A stretch of 64,000 nt of DNA from a virus: IMG/VR virus record IMGVR_UViG_3300032294_003343, positions 64,001 to 128,000 of that record; one strand, written 5' to 3'. A program made the translations under genes and the position numbers. The notes beneath the pieces are model-generated. The model worked only from the letters and a program-made list of their open reading frames with translations, had not been told where the DNA came from and searched no databases. Shown piece after piece: positions 1 through 64,000 of the stretch (positions are counted from its first letter, which is position 1; each line of letters begins with the position of its first letter).

Positions 1-802
1 TTGTTGGTTCTGATAATGAAACTGTAAGTGTTCTAGAATATCTATGTATTTTTTTGTCAAAACATCCCAAAAATAATTTATTATAAGCTGATACCATTGA
101 AAGAATGCCACCAGAAACTGCAGCTAATTCTCCAAACGGATACACTTGTTCCCATTGACTACCACTATATGCAGTGCTCAACTTTGCTCTAAACAATCTT
201 GGTAATTGATCAGAGGCAACATACAAATAAGGTTCAGTTTCATGCTCAAATTTGTGTGAAATCATCGTAGAAGCAGATAGATCTACACTGTTTTCCTGCA
301 AAATAAAAACTGGACCGCTAATGTATTCACCATTGTAGAACCAAATCTTTCCAGAAACACCAGATAAATAAATTCCATCATCAGCAGCAACCATTGAAGT
401 GATTGCTCTTTCACCCTGGTTTGAAAAATCAATTATCTTTTCAAATGACACAAGATTAGCTGTATGGATTGATGCATAATATTTTTCTAAAACTACATTG
501 ATAGTTGAAGCAGTGATTGGAGTTTCAAAGATTAGATAGTTTTTGTAATCGTCTACACCATAATTTACTGATGAGTTAACTGTAAGTTCATCTTGTGAAT
601 TAACTTTATAGACTCTTCCCAAATCATCAGAATTGGTGCCTACAAGTTTATAAGCAGTTCCAGCAGTGTATGCAGGATCTAAACTGTCCACCAAAGATAT
701 GTTAGTAAATCTTTTCTTTGTGATACCAGAAAAGTATAATATTTTTTCGCTATCGTTAGGACCTTTCCAAGAACAACTAGCTGTAAAAATTGTTGGCACC
801 AT
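1..802 (-). CDS. Partial (runs off the window's left edge) virion structural protein, beta-propeller-like
   Basis: Not in the ORF track. Translated by hand from the ATG at 802 (TAATG overlap with the upstream stop): MVPTIFTASCSWKGPNDSEK...AITSMVAADDGIYLSGVSGKIWFYNG...GILSMVSAYNKLFLGCFDKKIHRY, open to position 1. The repeated 'I.SM....++.G..G.I..Y' units resemble propeller blades. Confidence 0.8.
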   Translation of the reverse strand, partial: MVPTIFTASCSWKGPNDSEKILYFSGITKKRFTNISLVDSLDPAYTAGTAYKLVGTNSDDLGRVYKVNSQDELTVNSSVNYGVDDYKNYLIFETPITASTINVVLEKYYASIHTANLVSFEKIIDFSNQGERAITSMVAADDGIYLSGVSGKIWFYNGEYISGPVFILQENSVDLSASTMISHKFEHETEPYLYVASDQLPRLFRAKLSTAYSGSQWEQVYPFGELAAVSGGILSMVSAYNKLFLGCFDKKIHRYSRTLTVSLSEPT

Positions 803-3800
803 TATACTTTTGGTCTCCTAATTGCATTCCACTTAACTTCAGGTTGTGTAATATTATTTCCAAAGTCTCTGAACTTAATTTCAACTTTCTTAACTCCATC
901 ACTTTCGCCTGTAAAATCAACCTTTACATATGGAGAATAAGGTATCCACTCTGACCAAGCGCCATTTCCAGAGTCTAACAATCTTCTAATTTGGAAATCT
1001 TTGATACCAGTGACTAAGTCAAAACCATCAATTTTCATCCAAGATTCTGGCAAATTAGATATTGAAGTTTCTTGATTAGTTTTGGGATTAAAGAAACTAA
1101 CTGTGCCAAATGGCTCCTGTGTATCTACTAAAGCTTGTGAAGTAGCAACAAAGCTAATTGGATTTGATTCAGACACATTACCCATATAGTCCATTAATTG
1201 AACCCAGATTTTTCTTTGTCCTGAAAAACCAATATTTTGATTTTGGAATGCTGTGTTTTGTGGTCCTAAAGCATAATAATTCAAATGACCATACAGATAT
1301 AAATAATATTCATTCTCACCGCTAACTATAAACTTATCCCAAGGAAGCCAAGGCGTGTAATTTATGAAAGAATTATCTATCTCTTTACCAACTCTAAATG
1401 CAAGAATTCCTGACTCATTGTCTTCGGCTTGTATAGATAATTGAACCATTCTCAAGGTTGATTCATTCGCAACCAAAATGTTTGGCACATCTCCAAGATA
1501 TGAAGGTGCATTGATATCTATCTTTGATGCACTGCTTAATTTAGTGGGGTAGCTTGAAATATTTCCATGAGAAATAGCTCTAACTCTGTATTGAATTGCA
1601 TTGTTTTGAGTAGAATTTGCTGCTTTTTCCTCGTATTTAGTATGAAGTTTGTGCCAAAGGTTATTTGCTCTTCTGTATCCTGTAAATTCACCGTTTTGGA
1701 TATAATCCACATCAGAAAGTTCTATACCGTTTGCTCTTCCAAGCGCAGAATTGAATGGTACTGTAATTGCCACCCAAATTACATCAGATTGAGAAATATT
1801 GTTATTCCAATCTGAATCATCTAATTTCACTTGAACTAAATTATTGTTTGGACTGTTAGTAAAACCAGCTACAAATGGATTGTAAGATACAGATTTCCAA
1901 GATGTCAATGGATTACTATAATCTGGCAAAGAACCAATATTGCCAAAGAATCTTATTTTCAATTCATCCATAGGGAAAGATTTATTATTAGCATTCCAAT
2001 GCAATTTGAATTCGAATAGTTTTGGCTTAGTTGAAGATACAAAGTTTGAAATTTCACCAATAGTAATCGATTTGAAGAAAGTTGTGCTTACAAATCTATC
2101 AACTAAATTACCATTAAATGTTACATTTGATTTGTACCAATTTGTATTAGCATTAATTGTTCCACTAATAACTCTCAAAGGCACATCATAACCTGTGGAA
2201 GTGATAGCAAAACCAGAAACAGATTTTATATAAACGCCATTTTCAGAGTTCTCTATTTGATCTTTAACAAGAATTTTACTTCCAACTGCCAAAGAAGATA
2301 ATGAAGTTCCATCTATAGTAAGAGATGTTATGTTAGCAATAGATATGTTTGTTCCAGTAGTTGCTAATGAAATTTGCTCCACTACAGGCTGTGTTGCTGC
2401 AAATGATAAATTTGAAGTTCCAAGTGTAATAGGATCTGGTGTTGTTAAGTACCATTTTGTACTTGCATAATCATAATCCATCGGAATTCTTACTACCATG
2501 CCTGAATAAATTTCTTCACTTGAGTTCATTTCAGGAACTCTTTCTAATCTCCAGGCAGTTGAAGCTGTTCCAACTCTCGTCTGATAGTAAACACCATTTT
2601 GTGATGTTGTTGCCTGGCCAGCTACAAAAATATAATCTGTAGTAGAAGTAATAAAACTTCCATTTAAGAGTAATGTACCCGCAGTTCCAGCAGTTAATCT
2701 ATTTGAAGAGTAAGTTGGAGAATTTGGTAATGGGGTAAAGCTATATTGCTGTGCATCTAAAGTTAATTTTGGTAAAGTATTAGCTGTATCGTATTGGTAA
2801 TCAATTAAGTCAGTCAAACCACTTAGTAATTTTTGACCTAAATAGTGTTTGGAGTTAGTCAAGCCTTCATCTGATAAAAGAGTTGATTTGATTGTGCTGT
2901 CATTATCAAATTGTTCTTTATAAACGTTAGGAATTCCAGACCATTTCAAATCTTGGAAATAAGTTGAGCCATCACTGTTATATGAGCTTTTTCTAACGCC
3001 AAAACCAACAAAGTATCCTAATCCAGAAGTGTTAGAATTAATGGGTAAAAGCATATCAGTTACTCCTACAACATTGATTCCACTTCCGGTAATTTCTTTG
3101 ACTAGTAAAAATGTTCCAGTGGATGTTTTATTCTTGTATCTACCTGTGTAAGAATTTGGTAGTTGATCTGTTATTTCAAATAAAAATTTAGTTACATCTG
3201 TTTGAGGTTGATAAGATCTCAAAACTTGTCTTCTTAATTTATTATCTTCAGTTCTATAAGAAACAGAAATTTCATTCTTTTCACCACTGAACTTTACTAA
3301 GATAGTCGGAGCATTGAGTGGAGCATCGGAATAAGCGAAACCATCATCACATCTTACTCCAAAAGGTCTATCCCAGTTTACAGTAAGATTATTTTGTGTA
3401 TGAGATCTGAATGAAGATACTGAACTAAAAGCAACATATACGTCATCAGATCCATGTTTGAAAGCTAACTCGAATCTACATCTATTGCTTAATGATGGTT
3501 TATATAATTGTAGTTCGTAATGTAAAGGAATGACGTATGAATTTGAACTATCTAATTTATCTATTTCATAAAGTTCAGATGTGATATTTGTTGTGAAAGA
3601 TAAAGCTGAAGGAGCATCTGTAAGGACAATAAAATCTTCATTTACAGAATCGCTCCAGCCATATTCAATTTCTGTTAGTGGAGAATTAATTATGGCTATG
3701 TCATCATTGGTGCAATCACCAATATCAATTGAAAGTTTAGATTTTCCTTGAGCTAGGAATAACTCTTCGACTACTAAACCACCAGAAAAAGTTGTTCCTG

Positions 3801-5154
3801 TAGCTTGTGATATTTGATAACCAAAAGCACTTCCTACAGATGAACTGCCAAAAGAAGTAAGTATTGCATTGCCTAATAAATAACTTTTTCTTGATGCTAC
3901 AGATTGATCTATATATGGTGTGTAATAAGCTTCTACCATACATAAATTAGTAGTACCCATAGATGAGTAATACATTTCCATAACACCACCAGATTGAAGC
4001 AACGGTAAAATACTATGAGGTAATGTAGTAGTTTGCTTGCTTGCACTATCAGATCCATTAATTCTTGTGTAGAGATATGCTGTTGGATTGTCGTTATTAG
4101 GTATATCAACTCTACAAACAATTTCATTACCATTTGCACTAGTGTCTGGAGCAGCATAAAGTTTCATGAATGCTTGCGAAGTCACAGCAACACCAGAGGT
4201 TGTGAAAGAGAAACCTGCTTGTGAATAAAAGTCAGTCTTATTTGTAGATGGTACTAATTTTGTTCTGCTGTAGAAAAATGCACCTTTACCATAACTAGCA
4301 CTTGTAAGACCAATATTTGCGCCTAATGAAAGCGATGAAGAAGAATAATTACCATCAAAATATCTGTAAGTGTTTAGTGTTGTAGATGCTATAGATGCTG
4401 ATGGTATAAGTGTTCTCTTTACACTATTACGGGCAGAATAAGCATCATATGTTCCGCCAGTGTTTGAAATTTCGTAAACACTTGCTATATATCTACCAAT
4501 TCCTGAAGATTCTGTTTGAGCTGCAACTTGATTTCCACTAACAAATGACAGAAGGGTATTTTTTCCTACAAACCCAGACTTTGCACTTGGAATCTCTGGA
4601 AAATCAGGATTTACTGGAATTTGACCTTCCCATCTAATTTGGTCAAATATACCATAACCCATTGGATACTCAATATCGGTACCATTAGGCCCTTCAAGAA
4701 TGGCCTTCATATAAACAGTTGAGAGACCACCTGATGCACTCAAAGGCCAATTATAAACCTTAAATAATCCAGTTCCTGCTATTGGAGTTGCCATAGTCCC
4801 TTGATTAAGAGTATTGTCAAAGAAATATAATGGATTTAAAGTATATTCATAATCAAAATCTGGGTCATAAACATAAGAACTTGAAGGCCAGTTTGATATA
4901 GCTACTGTTGCTGTAGGTTCAAATTCTGGGTCGTTTGAAAGATATAGAGTTTTGATTCTTCTTAAATAAGTAAGCTCACGAGTGCCACTATCTCTTACTT
5001 CAAAACTAAAAGTAAGAGTATTTTGATTATCGTCAAGGGTTGGATCTTTAGAATATGAATTACTTGAATATGGTTGTCCCAGATTTATAAATTCAGATTG
5101 AAGATATCCACTTGTAAGATTATTGGGTAAAATTATTGAAACGTTATATGGCAC
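802..5154 (-). CDS. Large virion/tail fibre-associated protein, 1450 aa
   Basis: GTG start with GGTGG upstream; S/T-rich and beta-rich. Two copies of a motif common in phage fibre/virion proteins (GQATTSQNGVY...WRLER...WYLTTPDPITLGTSNLSF and ILVKDQIENSENGVY...VISGTINANTNW). Two C-terminal Ig-like units (GILAFRVG..PWLPW / GIKDFQIR..WSEWIPY..DGVKKVEIKFRD). Confidence 0.75.
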   Translation of the reverse strand: MPYNVSIILPNNLTSGYLQSEFINLGQPYSSNSYSKDPTLDDNQNTLTFSFEVRDSGTRELTYLRRIKTLYLSNDPEFEPTATVAISNWPSSSYVYDPDFDYEYTLNPLYFFDNTLNQGTMATPIAGTGLFKVYNWPLSASGGLSTVYMKAILEGPNGTDIEYPMGYGIFDQIRWEGQIPVNPDFPEIPSAKSGFVGKNTLLSFVSGNQVAAQTESSGIGRYIASVYEISNTGGTYDAYSARNSVKRTLIPSASIASTTLNTYRYFDGNYSSSSLSLGANIGLTSASYGKGAFFYSRTKLVPSTNKTDFYSQAGFSFTTSGVAVTSQAFMKLYAAPDTSANGNEIVCRVDIPNNDNPTAYLYTRINGSDSASKQTTTLPHSILPLLQSGGVMEMYYSSMGTTNLCMVEAYYTPYIDQSVASRKSYLLGNAILTSFGSSSVGSAFGYQISQATGTTFSGGLVVEELFLAQGKSKLSIDIGDCTNDDIAIINSPLTEIEYGWSDSVNEDFIVLTDAPSALSFTTNITSELYEIDKLDSSNSYVIPLHYELQLYKPSLSNRCRFELAFKHGSDDVYVAFSSVSSFRSHTQNNLTVNWDRPFGVRCDDGFAYSDAPLNAPTILVKFSGEKNEISVSYRTEDNKLRRQVLRSYQPQTDVTKFLFEITDQLPNSYTGRYKNKTSTGTFLLVKEITGSGINVVGVTDMLLPINSNTSGLGYFVGFGVRKSSYNSDGSTYFQDLKWSGIPNVYKEQFDNDSTIKSTLLSDEGLTNSKHYLGQKLLSGLTDLIDYQYDTANTLPKLTLDAQQYSFTPLPNSPTYSSNRLTAGTAGTLLLNGSFITSTTDYIFVAGQATTSQNGVYYQTRVGTASTAWRLERVPEMNSSEEIYSGMVVRIPMDYDYASTKWYLTTPDPITLGTSNLSFAATQPVVEQISLATTGTNISIANITSLTIDGTSLSSLAVGSKILVKDQIENSENGVYIKSVSGFAITSTGYDVPLRVISGTINANTNWYKSNVTFNGNLVDRFVSTTFFKSITIGEISNFVSSTKPKLFEFKLHWNANNKSFPMDELKIRFFGNIGSLPDYSNPLTSWKSVSYNPFVAGFTNSPNNNLVQVKLDDSDWNNNISQSDVIWVAITVPFNSALGRANGIELSDVDYIQNGEFTGYRRANNLWHKLHTKYEEKAANSTQNNAIQYRVRAISHGNISSYPTKLSSASKIDINAPSYLGDVPNILVANESTLRMVQLSIQAEDNESGILAFRVGKEIDNSFINYTPWLPWDKFIVSGENEYYLYLYGHLNYYALGPQNTAFQNQNIGFSGQRKIWVQLMDYMGNVSESNPISFVATSQALVDTQEPFGTVSFFNPKTNQETSISNLPESWMKIDGFDLVTGIKDFQIRRLLDSGNGAWSEWIPYSPYVKVDFTGESDGVKKVEIKFRDFGNNITQPEVKWNAIRRPKV

Positions 5155-5211
5155 TTGTAACCACCGCTAAACAGGGAATATTAAAATATTCTTTGCCAGC
5201 CGATGTAGCCC

Positions 5212-6177
5212 CTATAAAAGTTGAAAATCAAACTGGAAAGGTATTGATTTTTGTACAGTTAATGGGCAATGCACATCAAAGTACATAAATCCATCTACAA
5301 AATCAATATTGTTATATCTACCTTGTTTATAGAAAGTATATGAAGCTGAATAAACAGATATATCATTAGTTGTGTCAGCAGAAACAAAATACATATCAAC
5401 ATACACTGGTGCTTTGACTGTATCTAAACCGTTTGGTAAATAAACCTTGAGTTGTAAATTAGGTGAAAGATCTCCAGCAGACAATGTGTTTTCAATTATT
5501 GTATTGCAAATTATCTTGAAATAAATTGTTTTAGAAATTGGTCCATTGCCATTATTGTAATATTCAACATCATCTGTAGATGAATTTGAGTTTATTAATG
5601 CTGGAACAGTGGAAATTACAGGGTTTCCTTGCCTTACTGGTCTTGGAATAGATAATGAAGAATCATCATAACTTCCAATTGAAAATTCAGGCATTTTGCT
5701 AGTATCATCTATGATGAAAGGATTAGTAGCGTTAAACGCCTTAAAGTTTTGTGCACTAAAACTCTTTGCAAAAAAGTTCAATTCAGAAATTTTAACACCA
5801 TTTATAGATTTGTCTAAAATGATGATAAGAGTGTCATTAGATTCAAAGCTATATTTTGTATTTTGAAAATTAATTACATAGTCTTTGTCTCCTAATGAAA
5901 AAATTATGTAATTAGGATCAACTTCTACTATAGAATCAAACTTAAACTTGACAGAAACAAATTGAACATAAGAAATTATTTTTTCAAAACTTATTTCACA
6001 AAAGTTTTCTGATATAGTCAAATTTGCAACAGTTTGTTTCTTAAGCAACAATCTAATATTGTTATCACTTTGACTAATAAGGTAATTTTTATCATAAGAT
6101 GTGAACTCAAATGATAAAATATTTTCATCATCAATGACACTTATGATTGGTTTATTGTTTTCAATTTGTAAATTCAT
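5212..6177 (-). CDS. Hypothetical protein, 321 aa (probably structural)
   Basis: Long ORF in the leftward structural operon, 3 nt from the upstream gene; no motif recognised. Confidence 0.65.
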   Translation of the reverse strand: MNLQIENNKPIISVIDDENILSFEFTSYDKNYLISQSDNNIRLLLKKQTVANLTISENFCEISFEKIISYVQFVSVKFKFDSIVEVDPNYIIFSLGDKDYVINFQNTKYSFESNDTLIIILDKSINGVKISELNFFAKSFSAQNFKAFNATNPFIIDDTSKMPEFSIGSYDDSSLSIPRPVRQGNPVISTVPALINSNSSTDDVEYYNNGNGPISKTIYFKIICNTIIENTLSAGDLSPNLQLKVYLPNGLDTVKAPVYVDMYFVSADTTNDISVYSASYTFYKQGRYNNIDFVDGFMYFDVHCPLTVQKSIPFQFDFQLL

Positions 6178-6180
6178 AAT

Positions 6181-9100
6181 TTATTCCGATACTAAAATAT
6201 TGTCATTGGAAATAATACGCATACCTTTAGGATGAAATAGCTCATTGTTATCTCCCCAAGTTGACAATATTGTTCCAGAATTATTGACTAAATGTAATCT
6301 TGAGTTTGCACCAAAATTTATTACATCATCAGTCAAAGCGTAGAAATTAGAATAATCTGTTGCTGGACCTGGGAGAGCTTTAACTACATCATTATTAAAT
6401 GTCAGCTTTGTTTCTATATATCCATTTGAAATATTGTAAACTTGTAATTTTCCAGTGTCATTGATATCTAAAGCTGGACTACCTAGAAGAACATTACCAT
6501 TAGGAAGTAAATATGCTGACCCAAGCTTGTTATCATAGTAATTTACGATATCAGATGTAATTGCCCATTTCAAAGTTAGGTCTGTATTGTCAGAATAACA
6601 GAGAACAGAATTTGAATGTGGTTGAGCAATAACAATCAATGAATTTGTTTCATCGTATTGAACTGAAACTGGATTGTAAATATTTGCAAAATAAATTGGC
6701 CCTTGCAACAAATCCAAAATAATATCATTGGTTTGTGAATTTGGTCCATACATTTCAGTTGTTGATACTACACCATCACCATTGTAGTCAGTCACAGAAT
6801 TTACAACAGTAGTAGTTGTAGGTAATCCTGTAGTAACTGTTGATGTTCCTGTGATTGAAGTACTAATTCCAGCTACAAATTGTTCTGTTCTATTTGTAGT
6901 TGAAACTGTTGAGGTTGGAATAATCGCTGACAAGGCTGTATTTGTGTTCAGTGAATTTCCAGAATTAGTAAAGCAACCTCTGTCAAGTCTTACTTTTTTA
7001 GTAAGAGAATTATTGATTGCTGTGTTTAAAGCTATACCTTCAACTGTGTCCTTGATAGTAAATACATATGTTGAAGAAGAATCAAAAATTGGTTCTAGAT
7101 AATCTCCAGATAATCTAGTATCATCTCCTCTAACTGAGATGTTGTCATAAGTGATATAAATTTTTGTCAAATCCACAAAAGATATGTTTTGTGAAAAAGC
7201 GATAAATATTTTTCTTGTATTAGGATTGAATGAAGCAGAAAGAGCCACAAAATCTCTAGATGTAAGTTTAAGTCTGATATTACCCTGAATAACTTTGGTA
7301 AATACTCCATTGATATCAGTCATAATAATTCTATCATTTTTGCTATCACAAATAATGTTTCCACCATTGGGCAAAGATTGATAATCTGTAGGAGTATCTA
7401 AACCATAATTTGTTGATTTTAAGAATATTTGATTAGGAGTAAGATAATTTCTCAAAGTCCCAGCATCAATTCCATCTTCCACAGTCGTTTCAAGAACATT
7501 ACTTGCTGCTGATATCAAGTTATTATTTCTTAAATAAACCCAATTACCCACGTTTGAAGTGTCATAAATTTTGAGATAATTTGTGTCATCTGGATTAGTG
7601 ACTCCATATCCAGCATTTTTATTATAGTAAACATCACTTATCCATCCAAACTTTTGGTTAGTCGTATCAGTAATATTTCTATCATAAGATCTTGTTGTAG
7701 CACTACCAACAGTTGAGTAATTGATTCTTAGATTATTTACAGTCGGTGCTGCACTTTGAAATTCGTTTGAATATAAAGAAAACAAAACATCAAAATATCT
7801 ACCTGTACTTGAGTTTACATTTGGTGTAGCTATAATTACTTCAGTTTCAGATACGGTTTTCAAATTGTAGAATAAATCTGAACTTACATCTGATCTGCTC
7901 TGGACAGTATATTTTGTTCCAGAGGGTACATCAATGTCATATTGAACTTGATTGTATTGAGTATTAATATCTCCAGAATCAAATCTCATTAAGAAATTTG
8001 CATTTTTGTACTTATATATTTCATTCCAAACAAACACTGATGAAGTTTGGTCAATAGCATTTCTTCTTGCCAAAACTAAACTATCGTAGTTTCCTGATGA
8101 ATTAATTTGGGCATCAGTTGGAGTAAGTAGTTCAAATTTTGTTTGCTTCTCAGCATTCCAACCTTGATCTGTCGAAAAATAAAATCCAAAGCCCAGAATA
8201 GATGATTTTAAACTACTATCACCAAAATCAGATAAATTTACTGAGGAATAAGTAGCAGTTGAACCTATAAATCCATATGTAGTATCATCAAAAATCTTTA
8301 CGTTAGTAGCTGGAGTTATGTAGATTGTAGAAGAACCTGTACCCGTATTTGGAGCAAAATCAATCTTTTGATCATATTGTAAATTTGGATCAGTGCTTCC
8401 ATTACCAACTACCAAGAACATATAAATTTTGCCTAATGCTGCTCCTGTTTCTCCCAGACCTGCAGAAAAGCCAAAACCAACTTTAGAATCAAAATCCAAT
8501 GACACTGGTTGATTAAAAAGTGTGTAAGCATACAAACTTGTGTCTACTTTAACTTTGTTAGCTGCATAAGAAGTAGTGAAAACTAAACCAGTATCCCAAG
8601 ATCCAGTTGTGTCAAAAATACTTGAAACTGGTTGTGAAAGAGTAAGGTAATTTAGTGGAGTGTCAATTGTAAAACTACCTGTTGTTGCTGATCCTGCAAT
8701 CTTTATATTGCTGAAGAAAGCATTTGTAGTTGATCCTAAGGAAGACGCTACTGTTTTTGCTTGCAAAAAATCATTTTGTACTACGAATGATTTATCCCCT
8801 ACAAAACTACTCGATGTAACAGATCCACTAATTCCAGATCCTGATGTATTTGGTGCTGTATCATAAATTGTTGCTAAAGTATATTGACTTGGAACTGATG
8901 TAGTCTGAGCAAAATTAGCCGAATTACCAGTTGAAGCGTTTGCAGAAGTGTTTGGAAAAATACCTGGTACATAAGTGAAAGTATTTATTTGCGTTGAATC
9001 AATAAATGTAAATCCAACTCCGCCAGATTTTTTTAACGCAATCAACATCTGAAGTCTATTGGCTATAGAAAGATCTGACATTTTATCGTTAGCGTCATTA

Positions 9101-9846
9101 TTTACTACAGCCAGTAATGCAGTTTCTAATTGATCATGAGTCAGATTGCCTTTGTCCTCTAAGCTGTTATGACTTATTGTTGGAAGTCTTGCTGAATTTA
9201 AAATGCCAGTTGTAATTTTAGCAGCGTCAACAGAATTTATATTTTCACTAGTTATTTGGTTTTTAACTTCTAAGGATAAATCAATTGGAGAAGGATTTCC
9301 TGTTCCACCAATATGCTTGTGATTCTTAATTAGGTACGAAAGGGTTGAAAATAAAGTTATGTCTTGTCTTGTAGTTTCGTATAAATTAACAAGATTATTA
9401 GCTACATCAACATCCAAATATCCTAATGAAATGTAATTTACCGTGTCATTAATTTGTGTTAATGATGCTACAAAATCAACATCACCAGTAATAGCAGTGT
9501 TTTCATTTTCATAAGCATAAACATATACTTTTGATATTCCAACTGTAGTAGGAATTGTAGGCAAAGTAACATCTTTAGAAGCAGTAGTGTTTGCAGCTTT
9601 ATATGAAACAAAACCCTTGCCAGAAGTGATGGTTATTTTTGTAAGCTTAAATTCGTTTGAGTAAGTTTGAATACGCCATGATGGGACCGTTGGATCTTCT
9701 TCTATGATGCCATTCTTGAAAATTTGATACAGATTGTACATTTGATTTTCGATGGCTTTGAAACGATTCTCATCTAAATCAATGTTTTCTGAAAGATCTT
9801 GGTTTGGTTCAATATATCCAAACCCATAAATTGGTGTATTTCCCAT
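6181..9846 (-). CDS. Tail fibre/virion protein with C-terminal NHL/beta-propeller-like repeats, 1221 aa
   Basis: N-terminal TPIYGFGY...ENRFKAIENQ, then HKHIGG and DAAKITTGILNSARLP (fibre-type motifs). Propeller-like blades PNGGNIICDSKNDRII, LPNGNVLLG and LFHPKGMRIISNDNILVSE. Confidence 0.7.
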   Translation of the reverse strand: MGNTPIYGFGYIEPNQDLSENIDLDENRFKAIENQMYNLYQIFKNGIIEEDPTVPSWRIQTYSNEFKLTKITITSGKGFVSYKAANTTASKDVTLPTIPTTVGISKVYVYAYENENTAITGDVDFVASLTQINDTVNYISLGYLDVDVANNLVNLYETTRQDITLFSTLSYLIKNHKHIGGTGNPSPIDLSLEVKNQITSENINSVDAAKITTGILNSARLPTISHNSLEDKGNLTHDQLETALLAVVNNDANDKMSDLSIANRLQMLIALKKSGGVGFTFIDSTQINTFTYVPGIFPNTSANASTGNSANFAQTTSVPSQYTLATIYDTAPNTSGSGISGSVTSSSFVGDKSFVVQNDFLQAKTVASSLGSTTNAFFSNIKIAGSATTGSFTIDTPLNYLTLSQPVSSIFDTTGSWDTGLVFTTSYAANKVKVDTSLYAYTLFNQPVSLDFDSKVGFGFSAGLGETGAALGKIYMFLVVGNGSTDPNLQYDQKIDFAPNTGTGSSTIYITPATNVKIFDDTTYGFIGSTATYSSVNLSDFGDSSLKSSILGFGFYFSTDQGWNAEKQTKFELLTPTDAQINSSGNYDSLVLARRNAIDQTSSVFVWNEIYKYKNANFLMRFDSGDINTQYNQVQYDIDVPSGTKYTVQSRSDVSSDLFYNLKTVSETEVIIATPNVNSSTGRYFDVLFSLYSNEFQSAAPTVNNLRINYSTVGSATTRSYDRNITDTTNQKFGWISDVYYNKNAGYGVTNPDDTNYLKIYDTSNVGNWVYLRNNNLISAASNVLETTVEDGIDAGTLRNYLTPNQIFLKSTNYGLDTPTDYQSLPNGGNIICDSKNDRIIMTDINGVFTKVIQGNIRLKLTSRDFVALSASFNPNTRKIFIAFSQNISFVDLTKIYITYDNISVRGDDTRLSGDYLEPIFDSSSTYVFTIKDTVEGIALNTAINNSLTKKVRLDRGCFTNSGNSLNTNTALSAIIPTSTVSTTNRTEQFVAGISTSITGTSTVTTGLPTTTTVVNSVTDYNGDGVVSTTEMYGPNSQTNDIILDLLQGPIYFANIYNPVSVQYDETNSLIVIAQPHSNSVLCYSDNTDLTLKWAITSDIVNYYDNKLGSAYLLPNGNVLLGSPALDINDTGKLQVYNISNGYIETKLTFNNDVVKALPGPATDYSNFYALTDDVINFGANSRLHLVNNSGTILSTWGDNNELFHPKGMRIISNDNILVSE

Positions 9847-10073
9847 TACTTAATTTCTTGTGGTTTGTATTCTGATGTTACTTTTTCTACGCCCCAGTTT
9901 GCATAACCCCAGCGTAAAACATCTTGCTCTTCTATTATATTATTTTTATTGACATTGATAACTTGTAAAGCCTGAGTGACATTAGACCTTAAAGTCAAAC
10001 CACTTTGCATATTAATGGTATTTTGTCTAATTTGATCATTGATTACAAATGAAAGAGATTGAAATAATGGCAT
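9846..10073 (-). CDS. Small hypothetical protein, 75 aa (start revised from 10112)
   Basis: AAGGAG Shine-Dalgarno precedes the ATG at 10073 (MPLFQSL...). Its stop overlaps the next ATG (TAATG). C-terminus LRWGYANWG. Confidence 0.7.
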   Translation of the reverse strand: MPLFQSLSFVINDQIRQNTINMQSGLTLRSNVTQALQVINVNKNNIIEEQDVLRWGYANWGVEKVTSEYKPQEIK

Positions 10074-10083
10074 GTTAAACTCC

Positions 10084-12993
10084 TTATAATGCAATTGGCA
10101 TATTGGTACCACGTACTGATGCTGTAATTAAGTTATTTCCTTTATCGTAGTTGTAATCTATACTTTGATATATATATCTATCTGTTGAATTGACAACTTT
10201 ACCTTGAAATACTTTAATAGAAAACTTCCCATGAAAATTCAATGGTTTTGTAACATAACATTGAAAAGATATAGAACTTATAGGGGTTTTAGAAACTAAC
10301 TCAATGCTGTCAGTAATTCTTCTCAACACCTCTTGATCTGGAATCTCATTTCTTTGTGTTGACCACATTAAGTATTTCTTGAATCCGACATATGGAGCTT
10401 GTGCTGAATTTCTTGGAGCATTTGCAAGAAATTTCAATAATCTATCAGGAATTTGTAATGTTGCAGGATCCAATGATACTGAATTATTAGAATATCTTTC
10501 ATCTGCTAAAAATCCTGTCATTGCAACCCCAAAAACTCTTACCCCAGCTGAAAGTGATTGAACATTTGTGCTTATTGTGTAATCATTAACCAAAAGTCCA
10601 TGTAAATCAGATTGAAAGTTTGTCATAAACTTTGTAGTATTTGATGCATTACTGTCAAAAGAATATCCAGTTCCTGCTGAGTTAAGACCTGTAAATTTCA
10701 AGTCAGTATCTTCGTAATTGTTTCTGCACTCTAATTTGAAACCATATTTTTCAGCCCATCTGAATGTCGGTAAAGAATAAGGGTTATTTAACCTTTCAAG
10801 CAACTTTCCTAATTTTTCATAAATTTTATCTAAGGGATTTAATTTTATAAGATCTTGATTGTTAGTAGAATTACTATTTAATCTCAAGTCAATTCCAGAT
10901 ATCACACCGCCATTGAATAAATCAGCATTATTTCTAGAATAAAATGACCAAAAACCAGAACAAGCCATAATCGAATCAATTGCTAGGTCATGTCTCATAC
11001 CAGCAATCATCAAGTTTTTATCAAAATATAGATTATCTAAAACAAAAGATGCAATGTCTTGGCAAGTGAGAGTGAAAGTGCTTTCATTTCCTTTTCTAGA
11101 ATATGATGTACTATTTATGAAGCCTTGAAAAAATGGCTTTAAATCACCTTGCACATAACCTGCTTCAATTGTCACACAAAGTAAATTATTTTCAATTGCA
11201 TCAATAAAACTTTGGCCCTCTTTAGAATCGATGTTCTTAAGAGTGATTGTTGCAGTTTTAGAAATTCTACTGAGATTTGTCAATTCTGCAGCACAATTAA
11301 CTGACCAACCTTCAACCCAAGCTGTAATATCACCAACATTGAAAAATAATTGACTAAGCACTGGGTCAATAAATTTATAATCATCAAAGCCCACATTGCC
11401 ACTTCCTACATTTGCAACTTTATTTGCGGCTAAAACTGCAGGGTGTGGAACTTCACATTGTAAAAATGCTGGACCTTCAATAGTTGTGTTATAAATTAGC
11501 TTAAATAACACTGTTTTTTTATCTGGATCAGCACTAGTAGCTAGAGGCTCTCTTATTATAGTTATGTCTTCAAATTGCTTTCCATCAAGTCTAAGATCAG
11601 CAAAATAAGAAATATTTTTATCTATTGGGTTTAATTTTTGAGATGGATTTGTAGAATTTGGTGCATCATTGTATCCAGTATTTCTAGGATTATTATTTAT
11701 CCTATATGAAGCTTGTTCAAATGTTTGTTTGACAACATTTAAAAAAGCTTGTATATTAGAAATCTTTTTCAGAGAATATCTAAATTCTGCTGTGATGTAA
11801 TTTTTTCTTTGATTAACTGGTTGATTATTATTATAATTATTAAAAATAAGTGCTGAATATCTAAACTTTAAATTAGTATTAGACAAAGAAATATACACAT
11901 AAGTCTCAGGTGGACAATATACTTCACGTCCACTAAAGTTGATTACTGTGTTCCATCTTGAAATATCTGGACTAAAGCCTATTAATAAATTTGGTCCTGC
12001 AAAATGAACAAATACATCATATGAATTCATATTATTTTTATCAAAAACAGGAGCCACTAAATCGGTTTGTGTGAAGTATTGACGTGTGTATGGATCATAT
12101 ATTTTTAAAACAGGTTTACTGTCAATCTTAAACTCTATAAAAAAATCATTTATATAGTCATTATTGGCAACAGCAGGTTTGACGATTATTCTAATTGCCG
12201 AATCGTTTGGTTGCATATTACTTGCTGAAAAATTTATGTGAAATCCATTATTTCCATTACTGCCTCTCGCATTTATCGATTGTGGAGGGCTATCATCTGG
12301 ATTATAAATTTGAGCACCAGTTTGATATACAGCATCAAAAGCTGTAGGAAATATTCTTTGAATTGTTGTGTTTGTTTTTTCAGAAGTTACTTCAACTTGT
12401 GCTCCATAATTTGGATCTTTTACAGTTCTCAAAGTACCTGTATTTCTTCCAGAAATTTTTGGACCAATATATTTATATGCTTCTGTACCACCATTATCCA
12501 AATGCCAAATATTATATGTAGTTAAGACATTTCCCAAACCACTAAATGGTATCTTTGGTAAATGCTGAGAATTGTCTACAAAATTTGATGATTGAGAAGA
12601 CACAGCACTTGTACTTGGGGTATCTACAAAAATAGGATTATATGCTGTATCAGGTCCTTTTAATCTATCAAGTACTGGGTCTATTTCATTTGGAGCTATT
12701 GCACCATAAGCAAATGTGCAAGAAGAGGCACTTATAGCTGTATTTATTTCTGGTATTTTAGCATTTTGAAGTGATGATACTGTTCTTAATCTTGAACTGT
12801 ATTTTGGTTCTGTAGTTCCATTTGAATAAGTATAAGATGGTTCAAAATCATAATTTAATACGTTCAAGTTATCTTGGGATTTTGTAGCTACAGATGCTGA
12901 GTATTCCCCTGAAAAAAATCCACTTTCAGGAGCATTCATAACACTTAAAGTGACTTTTGTTTTTAATTGTCGTGGATCTGGGGAAAGGTTCAT
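10084..12993 (-). CDS. Baseplate hub / tail-tip-like protein, 969 aa
   Basis: The C-terminal half has the GpD/gp27/Mu gp44-type pattern TATITLKN...VTIEAGY..GDLKPFFQGFINSTSYSRKGNESTFTLTCQD and ends YIYQSIDYNYDKGNNLITASVRG. Confidence 0.6.
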   Translation of the reverse strand: MNLSPDPRQLKTKVTLSVMNAPESGFFSGEYSASVATKSQDNLNVLNYDFEPSYTYSNGTTEPKYSSRLRTVSSLQNAKIPEINTAISASSCTFAYGAIAPNEIDPVLDRLKGPDTAYNPIFVDTPSTSAVSSQSSNFVDNSQHLPKIPFSGLGNVLTTYNIWHLDNGGTEAYKYIGPKISGRNTGTLRTVKDPNYGAQVEVTSEKTNTTIQRIFPTAFDAVYQTGAQIYNPDDSPPQSINARGSNGNNGFHINFSASNMQPNDSAIRIIVKPAVANNDYINDFFIEFKIDSKPVLKIYDPYTRQYFTQTDLVAPVFDKNNMNSYDVFVHFAGPNLLIGFSPDISRWNTVINFSGREVYCPPETYVYISLSNTNLKFRYSALIFNNYNNNQPVNQRKNYITAEFRYSLKKISNIQAFLNVVKQTFEQASYRINNNPRNTGYNDAPNSTNPSQKLNPIDKNISYFADLRLDGKQFEDITIIREPLATSADPDKKTVLFKLIYNTTIEGPAFLQCEVPHPAVLAANKVANVGSGNVGFDDYKFIDPVLSQLFFNVGDITAWVEGWSVNCAAELTNLSRISKTATITLKNIDSKEGQSFIDAIENNLLCVTIEAGYVQGDLKPFFQGFINSTSYSRKGNESTFTLTCQDIASFVLDNLYFDKNLMIAGMRHDLAIDSIMACSGFWSFYSRNNADLFNGGVISGIDLRLNSNSTNNQDLIKLNPLDKIYEKLGKLLERLNNPYSLPTFRWAEKYGFKLECRNNYEDTDLKFTGLNSAGTGYSFDSNASNTTKFMTNFQSDLHGLLVNDYTISTNVQSLSAGVRVFGVAMTGFLADERYSNNSVSLDPATLQIPDRLLKFLANAPRNSAQAPYVGFKKYLMWSTQRNEIPDQEVLRRITDSIELVSKTPISSISFQCYVTKPLNFHGKFSIKVFQGKVVNSTDRYIYQSIDYNYDKGNNLITASVRGTNMPIAL

Positions 12994-13028
12994 ATTAATA
13001 TTATAAAAAATAAAGTAGGTTTACACCT

Positions 13029-16000
13029 TTACTGGTCTATTGCAGTTATTGGGTAAGCAGTTGGGTATTGAGGATCTGTAGCATATCCTCCTGGTCTAGT
13101 TATAGTAAATGAGTAAGAAGATGGCGTAACGTTAGATGCTAAAATAATTGAATGATTCCCCCCAGCTGCTATATCAGAAATGCCCTGGACACTCATATTT
13201 GGAAGAACTAAACCACTTGGAATACCGTCTCTAATATTCAAAAATGTTGAACTTGGAATGGATTGAACATATCCTAACTGTCCAAAATCATTTAATCCAT
13301 AAGGGAAAAATAGTTTTTCAGATACAGCTAAGTATCCAAACTTGCCTGTTGAAACCTTGAGAAAATTTTGAGGAGGGTCTAAACCTGGAAATACATCAGA
13401 GACTATTCCTGAACTAAAATCAAATTGAGGTACTTCACTTGCTGAAAAATTGTAAAGATATATTGCATGGTCAAAGAATGGATTTTGTGAAGCTGTGATC
13501 ACAACTAATCTGTTTTCATAAGTTGAAATATCATAGGCGTATCCCCAGCCTCGTAAACTAGACAATCCAGTAAACCAAACTATTTGGTTGTCTATATCAT
13601 ATGAAAGTCCAGTTACAAATCCTGATTCATTATTAAATCCAACTTCTAGTTTGAATGGATTTAGATAATTAGTATTTCCAGGTAATAAATCTGGATTTGG
13701 ATCAATGTTTATAGGAAAAAATCCTGTATCAATAATTCCAGTTTTTGGTGTGTATCTATGACTTCCTGCTACCCATACTTGCTTATTGTCAGTAAAGGCG
13801 AGAATATAGGAATTACAAGATACATCCAATAAACCATTATTTGATGTGTAACTTGCCCCGCTGAAATTATTAGCTCTTTCAAGAATAGGTTGAAAACTAT
13901 AAATGTTTGTTCTTGGTAATGACTGTCCAAAAATTCCATTAATATTAGAACCACATACCAATAGCACTCTTTTACCTATTGTTGTATCTTCTGCAATAAT
14001 AGCTGAGCAAAAATCTCCAGCAGAAACCTTGAGAACTTTAAATTTTGATGCAAGAGGTACTAACGTCAGAGAATTTTGCTGAGTTATGTTTGACGGAAAA
14101 CCAAGTTGTCCATTGCTGTTCGACCCACTTGCATAAAGTTTTCCATCTGCATCTACTACAAAGGTGTGATATAAACCACTTTCAATTATAGTATATTGCT
14201 TTTTGTCGTCAACTAATTCAAATCCATACCTATTTGGTGAATTTGACCCACTTGCTATTGCTCCATACAATGCTTGTCCAGATGAAAACAATTTATTTGC
14301 TAACGGGTTAGGAATTGCAGAAACATTTACATCTACAGTATATCTATTTCCCAAATTTGTAGCCGGAGAAGAAGCAAATTTTTGTGTGTCAAAAACAACC
14401 AAACTTACTGTAAATATTCCAACTGTGTTAAATTGATTTGCAAAAGTTGAATTATATCCAGACTTTACGCCATCAATTGACCATTCGAATGTGATACTAG
14501 ATCCATCTTCAGGGTCATAAGAATTAGTGCCATCAAAGGTAAAAGTATCTCCAACCTTTAATTCAATATAGCCTGTAACAGTTGGCTCATTTCCAAGTAT
14601 TGCTATTGGGTTTTGATTTGGTGGTGGAGGCACAGGATCTTCAAACACAAATACTGTTTTATTAACTGGGTCAGATTCTAGACCTAAATTATCAAAAACA
14701 CTTAAAGTTATTGTATGATTACCCACACTATCAAAAGATGTTTCGAAAGTAGGTGTATTGGAGTTTTGATTCACTCCATCTTTAAGCCATTTGTATCCAT
14801 TGATGAATTGATTTGAATCAGAATCATAACTTCCAAAGGACGTAAATACTATTGGTGTATTTATTTTTATAGATACAATTCCAGGTGGCAATGTATCTAA
14901 CAATGCTATAGGTTTATTATTTTTAACAATGTAATCAAGAGTTGCTGTATTTGTTGCAGCTAAATTATCTGTTACCTTTAGAGAAACTTTGTATGTGCCT
15001 GGATTATTATAAGTTGTAGCAGCAATTACTTGATCTGATATTTTGCCATTACCAAAATCCCAAGCGTAAATGAGTGGTCCTCCTATATTGTCAGGGTCAT
15101 AACTACCAGCAGCTGAAAAAGTTACGGTAACTGGAGCAAAACTTGTATTTGACGAAGGATTAGCTGCTATATTTGCTACGGGTGGTTCATTAGGAGCATT
15201 AACTTTGACACCAATATTGGCTAAATCACTAAAAGCACCATCGTCATCTTGAACTTTCAATGTAACAGAATAAGGGATAAATCTTGGAGTGCTGAAAGTG
15301 TAAGTGAAAGATTTAGTTCTAAAAGGAGTGCCTAGCAATCCATTTATATACCATTCATAATTTACAACTGTTCCATCAAGATCATAAGAATTAGAATCAA
15401 ATGTTACTGTAAATGGTGCAGTTCCAAAGATCACATTATTTACAGGAGTGCTGCTTGTTGATATGACCGCAAATGGCTTTCTATTATTAATAAATACAAT
15501 TTTAGACGCTGTATTGGATAAACCAAAGTTATCAAAAACAGTAAGAGTTACGGTGTAGTTTCTATTGCCATCATTATAAGATTTTGTGGGATTTTTTTGC
15601 AGTGGATCAGTTGTAGTAAAATTAGTGCCATCTCCAAAGTCCCAAGACCATCTAACTAAAGAATTTTCAGGATCACTTGAATTATCAATAAATGTTATCG
15701 GATCAAAAGTGAATGCACCTATTGGACTGTATGAAAAATTTGCAACAGGTGGTTGATTGTTTATTTGAATCGTCTTAGTAGAATCAACAGTTTCAAGACT
15801 TACACCACTACGATTATCAGTTGCGGTCAATTTAGCAATGAAAACACCAACTGTTTTATATATATGAGAAATTGGAGCAGGATTGACAAATTGTGTAGAG
15901 GTGCCATCTCCAAAGTCTAATCTATAAAGGATGATAGAACCATCTGGATCTCTAGAGTTTGATACATCGAAAACAAAAGTATCATTTATTACTCCAGAAT

Positions 16001-19000
16001 TTTTATCAACATTCAAGATAGCAATTGGAAGAATATTGTCAGGAGCTGTGACATTTACTGAAACGCTAGCGGTATTAGAAGCACCAAAATCATCAGTAAC
16101 TGTTAGGGACACTGTGTATGATCCTTCTGTTGCAAAGTTAATTGTGGCATTTGGTGTAGATGCAACAATTGTGCCAGCTATACTCCAACTATAGGATACA
16201 ATAATTCCATCTTCATCTGTTGATGTATCACCATTGAATGTCAAGCTACCAGGTGCCTTTACAGATAATGATGTGTATGTAATTCTAGATACAGGATTTC
16301 TATTAGTAACAGTAATCAACAAATTATCCGTAGATGTATCACCTATATTATCAGTAACTGTAAGAGAAGCGTTATATGTTCCAGGTTTGGCATATATATG
16401 AGGCTCTGTAATTCTTCCTTGAGAAATAATTGTGCCATCACCAAAATTCCAAGCATATTTAGTGATGTTTCCATCACTATCATTTGAGTTGTTTCCAAAG
16501 AAATTAACTTGAGTCTTAGATAATACTGGATTTGGAGAGGCTGTAATTATTGCAACTGGAGGATTGTTTTTGACGATAATATCTAAAACATAAGTATTTG
16601 TAAGATTGCCATCATCAGTAACTGTTAGCTTTACTGGGTATGTACCTGATTTAGTAAATGTATGAGAAACATTTTTTTGATATGTTTGAGCGTTAAGGAA
16701 TAAAGTACTGCCTGTTTCAAATTCCCAAAACCAACTTACTATTTTTCCGTCAGCATCAGTGGAAACATCTGTGAATAATATTGTGGCTGGTGCCAAAATA
16801 TTATTGGAATTAATTACAAATAAAGCTTGAGGTGGTTGATTTACTGGTGGCGGGACGACAGTAAATTTAATTGACGAAGTGGCTGTTTTCTTATTTGTTC
16901 CATCGGGCAAACCATCATCAGTCACAGTGAGAACAACTGTATATTCTCCTGGAAATAAATAAGTATTAGTTGGGTTTTTTAAAGTTGGATCAGTTGTCGA
17001 AAATGTTTTTCCATCACCAAAATTCCAATTCCATTGAGTGATAAAACCATCAGGGTCAGAAGATGTTTCGGTAAATTTAACAACTAATGGTTTGAAACTC
17101 GTTTGATTGCCTGTAATATTTGAAATTACTGGTGCTTGATTTACTAATGGATTTACAATTACTTCTTTAGTAATGGAAGTTGATTTACCACCATTGTCTG
17201 TAACTGTAAGAGAAACTAAATATCTTCCAGCAGAAAAATAAGTATGAGATGGATTTTGTACATTATCTGTAAAACCATCATCAAAGTCCCAATTCCAAGA
17301 AGCAATCGTACCGTCAGCATCAGTTGAAGTATCAACAAAATCAATCACTAATTTTCTATTCTGCTGAGAGTAAATGAAGTTTGCAATTGGCGGATTATTT
17401 CCTGGAGGCAAAACTGTAATTTCAATTGTTCCTGACACTTGGAGCCCTCCAGAATCAGTTACAGTAAGAACAACTCTATATTTGCCAGGATTAGCATAAA
17501 TGTGTTCTGGATTTTGAACGTCAGCTGTTTGATTATCTCCAAAGTTCCAGTTCCAAGCAACTAACGGTCCCTCATCATCACTTGAAGTATCAGTAAATTG
17601 CACTTTTAATGTTGGAGAAAATGAGGTTTGAGCCCACTTGAAATTTGGTGATGGTGGATTATTTACTACACCATTTACATTAATTGTTGGACCGAAATAT
17701 TTGCTTGATAATCTTGCTAAATTATCCTTGACAAAAAGAGTTGGTGTAAATGAACCTGCTCTTGTGTAATCATATGTAAAAGGTGTATTATCAAATTTAA
17801 TTGCAGTATTTCCATCACCAAAATCCCATTCATAAATTTGAATAAATGATCCATCATTTGCTGGATTAGATTGATCTGTAAAAGTAACAGTTAGCGTAAC
17901 ATCTCCAGAGGTAGGAGTTGCTGAAAATTTAGCTTGAGGCGAAAGATTATTTACTGGAGCTGGATTGACTGTTATTATTATTGAAGCCGGAGCACTACTT
18001 ACACCACTAGCGTTTGTAACAATAAGAGTTACTTTATATTCAATAGCATTCGTTGTGTTATTAACAAAAGTGTGTGCTGGATTTTCTTCTGTAGATTGAG
18101 TGTTGTCACCAAAATTCCAAGCATAAGTGAGTGTGCTACCACCAGGATCATAAGAATTAGTAGAAAGAAAATTCACAATCAGGGCAGATTGTCCGCTAGT
18201 AGGATTTGCTTGTATATTGGCAACAGGTGCTAATGATTCAACTGTAGAGCCTGAATTATTTACACATTCAATATCGAACTTTCTGATTCCCAAAATTTTT
18301 GAATATGGATGAAATAAAACTGCTTCTAAAAAACATTTACCTGTGTCGTAAGCTACAAAAACTTTTCCATCATACTCTTGTTTTTTGCATGTAATTAAGG
18401 CTGGTTTTTGTCTAGGAACTTCAGCATTGAGTTCACTATCAGTTTCAAAATAAGTTATAATATTTTGCCTATTTATTAATTCTGAAACTAAACTTTCATC
18501 TAATTTTCCTTTGATTAAGTGTAATTTGTCAGTACGTTTTTTACCCAATGAGCTTGAAGATAATCCGTATTCGAAGTAATAAATTCCACCATTACACCAA
18601 AAAACAGATCTATGTAAGCCTAATTTTTCATCATAATCAGATGTCAATCCATAAATATTATATTTTTCATCTAAAGTATTACCAGCAATAGCATCTAAAT
18701 CAAAAAGTGTATTTCTTTCTTGTGCCTGATAATTTGAAATAAGTTTGAAATTAATTTTTCTTGGTGATGCATTTAAAGAGTATGCAACAATATAATCTCT
18801 TGATGAAATTTGAACAACAGTAGGAAAAGAAGAATATGCTATACCTGAAGATGTTATTGGCTCTATCAATCTAAAATCAGATATATATGTTGGGGCAATA
18901 CCATCTACAAAAATTGTTTTATCTGTAACAGGTTCTTTAATATTAGTAGTATTTAATGAAATTGATCTAAAAACAATTGCCCCTGGATCTGCATATCCAA

Positions 19001-22000
19001 CATTGAATAATTGTGGTGCTTCATCAGAAATTACATAAGAATTATATTTTGTTCCTTTAAAAGCTTTAGCTAAAGTCGAAAAGTTAGCATCAGTCTTTGC
19101 TTGTCCATCTATATATGGAAACCATGAAAGCTTATTTCTCATGTCAGTGTTTGCAGCAATTAAAGAATCATAATCGTGCGAACTTGTTGCATTTACATTC
19201 GAGTTTCTTTCTGTAAGCAAAAATGTGTTTATTCTAGATCTTTGATTGATATGCTTATCTGATGATATGACAAATGGAAATTCACCCTTAACTGTTACTC
19301 CAAGTCCTGTAATAGTGTTATAGCCTACAGGATATTTTTCGTACTGTTGATTGAAAAAAGAATCAGTAGAGATAATTGCTGTTTGATTTTCTTCACCAGG
19401 TTTTGTTGTAGGCACAGTATAAGCAATTATTATAGATTTTTCAAACCCTGATTCGCAAGCTGAAAGATTTGTAGCAACATTTTGTTTTCCACCTTTGTAA
19501 GCTGCTCTCTCTCTTTTTGCTTGAGACATATTTCTAGTAGAGCTTCTAAATTGTGAAGGTGTTGTGAAATTTTTTGATTTTTCTAGTTCTATATAATGGT
19601 CTATTTTATTCTTTCCATATACTGAACCAGTTTCAAAATAACCCTTAGCATCTGATTCTGAAGATCCTTTATTGCTTCTTGTAGATGCTTCTAATAAATT
19701 TGCTTTTCTTAAGTTATCTGGAGTGCTTATTTGAGGAGGTAGTATCAGACCGTATCCTGGTCCTCTTGCTATAAATCCACCTCTTATGTGTAAAGTAGAT
19801 TCTTGTATAGTGCCATCTTCATTCCTAAGCGATGAATTTCCAAATAAATCTGGTTTGCCTGGGGGAAAATCTCCATTTATTCTATGAAATATTGTTTGAG
19901 CTAAAATTGTTTGTAGATCATTGAAAGAAATATTTATTGCGTTGATATAAGAAGTGCCAGAGCCACTGTTTTTCCCACTTGGTATAGCTAAAAGTCCATT
20001 ACCATAAACCCAAGTAGAATATCCAGTATCCGAATTAAGATACTCAGGGTCGAGTTTGATACCATATATTCTATTACCAGTAATTGGATCTACAGGATAG
20101 CTTTTCTCAACTTTTTTTGCCTTCCAACCTGGGTGTCTAATTATTTTAGCTTCAGAATTATTAGGGTCAAGCCATCTTGGATTTACATATGGATCTACTT
20201 TAGAGATATCATCACATAACTCTGATATAGATTTAGGTGACAGAGTCCATGTATTTAGGTTAGGAGTTACTGTATTCTGCCAAGTAATATCGCCTTCTTC
20301 TTCGTCTCTCGCATCAGTATTTTGCTGCCAAAATCTTCTCGTGTAATAAGTTGTTTCAAAATCACTTGAAACTTGAAATTTTGTTTTTTCTACAAAAGTA
20401 TTATTATTACCAGATGTTACAAAATTGCTTAATGAATTATTACGTACAAGTTTTACTTTTCCTAATTGTAATTGATCATTGTCAATTTCGATTTTAGAAA
20501 TTCTTGATATTCCATAATAAGGACCATTGGAAGCTTCATCTTCAGGTGCGTCATCAATAGCATTAACTTCAGGACCAGAAGGAGTAATAAAAATTAAATT
20601 AGTGTTTAGAACAGTGTCAGCTGGAAAAGTTTTTTCAACCAGTCTTACAGGCTTGACTGTTATGACAGGAGCATTTGCAGACAAAATAAAATCTTTGTTA
20701 TTTACTAGTCTTGGTATACCTTCATAATCAGGTGGACTATTCTTGTCAAGTTTAGAATATTCTATATTAGCCCTGTAAAAATTTTGATATTTTTCTACTC
20801 TGTCAATTTTTACTATTATGCTTGCAAATTTATCATCTGAAAAATTATCTAAAAATTTTAATCTAATTGATGAGCCAGCTGCAAATTTGTTATTAATGTT
20901 ATAGTCTGAAGGAATTTGAATAGTAAAATATGCTTTACCTGTATTAGCAACGTCATTAACATAATCAATAATTTTGTAAGACTTGACTAAATTCTTAACT
21001 TTATCTTCAACCTCTATTCCATCGTAAGGAATTACTTGACTACTCTCATAAGAAGGGATTGGGTTAATATAGATAATTCCACTGCCATCTACAAAATCAA
21101 AAGTTGTTCTTGATACAACTTCTGATTTGTCTGGAAGTCCTGGATCAAAATCATAAACTTCGAACTCGTCAGGATACTTTCCATCGGTGCCTCGATTTAA
21201 TAATTCATCAATTGATTTACCAGAAGTTATGTCGTTTTTAACTATATAAATGAATAGTTCTTTACGAGATGTATCTAGATTGCCACCATTCCAAGGTTTT
21301 GCTAATTTGATCTTGCCATTGTTAATTCTTGGTTTGCCAAATATTACATTGGTACCAATACCAGTCTTTGGGAATGCACTTGTATTGACTTCGAAGTAAT
21401 CTACAATATTTTCTTTCGTATCAGTAAGATATACAATTCCAGAATTCTTAATTTTTTGCTTTATATCATCTGTAATCCAAACTAATGATTCTGTATTTCT
21501 GTTTGGTTTTGTAATTAAGAAATTATCTTTTGGTAAATTTTCAGTTGATAAATATCCAATTGGACTTGTAGATTGGGGCTTTGATGTGGTGAATGTATTA
21601 AGTCTAGGATATGGGGAATCTTGATTATCAACATCATCTATCTTATTGTCAGGATTACAAAGATCAATTCTTAATGTTTTGAAAGATGAAGAGTCTGTAG
21701 ATATTTTGTAACTCTTAACAGATTCATTTTTCGAATTTGATTGTAATGTAGGACCCTTGGAAGTTTCTGTAATTAATAAGTTACCACTTTGAAGTTGCCC
21801 TGAAGATTTCAATTCAATTTCTAAATATCTATACCCTGAAAGATTTTGGTCACCATAATAATGTGGCTCACTTTCACTACCATTATAGAATCTTACATTA
21901 CCAGTGCCTTCTATAATAAATTCTTTATCTTGTGACAAAGACATAGAATTGAACTTCCAGCCTCTTAATGGTATGGGCACTGAACCTGGGAAATCATATT

Positions 22001-23447
22001 TATCTAAAGTCAACTCTCTACTGGTTTCATTAATATCATAACAACCAGTAGCTGATCTAACAAACTTTATGGGGAAATCATAGTTTTTTGGTGGACTTTC
22101 TAAATCATCTAATGGCTCTTTCGATTTTATTGTGTCAACTAAGCCAAAAATCCATTTTTGTTGATTGTTGAAATCTAAGACTTTTAAAGTTTCTAGTAAA
22201 CCATCAGACTCTCTGACTTCTATTTCACCATGATAATTTCTAAATGTTTGTTCAATAAGACCAACGTTTCCAGAATTAGTGTTTATTGTTGCATATGTTG
22301 GTAAAGGTATTGTGCGATCTATATTTCTAAATTTTTTTCTATTTTTACCATCTGAATTAAATCCAACAACATATGCAGTCAATGGGTCCGTATGCGCATT
22401 CTTCCAATCTAATATTTTAGATTCAAATGAAACTTTTCTAGGAGAATCAGATTTAAGTCTGATTCTTGCTGTGCATTTAGGCAAGTCTATGAGCGTGGCA
22501 TTGGGGAAAGGTAGCAAATTATAATTTTGTGAATCTGCTTGAGAATGATCTTTTTTTACAAAATCTTGATCACCAGCTTCAACAGGGATATTGCTTGAAA
22601 TGCTTACATAACCTGAATTTGAGCTTGTTGTTGTCCAAGCATTTATAAATTTTTCATTTTCAACTTCTAAATCTAATAATTCAGGATTAGGAATAACAAA
22701 TGTCTTAGCAAATGATGTCACTTGACCTTTTGGGTTAGTAAATTTTATTTTCAAACCAACATATGCTTTAGATTCAGGATTGATAGTTTCATACCAATTT
22801 AAACTTGTATATTTTGGCCATTGTCTTACTGTATCTTTAGTAAGTTCTTTATTTCTCCAGAATTCATCTTCATTGTCAGGGCACACAGGTGAACCAATAA
22901 AATAATTTTCAGATGGATAATACTCGTCAATATCAACAAATTCATTAGTTTCTAAGCCAACAAAAAATTCACCTTCAATAGATCCAGACATTATTTTATT
23001 TCCCATAGTTGTTGGGTTATATGTCTCAGTGTAAAGTATTACTGTCTCAGAATAATCTTTATCCAGTCCGCCGTTTACTTCGATTCCACCAAATGACTGA
23101 ATAAAAAACGTTATTGGAATTTTTGCTAGGTTTCTTTGCCCATCTACAAAATTACCAAATCCAAAATTACCACCTCTTTGTTCTTGAAAAATTGGGTCGT
23201 ATCCATCCCAAGGATGACTTTTTGGACTTGCACTTCCTCCACGGGTAGTCTCTGGTAGCTCTCCAATATACATTGCACAAGTGACACCCTTGAAAAAGAA
23301 AGACGGATATGCACCTGCAGAAACTACCTGGAAAATGTTATTAAAACCACCAATTAAATCATCTGTTATCAGATTTATCTGATAATCAAACTTAAATTTA
23401 CCAGTATATTGAGCACTGCTTGCTCTATCTATTTTGTAGGTGGCCAT
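13029..23447 (-). CDS. Giant adhesin/tail protein, 3472 aa: ~1740-aa unknown N-terminus, 14 tandem PKD domains, C-terminal RCC1-like repeats
   Basis: 14 units of P.A.F/I...V.F...S.D.DG....W.FGDG...H.Y..PG.Y.V.LTVTD counted by eye. RCC1 motifs SGLYHTFVVDADGKLYASGSNSNGQLG, VSAGDFCSAII, YGLNDFGQLG and IAAGGNHSIIL. Confidence 0.9.
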   Translation of the reverse strand: MATYKIDRASSAQYTGKFKFDYQINLITDDLIGGFNNIFQVVSAGAYPSFFFKGVTCAMYIGELPETTRGGSASPKSHPWDGYDPIFQEQRGGNFGFGNFVDGQRNLAKIPITFFIQSFGGIEVNGGLDKDYSETVILYTETYNPTTMGNKIMSGSIEGEFFVGLETNEFVDIDEYYPSENYFIGSPVCPDNEDEFWRNKELTKDTVRQWPKYTSLNWYETINPESKAYVGLKIKFTNPKGQVTSFAKTFVIPNPELLDLEVENEKFINAWTTTSSNSGYVSISSNIPVEAGDQDFVKKDHSQADSQNYNLLPFPNATLIDLPKCTARIRLKSDSPRKVSFESKILDWKNAHTDPLTAYVVGFNSDGKNRKKFRNIDRTIPLPTYATINTNSGNVGLIEQTFRNYHGEIEVRESDGLLETLKVLDFNNQQKWIFGLVDTIKSKEPLDDLESPPKNYDFPIKFVRSATGCYDINETSRELTLDKYDFPGSVPIPLRGWKFNSMSLSQDKEFIIEGTGNVRFYNGSESEPHYYGDQNLSGYRYLEIELKSSGQLQSGNLLITETSKGPTLQSNSKNESVKSYKISTDSSSFKTLRIDLCNPDNKIDDVDNQDSPYPRLNTFTTSKPQSTSPIGYLSTENLPKDNFLITKPNRNTESLVWITDDIKQKIKNSGIVYLTDTKENIVDYFEVNTSAFPKTGIGTNVIFGKPRINNGKIKLAKPWNGGNLDTSRKELFIYIVKNDITSGKSIDELLNRGTDGKYPDEFEVYDFDPGLPDKSEVVSRTTFDFVDGSGIIYINPIPSYESSQVIPYDGIEVEDKVKNLVKSYKIIDYVNDVANTGKAYFTIQIPSDYNINNKFAAGSSIRLKFLDNFSDDKFASIIVKIDRVEKYQNFYRANIEYSKLDKNSPPDYEGIPRLVNNKDFILSANAPVITVKPVRLVEKTFPADTVLNTNLIFITPSGPEVNAIDDAPEDEASNGPYYGISRISKIEIDNDQLQLGKVKLVRNNSLSNFVTSGNNNTFVEKTKFQVSSDFETTYYTRRFWQQNTDARDEEEGDITWQNTVTPNLNTWTLSPKSISELCDDISKVDPYVNPRWLDPNNSEAKIIRHPGWKAKKVEKSYPVDPITGNRIYGIKLDPEYLNSDTGYSTWVYGNGLLAIPSGKNSGSGTSYINAINISFNDLQTILAQTIFHRINGDFPPGKPDLFGNSSLRNEDGTIQESTLHIRGGFIARGPGYGLILPPQISTPDNLRKANLLEASTRSNKGSSESDAKGYFETGSVYGKNKIDHYIELEKSKNFTTPSQFRSSTRNMSQAKRERAAYKGGKQNVATNLSACESGFEKSIIIAYTVPTTKPGEENQTAIISTDSFFNQQYEKYPVGYNTITGLGVTVKGEFPFVISSDKHINQRSRINTFLLTERNSNVNATSSHDYDSLIAANTDMRNKLSWFPYIDGQAKTDANFSTLAKAFKGTKYNSYVISDEAPQLFNVGYADPGAIVFRSISLNTTNIKEPVTDKTIFVDGIAPTYISDFRLIEPITSSGIAYSSFPTVVQISSRDYIVAYSLNASPRKINFKLISNYQAQERNTLFDLDAIAGNTLDEKYNIYGLTSDYDEKLGLHRSVFWCNGGIYYFEYGLSSSSLGKKRTDKLHLIKGKLDESLVSELINRQNIITYFETDSELNAEVPRQKPALITCKKQEYDGKVFVAYDTGKCFLEAVLFHPYSKILGIRKFDIECVNNSGSTVESLAPVANIQANPTSGQSALIVNFLSTNSYDPGGSTLTYAWNFGDNTQSTEENPAHTFVNNTTNAIEYKVTLIVTNASGVSSAPASIIITVNPAPVNNLSPQAKFSATPTSGDVTLTVTFTDQSNPANDGSFIQIYEWDFGDGNTAIKFDNTPFTYDYTRAGSFTPTLFVKDNLARLSSKYFGPTINVNGVVNNPPSPNFKWAQTSFSPTLKVQFTDTSSDDEGPLVAWNWNFGDNQTADVQNPEHIYANPGKYRVVLTVTDSGGLQVSGTIEITVLPPGNNPPIANFIYSQQNRKLVIDFVDTSTDADGTIASWNWDFDDGFTDNVQNPSHTYFSAGRYLVSLTVTDNGGKSTSITKEVIVNPLVNQAPVISNITGNQTSFKPLVVKFTETSSDPDGFITQWNWNFGDGKTFSTTDPTLKNPTNTYLFPGEYTVVLTVTDDGLPDGTNKKTATSSIKFTVVPPPVNQPPQALFVINSNNILAPATILFTDVSTDADGKIVSWFWEFETGSTLFLNAQTYQKNVSHTFTKSGTYPVKLTVTDDGNLTNTYVLDIIVKNNPPVAIITASPNPVLSKTQVNFFGNNSNDSDGNITKYAWNFGDGTIISQGRITEPHIYAKPGTYNASLTVTDNIGDTSTDNLLITVTNRNPVSRITYTSLSVKAPGSLTFNGDTSTDEDGIIVSYSWSIAGTIVASTPNATINFATEGSYTVSLTVTDDFGASNTASVSVNVTAPDNILPIAILNVDKNSGVINDTFVFDVSNSRDPDGSIILYRLDFGDGTSTQFVNPAPISHIYKTVGVFIAKLTATDNRSGVSLETVDSTKTIQINNQPPVANFSYSPIGAFTFDPITFIDNSSDPENSLVRWSWDFGDGTNFTTTDPLQKNPTKSYNDGNRNYTVTLTVFDNFGLSNTASKIVFINNRKPFAVISTSSTPVNNVIFGTAPFTVTFDSNSYDLDGTVVNYEWYINGLLGTPFRTKSFTYTFSTPRFIPYSVTLKVQDDDGAFSDLANIGVKVNAPNEPPVANIAANPSSNTSFAPVTVTFSAAGSYDPDNIGGPLIYAWDFGNGKISDQVIAATTYNNPGTYKVSLKVTDNLAATNTATLDYIVKNNKPIALLDTLPPGIVSIKINTPIVFTSFGSYDSDSNQFINGYKWLKDGVNQNSNTPTFETSFDSVGNHTITLSVFDNLGLESDPVNKTVFVFEDPVPPPPNQNPIAILGNEPTVTGYIELKVGDTFTFDGTNSYDPEDGSSITFEWSIDGVKSGYNSTFANQFNTVGIFTVSLVVFDTQKFASSPATNLGNRYTVDVNVSAIPNPLANKLFSSGQALYGAIASGSNSPNRYGFELVDDKKQYTIIESGLYHTFVVDADGKLYASGSNSNGQLGFPSNITQQNSLTLVPLASKFKVLKVSAGDFCSAIIAEDTTIGKRVLLVCGSNINGIFGQSLPRTNIYSFQPILERANNFSGASYTSNNGLLDVSCNSYILAFTDNKQVWVAGSHRYTPKTGIIDTGFFPINIDPNPDLLPGNTNYLNPFKLEVGFNNESGFVTGLSYDIDNQIVWFTGLSSLRGWGYAYDISTYENRLVVITASQNPFFDHAIYLYNFSASEVPQFDFSSGIVSDVFPGLDPPQNFLKVSTGKFGYLAVSEKLFFPYGLNDFGQLGYVQSIPSSTFLNIRDGIPSGLVLPNMSVQGISDIAAGGNHSIILASNVTPSSYSFTITRPGGYATDPQYPTAYPITAIDQ
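14320..18230 (-). repeat. Tandem array of 14 PKD (Ig-like) domains within the 3472-aa gene
   Basis: Recurrent WNFGD/WDFGDG and LTVTD motifs at ~85-100 aa spacing. Diverged at DNA level. Boundaries approximate. Confidence 0.88.
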
Positions 23448-23448
23448 T

Positions 23449-26400
23449 TTAACTTCTTAGGAATCTTTCTAACATAGTTTGTACAGTCTGCTGGGTTTCC
23501 TTACGCAGCTCTTTAATTCGCTCTTCTGTCTTCATTTCTATGTTGTAAATTTCTTGAATTATTTCTTTTTTGATAGTGTGGAATTCATTTTTAGTGATTA
23601 CATTGGACACTAAATTATTTGTTACATTTTCAATTTTCTTGACAAGCAACTCTTCTACTTTGTTTTCAACTATCTTCTCTGTCTTTTTCTGCTCTTCTTT
23701 TTCTTGATGATAATTATTTGTGGTAAAAGTTTGACGATTATCTACCTTGTAATAATTATCTTTCTTCTCTTTATAAACATCAATTTTAATCTGAGATGTA
23801 CTATTTACAATACGATTTTGAACTTGCTCAATCTTTTGAATTTTCTGTGTAACTTTTCTTTCATTGGTAGTTTTTTGAACATTCAAAACATCTAATAATT
23901 GAAAGAAATTATTGACTTTTCTATCTTTACTTGTCTTTGTTACTTTTTGCTCATTATAAAAATTCATCATATCAAAGAAGTTTTGTTCAACTTTATATGA
24001 ATTACCCTGGACTTTGATAGTTTCTTTATTCATCCTATCTAATCGCTTAGATATACGGGCAAATTCTCTTTCAGTTCGCTTTTCTTGCTTGATTTGTTGT
24101 GTTATGTTTAGTTCAGTAAATAAATTAGAAATATTTTTTTTATTACTCTCAAAACTATAACGATTCAAGATAGTTGTGTTTTTCTCTGTCTCAAGCAAGT
24201 TTAGATTTTGAATAAATTCTTGCAATTGAACTTTTTGTGTTTTATTAGTAATTTGAACATTAGAATTATTAATTTCATTATTTACAATGTTGATATCTTG
24301 TAAAGTTTCTCTAATCTTTTGTCTTTGAGAAATATTACTAATTTTACTTTCAAATCTATTGAAAGATTGGATGTAATTCTTGCTCAAATTTATGGCAGTA
24401 ATGAAGTCTTTCTGATCAATCTTACTGGTGCGATTTACAATATTATTTTCTTGAATAATATTGCTCACATAATTCAAGTTCTTTACTATTTGGTCAACAT
24501 TTCTAACCTGTGCGATCTTGCTTATTTGCTGAACACTTGTTTTAAATTCTTGATAGTTCTGGGATATCAAATTCAAATCTTTAGTAATTTGATTGATATT
24601 ATTAGTGTTAGAAATCTTAGAAATATTCTGAGCAGTTTCTTGTGTGACATTTACAGTGTCCAAAATTTCAACATTTTTAACAAGATTGGAAATTCTATTG
24701 TAGATCTTTCTTTCTTGCACAGTCTTTGTTAAATTTACAATGTTAAGTAAATCTTTACTTTCAATATTAGAAATCTTTTGAACAACTTCTGTAATTTGAT
24801 TCACACTTGACAGTTTTATGTTGGATATATCATTGGTTTTTGTGAGATTTATTATTTTATTTAATTGATTGATATTTTCTAGTTGGCTAATCTGTTTGAC
24901 AATATTTACTTGTTCTTGAGTTATGTTATTTATCTTGTTTATTTGGCTTAATTTTTCAATATTTTCAGATACAAGATTCAATTGGGAAACTTTTAAGTTT
25001 TCAACATTTGATACATCTACAGTCTTAGAAACATTGATAAGATTTTTCAAATTTTGTATTTCTGTCTTAAACTCTGAACTATTCAAATTACTTATTTCAT
25101 CTATGTTTTCTGTAATTTGATTGATATTGTTATATCTTGCCAGTCTTGTAATTTTTCTGACAATATTTTCAGATTTCTTGATGTCTTGTGTTACATTGAT
25201 ATTCTTCAATAAATTAATTTTTTCTGTAATATTTTCTGTGTTAAAGTTTGAAAGTTTCTCCACAATAAACTCAACATTAGATTTATTAATTATTTCATTT
25301 AAATTTTCAACATTTTTTTGGTCCACACGAACTGAAGATAACTTTGGATTTATTGAAATCGTATTTAAATTTTCAATGACATTTGAAATATTTTTATAAC
25401 TTTGCGCTATTCTAGTGAAAGATTTTGATTCTGATAAATTGACAAAAGATTTAAATTCTTCTACATTTATAGAAGATAATTTGTTGACAATTTGATTTTC
25501 AGTATTGTTATAATCAACAACATTTTTAGAAAGATTGACTAAGTTTTTGATGTTCTCAATTGTAGAGTTTGAAACTTTAGTAATTTCTATATTATTATTT
25601 TTAGAATAGTTAATAATATCAACTAAATTCTTAATATTAGAGGTGTTGATATTACTTTGTCTCAATACTGTGTAAATACTATTTAGTTGTTCTTCATTAG
25701 TAACCAAAGACAACAAAGCTCTTACTGTTTGATTATTAGATATATTGCTTATTTTATTGACAATTATGTTAGAATATTCATCAATGTAATCAGTATTATT
25801 TAGAACATTTTTGATCTCTTTTGCTACAAAATTGCTGGTCTTTTCTTGAATATGAACCATTCTGTGGTGAACAAAAGAAATGTTTTGCTGTGCTACATTT
25901 AAGTCATTCTTGATTTTTGTAATCTTATTTTCAACATATTGATTACTATTTTTTATTGTTTTCAAAACCGCATATTGAAATTCATAATCATTGGCAGTGT
26001 ATTCATAGTTAACATTTTTTGTTAAGTTTAAAATATTTTTGTAATGATTATTTTTATGAGTAACACTATGCCTATGAATATTCTGATAAGTATTTTTTAA
26101 ATTGACTTCAGTTTGCTTGATTTGCTGAACTGTGTCATTAAAGAAGTTTAAGTTCTGAATAAATTCTCTGTATCTATTTTCAATATGTCTATAGAAATTA
26201 TAAGAAGTAGACAGGTTTTTTAGATTTGTCTCATAAACAGTTTTTTCAGAATGATTAAGTATTCTATTAAAATCAATACTCAAATTCTTACTATGCTGGT
26301 TGACTATCTTGAAGAATTGATTTTCAATATTAGGCGCAATATTTAAGTCTTTTAAGAAAGCCTTATATAAATTTTCAAAATCAATTTTAGTAGCTTCAGA

Positions 26401-27333
26401 AAATTTATTTAAATTGGTAACTTGCTGGTTTACTGTTCTATTGGTGTTGTTTATAAAATTTAAGTCAGTATTGTTAGTATTACTGATGTTGTTTACTGTT
26501 CTAGAGGATCTAAGCTGTAAATCTAGTCTGTTATTATTTAATAAATTTATTTCATTGATATTAGTGATAGAATTATTATTTATAGCTCTTGTGTTAGTAG
26601 TATTTTTCGACAAAGATACATCTTGCAAATAAGCGTTTATTTCATCTTTCTTTGAATTACCAGACCTTACTTCAAATTTTTTTTTTACTCTTACTTCACT
26701 AGGATTTAAACCTAGTTTCTTAATTGCATCATTTACTAGAGCTTCATTTTCACTTATAATATCTGCATTTTCTGAATCTTCAAAAAATTGATTAAATCCG
26801 CCAGATACAACACCTGATGAAAGCATTTCCATAAATCTTGGATATAGTTGAAAAAATCCATTAGCTACACTTTCATCTACTGATTCGAATTGTTCAATGT
26901 CAAGTTTTTTTATGGAATCATCAGATTTTAGTGACTTTAAATTTTGCAAAGCCATCATAAACTCTATCTGATCGGAGTTCAAACCCAAAGAGCTATAGTC
27001 AACTACTTTTTGTTTAAACTCCTTGATTTTTGTCGGATAAATAATATCTGGATCTGTATTGACTTTATTAAGTTCTAAATTTTCAGAATAATTGGAATGA
27101 AAAGGATTAATTCTAAAGAGTTTTCTTGGTAAAATTTTTGCAGAAACATCTGGAATGTTATAATCGTCTGGATCTTCAGTTGTACCAGCAGTATGAAGCT
27201 CTTTCTTAATGTTATAAGAAATAGCCTTAGTAGATGGTATGTATTGAAAATAACAATTTAATTCTGCAGACGTGACAAATGCGTCTGACTGAATTGAAAT
27301 TTTATCATATTCGATAAAATCAATATCTGACAT
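23449..27333 (-). CDS. Asn/Ile/Lys/Glu-rich low-complexity, probably helical protein, 1294 aa
   Basis: After ~aa 230 almost no Gly/Pro/Cys and no Trp. Degenerate repeats such as NNINQITENIDEISNL..EFKT, NNINQITKDLNLISQNYQEFKT and INLSK/INLTK/INVSK. Confidence 0.75.
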   Translation of the reverse strand: MSDIDFIEYDKISIQSDAFVTSAELNCYFQYIPSTKAISYNIKKELHTAGTTEDPDDYNIPDVSAKILPRKLFRINPFHSNYSENLELNKVNTDPDIIYPTKIKEFKQKVVDYSSLGLNSDQIEFMMALQNLKSLKSDDSIKKLDIEQFESVDESVANGFFQLYPRFMEMLSSGVVSGGFNQFFEDSENADIISENEALVNDAIKKLGLNPSEVRVKKKFEVRSGNSKKDEINAYLQDVSLSKNTTNTRAINNNSITNINEINLLNNNRLDLQLRSSRTVNNISNTNNTDLNFINNTNRTVNQQVTNLNKFSEATKIDFENLYKAFLKDLNIAPNIENQFFKIVNQHSKNLSIDFNRILNHSEKTVYETNLKNLSTSYNFYRHIENRYREFIQNLNFFNDTVQQIKQTEVNLKNTYQNIHRHSVTHKNNHYKNILNLTKNVNYEYTANDYEFQYAVLKTIKNSNQYVENKITKIKNDLNVAQQNISFVHHRMVHIQEKTSNFVAKEIKNVLNNTDYIDEYSNIIVNKISNISNNQTVRALLSLVTNEEQLNSIYTVLRQSNINTSNIKNLVDIINYSKNNNIEITKVSNSTIENIKNLVNLSKNVVDYNNTENQIVNKLSSINVEEFKSFVNLSESKSFTRIAQSYKNISNVIENLNTISINPKLSSVRVDQKNVENLNEIINKSNVEFIVEKLSNFNTENITEKINLLKNINVTQDIKKSENIVRKITRLARYNNINQITENIDEISNLNSSEFKTEIQNLKNLINVSKTVDVSNVENLKVSQLNLVSENIEKLSQINKINNITQEQVNIVKQISQLENINQLNKIINLTKTNDISNIKLSSVNQITEVVQKISNIESKDLLNIVNLTKTVQERKIYNRISNLVKNVEILDTVNVTQETAQNISKISNTNNINQITKDLNLISQNYQEFKTSVQQISKIAQVRNVDQIVKNLNYVSNIIQENNIVNRTSKIDQKDFITAINLSKNYIQSFNRFESKISNISQRQKIRETLQDINIVNNEINNSNVQITNKTQKVQLQEFIQNLNLLETEKNTTILNRYSFESNKKNISNLFTELNITQQIKQEKRTEREFARISKRLDRMNKETIKVQGNSYKVEQNFFDMMNFYNEQKVTKTSKDRKVNNFFQLLDVLNVQKTTNERKVTQKIQKIEQVQNRIVNSTSQIKIDVYKEKKDNYYKVDNRQTFTTNNYHQEKEEQKKTEKIVENKVEELLVKKIENVTNNLVSNVITKNEFHTIKKEIIQEIYNIEMKTEERIKELRKETQQTVQTMLERFLRS

Positions 27334-27352
27334 AAATTAATTGTAAAGGAGA

Positions 27353-27997
27353 TTATTTCTTTTTGAACTTTGATTTAGATTTACCAACTTGTGCTTCTGT
27401 TGATAATTCGTCTCTGTGCTTTTCTGGATGAGTCATTAACTTACCATAATTAGGACTGCCAGGTGTGTCATCATAAAGTTCATTGAAATATTCTTCCACT
27501 GGCTCAAGAATTTCTTCTTTTGATGGTTTTTCTGCAATTTTGATAAACTTAGCGTTAGTGTGTGAAATGTTCAAGTCTCCCTCTTCTCCAGACAATAAAG
27601 CGACTACATAATCGTCTATTCTAGCTAAATCTTCTTCAAGATTTTGAATTTGCTTTGCTAGAGCAGCTTGATCTCTTTTTAATTCTTCACGAGATTCTCG
27701 AGTAGAAACATCAACGTTTTTTCCACCTATATTTTGAAACAATGATGTGTCGTACACTTGTCTTATGTTTTTCTTTTCGATCAAGTCTTCTTTTTGTTGT
27801 TTAAGTAATTGCAAAAACTTATCTAACTTATAATCTTTATTATCAAACTTAACGTTGATAGCTATTCTTTTGTAAGGTTCAAAATCTTTTTCAATTTTTT
27901 GAATTTCTGCTGTGATTTTTTCTATATTTTTGTCAAAATCAGGCTTAGATAATGCAGTAGTATAAGTTTCTATTTGCGCTTGTACTATCTTAAACAT
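27353..27997 (-). CDS. Hypothetical coiled-coil protein, 214 aa
   Basis: Charged helical sequence. Starts MFKIVQAQ and has internal FIKIAE. TAATG-coupled to the upstream gene. Confidence 0.7.
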   Translation of the reverse strand: MFKIVQAQIETYTTALSKPDFDKNIEKITAEIQKIEKDFEPYKRIAINVKFDNKDYKLDKFLQLLKQQKEDLIEKKNIRQVYDTSLFQNIGGKNVDVSTRESREELKRDQAALAKQIQNLEEDLARIDDYVVALLSGEEGDLNISHTNAKFIKIAEKPSKEEILEPVEEYFNELYDDTPGSPNYGKLMTHPEKHRDELSTEAQVGKSKSKFKKK

Positions 27998-30642
27998 TAT
28001 CTTACTCCTTGATTTTGATCTTGCTCATTGAAAAAAGGTGATTCTGTAGGTTCAGATTGGTTGGGGCTCTCTGGTAATTTAGTCACTCCAGCATCCATTG
28101 GGTATTTGACCATTGGTGTAATAATGTCAGGGTTCTTCAATAATTCTGTTGTTTCATAATAGTCTTTTCTTGCTTGCATAAGAGCTTGATACACTTCATT
28201 TCTGATAGCTCCTACTTGAGGCAAAATTCCATTAGGTGTAGCAATGATATTTGCCATTGGTATACCAAGTTTTTTCAAAGTATTCATTTGAACTTGCAAT
28301 GGTTTTAATTTTTGCAACAAAACTCGCTTTCTGATTAGGTGCTGAGAAATATTTTTCATACTAGACCATTCAGCTCTTTTTCTCTGAACTTCTATTAATT
28401 CTTTCTCATACTTGGCAAGTAAACCAGTCATTTGAGTTTTTTGAACGTTATTAAGATAATTTGGATTTATATTCTTAAAAGCATTTCTAAAAATATTTAA
28501 AGCAGCTTTGTATTGATTTTCCACATCTTTGCAAAAATCTAAGAAATCTTTCAACTTAACCTTAAAGTCTTCTGGTAAATCACCAACAGTATAGTCAGTT
28601 TTACCACCACCTAGTTGTACTATTTGTTGTTCGGCATTCTTGAGATTTTCTTCTTTTGTAGTAAGTTGTCCCATTAAGTATTGAGACTGAACTGAAAATT
28701 TTGCTAGAGCATTGGCATCCTGATCAGCAACACCAGCAGCTATTAAAGTTTCTTGTTGATTAACTAAAATTTGTCTGCCTCTATCAGTTAAATTTCCACT
28801 AGCATCATAAAACATTTGACTTTGAGGAGCGTTTTTACCAAATATATTAAGTTGCGCTAAAGATTCAATCAAGAGATTTTTCATATAAACAACAATTGGC
28901 AATAAAGTGTTAGCTGCTTGTGTCCATCTCCCCTTAAATACTTCTGAAAGAATTTGACTTCCAATATCTTTGATAGCAATTGTACCTATAACTATTGAAC
29001 CTACAGTTGTAATAAGAGTAATTATTTTAGAAATAGCAACTGTTAATTTATTAGTTGAAATCTCTGGATTGCCTACTTGGGCATTATATTGAGCAGTTTT
29101 TATATTTGAATTATTACTGGCTGTAGATGTTTTGTCTGATAGTATGCTTTGTTCGATATTTTGAAATTCTGTCTGTATAGAGCTTTCAGATATTGTGTTT
29201 GATTGAACTTGAGAAATAACATTTTTTACAGAAGTAGAAAATGTAATGAAGAAATTAATTATTTTCTTTACAGTAGGATCATTTGTTAAACTTTTGGCAA
29301 ATTCAATAAATCTTTGATATTGACCACCAATAGCATCAAAAATTTCTCTCAAACCCTTTAACACATCATTCTTAACTTTTTGATCTATTCTAGGAGCAGT
29401 TTGAGCATAAATATGTTTGGTTACCTCAGGGCTTGCCAATTTTAAAAATTTGTGATGAGAATTACTAAAAGGCACTCTACTTTCTGGAATTTGCGGAAAA
29501 TTCTGAGTATTAGAATTATAAATATCTTCTGATGGACGATTTCTTCTAGTTTCAGGAGAAGTATCCCCGCCAAATATACTTGAAGCTTGATTTAATATAA
29601 TTTTAGCAGATCTTAAGTCATAATACATACTTCGAAGTGCTCTAAACATTGGCTGTGTGACTAAAAATTTAAATGCCTCTCCCATGCCTTTTATCAATTC
29701 TACTAATTGCTTATTGGCTTCTTCAGTTTTCATCATGTCAAAGATTGCTCTTTGCATATTGAACTTTTGTTCTTGTGAATTAAGTGCATCTCTACTTTGT
29801 TGGAATCTTCTTCTGATTTCCTCACTTTGATCTGGAAGACTTGCCTGAGAAAGCGAAATTAGCTGATTGAAAATCAATTGGTCTTGAGGATCTTTTGATA
29901 AATAACCAAGGTTAACTTTAGGTTGATTTCCAGCAACAGCATCTCTTAATACAGAAAAAATATCAATAGTTGGATTGAGTTTTTGATAGTCGCAAGCCAA
30001 ATCAATAATATTTTTTACTGTATTCATTTGCAACTTCTGACCATAATGTTCTATGAAGAAGTGTAATATGTCAGATGCTTTGGCATTACAAACTCTCGAT
30101 TTATTAATACAATAATCAATAATTCCAATGACATCAGTGAAAGGCAATTTTAATTTTTCCTCAAATTGATAAAAAATTTCACGAGCTTCATCAGCATTCA
30201 TCATCATATTGAGGCGAGCAATTATTGTATCTTTTGTTTCCAAATAAGGTGCAAACTTAGAACCTGGATCTTCTGTAGCTCTTGCACCTTCTTGTATTTG
30301 TTCTCTTACATAATCAGCCACTGAACTTGATTGATTTGCTCCAGAACCAGAATTATTTTGAGCCATCCATCTTTCAAGAAAAACGTCATTATTTGTTCGT
30401 CCTGGAGCAATTGTTGTGTTTAGAAAGGTAACTACATAAGGTCTTTTTAAAAATGCTACTCTATCAGCAGGAGTTGGTAAAGCATTCAATTGTCTAAAAA
30501 GATCATTCATGTCAGCAACTTGAGCAGTAACAATCTTTTTCTCTAAAATTATGTTACTGGCCAGGATCTTGGTGCTGTCAGAAATATCAGACGAATCCTG
30601 ACTCACAGATGATAATAAAGTTTCATTGAATACTAATTTCAT
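27997..30642 (-). CDS. Helical virion-associated protein, 881 aa (candidate ejection/internal or tape-measure-like)
   Basis: All-alpha composition with a hydrophobic segment (LTVAISKIITLITTVGSIVIGTIAI). Motifs KIVTAQ, FLKLAS, HIYAQ, IKTAQ. Function is inferred from context. Confidence 0.6.
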   Translation of the reverse strand: MKLVFNETLLSSVSQDSSDISDSTKILASNIILEKKIVTAQVADMNDLFRQLNALPTPADRVAFLKRPYVVTFLNTTIAPGRTNNDVFLERWMAQNNSGSGANQSSSVADYVREQIQEGARATEDPGSKFAPYLETKDTIIARLNMMMNADEAREIFYQFEEKLKLPFTDVIGIIDYCINKSRVCNAKASDILHFFIEHYGQKLQMNTVKNIIDLACDYQKLNPTIDIFSVLRDAVAGNQPKVNLGYLSKDPQDQLIFNQLISLSQASLPDQSEEIRRRFQQSRDALNSQEQKFNMQRAIFDMMKTEEANKQLVELIKGMGEAFKFLVTQPMFRALRSMYYDLRSAKIILNQASSIFGGDTSPETRRNRPSEDIYNSNTQNFPQIPESRVPFSNSHHKFLKLASPEVTKHIYAQTAPRIDQKVKNDVLKGLREIFDAIGGQYQRFIEFAKSLTNDPTVKKIINFFITFSTSVKNVISQVQSNTISESSIQTEFQNIEQSILSDKTSTASNNSNIKTAQYNAQVGNPEISTNKLTVAISKIITLITTVGSIVIGTIAIKDIGSQILSEVFKGRWTQAANTLLPIVVYMKNLLIESLAQLNIFGKNAPQSQMFYDASGNLTDRGRQILVNQQETLIAAGVADQDANALAKFSVQSQYLMGQLTTKEENLKNAEQQIVQLGGGKTDYTVGDLPEDFKVKLKDFLDFCKDVENQYKAALNIFRNAFKNINPNYLNNVQKTQMTGLLAKYEKELIEVQRKRAEWSSMKNISQHLIRKRVLLQKLKPLQVQMNTLKKLGIPMANIIATPNGILPQVGAIRNEVYQALMQARKDYYETTELLKNPDIITPMVKYPMDAGVTKLPESPNQSEPTESPFFNEQDQNQGVR

Positions 30643-30647
30643 AAGGT

Positions 30648-30824
30648 TTATTCTGCTTTTGTAATTTTAAATGTAGATGTTGAACAGTGCGGGCATTTGC
30701 CTTGAAGTGCATGTCTACTACTCTTCATCACAATTTTCTTAGGAGCGGAAACCATAACCATAGTTCTGCACTTTACACAATACATATTATGGGTTGTTCC
30801 TGCGTCTGTAATTTCTGAACTCAT
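30648..30824 (-). CDS. DUF5679-like zinc-binding small protein, 58 aa
   Basis: Missing from the ORF track. Hand translation MSSEITDAGTTHNMYCVKCRTMVMVSAPKKIVMKSSRHALQGKCPHCSTSTFKITKAE* matches the YCVKCR...MK..R.A..G.CP.C.T..F+I pattern. AAGGAG RBS upstream. Confidence 0.85.
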   Translation of the reverse strand: MSSEITDAGTTHNMYCVKCRTMVMVSAPKKIVMKSSRHALQGKCPHCSTSTFKITKAE

Positions 30825-30854
30825 TTTCGAGTACTCCTTATTTAAGATTTCGTA

Positions 30855-30888
30855 GGATATTGTACAATTACCTGTATATCCCTATAAT
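30855..30888. promoter_or_regulatory. Overlapping divergent promoter region
   Basis: Rightward TTGTAC (30860-65), 17 nt, TATAAT (30883-88). The palindrome ATTGTACAAT (30859-68) supplies a leftward TACAAT. GGATAT/ATATCC inverted pair at 30855-60/30876-81. Confidence 0.6.
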
Positions 30889-30901
30889 TAAAAAATAAAA
30901 T

Positions 30902-31246
30902 ATGCCTAGATACGAATACTTATGTGAATGCTCAACTGAACCTAAATCATTCACGATATCTCTTTCTTTTAGTGAATACCAACCTGTAATTCCTTGCCCT
31001 TGTGGAAATGGTGAAGCTAAACGTGTTTTTAATAGCTTTACAGTTCAAGAAGGATTGACAGCAAAAGAAAAACAATTCGGTACCACTGTTAAAAGAAAAC
31101 AAATGACTGAATTTGTCAAAGATCAAAAATCTGTTAGAAAAAATTCTTATGATCCAAATTCAAGAGAAGCTAAATCAAACGAGTATTGGACTGGAAAAGA
31201 AGGATTGGACGGTATAACATCTTTACCTGTGAATAAAAAGGATTAA
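30902..31246 (+). CDS. FmdB-family zinc ribbon protein, 114 aa
   Basis: MPRYEYLCEC...F......SE....PCPCGNGEAKRVFNS, the FmdB/CxxC_CxxC_SSSS pattern with shortened CxC knuckles. Confidence 0.75.
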   Translation: MPRYEYLCECSTEPKSFTISLSFSEYQPVIPCPCGNGEAKRVFNSFTVQEGLTAKEKQFGTTVKRKQMTEFVKDQKSVRKNSYDPNSREAKSNEYWTGKEGLDGITSLPVNKKD

Positions 31247-31249
31247 AAT

Positions 31250-32032
31250 ATGAATGAAAGTGTAAATCAAGAGCCAGAATCATTTATCGTGCAAAATGTT
31301 ACTCTTGGCCCACATTATGTAAGTGATATTAGATTGAATTTCGGTCCATTACAAGCAATTGATCTTACTTGGGAAGATCCTAAAGTAGTAAAAGCTTCTA
31401 AGGATTTGAGAAATTCATTAAGACTTGGATTGTTAAGAAAAATCTCTCCTGAACAATTTGACACAATCGAAGAGAGAGCTGCAATTAAGGGTAAGAAAGA
31501 ATTACTCAAACAACAAAGTGATAATAATCTTCGAACTGTTGATGTAGATGGAAAGACAATTGAAGCTGAAAGCATTGATGCTGAAAAGGCATATAAAAGC
31601 AAAAATGATGTAACTACAGCTGGATATGCGAATGATTCACTTTCATACGCAATGGCTTTAGATATTGCTCAAACACAAGCAGAACTCCAAGGCGAAGACT
31701 TATCAGTTGAGCAATTTGCAGACAAAGTTCAAAAAAATCCTGGCATAATCAATCAACTACTGGCTCAACAAAAGAACCTAGATGCAAATAGCTCTGTATC
31801 AGGAGTGGAGACTAGAGGAAGAGCATTTGTAGCCGAACCTCCTAGTGATGCAATAAGGGGCTCAAGTGTAAGAGAAGTAGAGATGACAAATTACAATCGT
31901 GATAGAAGAGTAGCAGGAGCTGATTTCAACTATAACGATACAGGTGATGATGGTTATGATTCAATTGCTGATGCTATTGATTTAGAAGCTGATATGGGCG
32001 AAGGCGCAGAGGGCTCAATCAAGAGAGTTTAG
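31250..32032 (+). CDS. Hypothetical protein, 260 aa
   Basis: Clear ORF with an acidic C-terminus, followed by a terminator. Confidence 0.7.
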   Translation: MNESVNQEPESFIVQNVTLGPHYVSDIRLNFGPLQAIDLTWEDPKVVKASKDLRNSLRLGLLRKISPEQFDTIEERAAIKGKKELLKQQSDNNLRTVDVDGKTIEAESIDAEKAYKSKNDVTTAGYANDSLSYAMALDIAQTQAELQGEDLSVEQFADKVQKNPGIINQLLAQQKNLDANSSVSGVETRGRAFVAEPPSDAIRGSSVREVEMTNYNRDRRVAGADFNYNDTGDDGYDSIADAIDLEADMGEGAEGSIKRV

Positions 32033-32050
32033 AAAGTTTAATCTAGACTG

Positions 32051-32087
32051 AATAAAGGCTATCCAGTCGGATGGCCTTTATTTTTTT
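32051..32087 (+). terminator. Rho-independent terminator
   Basis: AATAAAGGCTATCC-AGTC-GGATGGCCTTTATT hairpin followed by a T run. Confidence 0.85.
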
Positions 32088-32097
32088 GGGAGAAAAT

Positions 32098-33207
32098 ATG
32101 GCAAACGATTTTTCAGCTCAATCTTTTACTAACAGCACATTAGTTTATTACAACACTCAACCATCATATCCAGGGATCTTTATTGAATGGGAAAGATCTG
32201 GAGCACAAAATGTTGCCTTTTATAAAATTCAAAAAAGCTCTAACTTTGAAGGCACATACACAACACTTGCTACAGTTCCATTTCCAACTAACGAAGGAGT
32301 AGACACTAATGGATCACCTTCAGATTATTACAGAATTCAAGAAGTAGATACCAACGGAAATGTACTTAATACATCGTCTCCAATGCTAGGGGATGAATTA
32401 CTCGTAAAAAGTAGTTTAAGGTATGAATTAGAGCATCTTTTGAACATTCCTATATATGACGAAGAAGTAATTTTCAGAAGAAATAGAAGTGTAGGTTCTG
32501 TAGCGTTCCCATTTTGGAATTCAGTACCAAAAGCAGAAGTAAGAATTTCAGGTCCATCAAACCAAGGTGATAGAGACCCATTAATTCAATTATCAGAAAC
32601 AGACCCAATTTACTCAACAATTAATACAACATATGACCCAATCATTAAAAATAGAGATGGCTATGAATCACAATACACTAATGGAAACAATTACCCAAAT
32701 GGTTTATTGGTGAAGTATGATTTTATGGGAAACATATATTTTATTGATGTAAATGGCAATCCAGTGGAAATTCATAGCTACGATAATGTTTTAGTTTCAT
32801 ATAGCATAAAAATGATTACAAATGACCATATGAACAGTAGCTTGTACATGGCATTACAAGCAATAAATTCACAACCTGGTGCAAGTAAATACCCAACAGT
32901 AGCAGCAGCTCCATACTTTTACGATCCAGCATTAGTTTTCGGTGCAGCATATTACATCTTGAGAAGCCTTCTTACAAGCTTGACAAATAGACAAAGAAGA
33001 TTACTTATTGAAGATCCTGATGCAAGGATTACTGATGACATAAGACAATCAGCAACTATGTACAAAGAAGAGTTTGAAAAGATGTTGGAAAAATTACCTA
33101 TTGCTACTTACCCAGGAATTAGATCTGTTGTTGTACCAGAGTTTAATATGCCAGGAGGAAGAAGTAGATTTTTCAGATATATCTGGAATATTGGTACTGG
33201 AGGATAA
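32098..33207 (+). CDS. Head-tail adaptor/neck-like protein with N-terminal FN3-like domain (start revised from 32071)
   Basis: The ATG at 32071 lies inside the terminator, while GGAGA precedes the ATG at 32098. FN3-like IEWERS...YKIQKS...YYRIQEVD. The helical C-terminus LYMALQAIN..P...LVFGAAYYILRSL...YKEEFEKM resembles connector proteins. Confidence 0.55.
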   Translation: MANDFSAQSFTNSTLVYYNTQPSYPGIFIEWERSGAQNVAFYKIQKSSNFEGTYTTLATVPFPTNEGVDTNGSPSDYYRIQEVDTNGNVLNTSSPMLGDELLVKSSLRYELEHLLNIPIYDEEVIFRRNRSVGSVAFPFWNSVPKAEVRISGPSNQGDRDPLIQLSETDPIYSTINTTYDPIIKNRDGYESQYTNGNNYPNGLLVKYDFMGNIYFIDVNGNPVEIHSYDNVLVSYSIKMITNDHMNSSLYMALQAINSQPGASKYPTVAAAPYFYDPALVFGAAYYILRSLLTSLTNRQRRLLIEDPDARITDDIRQSATMYKEEFEKMLEKLPIATYPGIRSVVVPEFNMPGGRSRFFRYIWNIGTGG

Positions 33208-33360
33208 ATTGTTCTGTTGCTTAATCTAGCAACAATTAAATTTAAAATTTTAAATGAACAATTTTCTTTTAAAGATTAACGTTAATATACATTTTAATAT
33301 TAAATCTTAATTCCCATTATTAATGGGTGTAAGAAAAGAGAAAACTATGAGGATGAAAAA

Positions 33361-33777
33361 ATGAACAGAGTGATTAGAGTTTTGGACGACATAAAGACTA
33401 GAGTAGCACAAGTCAACCCAGATTTGAGCAGTAAGATCAATGATGCTGTTTTTGATATGGGAAGCAACATGCCTATGGAAACTGAAGATTCCACAATTGA
33501 CACAGGGGTCAATCCAAAGATTGAATCTTTTGCTAGACCACGTCCAAATGTTAGTGTAGTGAGTGATGATGAAACAGTGCATAGCTTTGCTGTTGAGATT
33601 AAGGCTAAGCACAATGGGCCAATTCCAGACACTCAATTAATGAGCAAGATTTTGCAATCAATTGAAAGTCATTCTGATACAGCCAAAGAGTTTGCTGCTG
33701 GAGATGGTCCAGAATCAAATTCATTCGAGGTTGTTAGTTTCAAATACGAAAGAAGAGACGACAAAAAGAAACAATAA
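33361..33777 (+). CDS. Hypothetical protein, 138 aa
   Basis: ORF on the operon strand with GAGG upstream. N-terminal IKTRVAQ motif. Confidence 0.65.
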   Translation: MNRVIRVLDDIKTRVAQVNPDLSSKINDAVFDMGSNMPMETEDSTIDTGVNPKIESFARPRPNVSVVSDDETVHSFAVEIKAKHNGPIPDTQLMSKILQSIESHSDTAKEFAAGDGPESNSFEVVSFKYERRDDKKKQ

Positions 33778-33793
33778 ACTGTAAAATCAGTTT

Positions 33794-34333
33794 ATGAACG
33801 ACGATCAGATCAAGGCCTTAAGACACTCTTTCACAAACCCGCATAGAGAAGATCTCCCCAAGCCAAAAGTCAATAAATTTGGACATACAGTGCTTGGGGA
33901 TGAAATGGAAATGACTGATCGTGAAATTGACCTAAAAATCAATGAATTTGGTGATGTTAGCGCAGAACCAAAGCAAAGTCTTTTTGACAGCCCAGAATTT
34001 CAAAAATGGGCAGAAAAACAACCCATATTGAAGCCATCTGAATCTGAAATGGAAGAAGAAGTAGAACAACATTCAGCAATTACTCCAAATGCTGTCAATA
34101 TTGCAGATTTAATTTCTGAACTTGACGAGATGGATGGTACTACTGAACGCAAGCAAGTAGAAAAGCATCAAATGAAAAATTGCGCAAATGAACACTGCTT
34201 GTATGCTTTGCCAATTGATGCTAAATTTTGCTTAAAGTGTGGCACAGCTCAATTAGCAAAATTCTGCGTTGAATGTGGGTTTAAGTTTTCAGCTATGGAA
34301 AAGTTCTGTCCTGATTGCGGAAACAAAAGATAG
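33794..34333 (+). CDS. Double zinc ribbon (DZR) domain protein, 179 aa
   Basis: C-terminal CANEHC...AKFCLKCG...FCVECG...KFCPDCG after an acidic, likely disordered N-terminus. Confidence 0.8.
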   Translation: MNDDQIKALRHSFTNPHREDLPKPKVNKFGHTVLGDEMEMTDREIDLKINEFGDVSAEPKQSLFDSPEFQKWAEKQPILKPSESEMEEEVEQHSAITPNAVNIADLISELDEMDGTTERKQVEKHQMKNCANEHCLYALPIDAKFCLKCGTAQLAKFCVECGFKFSAMEKFCPDCGNKR

Positions 34334-34367
34334 GTAAAGAGGCTGGATACCTAGTATTTTCTTTATT

Positions 34368-35048
34368 ATGGAACGCTCTTGGTATCATATAGCAAAAGAA
34401 TGCACTGCCCTTAGAAAAAATGTTTTAAGAGCTGATTTATGTGTGTTCATTGATAATGAAGAAGCTTTTTCTAACGAAGATTATTTGAACTCAACAATAA
34501 AGTCAATTCTGACAGCAGCCATCATTAATGGCTTAGATATTGTAGGTATTTTATCTCCAGACACACCATCTGTAGGTTTAAGAGCAAAGCAAATGGCTCA
34601 GCAACAACAAATGGATATTGTTGTTGCTCCCGGACAAACTTACATCTGTACTGGAAAAGAAGAATTGTATGTTTACAATTTATTAAAATCAGTGCCAAAA
34701 AATCTTTCTATTGATAAAGCTTGTGGTTTTGTTCATGATCATAATGGGTTTGTTTTAGCTACAAATGTTAATTCAAAGTTGGCTCAAACCTTGAATCGTT
34801 TGCAAGGAAGTAAATATGCCCCTGATGGAGTTGAAATTTTTAACGCTAAATCTGGAGGATATAGAGACGTTGATATTGATTTCCCTAGATTTGTAAACTC
34901 AGGTTCTACTTCAGCTAATGACCTTGACAACTCAAATGTTTTTACTTTAATGCACAGAGAAGATGCACAGAAAATGGGATTGATACAAGGTGACGAAGGT
35001 GTTGAATACACACCAAAATATTTAAAACCACAAACAGGAGTAGTATAA
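34368..35048 (+). CDS. Degenerate PHP-fold protein lacking metal ligands, 226 aa
   Basis: Aligns by eye to the PHP family: RADLCVF (for DLHxH), AAIINGLDIVGILSP (for GLD.IAITDH), VVAPGQ (for IPGEE), VHDHNGFVLATN (for IH..GG...AHP), DGVEIFNA, NSGSTS (for GGSDAH). Confidence 0.65.
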   Translation: MERSWYHIAKECTALRKNVLRADLCVFIDNEEAFSNEDYLNSTIKSILTAAIINGLDIVGILSPDTPSVGLRAKQMAQQQQMDIVVAPGQTYICTGKEELYVYNLLKSVPKNLSIDKACGFVHDHNGFVLATNVNSKLAQTLNRLQGSKYAPDGVEIFNAKSGGYRDVDIDFPRFVNSGSTSANDLDNSNVFTLMHREDAQKMGLIQGDEGVEYTPKYLKPQTGVV

Positions 35049-35542
35049 TGCCACGTTCTTACTGCACAACAAACGATGTTAAGCAATATCTCCCACCCAA
35101 TGTTGTAACAGAGGGTGATAATCCAATTCCTAACTTTAGAAATCCTACTCCAGAATCAGCATCAAATATCGACTTAGATTTCTTTATCCAGCAAGCATCA
35201 GCAGAAATTGATGCTAATCTTGCAACAATGTATGATGTCCCTTTGAAGCAAGTAAATATAGGTGGTGATGTCTCTTATCCTCACCCAGTCCCCGTCATTT
35301 GTGCTATTCTTTCAGCTCAAATGTACTATATGCAAGCACTTCAAGGAGCAGATCCACAATATTCTGAAGCACAAAAAGTAAGGTTTGACTTCGCCCAAAA
35401 TGAAATTGTCAGAATTCAAAACGGTGAAATTAGACTGTTTGGTCAAAGAAATACCCGTGGAGACAGGTTTGTAAGATCTACCTTGAGAGGAGTGGTAAAT
35501 AACCCAACAGAGGGCAAGCGTTCAAAAGGCCAAAGTCAATAG
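35048..35542 (+). CDS. Mu gp36 / DUF1320-like head-tail connector protein, 164 aa
   Basis: YCTTNDVKQYL...IQQASAEIDANLATMYDVPL...ICAILSAQMYY...AQNEIVRIQNGEIRL pattern. Confidence 0.75.
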   Translation: MPRSYCTTNDVKQYLPPNVVTEGDNPIPNFRNPTPESASNIDLDFFIQQASAEIDANLATMYDVPLKQVNIGGDVSYPHPVPVICAILSAQMYYMQALQGADPQYSEAQKVRFDFAQNEIVRIQNGEIRLFGQRNTRGDRFVRSTLRGVVNNPTEGKRSKGQSQ

Positions 35543-35551
35543 GTGAAATAA

Positions 35552-36328
35552 ATGCTTGAACGAGTTTATGATACCTTAAGAGGCATTTTATTTTATGAAT
35601 TGCCAAAAAATGCAAAAGGTGAAGCAGTAATTTTTGACAGACCTGTTTCTGGATTTTATATTGGAGAAGCAGGGGTAAAGCCTAATGCAATTTCGATTGT
35701 TTTCAAGGGTGCTAGTTCTCCATTAAAAGATATATCATTTGGTTTACAAGAGTTTGAACATAATGTGTCGATTGAAATCAGTGTTGGAGCTGACAATATT
35801 GAAACCACCGAAAGAGTCACACAAGAAGCTACCAGAATAATATTGTCCATATTGAGAAAACATAGAAGAATCTGGGTTGTAGATATTTGCCCAATTTGTG
35901 AAAAGTTTTCTCTTTCACCAGCCCATTTTACTGTTGATCACAATGACATATTAAGTTCATATGCAACTACAGTTACTAATGAATTTAATAATCTTTGGGC
36001 AGAAACGCACCCAGCAAATTTAGCGCCACCAACTTTACCAGATTCAGGTAAAGCAGCAGAAGCATTTATCAGAATGTATAACGATGTAGGGGCTGGAACT
36101 ACAGTAACAAATTTACCAACTAAAGCTAGAAATAATATTTTAAGAATGCAAGCAGATAATGTTGAGCCTGTCAGAATGCTTTATGATGTGCTTTGCAATG
36201 ACAATAAATCTTCTGACGATGCTACAGGTAAACAACTTTTCAGAAGTGGCACTATTACAATTACAGCAAAAGAATTAATAAGACAAATTTACTTTGGTCC
36301 AGATAATGTACCAACAACTGCATATTAA
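35552..36328 (+). CDS. Probable tail completion/terminator-like protein, 258 aa
   Basis: Position after the gp36-like gene. Pattern VYDTLRGIL...FYIGE...ISIVF...IEISVG...ATRIILSILR...GTITITAKE, with a CPIC-containing insertion. AGGTG RBS. Confidence 0.5.
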   Translation: MLERVYDTLRGILFYELPKNAKGEAVIFDRPVSGFYIGEAGVKPNAISIVFKGASSPLKDISFGLQEFEHNVSIEISVGADNIETTERVTQEATRIILSILRKHRRIWVVDICPICEKFSLSPAHFTVDHNDILSSYATTVTNEFNNLWAETHPANLAPPTLPDSGKAAEAFIRMYNDVGAGTTVTNLPTKARNNILRMQADNVEPVRMLYDVLCNDNKSSDDATGKQLFRSGTITITAKELIRQIYFGPDNVPTTAY

Positions 36329-36330
36329 CA

Positions 36331-39300
36331 ATGAGTCTCGTATCCAAAAAAGGTCTTGAGTTTATTATCAATCAAATCGGTAAAGCAAAATACGCTTACA
36401 AAGATTTGGTTGGTGATTTATCTTTGAATCGTGGATATTATTTAGATTATGAAAGAATTGTAATAAAGCTTAGAGGTTCAACAATTTTTCACGACTATGA
36501 TTTAGCTGGAAAAACACCTCAAGGACTTACAACAAAGCCATACCAAACTTTTGATACTGTTGAAGATATTTCTTTTGGTTTTCAGGGTGGACAATATACA
36601 GTAGATCAAAAAATTTCTAGCTTTGCAAATACAGGTGGATGGACCCCTCAATATTACAATCCGCCAGCACCAGAAGGATGGGGAGTTTGGGATTACAATG
36701 CTTGGCAATACTTTGTTCCACCTTATAATGCTGCTGGTAATGCAAACACGTCTTACATCATTTACAATATAAATTCTGAGCCTGGGGATGGTTCAGAAAG
36801 AGTTAATTATGACTATCCTGTGAGATGGGATGGTAGTTTATATAGAAGAGTAAATTTATTTAATTCTTCAAGATGGATATCACTTAAAAATACGGGGACA
36901 GTTTCAAATAACGAAGCACATATTATAATTCCTAAATCTTATTTTGAAGGTGCACAATTTATAAACCCGCTTACGAATACTCCAAAAGATTTAGGTATAG
37001 CTTCTCACATCTTTCTCAAAACGCAAGGCATAGGTTCTACTTTTTCACTTGGTGGAAGTATGGCAGGACTAGCTCTCACTTATCTTGCTTACAATTTATC
37101 AGAAGTTTCTTCTACTGGTTCAACAACCGAAAGAATCAAAGATCATTATTTGTTTAAGGTTAAGACACCATCAACTTGGACTGCAGATTATTGGTATCAT
37201 TTAGCATTTTATTGGGATACTCACGATACAAATTTCCTTTCATCGTATCCAACATACACATCTGGAACTGCTATAACCTTTAATTCAAACAATTTTTCAT
37301 CAGCCTGGAACATCTATCCAAGGAAAACTTATTTACAAAAAGATATTCAGAACTACATTACATTTGATAAGACAGGTGTAAATGATACAAATATTTATCT
37401 TTTTTCAAGAAGTAAAACTAATCAAAAATATTACGATGGCGATTATATTACAACAACAGAACCATTCAGATATTTATATCCAGAAACTTTTAGCGCATAT
37501 GGAGACACGAATTCTTTAGCAAACTATGTTTCATTAAGTTCATATGAATATTTACCTGTGTTGATAGCAACTAAGAATATAATATCTGGTAATCAATATG
37601 AAAATGGAGACATAGACTTTTACTTATTCTTTGGTAAAGCAATGCCCCAAGAATCTGTTCCTGTAGATTGGGAAGACTTTACAAATTACCCAATTATAGA
37701 CAAGGACTATGATATTGTTGCTAAAATAATTTTGTCTTATCCATCATTTAAAACATCTGGAACAATAAAAACAAAAACTAGTACAACTTACAATTTAAAT
37801 AATGCATCTATAGTTTATATAAAAAGAAGTGCTGACAATTTTGTTGTGCCTCCAATTGGTGATAGTGAATTAATTGATGAAACCTTATTGGATGTTATTT
37901 CAATGACTTCATTCACTAGAAATGATGATTATGAAGACATTTATGACCAACTGGGTGTAGATTTAGTAGCTCCATTCACTAATTTTAAATCATATGGAAC
38001 AAATAGTTATATAGATTTTAAGAACAACAGCTTCAAAAAAACAAAACTTTTACATAATTTGTTGAAATACCCAATAGCACCAGCATTAAAATCTAACTTC
38101 CAAACAACTAAAGGTTCAGGAAAAATTACAATATCATCTGGAAACAATGTTGTTGTGGGAAGCGCTTCAAAATTCACAAAAGAAGTTACTGAAGGTGATT
38201 ACCTTTATAGTTCTGATGGAACAATTTTATATGGGCAAGTTCTTTCAATCATTACAGATACATACTTGACACTTGAAGAAAATTATAAATCATCTGTTGA
38301 CAATCAAGGTTATGGTATTAAGAATAATCCATTAGAAACAGAACCAATTAATATTGAAGTTGAAGAAATTGGAGCAAATGCAATGATTTCTTGGCTTTCC
38401 ATTCCTCCAACTAAAATTATTTTCAAATATGATGAAAGTGGCATGCAACTTAATGACATCAATTTTGAAAGCGATACAGAATTTGAATTTTATCAAGAGG
38501 TATCAAACATTCCAGATTTGCTTGATCAAGAAACAACTGGTACCAAACTTACAAAAGATTATGCTTTTTCAATTGTATTTCAAAATACTAGCAGTGACAA
38601 ATTCATAAAAAATATCAAATTAAATTCTTCAAAGTTTTTTATTACTGATGATGAGTATCTAAATAGACAGAAAAAAAATCTAACAACTTCTGGCTACTTT
38701 AAGCAAGGTTCGCAAACTGAGCAAACTAATAATTCACCTGGCACTTTTAACTCAATGGAAGAATATAGAGTTTATGGAAGTGCTGCAATTATTCCAAATA
38801 TGCAAATGGGCGAAAGTAGAGCAATATTAACAAAACAAGTTCAGCCTACAGATTCTACAAAACAAACAGAATCAGACTTTATTGCTAATCTTAAGTCCTT
38901 AAATCCAAGCATTTCAGAAGCAGAGATTCAAGACAAAATTAGTGATTACGAACTAACTAATTCTTTTTACACTCCAGATTTGAATCAATTTCCAAATACT
39001 TTTTCTACTATTAAAGAAATGGGTATGACAGTTTCTAACTATGCATTCAACAGAAGTAAACATTGGGTTTCAAACTACGATGAAATTATTGGAGCTGAAA
39101 AAGATAGTAAAACTTTTACAGCACAGAATGTTTTAGATTTAAGGTCTGATTCTTTCATTATTTCAATTGCTGGATATTCAACTTCAGACGCTTCAATAAA
39201 TAGTCTTGAAAACATTTATAAACAACAAATATCAATAGTTGACGCTACAAATATAAACCAAACTTCTAAAGGTAGTTTCAAAAGTGTCAACTATGATAGA

Positions 39301-41034
39301 TTTGCTTTTAAGATTACACCAAATGATTATCAAGATATAAAATCCTTAAAAATAAGATTACAAAGTCTAGCTGTTTGTAATAATCCTAATGCTTATATTC
39401 AGGTGAGTATTTGGGATAATTATAATAGCCTCCCAAATGCAAAGCTAATTACTGGTTCAAAAGTGTTCTATACAACTATAAAGAACATTCTTGATGATGT
39501 TTATTTCTATGTGAATTACTCATTAACAAAAGGTAGAACTTATTGGATAGTTTTTGAATCAAATACAAATCCTCCAAATTATGATGCTAAAACACTTGGA
39601 TTAATTAGTGTAAGTGGAACAGCAGTAAGTGGACTTTATAATCCAGCTACAAATACAACAGCTGATTTTAATAAATATCAAAAGTATGCTTCTATTGGGT
39701 TTGGCAGTACTATGCCAAGTGATATTTCTACTTGGTATGAAATTGCTTCTATAGGCTCTTCTTCCATAATGACATTGTCAGGAAGTGCTGGAACAAGCGA
39801 CAATCAAAGTTATGTAATTAAGTACGACCTTAGATTACAGATACAAGAGTCATCCACTCCAACTGCTTCTAACATGGCCTTTTATGACGGATATTCTTGG
39901 ACAGTATCTACAGGTACACCATACGTTGAGTTCTTTGATCTGGATCACGAAATTTATGCTGCATTTAATAGGGATTTCAATTACTCTTCTCTTGTAATGC
40001 CAGCACCTAATAAATCAAGAGCAAACAATACTGATTATTATGTAGACGAATTTTGGACAATAAATAATCAAAACTTATTTACTCCATCACAACTAAGCAT
40101 TTACCCAAGATCGTTTGTATCAAGAGTGGTTGCAATTGGTGCCACTGGAACTTCTGGCACAAACTTACTCTACATGCCGGAAGAAAATTTTGATCCCTCT
40201 GTTATGGTTGGTATAGCAGTGACTTCAAATGTCATTGCAAGTGGCACAGCAATTACAAACTTGACTTATGATTCAACAAGTAGCTTATATAAAGTTTACT
40301 TGAGCAATAATTTATCAGGTACAGCAAATACTCATTACTTTGGGGACAATACAAATAGATATATAAAAAGAGCACATGACATTCATTTATATCTTAAGTA
40401 CAATGTAGACAACCATCTTCAAACAACATATATAAAACTTGAAAAATCTCCCACATGGATCACTCAGTGGTATAAAAAGTCTGACTGGAATTATCTTGAA
40501 TTAGATAATAATGAAATGAGTGATTTATCATCAGCGCACCATAATATTAATTTTGATAATTTTAGTGGATTGGGACAAACAAATTACTTCAATGGTTCTG
40601 CTATAGGAAATTTCACTTCTCTTTCATCAATTGGAGCAACTTTTGATTTTAGAATTACAACAAATGGTGGAATAAAATTCTTCATAAACAATGAAGAAAA
40701 ACCATATATAAGTGATTGGAATAACACTACTTCAACATCGTTCACAACTTCATATGTTGCTACAGGAAGTTCACAACCTATTTCTTTAGAATTACAATTT
40801 AATAATTATCAAAACTTACATAGTTTGAAATTAGAGTGGAGAGTAACTGGCACTTCATCATGGCAAGAAGTAAATAGCTCTTTTTACCAAGATGTTTCTG
40901 TTAGTCCAATTTTAATAGATAGCAATAAAATTGAAAATCTTACTTACTTAGTTGTTGGTAAAACTTTGGAAGAAATAAATGATCAATATTATGGTTTTCC
41001 AGTTACTGACAAGATTGTGATTAGGAACAAATAA
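36331..41034 (+). CDS. Large virion protein with fibre-type motif, beta-sandwich domain and C-terminal PA14-like domain, 1567 aa
   Basis: GSGKITISSGNNVVVGSASKFTKEVTEGD fibre motif; AFKITPN...YWIVF sandwich; PA14-like FDFRITTNGGIKFFINN..ISDW...ISLELQF...LKLEW. Confidence 0.7.
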   Translation: MSLVSKKGLEFIINQIGKAKYAYKDLVGDLSLNRGYYLDYERIVIKLRGSTIFHDYDLAGKTPQGLTTKPYQTFDTVEDISFGFQGGQYTVDQKISSFANTGGWTPQYYNPPAPEGWGVWDYNAWQYFVPPYNAAGNANTSYIIYNINSEPGDGSERVNYDYPVRWDGSLYRRVNLFNSSRWISLKNTGTVSNNEAHIIIPKSYFEGAQFINPLTNTPKDLGIASHIFLKTQGIGSTFSLGGSMAGLALTYLAYNLSEVSSTGSTTERIKDHYLFKVKTPSTWTADYWYHLAFYWDTHDTNFLSSYPTYTSGTAITFNSNNFSSAWNIYPRKTYLQKDIQNYITFDKTGVNDTNIYLFSRSKTNQKYYDGDYITTTEPFRYLYPETFSAYGDTNSLANYVSLSSYEYLPVLIATKNIISGNQYENGDIDFYLFFGKAMPQESVPVDWEDFTNYPIIDKDYDIVAKIILSYPSFKTSGTIKTKTSTTYNLNNASIVYIKRSADNFVVPPIGDSELIDETLLDVISMTSFTRNDDYEDIYDQLGVDLVAPFTNFKSYGTNSYIDFKNNSFKKTKLLHNLLKYPIAPALKSNFQTTKGSGKITISSGNNVVVGSASKFTKEVTEGDYLYSSDGTILYGQVLSIITDTYLTLEENYKSSVDNQGYGIKNNPLETEPINIEVEEIGANAMISWLSIPPTKIIFKYDESGMQLNDINFESDTEFEFYQEVSNIPDLLDQETTGTKLTKDYAFSIVFQNTSSDKFIKNIKLNSSKFFITDDEYLNRQKKNLTTSGYFKQGSQTEQTNNSPGTFNSMEEYRVYGSAAIIPNMQMGESRAILTKQVQPTDSTKQTESDFIANLKSLNPSISEAEIQDKISDYELTNSFYTPDLNQFPNTFSTIKEMGMTVSNYAFNRSKHWVSNYDEIIGAEKDSKTFTAQNVLDLRSDSFIISIAGYSTSDASINSLENIYKQQISIVDATNINQTSKGSFKSVNYDRFAFKITPNDYQDIKSLKIRLQSLAVCNNPNAYIQVSIWDNYNSLPNAKLITGSKVFYTTIKNILDDVYFYVNYSLTKGRTYWIVFESNTNPPNYDAKTLGLISVSGTAVSGLYNPATNTTADFNKYQKYASIGFGSTMPSDISTWYEIASIGSSSIMTLSGSAGTSDNQSYVIKYDLRLQIQESSTPTASNMAFYDGYSWTVSTGTPYVEFFDLDHEIYAAFNRDFNYSSLVMPAPNKSRANNTDYYVDEFWTINNQNLFTPSQLSIYPRSFVSRVVAIGATGTSGTNLLYMPEENFDPSVMVGIAVTSNVIASGTAITNLTYDSTSSLYKVYLSNNLSGTANTHYFGDNTNRYIKRAHDIHLYLKYNVDNHLQTTYIKLEKSPTWITQWYKKSDWNYLELDNNEMSDLSSAHHNINFDNFSGLGQTNYFNGSAIGNFTSLSSIGATFDFRITTNGGIKFFINNEEKPYISDWNNTTSTSFTTSYVATGSSQPISLELQFNNYQNLHSLKLEWRVTGTSSWQEVNSSFYQDVSVSPILIDSNKIENLTYLVVGKTLEEINDQYYGFPVTDKIVIRNK

Positions 41035-41888
41035 TGGCAATGAATTATGCTTCAGCAAACACAATGAATAATTTAGTGCTTGCTCTTGATCAAACAGCCA
41101 GAACAGTTGATATGGCATTAGCTTCTCAGGAATATGCCTTATCATATAATACTGCTGAGCGTAATTTACAATTGCTATATGGTTTATCAGCAATAAAATC
41201 TCAGAATTATAACATGGTTCTTGATGTCTTAAGTTTTGGTAAAGGTTTAGTAAAAACTGCTTTATCAACCACCAATATTGAACTACCTAGTGGAAATGAA
41301 CAAGGATACACAATTCAAGAAGTATTAGGAAATATTGACGTAATGTCAGATGGATATATTTTTGGGAAGATTTTTCTAACTTCTGATAGTGTTGATGGTG
41401 AGGAATTAGTATTTTCTTTAGCAAGACCAATAAATGATCCAAATGGCAGTCCTTTGATTATAAGTAAGGATATTGATATAGATACTGCTGAAGAAATTAT
41501 TAAAACGTCACAAGAGTTATCATTTACGACAGATAAATCTTATGCAATAGAAATATATAAATTTATAGCAGATATTTCTTATTATGATCAGACAATCAAA
41601 AACTCTAGAGTATTTTTCAAACTTATAGATGAAAGATTACCAAGAGGATACTTTGGGTACACAGAAGAGAATATTTCAAAAATAGTTATCTCATCAATCA
41701 TAAGAAATTATGCATTAATTTCAGAACAATATAATACACAGAAAAATTTAACTAAAAGCATCATCACAAATTGGGTAGGAAGTTCAACTTGGAACCCTGA
41801 CTTTGCATCATATTGGCAAAATTCAGATCAAACGTTACCTAGTAGGCTTTTATCTTACTTGTCATCAGAGTTGAGTATAAATATATAA
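41034..41888 (+). CDS. Hypothetical structural protein, 284 aa
   Basis: TAATG-coupled ORF in the structural operon. Confidence 0.65.
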   Translation: MAMNYASANTMNNLVLALDQTARTVDMALASQEYALSYNTAERNLQLLYGLSAIKSQNYNMVLDVLSFGKGLVKTALSTTNIELPSGNEQGYTIQEVLGNIDVMSDGYIFGKIFLTSDSVDGEELVFSLARPINDPNGSPLIISKDIDIDTAEEIIKTSQELSFTTDKSYAIEIYKFIADISYYDQTIKNSRVFFKLIDERLPRGYFGYTEENISKIVISSIIRNYALISEQYNTQKNLTKSIITNWVGSSTWNPDFASYWQNSDQTLPSRLLSYLSSELSINI

Positions 41889-41889
41889 A

Positions 41890-44340
41890 ATGGCAATTTC
41901 ATCAAAAGTAGAAGAGATAGTTTTAGAACTTACAAAAACGGTGGGTAATATTTACGATGCCTTGAATTATGGTATTGGCAATGTAGATATTCCTGGGTCT
42001 TCAATTTTTGAAATCAACAATTTGCTTTCTATGGCAAATACTGGCTTTCCTTACTTTGGTATTTTAGAAACTGCTCCTTTAGGCTGCGATACGACATATG
42101 ATATTGCTTTTGATCCTTATTATGTTACTGTTAGAAGCGGACAAGTTGCATACAATGGCTCTGTAATAAATTTACAACCACAAAAAATACCACTTAAAAA
42201 AGAATGGTCAAAAAACTACTCAACTGGTGGTTTTGGTGCAAGTTATAAATATGGGGTGACTTTAGGCTTACCAATTTCAGAAGTACAAAAAGCAACTCAA
42301 GTTTGGGCAACTACTGTTAGTGATACTTGTTTAGCTGGAACTTCTGTTCTTTTGGTCAAAGATACTTCAATTGCAATTAATTTGGGATTCCCTATTCAAG
42401 CATTTGTTGGCAATTATCTGATTACATTTTCAAACGTTACCGATGATCTTACTGGATTAATTGTTGACCCTTCATATTATAATGGTGCTTCATTTGGAAC
42501 ATTACCAGCAACATATTATCTTGACAACCCAGTGACATTTTTATTCCAACCAAGAGTTAAATACATAACAGGTTTTCCAATTTTAGAAACTTCTGAAAAT
42601 GTAAATACTTTTGATTATTTTCCACCATTACCTCAAAGCTGGATACCTATCAGTAAAGTTATGGTGAAAAATCCTGAGAATCCAGTAGTTGTTGATTCGG
42701 GCACAGGCTTAACTAGAACTATTGTAGATATGCCCACTGATATATCAACATATCAAATTTTAGGTGATTCTGCTGATAAAAACCTTATAATTCAAAGCTG
42801 TACAGAAGCTAACAATGCTTTGACATCATACAAGACAAACGATTATGTAAGAAATACTGTTTCAGCAGTTTATCGTTATATAAACACTGTGTCCGCAAAT
42901 TCTGGAATGTCAAACAGAGAGCTTTTATCAACACAGCCATTTAGAAAAACAGAATTTTATTCTAAAGGCACTTCTTTTAGTGGTTTAGAAAGATTTGAAC
43001 TTCCTTATAATTTTGCCAGAGCTTATTTTGAAACTATTGGGTCTGACGTGCAACACACCTTTGCAATTTTCAGAGGCGACTTGATTACTTACAACGCAGC
43101 AATAGGAAGCAATAATACAGCTGCTGCAACTGGATTGACTAATACTGTAATACCTTGTTCAAACTATGTTTCTTCATTATCATCAGGCACTCAAATTTAT
43201 GGTGTCACTATAGTTTACAATATTTCAACAGATGAATATGTTGAAAGTATACCAGTGTATAGTAATCTAGTTTCGTCTAATTTTACAAGTAGTAATTATT
43301 TGGTGGAATTAAATTGGTCAGGCGCTGGTATTACTAATCCGCTTTTTTATCATATTTATAAAAAACCACAATTAAGTAGTGATTTGATAGAAAGAAAAAT
43401 CACTAATATTAATGAAATTCAGTACCCGTCATATAATACAATGACAACTATTATAGACGACACTGATTTAGTTCTCAACAATGGTCTGACTGCTTTCAAA
43501 ATTACTCCAAATGAAGATTGTTTTATTGGCGGAGTAACTTTAAAATTAAAATATATTGCTGGTGGGCAATCGACAGGTTCAGGAACTTCAGGCATCTCTG
43601 TTTCAATTTATTCAGCAACTGGTTCTACTCCAACTCCAAATGGAATGATTACCACAGCATCATTAATAAGAAATTCGGATGTAATTCAAGGTACTAACGA
43701 ATATACAGTTAAGTTTAATACTGGAGCAAATTTAGAGCAAGGTACATCTTATTGGCTTATGATAAATAAGCCTTCAGATTTTACTACTGGATTAGGTTCA
43801 ACTAGTTTATTTACTAGAATTATAGCTGGTGGTTCAGGACAAGGATTAACATCTATCAATGATGGGTCGTCATGGACAGGTACAGGTGGAACTGCATATC
43901 ACAAATTCAGAGGCTACCTTGATGATGGTAATATTTCTGGAGAGATATTGAGAAGGGGTGTTAAGCTAACCAACAGAATTGCTTTACAGCCAAGTGCAAT
44001 TTCAGTTTATGTTCCTAATGTAGAAGATTTAACTTCTTCTAATGTTGTGTTCAATGGCTCTACTACTGGTATAGCAACAACAGATGACCAGACAATTAAG
44101 AATGATCTGATTGTTACTGTTATAGCTCAAAATGGCGATAATGGTGAACCAATCACATTAACTACTACAGTTCCAAAAGGTACACTTAGAAACCAAAGAT
44201 TTCCTCTTGGAAATGATTTACAAGTTTTTGATAGAGTCATTGATGCTTATGTTTCTCCAGGAGCTAACTTGACTAGAATAAATAATGGTCCAATTTTATG
44301 GGATATTTATGATCTTATAACTATTGAAACTACACCATAG
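41890..44340 (+). CDS. Virion structural protein, 816 aa
   Basis: S/T/G-rich beta protein. FN3-like VELNWSG...YHIYKK. AFKITPN...GTSYWLMI domain shared with the 1567-aa protein. Confidence 0.7.
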   Translation: MAISSKVEEIVLELTKTVGNIYDALNYGIGNVDIPGSSIFEINNLLSMANTGFPYFGILETAPLGCDTTYDIAFDPYYVTVRSGQVAYNGSVINLQPQKIPLKKEWSKNYSTGGFGASYKYGVTLGLPISEVQKATQVWATTVSDTCLAGTSVLLVKDTSIAINLGFPIQAFVGNYLITFSNVTDDLTGLIVDPSYYNGASFGTLPATYYLDNPVTFLFQPRVKYITGFPILETSENVNTFDYFPPLPQSWIPISKVMVKNPENPVVVDSGTGLTRTIVDMPTDISTYQILGDSADKNLIIQSCTEANNALTSYKTNDYVRNTVSAVYRYINTVSANSGMSNRELLSTQPFRKTEFYSKGTSFSGLERFELPYNFARAYFETIGSDVQHTFAIFRGDLITYNAAIGSNNTAAATGLTNTVIPCSNYVSSLSSGTQIYGVTIVYNISTDEYVESIPVYSNLVSSNFTSSNYLVELNWSGAGITNPLFYHIYKKPQLSSDLIERKITNINEIQYPSYNTMTTIIDDTDLVLNNGLTAFKITPNEDCFIGGVTLKLKYIAGGQSTGSGTSGISVSIYSATGSTPTPNGMITTASLIRNSDVIQGTNEYTVKFNTGANLEQGTSYWLMINKPSDFTTGLGSTSLFTRIIAGGSGQGLTSINDGSSWTGTGGTAYHKFRGYLDDGNISGEILRRGVKLTNRIALQPSAISVYVPNVEDLTSSNVVFNGSTTGIATTDDQTIKNDLIVTVIAQNGDNGEPITLTTTVPKGTLRNQRFPLGNDLQVFDRVIDAYVSPGANLTRINNGPILWDIYDLITIETTP

Positions 44341-44350
44341 GTTTAGAGCT

Positions 44351-45823
44351 ATGAGAAAAGACATTCTTGCTAGTTCGCTACAAACAGATATTCATGCTTT
44401 TGGTGTTGATCAAACAATCATAGTACCTAGTATTGGAAGTTCAGAATCAGTCCCAAATCAGTACCTATATAAAGAAGCATACAATAATTTTAGTTCTCAC
44501 TTATATGCCCCAGCTTTTGAAACAGGTTATTACGATATCTTTGCCTTATCAAGAGAATTTGGAGAAGATCCTGATTTTAATTTGTCTTTTAATAATATAA
44601 ATACAAATTATCTTTTCTCTATCGATAATTTTAACATGCAAGGTGCTCAAGAATCTGACGCTGGAGAAAGATACGCAGGTGAAGGAGCAAACCCAAACAC
44701 TTTCCAACTAGGACCTAAAGAGTATAATGTTAGTTTTACATATCCTTTTAAAGTTGATAGTTGGGGGTATTTAGATTTTTCATTAGCAGCATTTTTCGAT
44801 TATTGCATACAAGCTTTTCAAGGTAGTCCAACTTCAATTATTGGAAGATTTACCTCAGATAATTCATCTACAATCGCAGCTGGAACTACTCAATTATATG
44901 TAGACAATATTGCAGAATTTATGGGTTTGACAGTTCCTTTTAATGCAAAAATAAAGTCTGATAATAATGCAAACTATGATTTAGTTGAAGTTACAGGGGT
45001 AAATAAAGCAAGTAGAATGCTCACTGTTGTAGCAGGAATCAATGCTGCTATAAGTAGAGATTCATCTTATATTTCAGTAAATCCTCAATCTTTAGGAAAA
45101 GAAGCATCATTCTCTTTGTTTACTTTGAAACAAGGATTATTAAGTGGTTGTTTGGTTGAAAAATTTGCAATAAATTTCAAGCCTGGCGAACAAATTATAG
45201 CATATATAGATTTGAAAGTGCTGAATGTAGACAGAACATATCAAGTTCAAATGTTTAATAATTTCACCTCAATAATTCAAAACTATTTTAAGAAAAAACC
45301 AAGTTATATACTCAATGGTTATAACGTTAGGGTTTATAAAAGTGCTCCAGAATATGGATTATTTGGCTTAGGTACTATGATTGATTCAAAATTATTCAGA
45401 GGCTTTCAACAATCACAATTAGATAGTATTTATGTCACAGAAATTGATATAAGTATTGAAAATAATTTGAAACCAATATTTACATTGAATTCCAAAGGGA
45501 GCGATCCAAAGCAAAATTTCTTTAAGAATTCTCTTCCTTATGGCTATTATTCGGAGGGACGTAAAATATCAGGTTCAATCACTTACACTGGCCCAATAAA
45601 ACCTTGGGCAATGGTTGAATTTTTATCTGGACCAAGCAGCATTAATAATGATGGTATAACTTTTGATATGGGCCCAATTAAGTTAGAATTGCCTGAAGTT
45701 GTATGGTCAACAGTTTCTCAAGAACATTCTAGAATGGATTATCAAAAGAATAAAGTTAATTTTTCAGTGGCAACTCAAAACTATACATTTGACCCAGTAT
45801 TAAAATCAACAGGAAGTTATTAA
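44351..45823 (+). CDS. Tail tube-like protein 1 with an inserted beta domain (start revised from 44324)
   Basis: The ATG at 44351 avoids overlap with the upstream gene. Tube-type pattern SFSLF..LSGCLVEKFAINFKPGEQIIAYIDL...IDISIENNL..IFTL...EGRKISGSITY...IKLELPEVVW. Confidence 0.6.
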   Translation: MRKDILASSLQTDIHAFGVDQTIIVPSIGSSESVPNQYLYKEAYNNFSSHLYAPAFETGYYDIFALSREFGEDPDFNLSFNNINTNYLFSIDNFNMQGAQESDAGERYAGEGANPNTFQLGPKEYNVSFTYPFKVDSWGYLDFSLAAFFDYCIQAFQGSPTSIIGRFTSDNSSTIAAGTTQLYVDNIAEFMGLTVPFNAKIKSDNNANYDLVEVTGVNKASRMLTVVAGINAAISRDSSYISVNPQSLGKEASFSLFTLKQGLLSGCLVEKFAINFKPGEQIIAYIDLKVLNVDRTYQVQMFNNFTSIIQNYFKKKPSYILNGYNVRVYKSAPEYGLFGLGTMIDSKLFRGFQQSQLDSIYVTEIDISIENNLKPIFTLNSKGSDPKQNFFKNSLPYGYYSEGRKISGSITYTGPIKPWAMVEFLSGPSSINNDGITFDMGPIKLELPEVVWSTVSQEHSRMDYQKNKVNFSVATQNYTFDPVLKSTGSY

Positions 45824-46209
45824 TGAGTATTTTTGTAGATGCTGGAAAAAGATTTGAATTGAAATTAAACTGCAATATCATAAAAAATGATAACGGGGAT
45901 GTTCTTTGCTACAAAATTGATCCAAACGGTGAATGCGAAATATCTTGTGATGTCAAAGGTAGAAACTTTGCTGATATGTCAAATATTATAGAAGACGCAA
46001 CCATCATCAATTCAGTAACAGGCAACCCGCTTCTTAGAACATCTGTGCTTTGCAAAAATATTATAACAAATTTCTTTTCTGTTATTAAGATCATAGATGG
46101 GGAAAATGTTGAAACTTATTATCCAGATCCACATAATGTAAGTATGATCAGATACGAATTGGTTAAAGCTTTATCAAAAAAATGGTTGGAAATGACAGGC
46201 GGAAAGTAA
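45823..46209 (+). CDS. Small protein, tail assembly chaperone-like, 128 aa
   Basis: Follows the tube-like gene (TAATG). Its size and pattern (GRNFADMSNII...NVSMIRYELVKALSKKW) resemble chaperones. Positional inference. Confidence 0.45.
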   Translation: MSIFVDAGKRFELKLNCNIIKNDNGDVLCYKIDPNGECEISCDVKGRNFADMSNIIEDATIINSVTGNPLLRTSVLCKNIITNFFSVIKIIDGENVETYYPDPHNVSMIRYELVKALSKKWLEMTGGK

Positions 46210-47448
46210 ATGCCAGATATTATAAACAATGTTATAAATGGGTTATATCCAGCATCAGGACATAATATTTATGTTAGTGAATTAGCCCCATTTAATAACC
46301 CAAGTTTATATGAACAACAGCTTAAATCATTTGGTGGATTTAGAATTGCTAAAAATGACACATGGTCAAGATCTCATTTATGGGATTTATATCTACTTAG
46401 CGCTAATATGACCAACAGAGTCACCCACTCTTCTAGAAACTTTTTCTATAAAAGATTTTCAAATGAATACAAACCATTATATTGCTCTACATTTAATGAC
46501 AATGCTGGACAAGATGTTTACCAACCCATACAGAATTTTTCTGGATTATCTGTCTTAAATCGTCCAACATTTAGTAATTACAAATACTCTGGAAGTTTTA
46601 CTTTCAACCCAATTTTATCTACAAACATAAATCAACAATATGCTGCTGAAAGTATAATTTATAGAGCATCATATTTTCCACTTTATCCTTTGATTTTTTG
46701 TTCAAGTATTCCTACTCATAAATCTTTTGGACCAGCCTTTTTGAGTAGTTTTCAAATTTCAGTTGATGGTATGGATCAACTTGGAGATGTTGAAATTTCT
46801 TGCGCACTTGTAGGTGGAAGATCCGTAATTTCACCTGATGGTGTAACAGTTTATAGACCTTTTTTGAACAATAATTTGATTTCAATGAAAAACTTAGGCG
46901 ACACAGATTTTGAAAACGAAATCAACAATTTTCAAGACAAATATAGAGTCATAAATTTATCTGACTGCGCATTTCATCCAGGATTATTCACAGGCAAAGA
47001 TGCATTTAAAAATTTTGGACTTGCTGTTCAAAGCGCATATAGTGCAAATACCATGCCCATCCACAAAATAGTAAGCATGTCATTGTCAATCCAACAATCT
47101 ATTGACTTTACATATACCTACCCTGGATATTCTATTGGAACCAATTTGACTGAATTTTTTGATGTTGCGGGACCAAGATTTGCTTCCTTAAGCAATAGAA
47201 AAGTAACGGGAACGATTAAGTTATTCAGTCCACAAAATTATCCATTTATAACTACTAATGCTTCTTCTCTAACATTGTATTTTGGTAGTGTGTTTTTCTA
47301 TACAATGAAAAATGTTGATTGGCAGCAACCAATAATCACCATCAATCCTGGAAGTGGATTCTTTATTGAGTATAATTTTTCCGCAAGGTTGAATGAATTT
47401 ACAGCTTTTAATGGATTGCTTAATTCAAGAGTATCAGAATTTTTATGA
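46210..47448 (+). CDS. Tail tube-like protein 2 (paralog), 412 aa
   Basis: YSGSFTF...FGPAFLSSFQISVDG...VEISCALVGG...IVSMSLSIQQSI...NRKVTGTIKL...IEYNFSA parallels tube-like protein 1. Confidence 0.5.
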   Translation: MPDIINNVINGLYPASGHNIYVSELAPFNNPSLYEQQLKSFGGFRIAKNDTWSRSHLWDLYLLSANMTNRVTHSSRNFFYKRFSNEYKPLYCSTFNDNAGQDVYQPIQNFSGLSVLNRPTFSNYKYSGSFTFNPILSTNINQQYAAESIIYRASYFPLYPLIFCSSIPTHKSFGPAFLSSFQISVDGMDQLGDVEISCALVGGRSVISPDGVTVYRPFLNNNLISMKNLGDTDFENEINNFQDKYRVINLSDCAFHPGLFTGKDAFKNFGLAVQSAYSANTMPIHKIVSMSLSIQQSIDFTYTYPGYSIGTNLTEFFDVAGPRFASLSNRKVTGTIKLFSPQNYPFITTNASSLTLYFGSVFFYTMKNVDWQQPIITINPGSGFFIEYNFSARLNEFTAFNGLLNSRVSEFL

Positions 47449-48035
47449 TGAAAGAATTTATAGAATTTTACGAAAAAGTTAAATCAAACAAAACACATAT
47501 TATTACAATCGATTCTGTAAAGTTTATTGTTCGTGAAATTACTTGGAAAGAAGGCTTACTGATTGATGCAAAATCGTTCAGAAAGAAAGACAATATTGTT
47601 TATCAAAATTCAGAATTTGAAAAAAGAGAAATTTTGAAGATTGCTATTCTGAGAGTATTTGACACCAATACTAATACTGATTACATACCTGATTTTGAAA
47701 CATCATTATTAGAAAAACTTGATTACACAATCATAGAAAAACTTTGGGTCGAATATCAAAATTATCTTTATCTTAACGCCGATGAAGCTAATTTTTACTA
47801 CATTGCAACAAAAAAATATTATAATCCAAATGATACAGAAACATACCCCGTGCCACCCTTAATCGTTGAAATTGATTATATGACACGAGGTTTAGTTTCT
47901 ATGAGTAAAGATGAATTTGCCAATCTTAGTATGAAAGAATTTGAAACAATTCAGTTAATTTTAGCTACTAAGAATGAAGCAAAGCCAGAAAGTGCAGCAG
48001 ATCTTGATATTGATTTAGAAAAAGAAATGCGCTAA
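47445..48035 (+). CDS. Tail assembly chaperone-like protein, 196 aa
   Basis: FIVREITWKEGLLID...LLEKLDYTIIEKLW, with a C-terminal SKDEFANLSMKEF. ATGA-coupled. Confidence 0.45.
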   Translation: MMKEFIEFYEKVKSNKTHIITIDSVKFIVREITWKEGLLIDAKSFRKKDNIVYQNSEFEKREILKIAILRVFDTNTNTDYIPDFETSLLEKLDYTIIEKLWVEYQNYLYLNADEANFYYIATKKYYNPNDTETYPVPPLIVEIDYMTRGLVSMSKDEFANLSMKEFETIQLILATKNEAKPESAADLDIDLEKEMR

Positions 48036-48841
48036 AGAGTAAATGAAAGTGTGTTTTTGTATTTATTTCTAACCATTTCAGCAATTGCAGTTCTGTCCCA
48101 TTGATGGAATAAAAAATACTTCTCTCCACTTTCATTACAAACATCTGTTCCATCAAAAAATACATCAACATTATCTCTTTTTATTGCTTCACCTGTAGCA
48201 CAAAAAGTATCAGTATATGGATGGCATAGCATAATATTAGGATTTTGTTTAAATTGTCTGTATAGATATCCCAACATAGCCTGATCTGGAATTACATAGC
48301 TATATCTTCTATTTATTGCTGTGAGAATAAGTGTGCAATAATTTAGAAATGCACTAGTTTTTCCGCCATATGTTCCACCATTGATTACATAAGAATCATC
48401 ATATCTTTCTTTGTTAAAAACTAATGTATTCAAAGTCCATTCATGCCATGCAGCATTACAATCATTTTCTTTTATTTGCATGCCTTCACAAACTAAAAAT
48501 AACTCTTTTTCTGGATGGCTTGCCATAAACTCAAATGGATCTTTTTGAATAATTACATCTCGCATGTCCCATTGCATGCAGTAATCAAAATCTTTACCAT
48601 GTTCACAAATCCAATTGTAATATGCAACATATGTCAAGTTGAAAGGATTCATGTTTTCTTCAACTTCTACTATATAATCGTAGTATTTTCTAAGTTTCTC
48701 TATGTTGCTTTGTGAAACATCATGTACACAAATTAGTTTCTTGAAGTTTTTTTGTTTTGCTAAAGATTGAAGATAAATATCAGCATCAATAGAGTCTAAT
48801 ATTCGATCACCTTGCAAAAAATTAAGCATTAAGTTATTCAT
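48032..48841 (-). CDS. GT-A-type glycosyltransferase-like protein, 269 aa
   Basis: DMRDVIIQKDPF (DxxD), INGGTYGG, DQAML and HQWDR motifs. Confidence 0.65.
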   Translation of the reverse strand: MNNLMLNFLQGDRILDSIDADIYLQSLAKQKNFKKLICVHDVSQSNIEKLRKYYDYIVEVEENMNPFNLTYVAYYNWICEHGKDFDYCMQWDMRDVIIQKDPFEFMASHPEKELFLVCEGMQIKENDCNAAWHEWTLNTLVFNKERYDDSYVINGGTYGGKTSAFLNYCTLILTAINRRYSYVIPDQAMLGYLYRQFKQNPNIMLCHPYTDTFCATGEAIKRDNVDVFFDGTDVCNESGEKYFLFHQWDRTAIAEMVRNKYKNTLSFTL

Positions 48842-48878
48842 AAAAACATTATACTCTTTAGAATCAAAAATTATTTTT

Positions 48879-49712
48879 CTATTTATTAAAATTACCAGAT
48901 ATCAATAATTCTTCATAAGTTTTCTTAATTCCAGAATGCAATCCAATCAAATTGATATCAAAAAGATGCAGATTATATTCACCATAATAACTTAATCCTA
49001 AATTTTCTTTTTCAATAATTGTTTCAACATTATAATCAGATAAGTTATTGATAATTGTTGCAATATCAGATAGTTTGTATTTTTGCTGATATGAACAATT
49101 TATAGTTTGTTGTTTTACACTAGCATCGATTGTGAACTTTACAACTTGACATAAATCATCCATATAGAAAAAGTCCATAAATTTATCTTGATGAATTTGT
49201 ATAGGTTTTCTATTTATGTAATTTATTATGTTAGCTTTGATCATTCTAGAAGTAAGTTCATCACTATTGAAAACATTAAATAGTCTTATATTATAAAAAC
49301 CTTTCAATAAAAGTCCAGATTTAGCAATTAAGTTCTTGCTCATTCCATATGGATCGATTGGATGTGCGCACTTCAAATCAGTTGAAAAGTCTATGTTATA
49401 TCTTCGGTCTAATTCTGCACCTGATCCAAATGAAATATATTTATCAAAAGACAAAGAATTATCTAAAATATTTTGATGCATAATACAGTTTTCGTAAAAA
49501 ACAGTATTTTCATCATCTTTAAGTCTACTTCCACCAGTTGTTGCAGTATGAATGACAACATCAAAATACTTGTCTTTAAAAAAATGTTTTACTTCTTCTG
49601 AATTTAATAAATTAAGATTTGATCTATTAGTCAGAGTCAAATTATAATCTTTAAGATTTTTTGCTAAATTTCTAGCTACAAATCCATTTGAACCTGTGAT
49701 CAGGATATTCAT
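48879..49712 (-). CDS. NAD-dependent epimerase/dehydratase (extended SDR)
   Basis: ILITGSNGFVA, FGSGAE, YGMSK (YxxxK), DFFYMDD. Confidence 0.9.
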   Translation of the reverse strand: MNILITGSNGFVARNLAKNLKDYNLTLTNRSNLNLLNSEEVKHFFKDKYFDVVIHTATTGGSRLKDDENTVFYENCIMHQNILDNSLSFDKYISFGSGAELDRRYNIDFSTDLKCAHPIDPYGMSKNLIAKSGLLLKGFYNIRLFNVFNSDELTSRMIKANIINYINRKPIQIHQDKFMDFFYMDDLCQVVKFTIDASVKQQTINCSYQQKYKLSDIATIINNLSDYNVETIIEKENLGLSYYGEYNLHLFDINLIGLHSGIKKTYEELLISGNFNK

Positions 49713-51430
49713 TTAATGTCTTCTAAACTTCCAGGAATAATTTTGCCATTTTCATCAATACCTTTTGCAGATACTTTTGGCTCATGAAGTTCCCAAGGAT
49801 CTGTCATCACTTCAATAATTTCAGGACCTGAATGTGAAAAAGTACTTTGTATTAAGTCAAGTTGATTATTGTTCAATATTTGACTGTACTTAATCCCAAA
49901 AGCATCAGATATTTTTTTGAAATTTGGAAGAGTAACTCCTGATGAAGGTTCAGAACCAACTAAATTTCCTTTGAAAAATGAATTTTGTGTAAGTTTGATT
50001 GATAAGTACCCATCATTATTCAGAATAAATATTTTGATTGGTAAATTATGATGAACGACAGTTTGCAATTCTTGCAAGTTCATCATAATACTCCCGTCGC
50101 CTTCTATGCAAATGATAGTTTTATTACATCCATAATAGGCTCCTATTGCTGCAGGAAGACCATAGCCCATTGGAGCAGTACCTTCATTAGAAAAAAGCTG
50201 TTGATTTGATCGCAGCCTTACAGTCTTGTGAAGAACAACATGAGCTGTTCCATCACTAGTAACTATAATGCTATCATCATCAAGAAATTCTTCTAACTTT
50301 TCAGAAAACACATAGGTACTTACATAGTTTTCTAACTTTCTATGTTTATCTAATACAAGTTGTTCTTCAGATCTTTTGAGCTTAATATAGTCCAGCCATT
50401 CTCTTATATCAAAGTTTGCTTCATATGTTTCAAAAAACTCAAAAAAATTCTTTAAATCTAAATTGATTCCAATGAAAGAATCATTTTGATCAAATTTTTT
50501 TATTTCAAAATTATCTACATCTATTACTATTTTTTTAGCATTTGGAGCAAACTTGTTAAGATCGTATCCAATTACTTTAGGATTTAATCTAGACCCTAAA
50601 GATATAATAAAATCAGCTTGTTGAATTATCTGGTTTGATGTTTTTTGCCCTAAGATTCCAATTTTACCAGTGTAAAATTCATAATCATAATTGATAATGT
50701 CTACTGCTGAATGAGGTCCTGATACAACTGGCAACTGATACTTTTGAATAAAATTCTTAAGCTCATTGATGGTGCCAGAAGATTTAATTCCATTGCCTAT
50801 AACAACAACTGGCTTTGATTTTTGAAAATTATCAAAACAACTTTTCAATAATTCTATTTGTTTTGAATTGTCACTTTCATCAAATATTTGAGCAGATTTA
50901 AGAGATTCAACATCAATTTCCGAGGCTTGAATATCAAGAGGTACATCCAACCATACGGGTCCTGGTCTCTTATTAACGCATTCATTCCATGCAGTTTCCA
51001 AATGATATTTAATTTCATTTTTATCATAAACTGTTTCTGCATACTTAGTCATAGTTTTTACTGTATTGACAATATCAAATTCTTGTTGTCCAATTTGTCT
51101 ACATCCAGTATTGATTGACATTTGCTCAGTAGGAACTTGACCAGATATAACTATCATTGGGATAGAATCTTGGTAAGCACACAAAACTCCAGTAATTGCA
51201 TTTGTTCCTCCTGGACCAGTAGTAACCAAAACACAACCAGGTTTACCAGAAGTTCTGAAATATGCTTCTGCTGCCATTGCACAGGCTTGTTCATGGTGAT
51301 TGCAAACGTATCTTAAGCCTGATTTACCAAGTGAATCAATTAAATGCATACAGCCTCCACCGGATACGGTGAAGACTGTGTCTATGCCTTTTTCTTTTAT
51401 AAATTCAAAAATATAGTCTGATAATTTCAT
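49709..51430 (-). CDS. ThDP-dependent acetolactate synthase-like enzyme (YerE-like sugar C-branching candidate), 573 aa
   Basis: GGGCMHL, HHEQACAMAAE, TTGPGGTN, RPGPVWLDVPLD, MGYGLPAAIG, GDGS...NN ThDP motif; sugar-cluster context. Confidence 0.85.
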   Translation of the reverse strand: MKLSDYIFEFIKEKGIDTVFTVSGGGCMHLIDSLGKSGLRYVCNHHEQACAMAAEAYFRTSGKPGCVLVTTGPGGTNAITGVLCAYQDSIPMIVISGQVPTEQMSINTGCRQIGQQEFDIVNTVKTMTKYAETVYDKNEIKYHLETAWNECVNKRPGPVWLDVPLDIQASEIDVESLKSAQIFDESDNSKQIELLKSCFDNFQKSKPVVVIGNGIKSSGTINELKNFIQKYQLPVVSGPHSAVDIINYDYEFYTGKIGILGQKTSNQIIQQADFIISLGSRLNPKVIGYDLNKFAPNAKKIVIDVDNFEIKKFDQNDSFIGINLDLKNFFEFFETYEANFDIREWLDYIKLKRSEEQLVLDKHRKLENYVSTYVFSEKLEEFLDDDSIIVTSDGTAHVVLHKTVRLRSNQQLFSNEGTAPMGYGLPAAIGAYYGCNKTIICIEGDGSIMMNLQELQTVVHHNLPIKIFILNNDGYLSIKLTQNSFFKGNLVGSEPSSGVTLPNFKKISDAFGIKYSQILNNNQLDLIQSTFSHSGPEIIEVMTDPWELHEPKVSAKGIDENGKIIPGSLEDIK

Positions 51431-52500
51431 TGCAAATCATCTTTTGTTAATGGACTACCTTTTTTCAAATCTTTGTTTAGGATAAATTCATTATCCATAA
51501 ATTCTCTAGAAGTGATTTGATTTATGTCTGGTAAATAAGGTACAGCCGCATAAACATCCTTTAATGTTACAGTATACCCTTTTTTCAAATCCTTATTTAT
51601 ATAAAAGCCTCGGTAAAGAGCAGCTAAATATTCACTCTCTTTTTCATCAATAATTCTTCTTTGTGATGAGGATGTTCCACACATTTGGTTTGACTTATGA
51701 AATGCTTTGAACCATTCGTCAACTTGATGAGGTAAAGAACAATATTTACTTACTTCTTTCTGCTCATGGTTTTTTGGATAAGGTATATCAATGTGTCTCT
51801 CCCAAGTCCTTACTCCTTTTGCATAAGAAATGAACATTGAAGATTCCCAATCGTGATACTCATGAGTGGAAAAACCAATTGTATGATTTGGATATTTAGA
51901 TTTCAAATAGTCTATTTGATTTAACTCAAGTTCAGAGTCTTCGCTTGGATATTTAGAAACACAATGATTTATAGCTAATGGGATTTTTCTATTGTCAAAA
52001 AATCTAACGACATCATCAATTTGTTTTTCATTAGCCCCACCAGTAGAGATAATTACAGGTTTCTTAGTACTGGCAATTTTTTGAAGCAGAATCCAATCAT
52101 TGATATCTGCACTAGAAACTTTGATAATTGGTAAATCAAATTGCACACACCAATCAACAGACTTTTCGTCAAAAGGTGTAGCCATGGGTATGCAATTAGT
52201 TTTCTTGATGTATTCGACAAGTTCAGACATTTCGTCAAAACTTAGCTTTGTTTTTAAAGTTTTTTGAATGTATCTTTCTTTTTTGGGAAGAGTAAGTAAA
52301 TCTTGATTCTTCCCATTATCAACAAACTCACTATGAATGAAATTTTCAACATCTCTGAATTGCAACTTAATTGCAGCTTTGATTTTGTTATTTCGTACAA
52401 CAGAAGCAAATTCTTTAACTATTTGTTTGCCTCTTGACAAAGAGCCCCAATGGTTATTTGCAAGCTCTAAAACAAATAAATTATGGAAAATTTCGTTCAT
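51427..52500 (-). CDS. neuB: N-acetylneuraminate/nonulosonate synthase family protein with C-terminal SAF-like domain
   Basis: ELANNHWG, IKLQ, TPFDEKSVD, KPVIISTGG, HCVSKYP, GFSTHE, ERH. Confidence 0.88.
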   Translation of the reverse strand: MNEIFHNLFVLELANNHWGSLSRGKQIVKEFASVVRNNKIKAAIKLQFRDVENFIHSEFVDNGKNQDLLTLPKKERYIQKTLKTKLSFDEMSELVEYIKKTNCIPMATPFDEKSVDWCVQFDLPIIKVSSADINDWILLQKIASTKKPVIISTGGANEKQIDDVVRFFDNRKIPLAINHCVSKYPSEDSELELNQIDYLKSKYPNHTIGFSTHEYHDWESSMFISYAKGVRTWERHIDIPYPKNHEQKEVSKYCSLPHQVDEWFKAFHKSNQMCGTSSSQRRIIDEKESEYLAALYRGFYINKDLKKGYTVTLKDVYAAVPYLPDINQITSREFMDNEFILNKDLKKGSPLTKDDLQ

Positions 52501-52507
52501 AAAAATA

Positions 52508-53404
52508 TTATAGTGTAAATTGAACTAAAGGTAAAGTAATTCCAGTTTGATCAATAACTTCAGACTTGTATCCATATGATTCCAAAATCTTTGTAAATGT
52601 ATCAATGTTAAGTACTCCATTTACATTATGAGCTTCCACAATAATTTTGGGTTTATAATGATCAAAAAACTCTTTATTTTCAAAGATAAAAGATTCTGCA
52701 CCCTCAATATCACACTTAATAAAATCAACTCTATCAAGGTTATATTTTTGTACGATATCAAAAAGAGTGTAACATTTTACTTCAACAATCTCGCCTCTTT
52801 CTCCAACAAGATCAACTGCTGAAGATCCCATATTTTGTTCAAGCGAAAATTTCAGTGTTCCAGTATGTGTCCAAACTGCAGCATTTAATAATTCAATATT
52901 CTCTGATTGAAACAACGCAATATTTTTTTGCAAGCATTCGAAGTTTGTAAAATCAGGTTCCATAGCAATAACTTTTCCTGACTTTCCAACATTATTTGAA
53001 AAAGCTATTGACGTTAAGCCAGAATATGCACCAAGGTCAAACACTACATGTCCTTCTGACAAATTAGCAAAATCCAAATATTGCTCAATTGTTACAAATG
53101 GTTCAGCAAGTGATGGGCAAAAAGGCTCAAATAAATCAAATCCCTTGACCTTATGTTGTGCAGGTTTTGAAAAATCTACTACTTTTTTCCCATCTACAAT
53201 TTTGTAAGAAACTGAACTAAAATAATAGTCAAACCCATACATTATAGTTTTTATGTAAACATTTTGTCTTTTATTGATAATAACGATTTGATCATCATTA
53301 ATAATGTGGATATTGTCATCTACTTCTACCACTTGCATGTTCAGTTCTAACATTGCTTCATAAACTGTTTTCTTTTTTGGTAAAACATCAGTTTCAGTTA
53401 CCAT
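52508..53404 (-). CDS. FkbM-family methyltransferase, 298 aa
   Basis: VFDLGAYSG, AMEPD, NAAVW, FIKCDIEGAE. Confidence 0.88.
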   Translation of the reverse strand: MVTETDVLPKKKTVYEAMLELNMQVVEVDDNIHIINDDQIVIINKRQNVYIKTIMYGFDYYFSSVSYKIVDGKKVVDFSKPAQHKVKGFDLFEPFCPSLAEPFVTIEQYLDFANLSEGHVVFDLGAYSGLTSIAFSNNVGKSGKVIAMEPDFTNFECLQKNIALFQSENIELLNAAVWTHTGTLKFSLEQNMGSSAVDLVGERGEIVEVKCYTLFDIVQKYNLDRVDFIKCDIEGAESFIFENKEFFDHYKPKIIVEAHNVNGVLNIDTFTKILESYGYKSEVIDQTGITLPLVQFTL

Positions 53405-54351
53405 ATAAAATTCTCCTTATAGTATTTGATAATTTCAATAATTTCATTATCAAAAATACACTTTGGTGTCCATCCAAGATTTCGCAATTTACTGTCATTG
53501 AGTGCATATCTGACATCTTGACCTGGTCTAACAATATTAAAATCGATGTACTCTCTCGGATCTTCAATATGTTTGTCAAAGTAGATATCTAATATTTTTT
53601 CAACTGTTCTTATATTTGATTGTTCAAATCCACCAGCAACATTAAATATCTCATTTTTACAATTGTTCTCAATTATAGTCAAAACAGCGCTGGCGGTATC
53701 TTTAGCATGCAACCAATTTCTTACAGGTTTGCCTTCTGCATGTAAAGGTATTCTTCTGCCAAGTTTAAGGAATTTACACGCTTTTGGGATAAGTTTTTCT
53801 ACATATTGACCTATGCCATAATTATTTGTTGGTCTGATTATAATATAGGGTATGTTGTAAGTTCTTGACCATGCTGTAATCAATTGATCTGCAGCAGCCT
53901 TGGTTGCTGAATAAGGGTTAGATGGCTTAAGAACGTCAGTTTCAATATGTTCACCATCTGATATATCACCATAAACTTCATCAGTGCTAAAATGAATAAA
54001 TGTAGGAACAATATATCCCTCTTTTTGATAAGCCCTCAAAAGTTCAAGAATGTTATAAACACCATCAATGTTTGAATGTAAAAAATCATCACTTTTACGT
54101 ATTGAATTATCTACATGTGTTTCGGCTGCAGTATTGATAAAATAATCGCAGTCAACCAATCTATCTAAATCACATATATCTTTTTCTTCAAACTTAAACT
54201 TTGGATTAGATTTAAATTCTTCCAATTTAGAAATTCTTGATGCATATGTACATTTATCAATTCCGAAAACATACCAGCCTTTATCAAGACAAGCTTGAGT
54301 TACATATGACCCAATAAATCCTAAGCATCCTGTCACGTATACTACTTTCAT
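53398..54351 (-). CDS. rmlB: dTDP-glucose 4,6-dehydratase-like (start revised from 54375)
   Basis: VTGCLGFIGS, DKCTYA, AAETHVDNSI, STDEVYG, PYSATKAA, NNYG..Q..EKLIP, RPGQDVRY. The ATG at 54351 forms an ATGA overlap with the upstream stop. Confidence 0.9.
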   Translation of the reverse strand: MKVVYVTGCLGFIGSYVTQACLDKGWYVFGIDKCTYASRISKLEEFKSNPKFKFEEKDICDLDRLVDCDYFINTAAETHVDNSIRKSDDFLHSNIDGVYNILELLRAYQKEGYIVPTFIHFSTDEVYGDISDGEHIETDVLKPSNPYSATKAAADQLITAWSRTYNIPYIIIRPTNNYGIGQYVEKLIPKACKFLKLGRRIPLHAEGKPVRNWLHAKDTASAVLTIIENNCKNEIFNVAGGFEQSNIRTVEKILDIYFDKHIEDPREYIDFNIVRPGQDVRYALNDSKLRNLGWTPKCIFDNEIIEIIKYYKENFIW

Positions 54352-55223
54352 GATGTTTTCTTTTTCTTTTTGCAAGCTAGCATATATAAGTTTGTGAAAT
54401 GAACATAATCTAAAGCTGCCTGATAATTCAAAACTTGCTCCTTGATAATTTCAAGTCCACAAGATTCAATTAAGCAATGCAAAGATTTATTAGAATAAAA
54501 ATTTATATGTTCATGCCAATGTTTTTTAGTTTTATATAGATCTAATGACTCATTATTTTTTGCCATAAGATCTTCACAAGGAACCTCTAGATATAAAACC
54601 GTATTTTCGCTCATGGATTCAATTATATCCATAAGTAATTGCTTTGGATAAGAGACATGTTCAAGAACATTGCTACAAACTACCAAATCATAAGCATGAT
54701 TTTTAATCATAGATGGTTCTATTTTTTCACAATTTGGAAACAATGTTTTGTCTGTCCATTCATAGATGTAAACTTTGCTAGCTGTTTCTAAAAATGGAGT
54801 GTTTTTACCATCATCTCCTCCCCAATCCAATACGAGTGGTTTAATGCTGATAAAGTCAAGAAAACTTTCAATTTCTTTTTTATATCCAATAGCTACATCC
54901 AAATTTTTCTGTTTATCTTTATAACCTGGTTCATAAGAATCTCTGACATCTATATATTTTGATTCTCTGTAATTCTCATATAAGTTTTTTAATTCATGAT
55001 CTTCAAATCTGAAATCACTGAATAAAAAACCACAATCTTGGCATTGCACAGACTTGCAAGGCATATAAATAGTGCCATTTGGTACTCCATACAAATTCCA
55101 TGTGTCATCTATTTCAAATAAATCATAATCGAATATCATTTTTGACATAAATGGCATCAAAATAGCAGAAGATTTTTCTAGTTTTTTACTTTCACAACAA
55201 GGGCAGGATAAAGCTAAATTCAT
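54348..55223 (-). CDS. Class I SAM methyltransferase with N-terminal Zn motif, 291 aa
   Basis: CPCC...CQDCG, VLDWGGDDG, YDLVVCSNVLEHV, YLEVP, HEHINFY. Confidence 0.85.
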   Translation of the reverse strand: MNLALSCPCCESKKLEKSSAILMPFMSKMIFDYDLFEIDDTWNLYGVPNGTIYMPCKSVQCQDCGFLFSDFRFEDHELKNLYENYRESKYIDVRDSYEPGYKDKQKNLDVAIGYKKEIESFLDFISIKPLVLDWGGDDGKNTPFLETASKVYIYEWTDKTLFPNCEKIEPSMIKNHAYDLVVCSNVLEHVSYPKQLLMDIIESMSENTVLYLEVPCEDLMAKNNESLDLYKTKKHWHEHINFYSNKSLHCLIESCGLEIIKEQVLNYQAALDYVHFTNLYMLACKKKKKTS

Positions 55224-55326
55224 TTTGCATTCTCAAAAAAATATTATACATTCATAATTAACAAACGTAAAAACTTGACCAACATAATCTCTATAGTTAT
55301 TGAAAATTGATTTTTTTATAAGTAGG

Positions 55327-55332
55327 TATAAT
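55327..55332 (+). promoter_or_regulatory. -10 box in the divergent intergenic region of the glycan cluster
   Basis: TATAAT 18 nt before the ATG at 55351. A TATAAT is also present on the minus strand at 55243-55248. No well-spaced -35 seen. Confidence 0.4.
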
Positions 55333-55350
55333 TAAATTAGGATTATTTAT

Positions 55351-55752
55351 ATGAATAGAAAATATTTACCAACTCTTTCAGAACTCGTTGATCGTCTTTC
55401 AATTGTGCAGCTTAAAGAAGTTTTTATAACTGAACATAAGGCTGAATATGCAGAGGAAATTGCTGCAATTGTTCATGATATCCAGGCACATCTTGATGAA
55501 AATGATGCTGTTGTAGATGCAGAGGTAATTCGTGCAATAGTTGTTCTTTCGCAAATGAATTTACATATTTGGCATAATGAAACTAATTATCGTAAGGGTA
55601 TCAAGGATGGAAACAATCTTGAACTAACTCATGGATTGAATGGAATTAGAAATACTGCTAAAAACAAAATTCAAGAAGTTTGTGGTGGTAGAAAAGATTA
55701 TAAGATCGATTGTCTTGCTGCTGATTTCAAAGATTGGGAGATTAGCTGGTAA
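55351..55752 (+). CDS. Helical hypothetical protein (DUF6165-like), 133 aa
   Basis: LSELVDRLSIVQLK...N..IWH.E...R...NGIR...KNKI pattern, as in small proteins of glycan clusters. Confidence 0.55.
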   Translation: MNRKYLPTLSELVDRLSIVQLKEVFITEHKAEYAEEIAAIVHDIQAHLDENDAVVDAEVIRAIVVLSQMNLHIWHNETNYRKGIKDGNNLELTHGLNGIRNTAKNKIQEVCGGRKDYKIDCLAADFKDWEISW

Positions 55753-56690
55753 TGGAAAAAGTCTTAATTACTGGTGGAGCTGGATATTTAGGTTCTACCC
55801 TTACTGAAGTGTTGTTGTCTAAAGGCTATGCAGTTACTGTATTAGACAATTTAACTTATAAGCAACTTTCTCTCACGTCTTTCTGTCATAATAAAAACTT
55901 CAATCTTATTGTTGGAGATGTACGGGATACCAAACTTCTTACAAGTCTGGTGGAAACTCATGACATCATCATTCCATTAGCTGCAATTGTAGGTATGCCA
56001 GCTTGTAAAAAAGATCCAGATCTAACAGTAGCTGTAAATTATCAACAAATTAAAAACATTGTTGAGGTAATTCAGCCAAGTCAGAAATTGTTAGTTCCTA
56101 ATACAAACTCTCAATATGGAAGTTCTGAAACAATCATTACAGAAGAAAGTCCATTCAATCCTCTTTCTCTTTATGCGCAAACAAAATGCGATGCTGAAAA
56201 GCGTGTTTTAGAATGGGGTAATGGTATTTCTTTAAGGCTTGCAACAGTATTTGGAGTTTCTTACAGACAAAGAATGGATTTGCTTGTAAATGATTTTGTT
56301 TATCGAGCTTTCACTGATGAGTTTTTAGTTTTATTCGAATCTCATTTCTTACGAAACTATGTGCATGTAAGAGATGTTGCTAAAGCTTTTGTTCATTTGA
56401 TTGAAAATTATGAAACCTGCAATAACAATGCATTCAATGTAGGTCTTACTTCTGCAAACATGTCAAAACTTCAACTTGCTCAAAAGGTCAAAGAATATGT
56501 GCCAAGCTTAGTCATTATTGAAGAACAATTTAAAGAAGATTTTGATAAGAGAAACTATGTTGTTTCTAATGAGAAACTTGAAAAAACAGGTTGGTCATGT
56601 GATTTTTCATTGGACGCTGGAATTCAAGAATTGCTTATGGCATATCAAATGATAGCGAATTTCAAGAATAAAGATTTTACAAATTTATAG
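55752..56690 (+). CDS. NAD-dependent epimerase/dehydratase (SDR), 312 aa
   Basis: ITGGAGYLG, LAAIVG.PAC, YAQTK, RLATVFG...RMDLLVN, HVRDVA, DKRNY. Confidence 0.9.
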   Translation: MEKVLITGGAGYLGSTLTEVLLSKGYAVTVLDNLTYKQLSLTSFCHNKNFNLIVGDVRDTKLLTSLVETHDIIIPLAAIVGMPACKKDPDLTVAVNYQQIKNIVEVIQPSQKLLVPNTNSQYGSSETIITEESPFNPLSLYAQTKCDAEKRVLEWGNGISLRLATVFGVSYRQRMDLLVNDFVYRAFTDEFLVLFESHFLRNYVHVRDVAKAFVHLIENYETCNNNAFNVGLTSANMSKLQLAQKVKEYVPSLVIIEEQFKEDFDKRNYVVSNEKLEKTGWSCDFSLDAGIQELLMAYQMIANFKNKDFTNL

Positions 56691-56697
56691 GAATATT

Positions 56698-57717
56698 ATG
56701 AAAGTACTCTTCGTTTACAAACCTTTTTATCAACATGATACAAAATCAGAAAACCATCAAGAAAAGCTTAGAGGTTCATTTCATGCAGCTTTTGGTGAAG
56801 ATAACCCAGATTATCAAATGGAAGTTTTACATTTCGGTAATGCTCCTGGATTAATTAGAACCCCCAAAGAAATGAATGAAGAAATGCTCAAGAGAGATTT
56901 CGATATTTGTATTGTATGCGAAGAACTTCATTTTGCGGTTGAGCTAGATACTATCAAAAAACTTGGTAAGAAGTTATTTCTTACTAATTGGGACTTGTTT
57001 ATTGGAACAGCTCCGAGCATACATGTCAACTTCAGATTAATGATTAAGAAGCCTAGAATCTGGGGTGAGCACAAATTTCCAGTTCCAATGATTGAAGCAA
57101 CTCAATATTGTAAGTTTTTAGTTGGTGACTATGGTTACGATGAAATTCTTCCAAATATGTATGCTATTGATCAGCCTATAGATTCACGAGTTTTTAATAC
57201 TGAAGGATGCACTGAAGAAAGTAGAACTACAGATGTTGGCTTCAATGGAATGATTTATATTCAAGAAAGAGCTAGATATTATGAACTCTTTCGAAAAGCT
57301 AATCTGCCTATCACATATACCGGAAGCGTCAACAAAGATATTTTCCCAGCTCAAGTTTTGTCAACTAAAGACTATGCTGAGATTTATAAGAAAACCAAAA
57401 TCTCTTTGTGTTTTACAGAAGCAATTTTTAGTCCAAACAATCATACAAGAAAAGGCAGAATTTCAGAAGTAGCATCTTGTGGAAGTTTTTTACTTACTAC
57501 TCATCCTGACTGTATGAAGTATCGTGATAAGTCTTGGTACAAAATTGGGGAGCATTTTGACTCTATGGATGAATCTGACTGTGTAGATAAAGTTAGATAT
57601 TATTTGAATAATCCTGAAAAAAGAATTCAAATGGCTGATGCAATGCATAAACATTGGCAAGAAAATTATTCTCCAGTCAAATGGTGGGGAAATGTCTTTA
57701 GATGGGCAAAATTATAA
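56698..57717 (+). CDS. Glycosyltransferase, CgeB/Glyco_trans_1_2-like, 339 aa
   Basis: DVGFNG...ER...YAEIYKKTKISLCF...KGRISEVASCGSFLLT...KVRYYLNNPEKRIQMA. Confidence 0.8.
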   Translation: MKVLFVYKPFYQHDTKSENHQEKLRGSFHAAFGEDNPDYQMEVLHFGNAPGLIRTPKEMNEEMLKRDFDICIVCEELHFAVELDTIKKLGKKLFLTNWDLFIGTAPSIHVNFRLMIKKPRIWGEHKFPVPMIEATQYCKFLVGDYGYDEILPNMYAIDQPIDSRVFNTEGCTEESRTTDVGFNGMIYIQERARYYELFRKANLPITYTGSVNKDIFPAQVLSTKDYAEIYKKTKISLCFTEAIFSPNNHTRKGRISEVASCGSFLLTTHPDCMKYRDKSWYKIGEHFDSMDESDCVDKVRYYLNNPEKRIQMADAMHKHWQENYSPVKWWGNVFRWAKL

Positions 57718-57751
57718 ACTGTTAGTATAATGAGAATAAGGTAAAAAATAT

Positions 57752-59260
57752 ATGCGAAAACTAGATATTTTGTTTGTACACCCCAATGCTTCTGAAATTA
57801 TTTACCAGGATTTGAGCAAAAAAAGTGCTGCAATTGAACCACCAATTTGGGCAGGCATGTTGGCAAATCACGTAAGGACTAGAAATTTTTCAGCTGCTAT
57901 CTTAGATTGTGAAGCTGAGAGATTGAATTGGGAAGATGCTAGTAAAACTATTGTTGATTATAATGCAAAAGTAATTTGTTTTGTAGTTTATGGCCAACAA
58001 CCTTCTGCTTCTTCACAAAACATGACTGGAGCAGTTGGTATTGCTAGATTAGTAAAGCAACTTACAGATACTCCTATTGTCTTTGTTGGTGGCCATGTTG
58101 CTGCATTACCAGATGAAGTTCTTGCTGAAGATTGTGTTGATATCGTACTTCTTAACGAAGGTGTGTATGCAATCTCAAACTTGCTTTCTACAGATTTGTC
58201 TGTCGAGCAGCTTAAAAACTGCACTGGAATTGGATTCAAATTAGATGGACAAATTTACAAAAATGAACCAGAAAGAATTGTTCCTAAATCCTTATTAGAG
58301 CAAGATTTACCTGGAATGGCTTGGGATTTACTTCCATCATTCAATAAATACAGAACTGCAGGATGGCATTCATGGAGTAATAATACGGAAAATGCTCCTT
58401 TTGCTGCTCTTTACACAAGTTTAGGTTGTCCTTACAAGTGCTCGTTTTGTATGATCAACATCATCAATAGAACAAGTAATCTCCCATTGATTACTTCTGA
58501 AGATTCTAATATGTTCAGATGGTGGACCCCAGAATTTATTATCAAGCAGTTTGATTATTTTGCTGAAAACAATGTTAGAAATATCAAGATTGCTGATGAA
58601 TTATTTGTATTGAATCCAAATCATTTTCAAAAAATATGTAACTTAATTATTGAGCGTGGATATGATTTTAACATCTGGGCATATTCTCGTGTAGATACTT
58701 GTAAACCACAATTTTTAGATACATTAAAGAAAGCTGGTGTTAATTGGCTTGGACTTGGAATTGAAAACCCAAATCAAACTTTGAGACAAGAGATTCACAA
58801 AGATCACTTTGTTGATGTAAAAATTACTGATTTGATGCAAAATATGAGAGATGCTGGAATAAGCATTGGTGGAAATTATATTTTTGGATTGCCAATGGAT
58901 ACTCATGAATCTATGCAAAATACTTTAGATTTTGCTATGGCTAATAAAACCGAAATGGCAAATTTTTACTGTGCTATGGCATATCCAGGAAGCCCACTTT
59001 ATAAAACAGCAGTTGCAAAGGGTTGGAAGCTTCCAGAAACATATTCAGGATATAGCCAACATTCATATGACATGTTGAATTTGTCAAATGATTTTCTTTC
59101 TGCCAAAGACATCGTAGCATTCCGAGATAAAGCTTTTGTAACTTATCATTCTGATGAAAACTACTTAAACTTGTTAGAAAATAAATTTGGCGTTCATGCA
59201 AAACACAATGTTGAAGATGTGTTGAAGATTAAACTTAAGAGAAAGTTATTAGGTGATTAA
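57752..59260 (+). CDS. Cobalamin-binding radical SAM protein, 502 aa
   Basis: EPPIWAGMLA, FVGGHVAALP (B12-binding), SLGCPYKCSFC (CxxxCxxC), LGIE, YIFGLP.DT, AYPGSPLY. Confidence 0.92.
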   Translation: MRKLDILFVHPNASEIIYQDLSKKSAAIEPPIWAGMLANHVRTRNFSAAILDCEAERLNWEDASKTIVDYNAKVICFVVYGQQPSASSQNMTGAVGIARLVKQLTDTPIVFVGGHVAALPDEVLAEDCVDIVLLNEGVYAISNLLSTDLSVEQLKNCTGIGFKLDGQIYKNEPERIVPKSLLEQDLPGMAWDLLPSFNKYRTAGWHSWSNNTENAPFAALYTSLGCPYKCSFCMINIINRTSNLPLITSEDSNMFRWWTPEFIIKQFDYFAENNVRNIKIADELFVLNPNHFQKICNLIIERGYDFNIWAYSRVDTCKPQFLDTLKKAGVNWLGLGIENPNQTLRQEIHKDHFVDVKITDLMQNMRDAGISIGGNYIFGLPMDTHESMQNTLDFAMANKTEMANFYCAMAYPGSPLYKTAVAKGWKLPETYSGYSQHSYDMLNLSNDFLSAKDIVAFRDKAFVTYHSDENYLNLLENKFGVHAKHNVEDVLKIKLKRKLLGD

Positions 59261-59803
59261 ATGAAAAAGGCACTCATTATTACTTGGGAAAAGTATCAAG
59301 ACCACGAACTAATTTATCCATATTATTCATTAAAAGAACATGGGTATGAAGTGACTTTGATGGCTAATCAAGTTGGAAAAATTTGGGGCAGCTTGGGAAC
59401 TCATATGCCTTGTGATGTTGAGACTAAAGTTTTTGAAGATGAAAATATTCGTCAAGAATTTTTAAAAGATTACGAAATTCTAGTAGTTCCTGGTGGTGTC
59501 AAAGCACTTGAAAAATTGCGACAAGAAAAGGGTGTTTTGGAATTTATTCGTCAGTGGAATTCACAAAATAAAACAATTTTCTGTATTTGCAATGGTGCTC
59601 AGTTATTAATTTCAGCAAAAATCTTAAATGGTAGAGTGATGTCTGGTTATTACTCTATTGATGTTGACATCGAAAATGCTGGTGCTACTTATGATAGAAG
59701 CCCAGTAGTAGTTGATGAAAATATCATTTCTTGCCCACATTATGACTTTATGGGCTTGTGGCTTAAGACTGCTTTTGAAGTACATGAAAACAGGAACATA
59801 TAG
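59261..59803 (+). CDS. DJ-1/PfpI family protein, 180 aa
   Basis: YQDHELIYPYY, VPGG...LR, ICNGAQLL (nucleophile elbow), VVVDENIIS. Confidence 0.88.
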   Translation: MKKALIITWEKYQDHELIYPYYSLKEHGYEVTLMANQVGKIWGSLGTHMPCDVETKVFEDENIRQEFLKDYEILVVPGGVKALEKLRQEKGVLEFIRQWNSQNKTIFCICNGAQLLISAKILNGRVMSGYYSIDVDIENAGATYDRSPVVVDENIISCPHYDFMGLWLKTAFEVHENRNI

Positions 59804-60458
59804 CAATAATATTGTCAAGAAACCTTGGGGTTATGAATATTTAGTATTTGAAAATTCCCAAGTGGCTTTATGGGCTTTATTTATTGCAAAAAATCACCAA
59901 ACATCAATGCACTGTCATCCCAATAAAACAACTGGGCTGATAGTGCTTGATGGAGCTTGTGAGATAAGTTTTTTTTCTAACTCTTTTGTTGTAGATGAGC
60001 TGGACAAAATTATGATTAGAAAAGGCTTATTTCATTCAACTAAATCAATAAGCGAAAATGGATCAGTAGTTTTTGAAATTGAAACACCAAATAACAAGCA
60101 AGATTTAGTTCGATTCGATGATTCTTATGGTAGAAAAGGTTTACCTTATGAGGGCAAAGAATTTGAACAACCCAAATCTGACAGTTGTTTGTGGATCAAT
60201 GAAGATTTTCAATTAAATTTTTCAAAATTTGCAAATTGTGAGTTAGAAATTCACACAGTTGATGATATTTCATTTTTTGACAATTACGATGATTCAGTCA
60301 ATTTTATATTTTTAAGTGGCGGTGTTATGACAAACTATGACGTAACACTTGTTAATCCTGGCGACATCATCAACAATATTATTGCAAAAAAAATTACTAG
60401 TATTTTTAAAAATATCATTCCAAATACAAAATTATTGATTATCAAAAAGGCAAAATAA
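59784..60458 (+). CDS. Cupin domain protein (mannose-6-phosphate isomerase-like; start revised from 59712)
   Basis: VKKPWGYEY, TSMHCHPNK, GLFHS, EIETP..KQDLVRFDDSYGR. The ATG at 59784 minimises overlap. Confidence 0.8.
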   Translation: MKTGTYSNNIVKKPWGYEYLVFENSQVALWALFIAKNHQTSMHCHPNKTTGLIVLDGACEISFFSNSFVVDELDKIMIRKGLFHSTKSISENGSVVFEIETPNNKQDLVRFDDSYGRKGLPYEGKEFEQPKSDSCLWINEDFQLNFSKFANCELEIHTVDDISFFDNYDDSVNFIFLSGGVMTNYDVTLVNPGDIINNIIAKKITSIFKNIIPNTKLLIIKKAK

Positions 60459-60484
60459 GCATATAATTATTTAGAGGTTTTAAT

Positions 60485-61405
60485 ATGTCTACTTATCCAG
60501 AAAGAAAACAAAGATTTGAAAATTTAAAAGAAGCATGGTCATTGAATCAATTGAATGATTTGATGTTACAATACAATCCTCCTCAAAATTTATTGTCTGA
60601 TTTCAAGTTTGCTGTAATGCTTTATATTTCAAAAGCATTTGATTTTGAATTTACAGCTGATGAAACTGAATTTATTAACAGGCTTGATAGCAAGAGATAT
60701 TTTAAGGATAATGTCACGCCAAATGGAGCTGTCGTTCCAAAAAAAGAATATCAATTAGAATTTAATATGGTCTTGAGGGCATGGTCTAAATTAGTTCAAA
60801 ATATGATATCAGGCCAACCAAGTTTACTTAATAAAATTAGAATGACACCTAATGTAAGAATTAAGTTTGGTGTTGAGCTTGAAGAAAATTATGGTAGGCC
60901 ATTAAATACTAGTATTCCACATTCTGATGCCTGGATTGATGGTCCTTGGGGAATAATTTGTTTCACACCATTGCTAGGCGATGTTGAAAACAACAATTTA
61001 TATCATTATAAGCCAAAAAATCCTGATCAATTTAACGATGATTGGTTAGCATTATCGCCAACTTTCGGAGATATGCAATGGGTTTTAGAGTATTACGAGC
61101 AATCTGATGAAATAACTCCAGTGAAAGGCAAAATTCATTTAGTTGATTATGCTCTTATTCACGAAACACATAGAAATGAAAATTGTGGAACAAGAATTTC
61201 TATCGACACTACTATTTATGTGGGAGATTATGATATTCACGAAGATCGACAATCTGAATATCTTGATGAAATGAAGATTTTTGGAGAAGATCTGTTTATT
61301 ACAACAAATAGATCAGTGCATGAAAATCAAATAGTAGATAAAAAAACTTCTTTTTCTCATTACACATCAGGTACGTTAAAAATCCATAATTGCAATGACA
61401 ACTGA
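60485..61405 (+). CDS. Putative Fe(II)/2-oxoglutarate dioxygenase-like protein, 306 aa
   Basis: PHSDAW (HxD)...LIHET (distal His)...RISID (R-x-S). TATAAT and GAGG upstream. Confidence 0.55.
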   Translation: MSTYPERKQRFENLKEAWSLNQLNDLMLQYNPPQNLLSDFKFAVMLYISKAFDFEFTADETEFINRLDSKRYFKDNVTPNGAVVPKKEYQLEFNMVLRAWSKLVQNMISGQPSLLNKIRMTPNVRIKFGVELEENYGRPLNTSIPHSDAWIDGPWGIICFTPLLGDVENNNLYHYKPKNPDQFNDDWLALSPTFGDMQWVLEYYEQSDEITPVKGKIHLVDYALIHETHRNENCGTRISIDTTIYVGDYDIHEDRQSEYLDEMKIFGEDLFITTNRSVHENQIVDKKTSFSHYTSGTLKIHNCNDN

Positions 61406-62228
61406 TTATCTTACAGATGTATTTACTAAAATTTCATTATGCAGACATTTTGAAAACGTAGTTTATGAAAAAATACAAGATAAATCTATAAGAGCACCAA
61501 CTTATTTATCAGCTGGTCAGGAAAGCATTCCATGTTCAATTGCCTCTTATCTTCAAGCTAAAAATATTGACCCGAATATTTTTATTCAGCATAGGGGGCA
61601 TTCAACTTATTTGGCTTTTGATGCTTCGCCTGAAAAGCTTGTTGATGAGTTGCTCGGCCTAGAATCAGGTTGCTCTTTTGGTATGGGTGGATCAGCATCA
61701 ATTCAATCATTTGAAAAAAATATTTTTGGACATGATGGTTTGATGGGTTCACAAGTGCCCATAGCTGTTGGTCATTGTTATGAAACTAGAAGTCCGACAA
61801 TTGTTTTTATGGGAGATGCTTCTGCCGAAGAAGACTATGTAGGATCTGCAATAGGTTGGGCATCTACTAAAAATTTACCCATACTTTTTATCGTTGAAGA
61901 TAATAATTTATCAATACTAACAGAGAAAAAAGTAAGAAGAAATTGGGCTATGCACGATTTGGCAATAGCCTACAAAATGAATGCTTATGATATCAGTGAT
62001 GATCCTACAATAATTGCTGAACATCTTAAGGACGTATTTAATGGGCCATTGTTATTAAATATAAGAACTGTCAGAAAGTATTGGCATGCTGGTGCTGGCA
62101 TAGATGGAGATTATTTTGATAGATATGAATGGCTCAAAAAAATTATGCCACTTGAAGTATTGAATATTGATGAAGAAAATAAAAATAGGGTAGAGGCATT
62201 ATGGCAATCACGCTTAGAGAAACTATAA
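61395..62228 (+). CDS. ThDP-dependent dehydrogenase E1 alpha-like subunit, 277 aa
   Basis: YLSAGQE, HRGH, GMGGS, MGDASAEE...VEDNN, HAG. Confidence 0.88.
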   Translation: MTTDYLTDVFTKISLCRHFENVVYEKIQDKSIRAPTYLSAGQESIPCSIASYLQAKNIDPNIFIQHRGHSTYLAFDASPEKLVDELLGLESGCSFGMGGSASIQSFEKNIFGHDGLMGSQVPIAVGHCYETRSPTIVFMGDASAEEDYVGSAIGWASTKNLPILFIVEDNNLSILTEKKVRRNWAMHDLAIAYKMNAYDISDDPTIIAEHLKDVFNGPLLLNIRTVRKYWHAGAGIDGDYFDRYEWLKKIMPLEVLNIDEENKNRVEALWQSRLEKL

Positions 62229-63112
62229 AATCTTTAGTCAAAAATCATTTGCTTGAAAAAAAGGGCAAAGTTTATGGGCAATGTTTATCAGCTGTTGGAT
62301 GGGTAGGCGGAACATTGCCAGAACTCTTTGAAGAAGATGGCATGGTTGATTTATCAATGGCTGATGTTGCTAATGGTGCAATAACTGTTGGTGCTGCACT
62401 TGCAAACACAAGACCAATTTATGTCGTCCGATATCAAGGATTTCAATGGTACAACTGTGTTTCAATATTAAATTACGCAGCTAAAAGTAAGGATATTTGG
62501 AAAAGATCTTGTCCTGTATTAGTGAGAAGTGTTGCTATGGAAGGTGCAATTGGACCAGTTGCAGGTTCATCTCATCACTCTTTATTTTATAGAATGCCAG
62601 GAATAAAAATTGTTTCTCCTATGACTCCAAATGAATACGAACATGCATACAATGAATTTATGAATGATGATGTTCCATATTATTTTTCAGAACATAGAAA
62701 AAGTTTTGATAATGACAAAGACTTAGAAAACATCATTTATGAAGACGCTGACGTTGTGCTGATTCCATTTTCAGTGACAAGATTTTCAGCTCAAAAAGCA
62801 TCTGAAATTTTATTCAATCAAGGTATTAAATGCAATGTCTTGCACCAATTGTGGATAAAGCCATTGAAGTTTGATGATAATTTTTATAAAAATGCTTCTA
62901 ACTGCAAATATGGTTGCATTGTGCTAGATGACGATTATACGTCAGGCATAATTGAATCTGTGGCATACAAATTAAGTAAAAAAATAAATAAGCCTATAGA
63001 ATGTATGGGTTTAGATGATAAAACTGCTGGTTTTGCTAAAGAACATGATAATTTGCCTCCAGATGAACATCAAATAGTAAAAAAAGTGATTGAAATGATT
63101 GGTAAAAGATAA
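62201..63112 (+). CDS. E1 beta / transketolase C-terminal-like subunit, 303 aa
   Basis: VGAALANTRPI, GPVAGSSH, MPGIKIVSPMTP, EHR, WIKPL. Confidence 0.85.
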   Translation: MAITLRETIKSLVKNHLLEKKGKVYGQCLSAVGWVGGTLPELFEEDGMVDLSMADVANGAITVGAALANTRPIYVVRYQGFQWYNCVSILNYAAKSKDIWKRSCPVLVRSVAMEGAIGPVAGSSHHSLFYRMPGIKIVSPMTPNEYEHAYNEFMNDDVPYYFSEHRKSFDNDKDLENIIYEDADVVLIPFSVTRFSAQKASEILFNQGIKCNVLHQLWIKPLKFDDNFYKNASNCKYGCIVLDDDYTSGIIESVAYKLSKKINKPIECMGLDDKTAGFAKEHDNLPPDEHQIVKKVIEMIGKR

Positions 63113-63121
63113 AATAAAGTT

Positions 63122-64000
63122 ATGAAAATATTAATTATTACCACAAAATGGGCTGCTGGTACAATGAAAAATGTATATTGTGCTACGCATAGATCTTTAG
63201 TTAGACCAGCTCAAGAGTTATTTAAGAATAATCCAGATGTAGATTTAGCAATCGAATATATCGAAGTAAATGAAATTTGGTCTGCAAAGCAGTTAAATGA
63301 GAGATTGCTCAGAAATGACTTTGATATTTGTGTTTTTTCGCCTTTTGAGAGCATAGTTCCATCTTTAGATACTACAAAAAAACTTGGTAAAAAATTGTTC
63401 ATTTGTGTATGGGATCAACTCAATGGAGCAACAAATAACAGAGCAGTTAACATGCGATTGTTCTTAAAAAATCCATACAATAATGGTGTTGTCAATTTTG
63501 AACATTCTATGTGTGCATACTCGCAATATTGCAACATTTTAGTAGGCGGAAACTTATATGGACAAAAGTTTCCTAATATTTACGCAGTTTACGAACCCAT
63601 GGATACTACCGTTTTGTATCCTGTGCCAGAAGAAGAAAAATCACATGAATTAGCTTTCATTGGATCACTTTATGAATTTGAAAGACAGTGGTTTGTCAAT
63701 AAACTTTTAGAGAAAAAATTTCCATTGCATGTGCTAGGTGGCAAAGGTGAATCAGAACAAAAACTCTCTTATAATGATTGGGCAAAGGTTAATAGAGAAA
63801 CAAAAATCTCACTGAATTTCAATGGTAATTTTTGCATGGGCTGCCTTAAAGGAAGAGTGTGGGAAATTGCTGCTTGCAACAATCTTATGATAGCAACTAT
63901 ACCTGATGTATACAAATTTCCCAATGGATCATGGTTTACAGAGGATGTTCACTATGTAAGTATTGATAAAGTCAATTACTTAGATAAGATTAGATATTAC
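63122..64000 (+). CDS. Partial CgeB-like glycosyltransferase, paralog of 56698-57717
   Basis: Not in the ORF track (runs off the window's right edge). Hand translation MKILIITTKW...NDFDICVF...LDTTKKLGKKLFICVWD...FIGSLYEFER...TKISLNF...KGRVWEIAAC...DKIRY, open to 64000. Confidence 0.85.
   Translation, partial: MKILIITTKWAAGTMKNVYCATHRSLVRPAQELFKNNPDVDLAIEYIEVNEIWSAKQLNERLLRNDFDICVFSPFESIVPSLDTTKKLGKKLFICVWDQLNGATNNRAVNMRLFLKNPYNNGVVNFEHSMCAYSQYCNILVGGNLYGQKFPNIYAVYEPMDTTVLYPVPEEEKSHELAFIGSLYEFERQWFVNKLLEKKFPLHVLGGKGESEQKLSYNDWAKVNRETKISLNFNGNFCMGCLKGRVWEIAACNNLMIATIPDVYKFPNGSWFTEDVHYVSIDKVNYLDKIRYY

Follow-up and report, generated by a model that had tools for sequence, protein, structure and literature searches.

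The 22.3-kb island of 25 genes described here is an accessory, cassette-like glycan locus of jumbo phages. Its strongest feature, a new one that lies outside the view of a single window, is the presence/absence and cassette polymorphism observed among near-identical phages. Virion glycosylation is the best reading of the island, one that we hold tentatively, at somewhat short of an even chance.

The analyzed window (a stretch of 64,000 nt) belongs to a 169-kb IMG/VR phage fragment with a completeness of approximately 47%. Matches to the PHROG families of portal (3e-33), TerL (3e-28), and major head protein (4e-68), together with the IMG/VR virus record itself, establish that the contig is viral. 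The closest cultured relative is Bacillus phage G (48% identity of the major capsid protein, MCP), and the host phage of the island belongs to a cosmopolitan clade of freshwater jumbo phages akin to phage G, all five large genomes of which (5/5) encode Hsp70. The island-bearing phage appears to be lytic.

The island occupies window position 48032 to approximately 70353 (genome position 134353), thus extending 6.35 kb past the window end, and is bounded by the last gene of the structural arm (g069) and the MCP gene. It sits within the morphogenesis region, with g094 located directly after the MCP terminator. At the other end, g069 and g070 are convergent and overlap by 4 nt; in the relatives, g069 is syntenic with g063-g068, and the GT-A gene always adjoins g069. 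The original prediction had the island abutting phage tail genes. A structural neighbor is confirmed on the opposite side only, namely the major capsid gene, whereas on the g069 side the abutment is deduced from gene order, with no tail family support and a single, weak head-tail adaptor match. All 17 genes previously listed in the window are real ORFs, 15 of them with family-level support, and their description as mostly sugar-pathway genes is backed by Pfam and NCBIfam. The features are as follows, in window coordinates.

47445..48035, plus strand: g069, last gene of the rightward structural arm (196 aa); no Pfam or PHROG match.
48032..48841, minus strand: g070, GT-A fold glycosyltransferase (269 aa), the terminal landmark gene; AF2 and Foldseek.
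48879..49712, minus strand: g071, NDP-sugar-type SDR (Pfam Epimerase, 2.7e-19; weak NCBIfam matches to GDP-fucose synthase, RmlD, and heptose epimerase).
49709..51430, minus strand: g072, acetolactate-synthase-type ThDP/FAD enzyme (TPP_enzyme_N, _M, and _C all found; 335 bits against NCBIfam ALS models, under the equivalog cut-offs).
51427..52500, minus strand: g073, NeuB/PseI-family PEP-condensing synthase (Pfam NeuB, 5.8e-39; NCBIfam PseI 125 bits and NeuB 114 bits, both under the cut-offs).
52508..53404, minus strand: g074, FkbM-family methyltransferase (Methyltransf_21, 3.5e-18; TIGR01444, 101 bits, cut-off 37.7).
53398..54351, minus strand: g075, RmlB-like NDP-hexose 4,6-dehydratase (TIGR01181, 302 bits, E 3.9e-90, below the equivalog cut-off of 365); 66-74% identical to the relatives' copies.
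54348..55223, minus strand: g076, class I SAM methyltransferase (Methyltransf_23, 3.4e-14).
55224..55350, no strand: divergent intergenic region; on either side a TATAAT-like box, read directly from the sequence, precedes the first ATG by 24-25 nt. The same box arrangement precedes g055, the first gene of the structural arm.
55351..55752, plus strand: g077, small conserved protein (133 aa; weak DUF7164 match, E 0.0055); few island genes are as well conserved (81-95% identity in relatives).
55752..56690, plus strand: g078, GalE/4,6-dehydratase-like SDR (Epimerase, 7e-35); 87-96% identity in relatives.
56698..57717, plus strand: g079, GT-B glycosyltransferase paralog 1 (PF13524, 2.6e-15).
57752..59260, plus strand: g080, B12-binding radical SAM enzyme (B12-binding and Radical_SAM domains; top NCBIfam match HpnJ, 125 bits, under the cut-off).
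59261..59803, plus strand: g081, DJ-1/PfpI family protein (PF01965, 4.5e-33).
59715..60458, plus strand: g082, cupin of the mannose-6-phosphate isomerase C-terminal type (PF01050, 2.4e-4, weak and under the cut-off).
60485..61405, plus strand: g083, possible PhyH-like Fe(II)/2-oxoglutarate dioxygenase (nearest ESM Atlas clusters named PhyH).
61395..62228, plus strand: g084, E1 alpha-like ThDP subunit (E1_dh, 1.7e-15; PDH E1 alpha, 99 bits, under the cut-off).
62201..63112, plus strand: g085, E1 beta-like subunit (Transket_pyr, 2e-11; Transketolase_C, 3.5e-7).
63122..64000, continuing to window-equivalent 64117, plus strand: g086, GT-B glycosyltransferase paralog 2 (PF13524).

The 2OG-like assignment previously given to g083 keeps a lead in the PhyH-like ESM Atlas clusters, whereas the protein has no Pfam match and no PDB sequence match. 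Past the window end, the island encodes a third GT-B, a second E1 alpha/beta pair, an RmlC-like protein, a PfkB/RfaE-like kinase, an Mpo1-like protein, and two DegT-family proteins (g090 and g094).

The g094 protein scores 443 bits against the NCBIfam RfbH equivalog, above the 423-bit cut-off, and has a Cys-rich insert (C246, C248, C257, and C260). In both DegT-family proteins His replaces the Schiff-base Lys (motif SFY[PF]AHH), and judging by sequence they are probably 3-dehydrases rather than aminotransferases. In the proposed pathway, a host NDP-hexose would be dehydrated at C4/C6 by g075 and deoxygenated at C3 by g094 (Fe-S E1/RfbH-type) and g090 (ColD-type). Branching or extension would involve g072, a YerE-like candidate for C2 branch addition, and the two E1 alpha/beta ThDP pairs. 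The candidate reductase for the product of the YerE-like enzyme is g071, and reduction, epimerisation, and methylation would be carried out by the SDRs, the RmlC-like protein, the cupin, the FkbM and class I methyltransferases, and the B12 radical SAM enzyme. The predicted products are yersiniose-type 3,6-dideoxy branched sugars, and the NeuB-like g073 may contribute an ulosonic acid. The 169-kb contig (~47% of the genome) encodes no nucleotidyltransferase, no CMP-transferase, and no E3-type reductase, so that the pathway as drawn requires enzymes supplied by the host or encoded in the unsequenced half; a sugar-activating nucleotidyltransferase, missing from the present island, is encoded in the islands of some relatives.

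The island shares with the rfb loci of Yersinia pseudotuberculosis and Salmonella (DdhA-D, YerE/YerF) an RfbH/E1 equivalog-level match, an NDP-hexose 4,6-dehydratase, an acetolactate-synthase-like ThDP enzyme with an adjoining SDR, and cassette-like diversity. Unlike these loci, it is viral and has no nucleotidyltransferase, E3 reductase, Wzx/Wzy, ABC, or initiating transferase, and its dehydratase looks dTDP-type rather than CDP-type.

Four glycosyltransferases are encoded in the island, one GT-A (g070) and three paralogous GT-B enzymes (g079, g086, and g089). The GT-A protein has no Pfam match, and neither does any of its homologs, which make up no fewer than 128 clusters across the phage clade. 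Its AF2 model (pLDDT 88.5) matches GT6 BoGT6a and GT8 glycogenin in Foldseek (E 1e-8), as well as viral GT-A proteins, giant-virus ones among them. Glycogenin glycosylates protein, and this modeled fold similarity would favor a virion target. Among the GT-B enzymes, g079 is 35-36% identical to g086 and g089, which share 40% identity with each other; full-length g086 (L008:1123-2118) matches PF13524 at 1e-14. The g079 model (pLDDT 91) matches the GT4 enzymes MshA, PimA, and PglA and also T4 AGT. Further GT-B model matches include BshA, tetrahydrobiopterin glucosyltransferase, and LanGT2, and the T4 alpha- and beta-glucosyltransferases align at TM 0.5-0.63.

The proteins of all 25 island genes lack strong hydrophobic spans and signal-like N-termini, in agreement with the predicted soluble cytoplasmic enzymes. 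No polytopic membrane protein is encoded on the 169-kb contig or in the flanks of the island in 80 relatives; a search of the same regions for a flippase, polymerase, ABC exporter, or membrane initiating transferase, proposed with the original prediction, was likewise negative. The claim that the island shows no compositional break also holds: its codon usage correlates with that of the rest of the phage, structural genes included (RSCU r = 0.988), and GC3 is 0.218 vs. 0.206. The viral contig, the missing export genes, and the native composition together exclude a cellular LPS/capsule locus and support a soluble-enzyme cytoplasmic pathway. The island's gene families are those typically met in bacterial polysaccharide loci, as expected if the stretch were cellular DNA (an O-antigen or capsule locus) or a chimera created by assembly with phage sequence; however, dozens of independent viral contigs from different metagenomes carry such cassettes at this site, flanked by the same phage genes, the codon usage is that of the phage, and the transferase homologs occur almost exclusively on phage-like contigs, which leaves this explanation a negligible probability.

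Variability of the site was assessed across 28 loci whose MCPs share at least 94% identity. Their 269 island ORFs fall into 82 gene families and about 22 arrangements, and the site ranges from 0.9 kb (empty) to 22.3 kb, so that near-identical phages differ in island content. Sugar genes occur in the relatives' cassettes as well: a HAD-nucleotidyltransferase fusion, GT92/GT2, a GHMP kinase, a TylC3-type C-methyltransferase, and an HpcH aldolase. The relative G003 (84% complete, MCP 96% identical) has only 0.9 kb at the site and no GT-A, GT-B, or DegT gene anywhere on its contig.

Such cassette diversity resembles that of O-antigen loci, and the RfbH, YerE-like, and RmlB/RmlC-like genes represent classic O-antigen chemistry. 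The island could accordingly serve host-envelope remodeling, with phage NDP-sugars and peripheral transferases acting on lipid-linked O-antigen, capsule, or glycoprotein precursors of the host, whose flippases and polymerases would export the product. GT4-type GT-B enzymes (PimA, PglA, and MshA) commonly use lipid-linked or small acceptors, which counts for this explanation and against virion glycosylation. Bacterial O-antigen and capsule loci normally include an initiating transferase, flippase, polymerase, or ABC exporter, whereas the 82 site families comprise neither an initiating phosphoglycosyltransferase nor any of the other three, and host Wzx/Wzy would need to accept exotic sugars. The location within the morphogenesis region of an apparently lytic jumbo phage and the very different or absent cassettes of same-capsid close relatives also argue against it. 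Comparable large-cyanophage gene sets are read as host-surface modification (PMC12801897), and on balance we regard such a function here as rather doubtful. Were it true, the surface change could exclude other phages, deter grazers, or prevent progeny from sticking to debris.

The deoxysugar toolkit (C2-branching ThDP, B12 radical SAM, FkbM, and TylC3-type methyltransferases) is reminiscent of natural-product sugar pathways, and the GT-B matches include the small-molecule transferases MshA, BshA, tetrahydrobiopterin glucosyltransferase, and LanGT2. These would suit a different acceptor in the cytoplasm (a phage or host protein outside the virion, RNA, a small molecule, or a free oligosaccharide) with a counter-defence or metabolic role. 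We consider this unlikely: no aglycone-forming genes lie within or near the island, four transferases favor an oligosaccharide over a single glycoside, and the head/structural-arm position and constant GT-A/g069 pairing fit a virion role better.

Glycosylation of modified phage bases against restriction, as in T4, RB69, and DLP3, would account for the T4 glucosyltransferases among the GT-B fold matches, and phages described in PMC13326640 carry NDP-sugar genes for DNA arabinosylation. However, the DNA-modification routes described there (5hmC, 5hmU, and 5hoC) all begin with a thymidylate-synthase homolog, and PF00303 is absent from the present contig and four large relatives (one 100% complete). 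With G003 lacking any transferase or DegT gene, which is unusual for an obligatory DNA modification, and with island chemistry much more elaborate than known DNA glycans, DNA hypermodification is very improbable.

Under virion glycosylation, the one GT-A and three GT-B enzymes would act in the cytoplasm while particles assemble, adding the sugars to virion proteins that are exposed. This reading is favored by soluble enzymes without an export route, native genes, and position in the morphogenesis region, and we also count for it the hypervariable content and the accessory status seen from G003. Counting against it, the MCP is equal in length and near-identical in sequence in phages with and without the island, and thus contains no island-linked acceptor extension; the variable loops of its neighbor g096 show no visible link to island presence either. 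The modeled GT-B similarity to the T4 DNA alpha-glucosyltransferase and the pathway enzymes missing from the contig also weigh against it.

Precedents exist: mycobacteriophages encode transferases that glycosylate the subunits of their capsid and tail tube (Freeman et al., 2023, as cited in PMC12619734). These transferases are likewise soluble and encoded near structural genes, the trait varies from one related phage to another, and the proposed mode, modification of exposed virion proteins in the cytoplasm, is shared. The present cassette is far larger, with about 20 rare-sugar pathway enzymes rather than just a few transferases; its MCP shows no C-terminal extension tied to the island, the host is possibly Gram-negative-like, and the glycan is a predicted one. 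Giant viruses (Mimivirus, Megavirinae, and chlorovirus; review PMC9614988) glycosylate virions with their own machinery and similarly have full pathways to rare bacterial-type sugars, with soluble transferases of their own, in clade-specific clusters. They differ in being eukaryotic viruses with experimentally demonstrated fibril or capsid glycans, whereas the present cassette, in a tailed phage, turns over among strains with 94-100% identical MCP.

The earlier view that the scale is well beyond known phage cassettes is weakened by cyanomyoviruses with 22 cell-wall/glycan genes, 13 of them glycosyltransferases (PMC12801897). The cyanophages S-SCSM2R, S-SCSM1, and P-SSM2 are likewise large and aquatic, with many glycosyltransferases, NDP-sugar epimerases, and RmlC/Kds, and for large T4-like cyanophages host-surface, DNA, and virion targets are all debated (PMC12801897). 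By contrast, the present lineage is phage-G-like, its chemistry is 3-deoxygenation and ThDP branching, and its genes lie together in one compact cassette, fixed at the head/structural junction, whose presence/absence polymorphism is documented. Moraphages are large phages of aquatic habitats, predicted to infect Bacteroidota; all of them encode Hsp70/DnaK, and four putative glycosyltransferase orthogroups are among those found in at least 80% of genomes (PMC12619734). They resemble the present clade in Hsp70 and as large aquatic phages, a likeness by description rather than by sequence; no variable glycan island or its chemistry is described in that paper.

Overall, the island suggests that these phages may coat their particles with strain-specific sugars, each strain presenting what would be its own glycan coat over an MCP that stays 94-100% identical clade-wide.

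The glycan gene block (the island) is a genuine phage locus with clear boundaries and an unusually rich gene content. The contig holding the window, which corresponds to its bases 64001-128000, is single and linear, with a length of 169,183 bp, a GC content of 33.6% and an estimated completeness of ~47% (CheckV). Genes for the major head protein (PHROG, 3.6e-68), the portal (2.9e-33) and the large terminase TerL (3.3e-28) are located just past the window end, and the presence of a portal, a large terminase and an HK97-type major capsid protein (MCP) on one contig assigns it to the tailed phages (Caudoviricetes). Together with its origin in an IMG/VR virus record, these matches establish the contig as viral and not cellular. 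A cellular locus or a chimera was also excluded, since the same site is present on viral contigs of relatives and the codon usage of the island is that of the phage (RSCU r = 0.988 between island and structural genes; GC3 of 0.218 and 0.206, respectively), with a composition that is also like the rest of the phage. The nearest cultured relative is Bacillus phage G, the gp27 protein of which is 48% identical to the MCP, and at least 156 MCP relatives (57-100% identity) were found in IMG/VR on contigs of up to 300-490 kb. Hsp70 is encoded in all five of the large genomes examined. Large aquatic phages with predicted Bacteroidota hosts, termed moraphages, were reported to have Hsp70 and putative glycosyltransferase orthogroups (PMC12619734). 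The two Hsp70 genes of the island-less relative G003 (C1:254567-256276 and 116919-118595) each have a family match that is split into two neighbouring segments (positions 2-73/74 followed by 101-598 or 104-595), which suggests a possible insertion or break near residues 75-100 in both of them.

All genes listed for the window in the original prediction are present. The island extends past the window end to genome position 134353 (window-equivalent ~70353) and comprises 25 genes in 22.3 kb, including the following additional ones.

Island genes beyond the window end
Rest of the second of three GT-B glycosyltransferase paralogs
Second, shorter E1 alpha/beta-like pair
Third GT-B paralog
First DegT-family gene
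RmlC-like gene
PfkB kinase, resembling the heptose-7-phosphate kinase domain of RfaE
L008:6686-7018, g093, Mpo1-like protein of 110 aa (PF06127, E 1e-28)
Directly after the intrinsic terminator of the MCP gene, same strand, second DegT-family gene (g094, RfbH-like)

Since these genes reach the MCP terminator, the island sits between the structural arm and the head module. The terminator, a strong hairpin with a T-run, is located 3' of the MCP gene (genome 134354-134427; window-equivalent 70354-70427; L005:6354-6427), and the RfbH-like gene starts only a few bases past it. Found in 17/28 loci, the Mpo1-like gene ranks second among the island genes in how widely it is shared, and nothing obvious links it to sugar synthesis.

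The genes on the other side of the island were originally described as tail genes. For the structural arm (window 30902-48035) and the proteins leftward of it, PHROG and Pfam searches returned nothing save one weak head-tail adaptor match, and tblastn searches with two of these proteins against 50,697 phage records gave no match, so that neither verified this label. Farther left, the minus strand carries a run of very large ORFs (window 802-30642; 1450, 1221, 969, 3472, 1294, and 881 aa), presumably virion or injected proteins. Ser and Thr account for 13-22% of their residues and Asn for up to 16%, and none had a Pfam or PHROG match where searched. TATAAT-like boxes are located 19-25 nt upstream of the first ATGs of the island operons (window 55224-55350), the structural arm (30643-30901) and other operon starts, implying that the leaders there would be very short. 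The box looks like a sigma-70-type -10 element and not like the Bacteroidota-type promoter expected for the predicted hosts of moraphages. Because the boxes of island and structural operons are similar, early and late expression are not separable by promoter inspection.

The content of the site between the structural arm and the MCP gene is hypervariable. ORFs downstream of the MCP gene in relatives were mapped onto this genome and then clustered, using 28 loci with MCP identity of at least 94%, for most of which only the first 10 kb or less was covered. The resulting 269 ORFs fall into 82 families in ~22 arrangements. The site varies in size from 0.9 kb in G003, where a tail-side gene and two small ORFs are followed by the MCP gene, through ~7 kb and 17.7 kb in two other large genomes (G002 and G001) to 22.3 kb here, and at one locus it holds the GT-A glycosyltransferase gene alone (L021). 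No GT-A, GT-B or DegT genes were found anywhere on the G003 contig (84% complete), so the whole system is dispensable for making particles. The genes that replace those of the island in relatives are again sugar enzymes (GT92/GT2 glycosyltransferases, GHMP kinase, TylC3-type C-methyltransferase, HpcH aldolase, a kinase-nucleotidyltransferase fusion, and a RuBisCO-like protein). The last of these, an unusual partner of sugar genes, resembles the RuBisCO large chain (L026:12641-13816, also in L031, L118, and L119; PF00016, E 6e-33). Island genes that are shared with relatives are far more diverged than their flanks; for instance, one locus (L009) has an identical MCP (100%) and island genes with 44-90% identity. 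Directly between the MCP gene and the glycan cassette, several close relatives carry a LAGLIDADG homing-endonuclease-like gene (L009:10910-12115, also in L011, L013, L015, L024, and L031; PF14528, E 1.5e-9), which could promote cassette exchange.

NDP-sugar pathway genes and glycosyltransferases co-occur in the island. The two DegT-family proteins, g090 and g094, share the motif SFY[P/F]AHH, with His at the position of the Schiff-base Lys of aminotransferases, and g094 additionally has a Cys-rich insert (C246, C248, C257, and C260) that is missing in g090. Replacement of this Lys by His, with or without the Cys insert, is the hallmark of PMP-dependent 3-dehydrases with and without an Fe-S cluster (E1 and ColD, respectively), and RfbH is the E1 3-dehydrase of 3,6-dideoxyhexose synthesis. 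The score of g094 against the RfbH equivalog NF011936 (NCBIfam) is 443 bits, above the cut-off of 423 bits. On the basis of the motif and the insert, both proteins are thus read as probable 3-deoxygenases rather than aminotransferases. The RmlB-like 4,6-dehydratase g075 scores 302 bits against the dTDP-glucose dehydratase model versus 63 bits against the CDP-glucose one. The ThDP enzyme g072 has a complete acetolactate-synthase-type ThDP/FAD architecture and is translationally coupled to the SDR g071, YerE- and YerF-type roles being candidates for the pair. Further pathway genes encode two E1 alpha/beta ThDP pairs, two methyltransferases, a B12 radical SAM protein, a cupin, and an RmlC-like protein; a PDB sequence search with g083, a possible PhyH-like protein, was uninformative. 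Judging by its genes, this chemistry would probably yield yersiniose-type 3,6-dideoxy sugars that are C-branched and methylated; an ulosonic acid may be an additional product, given the NeuB/PseI-like synthase.

Several steps of such pathways have no counterpart on the contig. Neither the CDP-glucose 4,6-dehydratase nor the nucleotidyltransferase of the dideoxyhexose/yersiniose pathway was found there; a sugar-1-phosphate nucleotidyltransferase (PF00483) is absent both from the ~47%-complete contig and from the near-complete relative G001, and no CMP-transferase was found on the contig. Nucleotidyltransferases do occur within the islands of other relatives, as a HAD-NTP-transferase fusion and as RmlA (6e-71, G005). 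The ferredoxin-NADP-reductase-type E3 partner (DdhD/AscD) is likewise lacking, as PF00175 and PF00111 are absent from five large genomes (G000-G004), and the island of one relative has a 4Fe-4S protein in place of the E3 type. An MWY N-terminus occurs in no island protein, giving no sign of enzyme packaging. Only five loci came up when bacterial genomes were searched with the RfbH-like protein, and as four of them lie on short MAG contigs of unrelated phyla, no host or donor can be deduced. These four (L092-L095; Verrucomicrobiota, Planctomycetota, Bacteriovoracaceae, and Flavobacteriales) hold the closest "bacterial" homologs (62-76% identity) and may be mis-binned phage contigs.

The glycosyltransferases belong to two fold classes. 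The first island gene, g070, has no Pfam match and models as a GT-A protein (pLDDT 88.5). The model resembles GT6 and GT8 enzymes, glycogenin among them, as well as many viral GT-A proteins; a PDB sequence search gave a weak GT6 lead only. Its family comprises at least 128 clusters of constant length, and in relatives the gene is almost always the last of the island, convergent with the structural gene g069. The three GT-B paralogs (g079, g086, and g089; 35-40% identity) form a phage-restricted family; a PDB sequence search with g079 was uninformative, and the GT-B model (pLDDT 91) matches GT4 enzymes (MshA, PimA, and PglA), T4 DNA glucosyltransferases and small-molecule transferases. This range of matches means that the acceptor is not readable from the fold; action on a cytoplasmic acceptor other than virion, cell surface or DNA is considered rather improbable. 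Among the many GT-B fold matches, the T4 enzymes AGT and BGT ranked below the GT4 enzymes. DNA glycosylation of the T4, RB69 or DLP3 type is very unlikely: according to the literature (PMC13326640), the first step of every route described is carried out by a thymidylate-synthase homolog making 5hm-/5ho-pyrimidine nucleotides, and such a homolog (PF00303) is absent from G000-G004, one of which is 100% complete. The island thus lies outside the known DNA-glycosylation systems.

In the search of the flanks that the original prediction called for, no export genes were found within the contig and the island flanks of 80 relatives. A hydropathy scan of these sequences revealed no polytopic membrane proteins, the island proteins have no signal-like N-termini or membrane spans, and Pfam scans detected no initiating phosphoglycosyltransferase, flippase/polymerase or ABC exporter, the components expected of an O-antigen or capsule locus. 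The island shares its chemistry with bacterial 3,6-dideoxyhexose O-antigen loci but, lacking genes for export and initiation, does not belong to their class. Remodelling of the host surface is conceivable, since sugars could enter the lipid-linked pathways of the host through peripheral GT4 enzymes, and similar cyanophage genes are usually read in this way (PMC12801897); nevertheless, we consider it unlikely, as export and initiation genes make up 0/82 families at the site and the locus lies inside the morphogenesis region. Soluble phage-encoded transferases inside or beside the structural region, here between g069 and the MCP gene, are what virion glycosylation of the mycobacteriophage type would lead one to expect. 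Glycosylation of the virion, to which we give somewhat short of an even chance, agrees with where the island lies, with its enzymes being soluble, with the GT-A gene being paired with a structural gene, and with diversification over a constant capsid.

Candidate acceptors were sought near the capsid gene. The MCP is unchanged between phages with and without the island and has no acceptor signature. The 216-aa protein g096, encoded just upstream of the MCP gene (L005:7316-7966; homologs in L009-L037), is 59-92% identical where the MCP is 94-100% identical, its variation being mostly in S/T/A/G-rich loops; alignment of these loops across relatives gave no pattern tied to island presence. In phage G this position is taken by the decoration protein gp26, to which g096 has no detectable sequence similarity (E 0.56).

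In its proposed mode of action, the island most resembles the gene clusters for virion glycosylation in giant viruses and the mycobacteriophage transferase cassettes. To our knowledge, experimental proof of virion glycosylation in phages is limited to a few actinobacteriophages, whose transferase cassettes are small. Neither the combination of 3-deoxygenation with three ThDP systems nor a polymorphism of cassettes at one fixed site appears to have been described in the literature searched. The original claim of a scale well beyond the known phage cassettes was too strong, given that cyanophages with 13 glycosyltransferases are known (PMC12801897). A fuller version of the virion-glycosylation reading, which is possible but on balance doubtful, is that a clade of cosmopolitan freshwater jumbo phages maintains a swap-in locus at the head/structural junction that would place a strain-specific exotic glycan (3,6-dideoxy, C-branched, methylated or ulosonic) on a near-invariant capsid or on fibres, with cassettes gained, lost and exchanged by recombination, perhaps helped by homing endonucleases beside the capsid gene. 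In that case, glycan diversity would be to these phages what O-antigen serotypes are to bacteria.

The hypervariability of the island makes the question of its target directly testable. The island would supply enzymes for rare sugars, namely E1- and ColD-type 3-dehydrases, three ThDP systems forming C-C bonds, a B12 radical SAM protein, and new GT-A and GT-B families. Should the particle be the target, much of the variation among abundant environmental jumbo phages would lie in their glycan "serotypes", with consequences for adsorption and aggregation, for grazing, for the stability of the particles and for how host defences recognise them. Even with a host-surface target, a fixed site that turns over at least 82 gene families while the MCP stays 94-100% identical offers a clear and testable example of diversifying selection acting on a glycan that a phage encodes.

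Follow-up and report, generated by a model that had tools for sequence, protein, structure and literature searches.

Rare carbon-branched deoxy sugars are formed by a chemistry that has so far been described only in bacteria. In the published scheme an aldolase-made 4-hydroxy-2-keto acid is handed to a ThDP enzyme, and a reductase and a methyltransferase follow (PMC9306805). This 'unifying scheme' covers erwiniose (ErwE/F/I/J), caryophyllose (MMAR_2332) and gastriose (MyGE) (Steitz et al., 2022; PMC9306805). Among the ThDP enzymes of this type, JanthE of Janthinobacterium sp. HH01 (structures 8rph, 8rpi, 8rpj) accepts ketones (PMC12188165, PMC12247030), and YerE is represented by PpYerE (5ahk). 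A different group, the alpha-KADH2 branchers, consists of E1alpha/E1beta-type proteins (AviB1/AviB2 for avilamycin, Pau11/Pau12 for paulomycin, KbDH-alpha/beta for kibdelomycin), and the known examples originate from actinomycete antibiotic clusters (PMC12247030, PMC4753412). In viruses, related genes occur in the 'LPS gene clusters' of cyanomyoviruses (S-SM2 SSM2_198-200, P-TIM68 gp190-191; Sullivan et al., 2010, PMC3037559). As far as the account of Freeman et al. (2023) in PMC12619734 goes, mycobacteriophages carry glycans on capsid and tail-tube proteins, for which they draw on sugar nucleotides of the host and on one or two glycosyltransferases encoded beside structural genes.

Here, we describe a sugar island of an uncultured giant freshwater phage, which we consider to use ThDP chemistry for making nucleotide-activated deoxy sugars with carbon branches, and not to serve amino-acid or pyruvate metabolism (probability about 0.6). 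We found no publication on viral examples of NeuB-fed YerE-like modules. The window, that is the whole stretch of DNA analysed (64,000 nucleotides), is part of a 169-kb virus record with a CheckV completeness of ~47%. This record carries the phage markers TerL (100 bits) and portal (116 bits). The island comprises ~22 kb (window 48032 to ~70353) and extends beyond the window end. It sits between the tail module and the head(-packaging) module, with the terminase and portal genes located immediately downstream and a head-tail adaptor gene upstream. A first-pass annotation of the window had included neither the phage setting nor the continuation of the cluster; the features it had flagged were all recovered at the same positions in the ORF list and by domain searches. 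The genes are listed below (plain coordinates are window positions; L002 coordinate = window - 63000):

48032..48841, minus strand, h269, probable GT-A-fold glycosyltransferase (fold match), last gene of the YerE operon
48879..49712, minus strand, SDR277, extended SDR (Pfam Epimerase; RmlD-like N-terminus), proposed YerF-like reductase
49709..51430, minus strand, YerE/JanthE-like ThDP carboligase, 'ALS-like' (573 aa; TPP_enzyme_N, M and C domains)
51427..52500, minus strand, NeuB-like PEP-condensing synthase (Pfam NeuB domain)
52508..53404, minus strand, FkbM-family SAM methyltransferase, tailoring (PF05050 67 bits, TIGR01444 101 bits)
53398..54375, minus strand, RmlB-type NDP-hexose 4,6-dehydratase (TIGR01181 302 bits; STDEVYG and YxxxK)
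54348..55223, minus strand, class I SAM methyltransferase (Methyltransf_23), tailoring (PF13489 53 bits)
55351..55752, plus strand, h133, virus-specific by conservation, first gene of the plus-strand block
55752..56690, plus strand, SDR312, GalE-like NDP-sugar epimerase/reductase (Pfam Epimerase 121 bits)
56698..57717, plus strand, GTa, first of three CgeB-like (Glyco_trans_1_2) glycosyltransferases (PF13524 57 bits)
57752..59260, plus strand, B12-binding radical SAM enzyme (PF02310 and PF04055)
59261..59803, plus strand, DJ-1/PfpI-family protein of the long-pair cassette (PF01965 115 bits)
59712..60458, plus strand, cupin protein of the long-pair cassette (weak MannoseP_isomer and Cupin matches)
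60485..61405, plus strand, h306 (HxD...H pattern)
61395..62228, plus strand, long E1alpha-like ThDP subunit (PF00676 57 bits; TIGR03182 99 bits)
62201..63112, plus strand, long E1beta-like subunit (PF02779 and PF02780; Pyr domain and Transketolase_C)
63122..64000, continuing to window 64117, plus strand, GTb, second CgeB-like glycosyltransferase
L002:1181-1786, beyond the window, short E1alpha-like subunit (domain searches)
L002:1786-2322, beyond the window, short E1beta-like subunit (domain searches)
L002:2319-3290, beyond the window, GTc, third CgeB-like glycosyltransferase (domain searches)
L002:3292-4461, beyond the window, DegT1, ColD-type 3-dehydratase (His-for-Lys, no Fe-S motif)
L002:4454-4963, beyond the window, RmlC (domain searches)
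L002:4960-5730, beyond the window, PfkB kinase (domain searches)
L002:5685-6017, beyond the window, h110, Mpo1-like (domain searches)
L002:6043-7353, minus strand, DegT2, RfbH-type 3-dehydrase (NF011936 equivalog and motifs)

When the 'ALS-like' protein was compared with solved structures, JanthE (8rph) was the best relative (364 bits, aligned end to end), whereas AHAS enzymes reached at most 223 bits and PpYerE 221 bits. JanthE and YerE/PpYerE have the same three-domain ThDP architecture and the same catalytic Glu as the phage enzyme, but the phage protein carries the canonical GDG motif where JanthE has CDG, and in sequence identity it is no closer to PpYerE than to AHAS. Its scores were far below every cut-off of the NCBIfam ALS equivalogs, and E47, D445-G446 and N472 are invariant. 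In the phylogenetic tree the phage protein falls within an all-viral clade (100% support), and a branch with 100% support separates the 95 YerE-like sequences from four true AHAS. The genes of these four adjoin small subunits and ilv genes, which the phage locus lacks; an ALS small subunit or ilvH (PF10369) was not detected in the whole 169-kb record. The gene overlaps that of SDR277 by 4 nt, and RmlB is encoded at 53398-54375, which agrees with the neighbourhood described in the first-pass annotation. Genes for a 4,6-dehydratase, for a 3-dehydrase of the RfbH type and for an SDR accompany it. On the basis of the JanthE match, the tree and this RfbH/RmlB/SDR context, the sequence assigns the 'ALS-like' enzyme to the YerE-like sugar-branching class and not to IlvB.

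The NeuB-like and YerE-like genes are translationally coupled, with start and stop codons that overlap by 4 nt. This neighbourhood was seen at all 13 reciprocal viral loci and at 26 of 80 cellular loci, and the pairing is present in all 19 members of the viral YerE-like clade. The protein keeps the catalytic Glu, the Lys and both metal His residues, but it scored only 125 bits with PseI (cut-off 340) and 114 bits with NeuB (cut-off 400), and in the PDB it is the uncharacterised 3g8r that matches it best (173 bits). A CMP-sugar synthetase was not found in the 169-kb record. Because of the low scores, the lacking CMP-sugar synthetase and the rigid coupling, the independent nonulosonate synthase postulated previously cannot be upheld; instead, the enzyme probably makes a 3-deoxy-2-keto-acid side-chain donor, as judged from sequence, and not a separate nonulosonic acid.

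Of 80 viral loci with a YerE-like gene, 56 also contain SDR277, and the two occur together in all 13 NeuB-anchored loci. SDR277 has the YxxxK motif, lacks the TDE dehydratase motif and is proposed to act on the branched product in a YerF-like manner. RmlB, which is probably common to all three branching routes, is present in 51/80 YerE loci and 64/80 short-pair loci and stands back to back with h133 in the loci L206 and L201. DegT2 exceeded the RfbH cut-off (NF011936, 443 vs. 423 bits), and its His-for-Lys replacement and CxC..C motif recur in 45 of the 46 viral homologues and in all 27 cellular ones. For h269 there was no Pfam match, and its AF2 model is confident in the N-terminal half only (mean pLDDT 57). 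However, its top Foldseek PDB matches are all GT-A retaining transferases (BoGT6a, glycogenin, alpha-1,3-GalT; E ~1e-6, TM 0.36-0.44), and D92 and D95 are invariant, so that a GT-A-fold glycosyltransferase is the probable assignment from the model. Both h269 and the FkbM-family methyltransferase occupy the same position in the relative L296.

The two E1alpha/E1beta-like pairs stand alone, as had been noted for the long one: neither an E2 core (PF00198) nor a lipoyl domain (PF00364) was detected in the whole 169-kb record. Since the second, shorter pair lies beyond the window end, the island holds three ThDP systems and not two, as was previously assumed. The long E1alpha stays far below the TIGR03182 cut-off (394 bits), its ThDP motif is intact (G140-D141...E168-x-N170), and it has 2722 environmental homologues, with ~276 aa among the matches listed. 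An activating Glu is present in nearly all ThDP enzymes. At this cofactor-activating position (Glu59 of 1w85_B) the long E1beta carries Asp, as do 24 of 24 anchored homologues, and with this residue its activity may be different or low. The short pair (201 and 178 aa) consists of PP and Pyr domains alone, and its E1beta lacks the E2-docking Transketolase_C domain. In giant-phage loci a ColD-type 3-dehydratase directly follows either E1 pair. In these enzymes His replaces the PLP lysine (47/48 and 29/30 homologues, essentially without an Fe-S motif), and their position fits sugar branching. Because E2/E3 are lacking, the ThDP motif is intact and the ColD-type gene comes next, both pairs are plausibly AviB1/B2-like branchers. 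The earlier assignment of both ThDP systems to sugar branching held for the 'ALS-like' enzyme and is plausible, from context and motif, for the E1 pairs.

The sequence shows the family of each protein, its catalytic motifs, which genes are coupled, what is conserved from locus to locus and that the DNA is that of a phage; substrates, step order and sugar acceptor we infer as follows. Host NDP-glucose would be converted to an NDP-4-keto-6-deoxyhexose by the single RmlB-type 4,6-dehydratase. In a first route, the RfbH/E1-type 3-dehydrase and a host reductase would form the 4-keto-3,6-dideoxy sugar, and the NeuB-like enzyme would join PEP and some aldehyde or aldose to a 4-hydroxy-2-keto acid. 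The YerE/JanthE-like enzyme would decarboxylate this acid and transfer the resulting acyl carbanion to the ketone at C-4. SDR277 would then reduce the branched product like YerF, the two SAM methyltransferases would tailor it and h269 would transfer the sugar. In the second and third routes, DegT1 may provide the 4-keto-3,6-dideoxy acceptor, to which the long and short E1 pairs would add a pyruvate-derived C2 unit like AviB1/B2; RmlC, SDR312 and the B12 radical SAM enzyme would epimerise, reduce and C-methylate. The three CgeB-like glycosyltransferases would attach the sugars, most likely onto virion proteins. Neither nucleotidyltransferases (PF00483, PF01467) nor an E3-type reductase were found in the 169-kb fragment, and therefore activation and the RfbH partner must be supplied either by the host or by the half of the genome that is missing here. 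Since the cassettes occur separately in relatives, the island probably makes several sugars and not the one combined sugar suggested before.

The proposed first route resembles the 'unifying scheme' in that a 4,6-dehydratase and a 3-dehydrase lead to a 4-keto-3,6-dideoxyhexose and a dedicated enzyme supplies the 4-hydroxy-2-keto acid, which is attached by a ThDP enzyme of the YerE-like type before an NAD(P)H reductase and SAM methyltransferases complete the product. However, the proposed donor enzyme of the phage is a PEP-dependent NeuB-family synthase and not a pyruvate aldolase, the phage dehydratase is of the dTDP (RmlB) and not of the CDP type, and the genes of the predicted pathway are viral. 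The E1 pairs share with alpha-KADH2 the gene arrangement (adjacent stand-alone E1alpha and E1beta, no E2/E3, a deoxysugar set, NDP-keto-sugar enzymes alongside), but they are viral, one is reduced to its two domains and the other carries the Asp for the activating Glu.

Database annotations of homologues ('acetolactate synthase', 'pyruvate dehydrogenase E1') would be compatible with ordinary host metabolic genes (IlvB, PdhAB), either as auxiliary genes of amino-acid or pyruvate metabolism or as assembly contamination. We regard this as extremely improbable: all corresponding equivalog cut-offs were missed by far, the ThDP enzyme was split from true AHAS by a branch with 100% support, and ilvH, E2 and lipoyl domain are absent; by the test given in the first-pass annotation, this reading has already failed. 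Moreover, the ThDP genes are embedded in sugar operons kept across hundreds of viral contigs, the GC content of the island equals that of the rest of the phage, and close relatives have the same flanks. A genuine synthase of a sialic-, pseudaminic- or legionaminic-like acid, which would yield a separate nine-carbon sugar independently of the ThDP enzyme, could be deduced from the NeuB-family domain, whose catalytic residues are intact, and from the C-terminal domain, which can be aligned with PseI and NeuB. This is quite unlikely, however, since the scores are only about one-third of the equivalog cut-offs, Pfam detects no SAF domain in the protein, PseB/C/G/H- or NeuC-type genes are lacking from the island, and the coupling to the YerE-like gene is obligatory.

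The E1 pairs, or at least the short one, can also be read differently, given their association with a heptose-type kinase: transketolase/DXS-like carboligation of sugar phosphates would give a heptose-type or 1-deoxy-ketose skeleton that is phosphorylated by PfkB, nucleotide-activated and tailored. The short pair and PfkB, the best match of which is RfaE domain I, occur together in 31 of 80 giant-phage loci. The same association is seen in S-SM2 and P-TIM68, which are cultured cyanomyoviruses; there the pair forms a single fused protein (39% and 32% identity), precedes the kinase (42-44% identical) and lies among NDP-sugar epimerases, glycosyltransferases and heptose-pathway genes, adjoining heptose-1-P adenylyltransferase and phosphoheptose isomerase. 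The reduction to PP and Pyr domains points in the same direction. The cyanophage clusters also lack a ColD-type dehydratase, as well as a YerE module and RfbH. Against the rival reading, the ColD-type NDP-sugar 3-dehydratase is the gene immediately after either pair in giant phages, and other genes nearby encode NDP-sugar enzymes (RmlB, RmlC, SDR). Furthermore, the alpha subunits scored 83-99 bits with E1 models vs. at most 26 bits with transketolase models, and the record lacks a SIS isomerase and an HldE-II-type transferase; thus, we consider carboligation of sugar phosphates doubtful. As to the destination, gene position and glycosyltransferase type lead us to favour virion proteins weakly. 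The cyanophage 'LPS clusters' with related genes have long been interpreted as host-surface genes (PMC3037559), and phage GT-B enzymes glycosylate DNA (10.1101/2023.12.21.572611). The ESM Atlas look-alikes of GTa are viral GT1_2 clusters, and one set includes the T4 (DNA) beta-glucosyltransferase family. Host envelope remodelling (O-antigen or capsule change, superinfection exclusion) or DNA hypermodification is therefore possible, if rather less likely, as the island lies within the structural gene region and the fragment, with about half of the genome missing, contains neither an initiating phosphoglycosyltransferase or Wzx flippase nor a thymidylate-synthase-type hydroxymethylase or TET/JBP dioxygenase. 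As in the mycobacteriophages covered in PMC12619734, glycosyltransferases are encoded beside structural genes; unlike them, this phage encodes a large sugar-synthesis island, putatively for virion glycosylation.

The glycan island is variable between closely related phages: in L206, L296 and L165 the flanks are 97-99% identical and the island content differs. The virus-specific h133, for which we found no Pfam, PDB or fold match and only viral clusters in the ESM Atlas, is 81-95% identical in 74 of 115 E1-pair loci (36 invariant columns). SDR312 lacks the TDE dehydratase motif and occurs in 60/80 short-pair loci (median identity 66%). The B12 radical SAM enzyme, already recognised in the first-pass annotation, is found between SDR312 and E1a2 in 31/80 of these loci; its best NCBIfam match is HpnJ (125 bits, no equivalog cut-off reached), and it is a probable C-methyltransferase. 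h306 gave no Pfam match and is 88% identical in L165 and 24-32% identical in eight other long-pair loci. Of the 35 long-pair loci, 33 contain the DJ-1/PfpI gene and 33 the cupin gene. For the cupin gene, the listed TTG start falls within the DJ-1 gene and has probably been placed too far upstream.

The virus record comprises 169,183 bp (completeness about 47% according to CheckV), and the window covers its bases 64001-128000. On the 3' side of the sugar-gene island, PHROGs matches identified a portal protein (phrog_16240 with 116 bits) and the large terminase (phrog_2 with 100 bits); a sliding clamp is encoded there as well. The 5' side carries a Mu gp36-like head-tail adaptor together with very large open reading frames without a match to a known family, and most of the upstream structural ORFs were without PHROGs or Pfam matches. 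Close relatives, L206 among them, are represented by contigs of up to 358 kb. Taken together, the viral origin of the record, these flanking genes and the giant-contig relatives indicate that the sugar-gene cluster sits within a giant phage. The GC content is even over the region (0.28-0.34). Three very large ORFs adjoin the island:

13029-23447, minus strand, ORF encoding 3472 aa
23449-27333, minus strand, ORF encoding 1294 aa
36331-41034, plus strand, ORF encoding 1567 aa

Presumably, these three are virion or injected proteins of the giant phage. A Pfam scan of the 1294-aa and 1567-aa products gave no match.

The island spans positions 48032 to about 70353 and thus reaches past the window end into the adjoining stretch L002. 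Its minus-strand operon is transcribed in the order MT23, RmlB, FkbM, NeuB-like, YerE-like, the short-chain dehydrogenase SDR277 and the unnamed protein h269. The plus-strand block starts with h133, a second short-chain dehydrogenase (SDR312), the CgeB-like glycosyltransferase GTa, a B12 radical SAM protein, DJ-1, a cupin, h306, E1alpha, E1beta and GTb, and continues with a short E1alpha, a short E1beta, GTc, DegT1, RmlC, PfkB and the Mpo1-like h110. An RfbH-type gene (DegT2, minus strand) comes after this block. The genes named by the first-pass annotation (ALS-like enzyme, SDR, NeuB, RmlB, B12 radical SAM, E1 pair) were all found where it had placed them; it had counted two ThDP systems, but the cluster extends beyond the window end and the island contains three, given here together with the NeuB-like gene:

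49709-51430, minus strand, YerE-like enzyme (the former ALS-like gene)
51427-52500, minus strand, NeuB-like protein
61395-62228, plus strand, E1alpha of the long pair
62201-63112, plus strand, E1beta of the long pair
L002:1181-1786, plus strand, E1alpha of the short pair
L002:1786-2322, plus strand, E1beta of the short pair

A promoter/terminator scan of the island did not exceed the shuffled-sequence background (95 hits, 89 expected).

Our most far-reaching reading, to which we assign a probability of about 0.3, is tentative. It holds that the island is a hypervariable 'serotype' locus of giant aquatic phages, which would convert host NDP-glucose to up to three carbon-branched deoxy sugars displayed on the virion. 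For this purpose, a NeuB-family synthase would feed the YerE-like enzyme, and minimal two-domain E1-like ThDP carboligases, one lineage of which carries Asp for Glu, would act beside it.

The YerE-like protein has the three-domain architecture TPP_enzyme N/M/C with the activating Glu and a GDG...NN motif, and E47, D445-G446 and N472 were invariant across 15 homologues. Its best solved relative is 8rph (364 bits, end-to-end alignment). This structure is that of JanthE, which is among the characterised YerE-like enzymes and joins keto-acid donors to ketones (PMC12188165, PMC12247030); the phage protein carries the canonical GDG, whereas JanthE has CDG. Alignment with AHAS yielded at most 223 bits and alignment with PpYerE 221 bits. 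For TIGR00118 we obtained a score of 331 versus a cut-off of 538, and the remaining NCBIfam ALS equivalogs were missed by a wider margin. In a tree of 99 sequences (95 YerE-like proteins and four genuine annotated AHAS), a branch with 100% support separated the YerE-like proteins from the AHAS, and the phage protein fell into a clade whose 19 members are all viral (100% support). Each of the four AHAS adjoins a small subunit and ilv genes, and a search of our record for ALS_ss_C found none. A biosynthetic acetolactate synthase (IlvB/G/I) was rejected because the equivalog scores were missed and the record holds no small subunit, which agrees with the first-pass view that the enzyme is not IlvB. 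Judged from its sequence, the enzyme is a member of the YerE-like class and is predicted to carry out keto-sugar carboligation. Cellular relatives reached 38-44% identity at most, and GenBank cultured phages yielded no close relative.

The 42-kb viral contig L201 carries two diverged YerE-like genes (L201:1347-3149 and L201:15717-17540), which share 41% and 37% identity with our enzyme; an RfbH gene and a cassette of the short pair lie between them. In some viral relatives the interval between the YerE-like gene and SDR277 encodes a short-chain dehydrogenase, a cyclase resembling 3-dehydroquinate synthase and a 315-aa protein (L015:11739-14321), which suggests a side chain more elaborate, possibly cyclised, than that of our phage.

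As to the sugar acceptor, DegT2 (436 aa) scored 443 bits with NF011936, above the RfbH equivalog cut-off of 423. Its motif SFYPAHH has His replacing the PLP lysine, and C246xC248...C257xxC260 corresponds to the [2Fe-2S] cysteine motif; both features were kept in 45/46 viral and 27/27 cellular homologues. RmlB carries the STDEVYG dyad of 4,6-dehydratases. RmlB and DegT2 would jointly provide the classical YerE acceptor, an NDP-4-keto-3,6-dideoxyhexose. DegT2 was present near viral YerE-like genes in 68 of 80 loci, SDR277 in 56/80 and RmlB in 51/80.

The NeuB-like gene shares 4 nt with the YerE-like gene, which in turn shares 4 nt with SDR277. When we searched outward from the NeuB-like protein, the YerE-like gene began at the NeuB-like stop codon in all 13 viral relatives (13/13). 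The pairing was present in 19/19 members of the viral clade and in 26/80 cellular loci from several phyla. Alignment with NeuB and PseI shows that the catalytic Glu and Lys and the two metal-binding His are retained, but the scores were about a third of the equivalog cut-offs (125 bits vs 340 for PseI, 114 vs 400 for NeuB); the best solved relative is 3g8r, an uncharacterised structural-genomics protein. A CMP-sugar synthetase (CTP_transf_3) was not found in the record, a fragment of about 47% of the genome. The interpretation of the first-pass annotation is supported in part: sugar branching stands, whereas a nonulosonate synthase is unlikely, since the equivalog scores were missed and the fragment lacks that synthetase. 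Condensation of PEP with an aldehyde leads to the 4-hydroxy-2-keto acid class. In the published pathways, the donors of ErwE and related enzymes are 4-hydroxy-2-keto acids made by a clustered aldolase, and a YerF-type reductase and methyltransferases act afterwards (PMC9306805). We infer, at somewhat better than even odds, that the side-chain donor is the product of the NeuB-like enzyme. If so, the sugar would be a long-branched, methylated 3,6-dideoxyhexose and not yersiniose. The branched sugar may be transferred by h269, a plausible GT-A enzyme as judged by a weak model.

The subunits of the long E1 pair comprise 277 and 303 aa, those of the short pair 201 and 178 aa, and the short beta subunit is devoid of Transketolase_C. 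The 276-aa length of the long alpha subunit is native as judged by thousands of environmental homologues. The GD...E-x-N ThDP-Mg motif is intact in both alpha subunits. In the long beta subunit an Asp aligns with the cofactor-activating Glu59 of 1w85_B (Geobacillus E1beta), and this Asp was present in 24/24 anchorable homologues; the short beta subunit keeps a Glu at the activating position. Going by these alignments, replacement of the ThDP-activating Glu by Asp appears to be a natural substitution unusual for a ThDP enzyme. With PDH E1 models the alpha subunits scored 99 and 83 (TIGR03182, cut-off 394) and 61 and 49 (NF006667, cut-off 321). A pyruvate dehydrogenase E1 (PdhA/PdhB) was therefore set aside, as proposed earlier, since the equivalog cut-offs were missed and the record contains neither an E2 core nor a lipoyl domain. 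The first-pass annotation had named nearby E2/E3 or ilvH genes as evidence against sugar branching, and no E2 core, lipoyl domain or ALS small subunit was found in the record.

Long-pair cassettes read h133, RmlC, DJ-1, cupin, E1a, E1b, DegT1, ..., PfkB, and short-pair cassettes h133, SDR312, (B12-rSAM), E1a2, E1b2, DegT1, RmlC, PfkB, h110. In 68/80 and 31/35 loci a ColD-type 3-dehydratase gene follows directly after the pair; RmlB, RmlC and an SDR are there too. DegT1 has the DegT fold, carries His instead of the PLP lysine (SFYFAHHMSTIEGG) and lacks a CxC/Fe-S motif, a combination kept in 47/48 and 29/30 homologues. The His argues against an aminotransferase; ColD shares both the His-for-Lys exchange and the absence of the Fe-S motif, and DegT1 is thus classified as a ColD-type 3-dehydratase by predicted activity. 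Since DegT1 follows either pair and DegT2 accompanies the YerE module, each ThDP system has its own 3-dehydratase. RmlB stands back to back with h133 also in relatives without the YerE module. By analogy, branching of a 4-keto-3,6-dideoxy sugar by all three systems would call for just such separate 3-dehydratases and RmlB position. For AviB1/B2, Pau11/12 and KbDH, branching of other keto-sugars has been proposed or shown (PMC12247030, PMC4753412). Our pairs resemble the alpha-KADH2 type (AviB1/B2, KbDH) in gene context: adjacent E1alpha and E1beta genes, no E2/E3, and NDP-keto-sugar enzymes nearby.

The B12 radical SAM protein combines an N-terminal B12-binding domain (PF02310) with a radical SAM core (PF04055) and reached no curated equivalog. 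A phosphonate pathway was considered and dismissed because PEP mutase is lacking, in spite of weak PhpK-like matches of the radical SAM enzyme.

In the cultured cyanomyoviruses S-SM2 (a Synechococcus phage; L282:8989-11737) and P-TIM68 (a Prochlorococcus phage; L283:9058-10946) the short pair is fused, which argues that the E1 subunits pair with each other, and a PfkB homologue lies directly after it. The surroundings encode heptose-1-P adenylyltransferase, phosphoheptose isomerase, epimerases and glycosyltransferases ('LPS clusters'), and no ColD-type gene was found around the fused pair in either phage. This heptose-pathway setting, together with the resemblance of PfkB to RfaE domain I, leaves room for an alternative in which the pairs build the skeleton at the sugar-phosphate level. 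We consider it unlikely, as our record lacks a SIS isomerase and both types of nucleotidyltransferase, although over half of the genome is missing from it. The keto-sugar reading and the sugar-phosphate reading would be reconciled if the acceptor were of the NDP-heptose type. S-SM2 and P-TIM68 offer a cultured experimental handle on the short-pair family. A homologue is also present in LR756501, a 735-kb uncultured phage.

For the destination of the sugars we favour virion proteins, albeit at somewhat less than even odds, because structural genes surround the island, its glycosyltransferases (three CgeB-like, one GT-A-like) are soluble and mycobacteriophages provide a precedent. Virion glycosylation in the latter is described in PMC12619734. 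A lipid-linked (envelope) route is an alternative that would call for other genes: neither a phosphoglycosyltransferase nor Wzx was found in the fragment (about 47% of the genome). DNA modification is another possible destination; an ESM Atlas lead connects GTa to T4 beta-glucosyltransferase, but the same fragment contains no ThyS-type hydroxymethylase and no TET/JBP. A sequence search of the PDB gave no relative of GTa.

Relatives with 97-99% identical flanks differ in their cassette sets. L206 has no YerE module, L296 no plus-strand block and L201 two YerE-like genes. L296 is closely related to our phage (97% identity in h284 of the flank, 89% in RfbH) and has the module unbroken (h284, RfbH, RmlB, FkbM, NeuB, YerE, ..., SDR277, h269); in our phage, then, insertion of the plus-strand block has separated RfbH from the other module genes. 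All three ThDP systems together within +/-10 kb were present in 0/115 other E1-pair loci.

Sugar branching by ThDP enzymes has been described for a few bacterial O-antigens and for actinomycete antibiotics. No viral enzyme appears in a 2025 review, which calls viruses unexplored, and neither phage YerE-like enzymes nor a NeuB-family feeder of long keto-acid side chains nor minimal E1-like carboligases turned up in our literature searches. Viral contigs with such enzymes number in the hundreds (141 YerE-like relatives in IMG/VR, 185 short-pair and 35 long-pair loci). Our analysis contributes the assignment of DegT1 to the ColD type, the lineage with Asp for Glu, the minimal short pair with its fused cyanophage form beside PfkB, and the cassette-swapping island. 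If the sugar-branching model is right, the monosaccharides made by phages are among the most elaborate known and differ from one close relative to the next, a pattern suggesting a glycan coat under diversifying selection. The enzymes would be compact new biocatalysts for tertiary alcohols, and the cyanophage 'LPS clusters', unexplained since 2010, would gain a hypothesis testable in S-SM2 and P-TIM68.

The most conserved protein of the island is h133 (55351-55752, plus strand). Over 74 viral loci its identity is 81-95%, and 36 alignment columns are invariant, several of them occupied by His, Asp, Arg, Asn and Lys. It always heads the E1-pair cassettes, adjoins RmlB back to back and was seen in viruses only. 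A five-helix bundle is confidently predicted, but Pfam, NCBIfam, PDB profile and Foldseek searches gave no match, a fold search remained at the noise level for helical bundles (VIA-wide Z at most 7.2) and the ESM Atlas held only viral clusters without known function. The small membrane protein h110 (L002:5685-6017, plus strand, i.e. window 68685-69017) is Mpo1-like/DUF962 (100 bits) and follows the PfkB kinase in this phage and its relatives. The TTG assigned mechanically as start of the cupin ORF (59712-60458, plus strand) lies about 90 nt before the DJ-1/PfpI gene ends, so that the two overlap; the true start of the cupin gene is probably further downstream.
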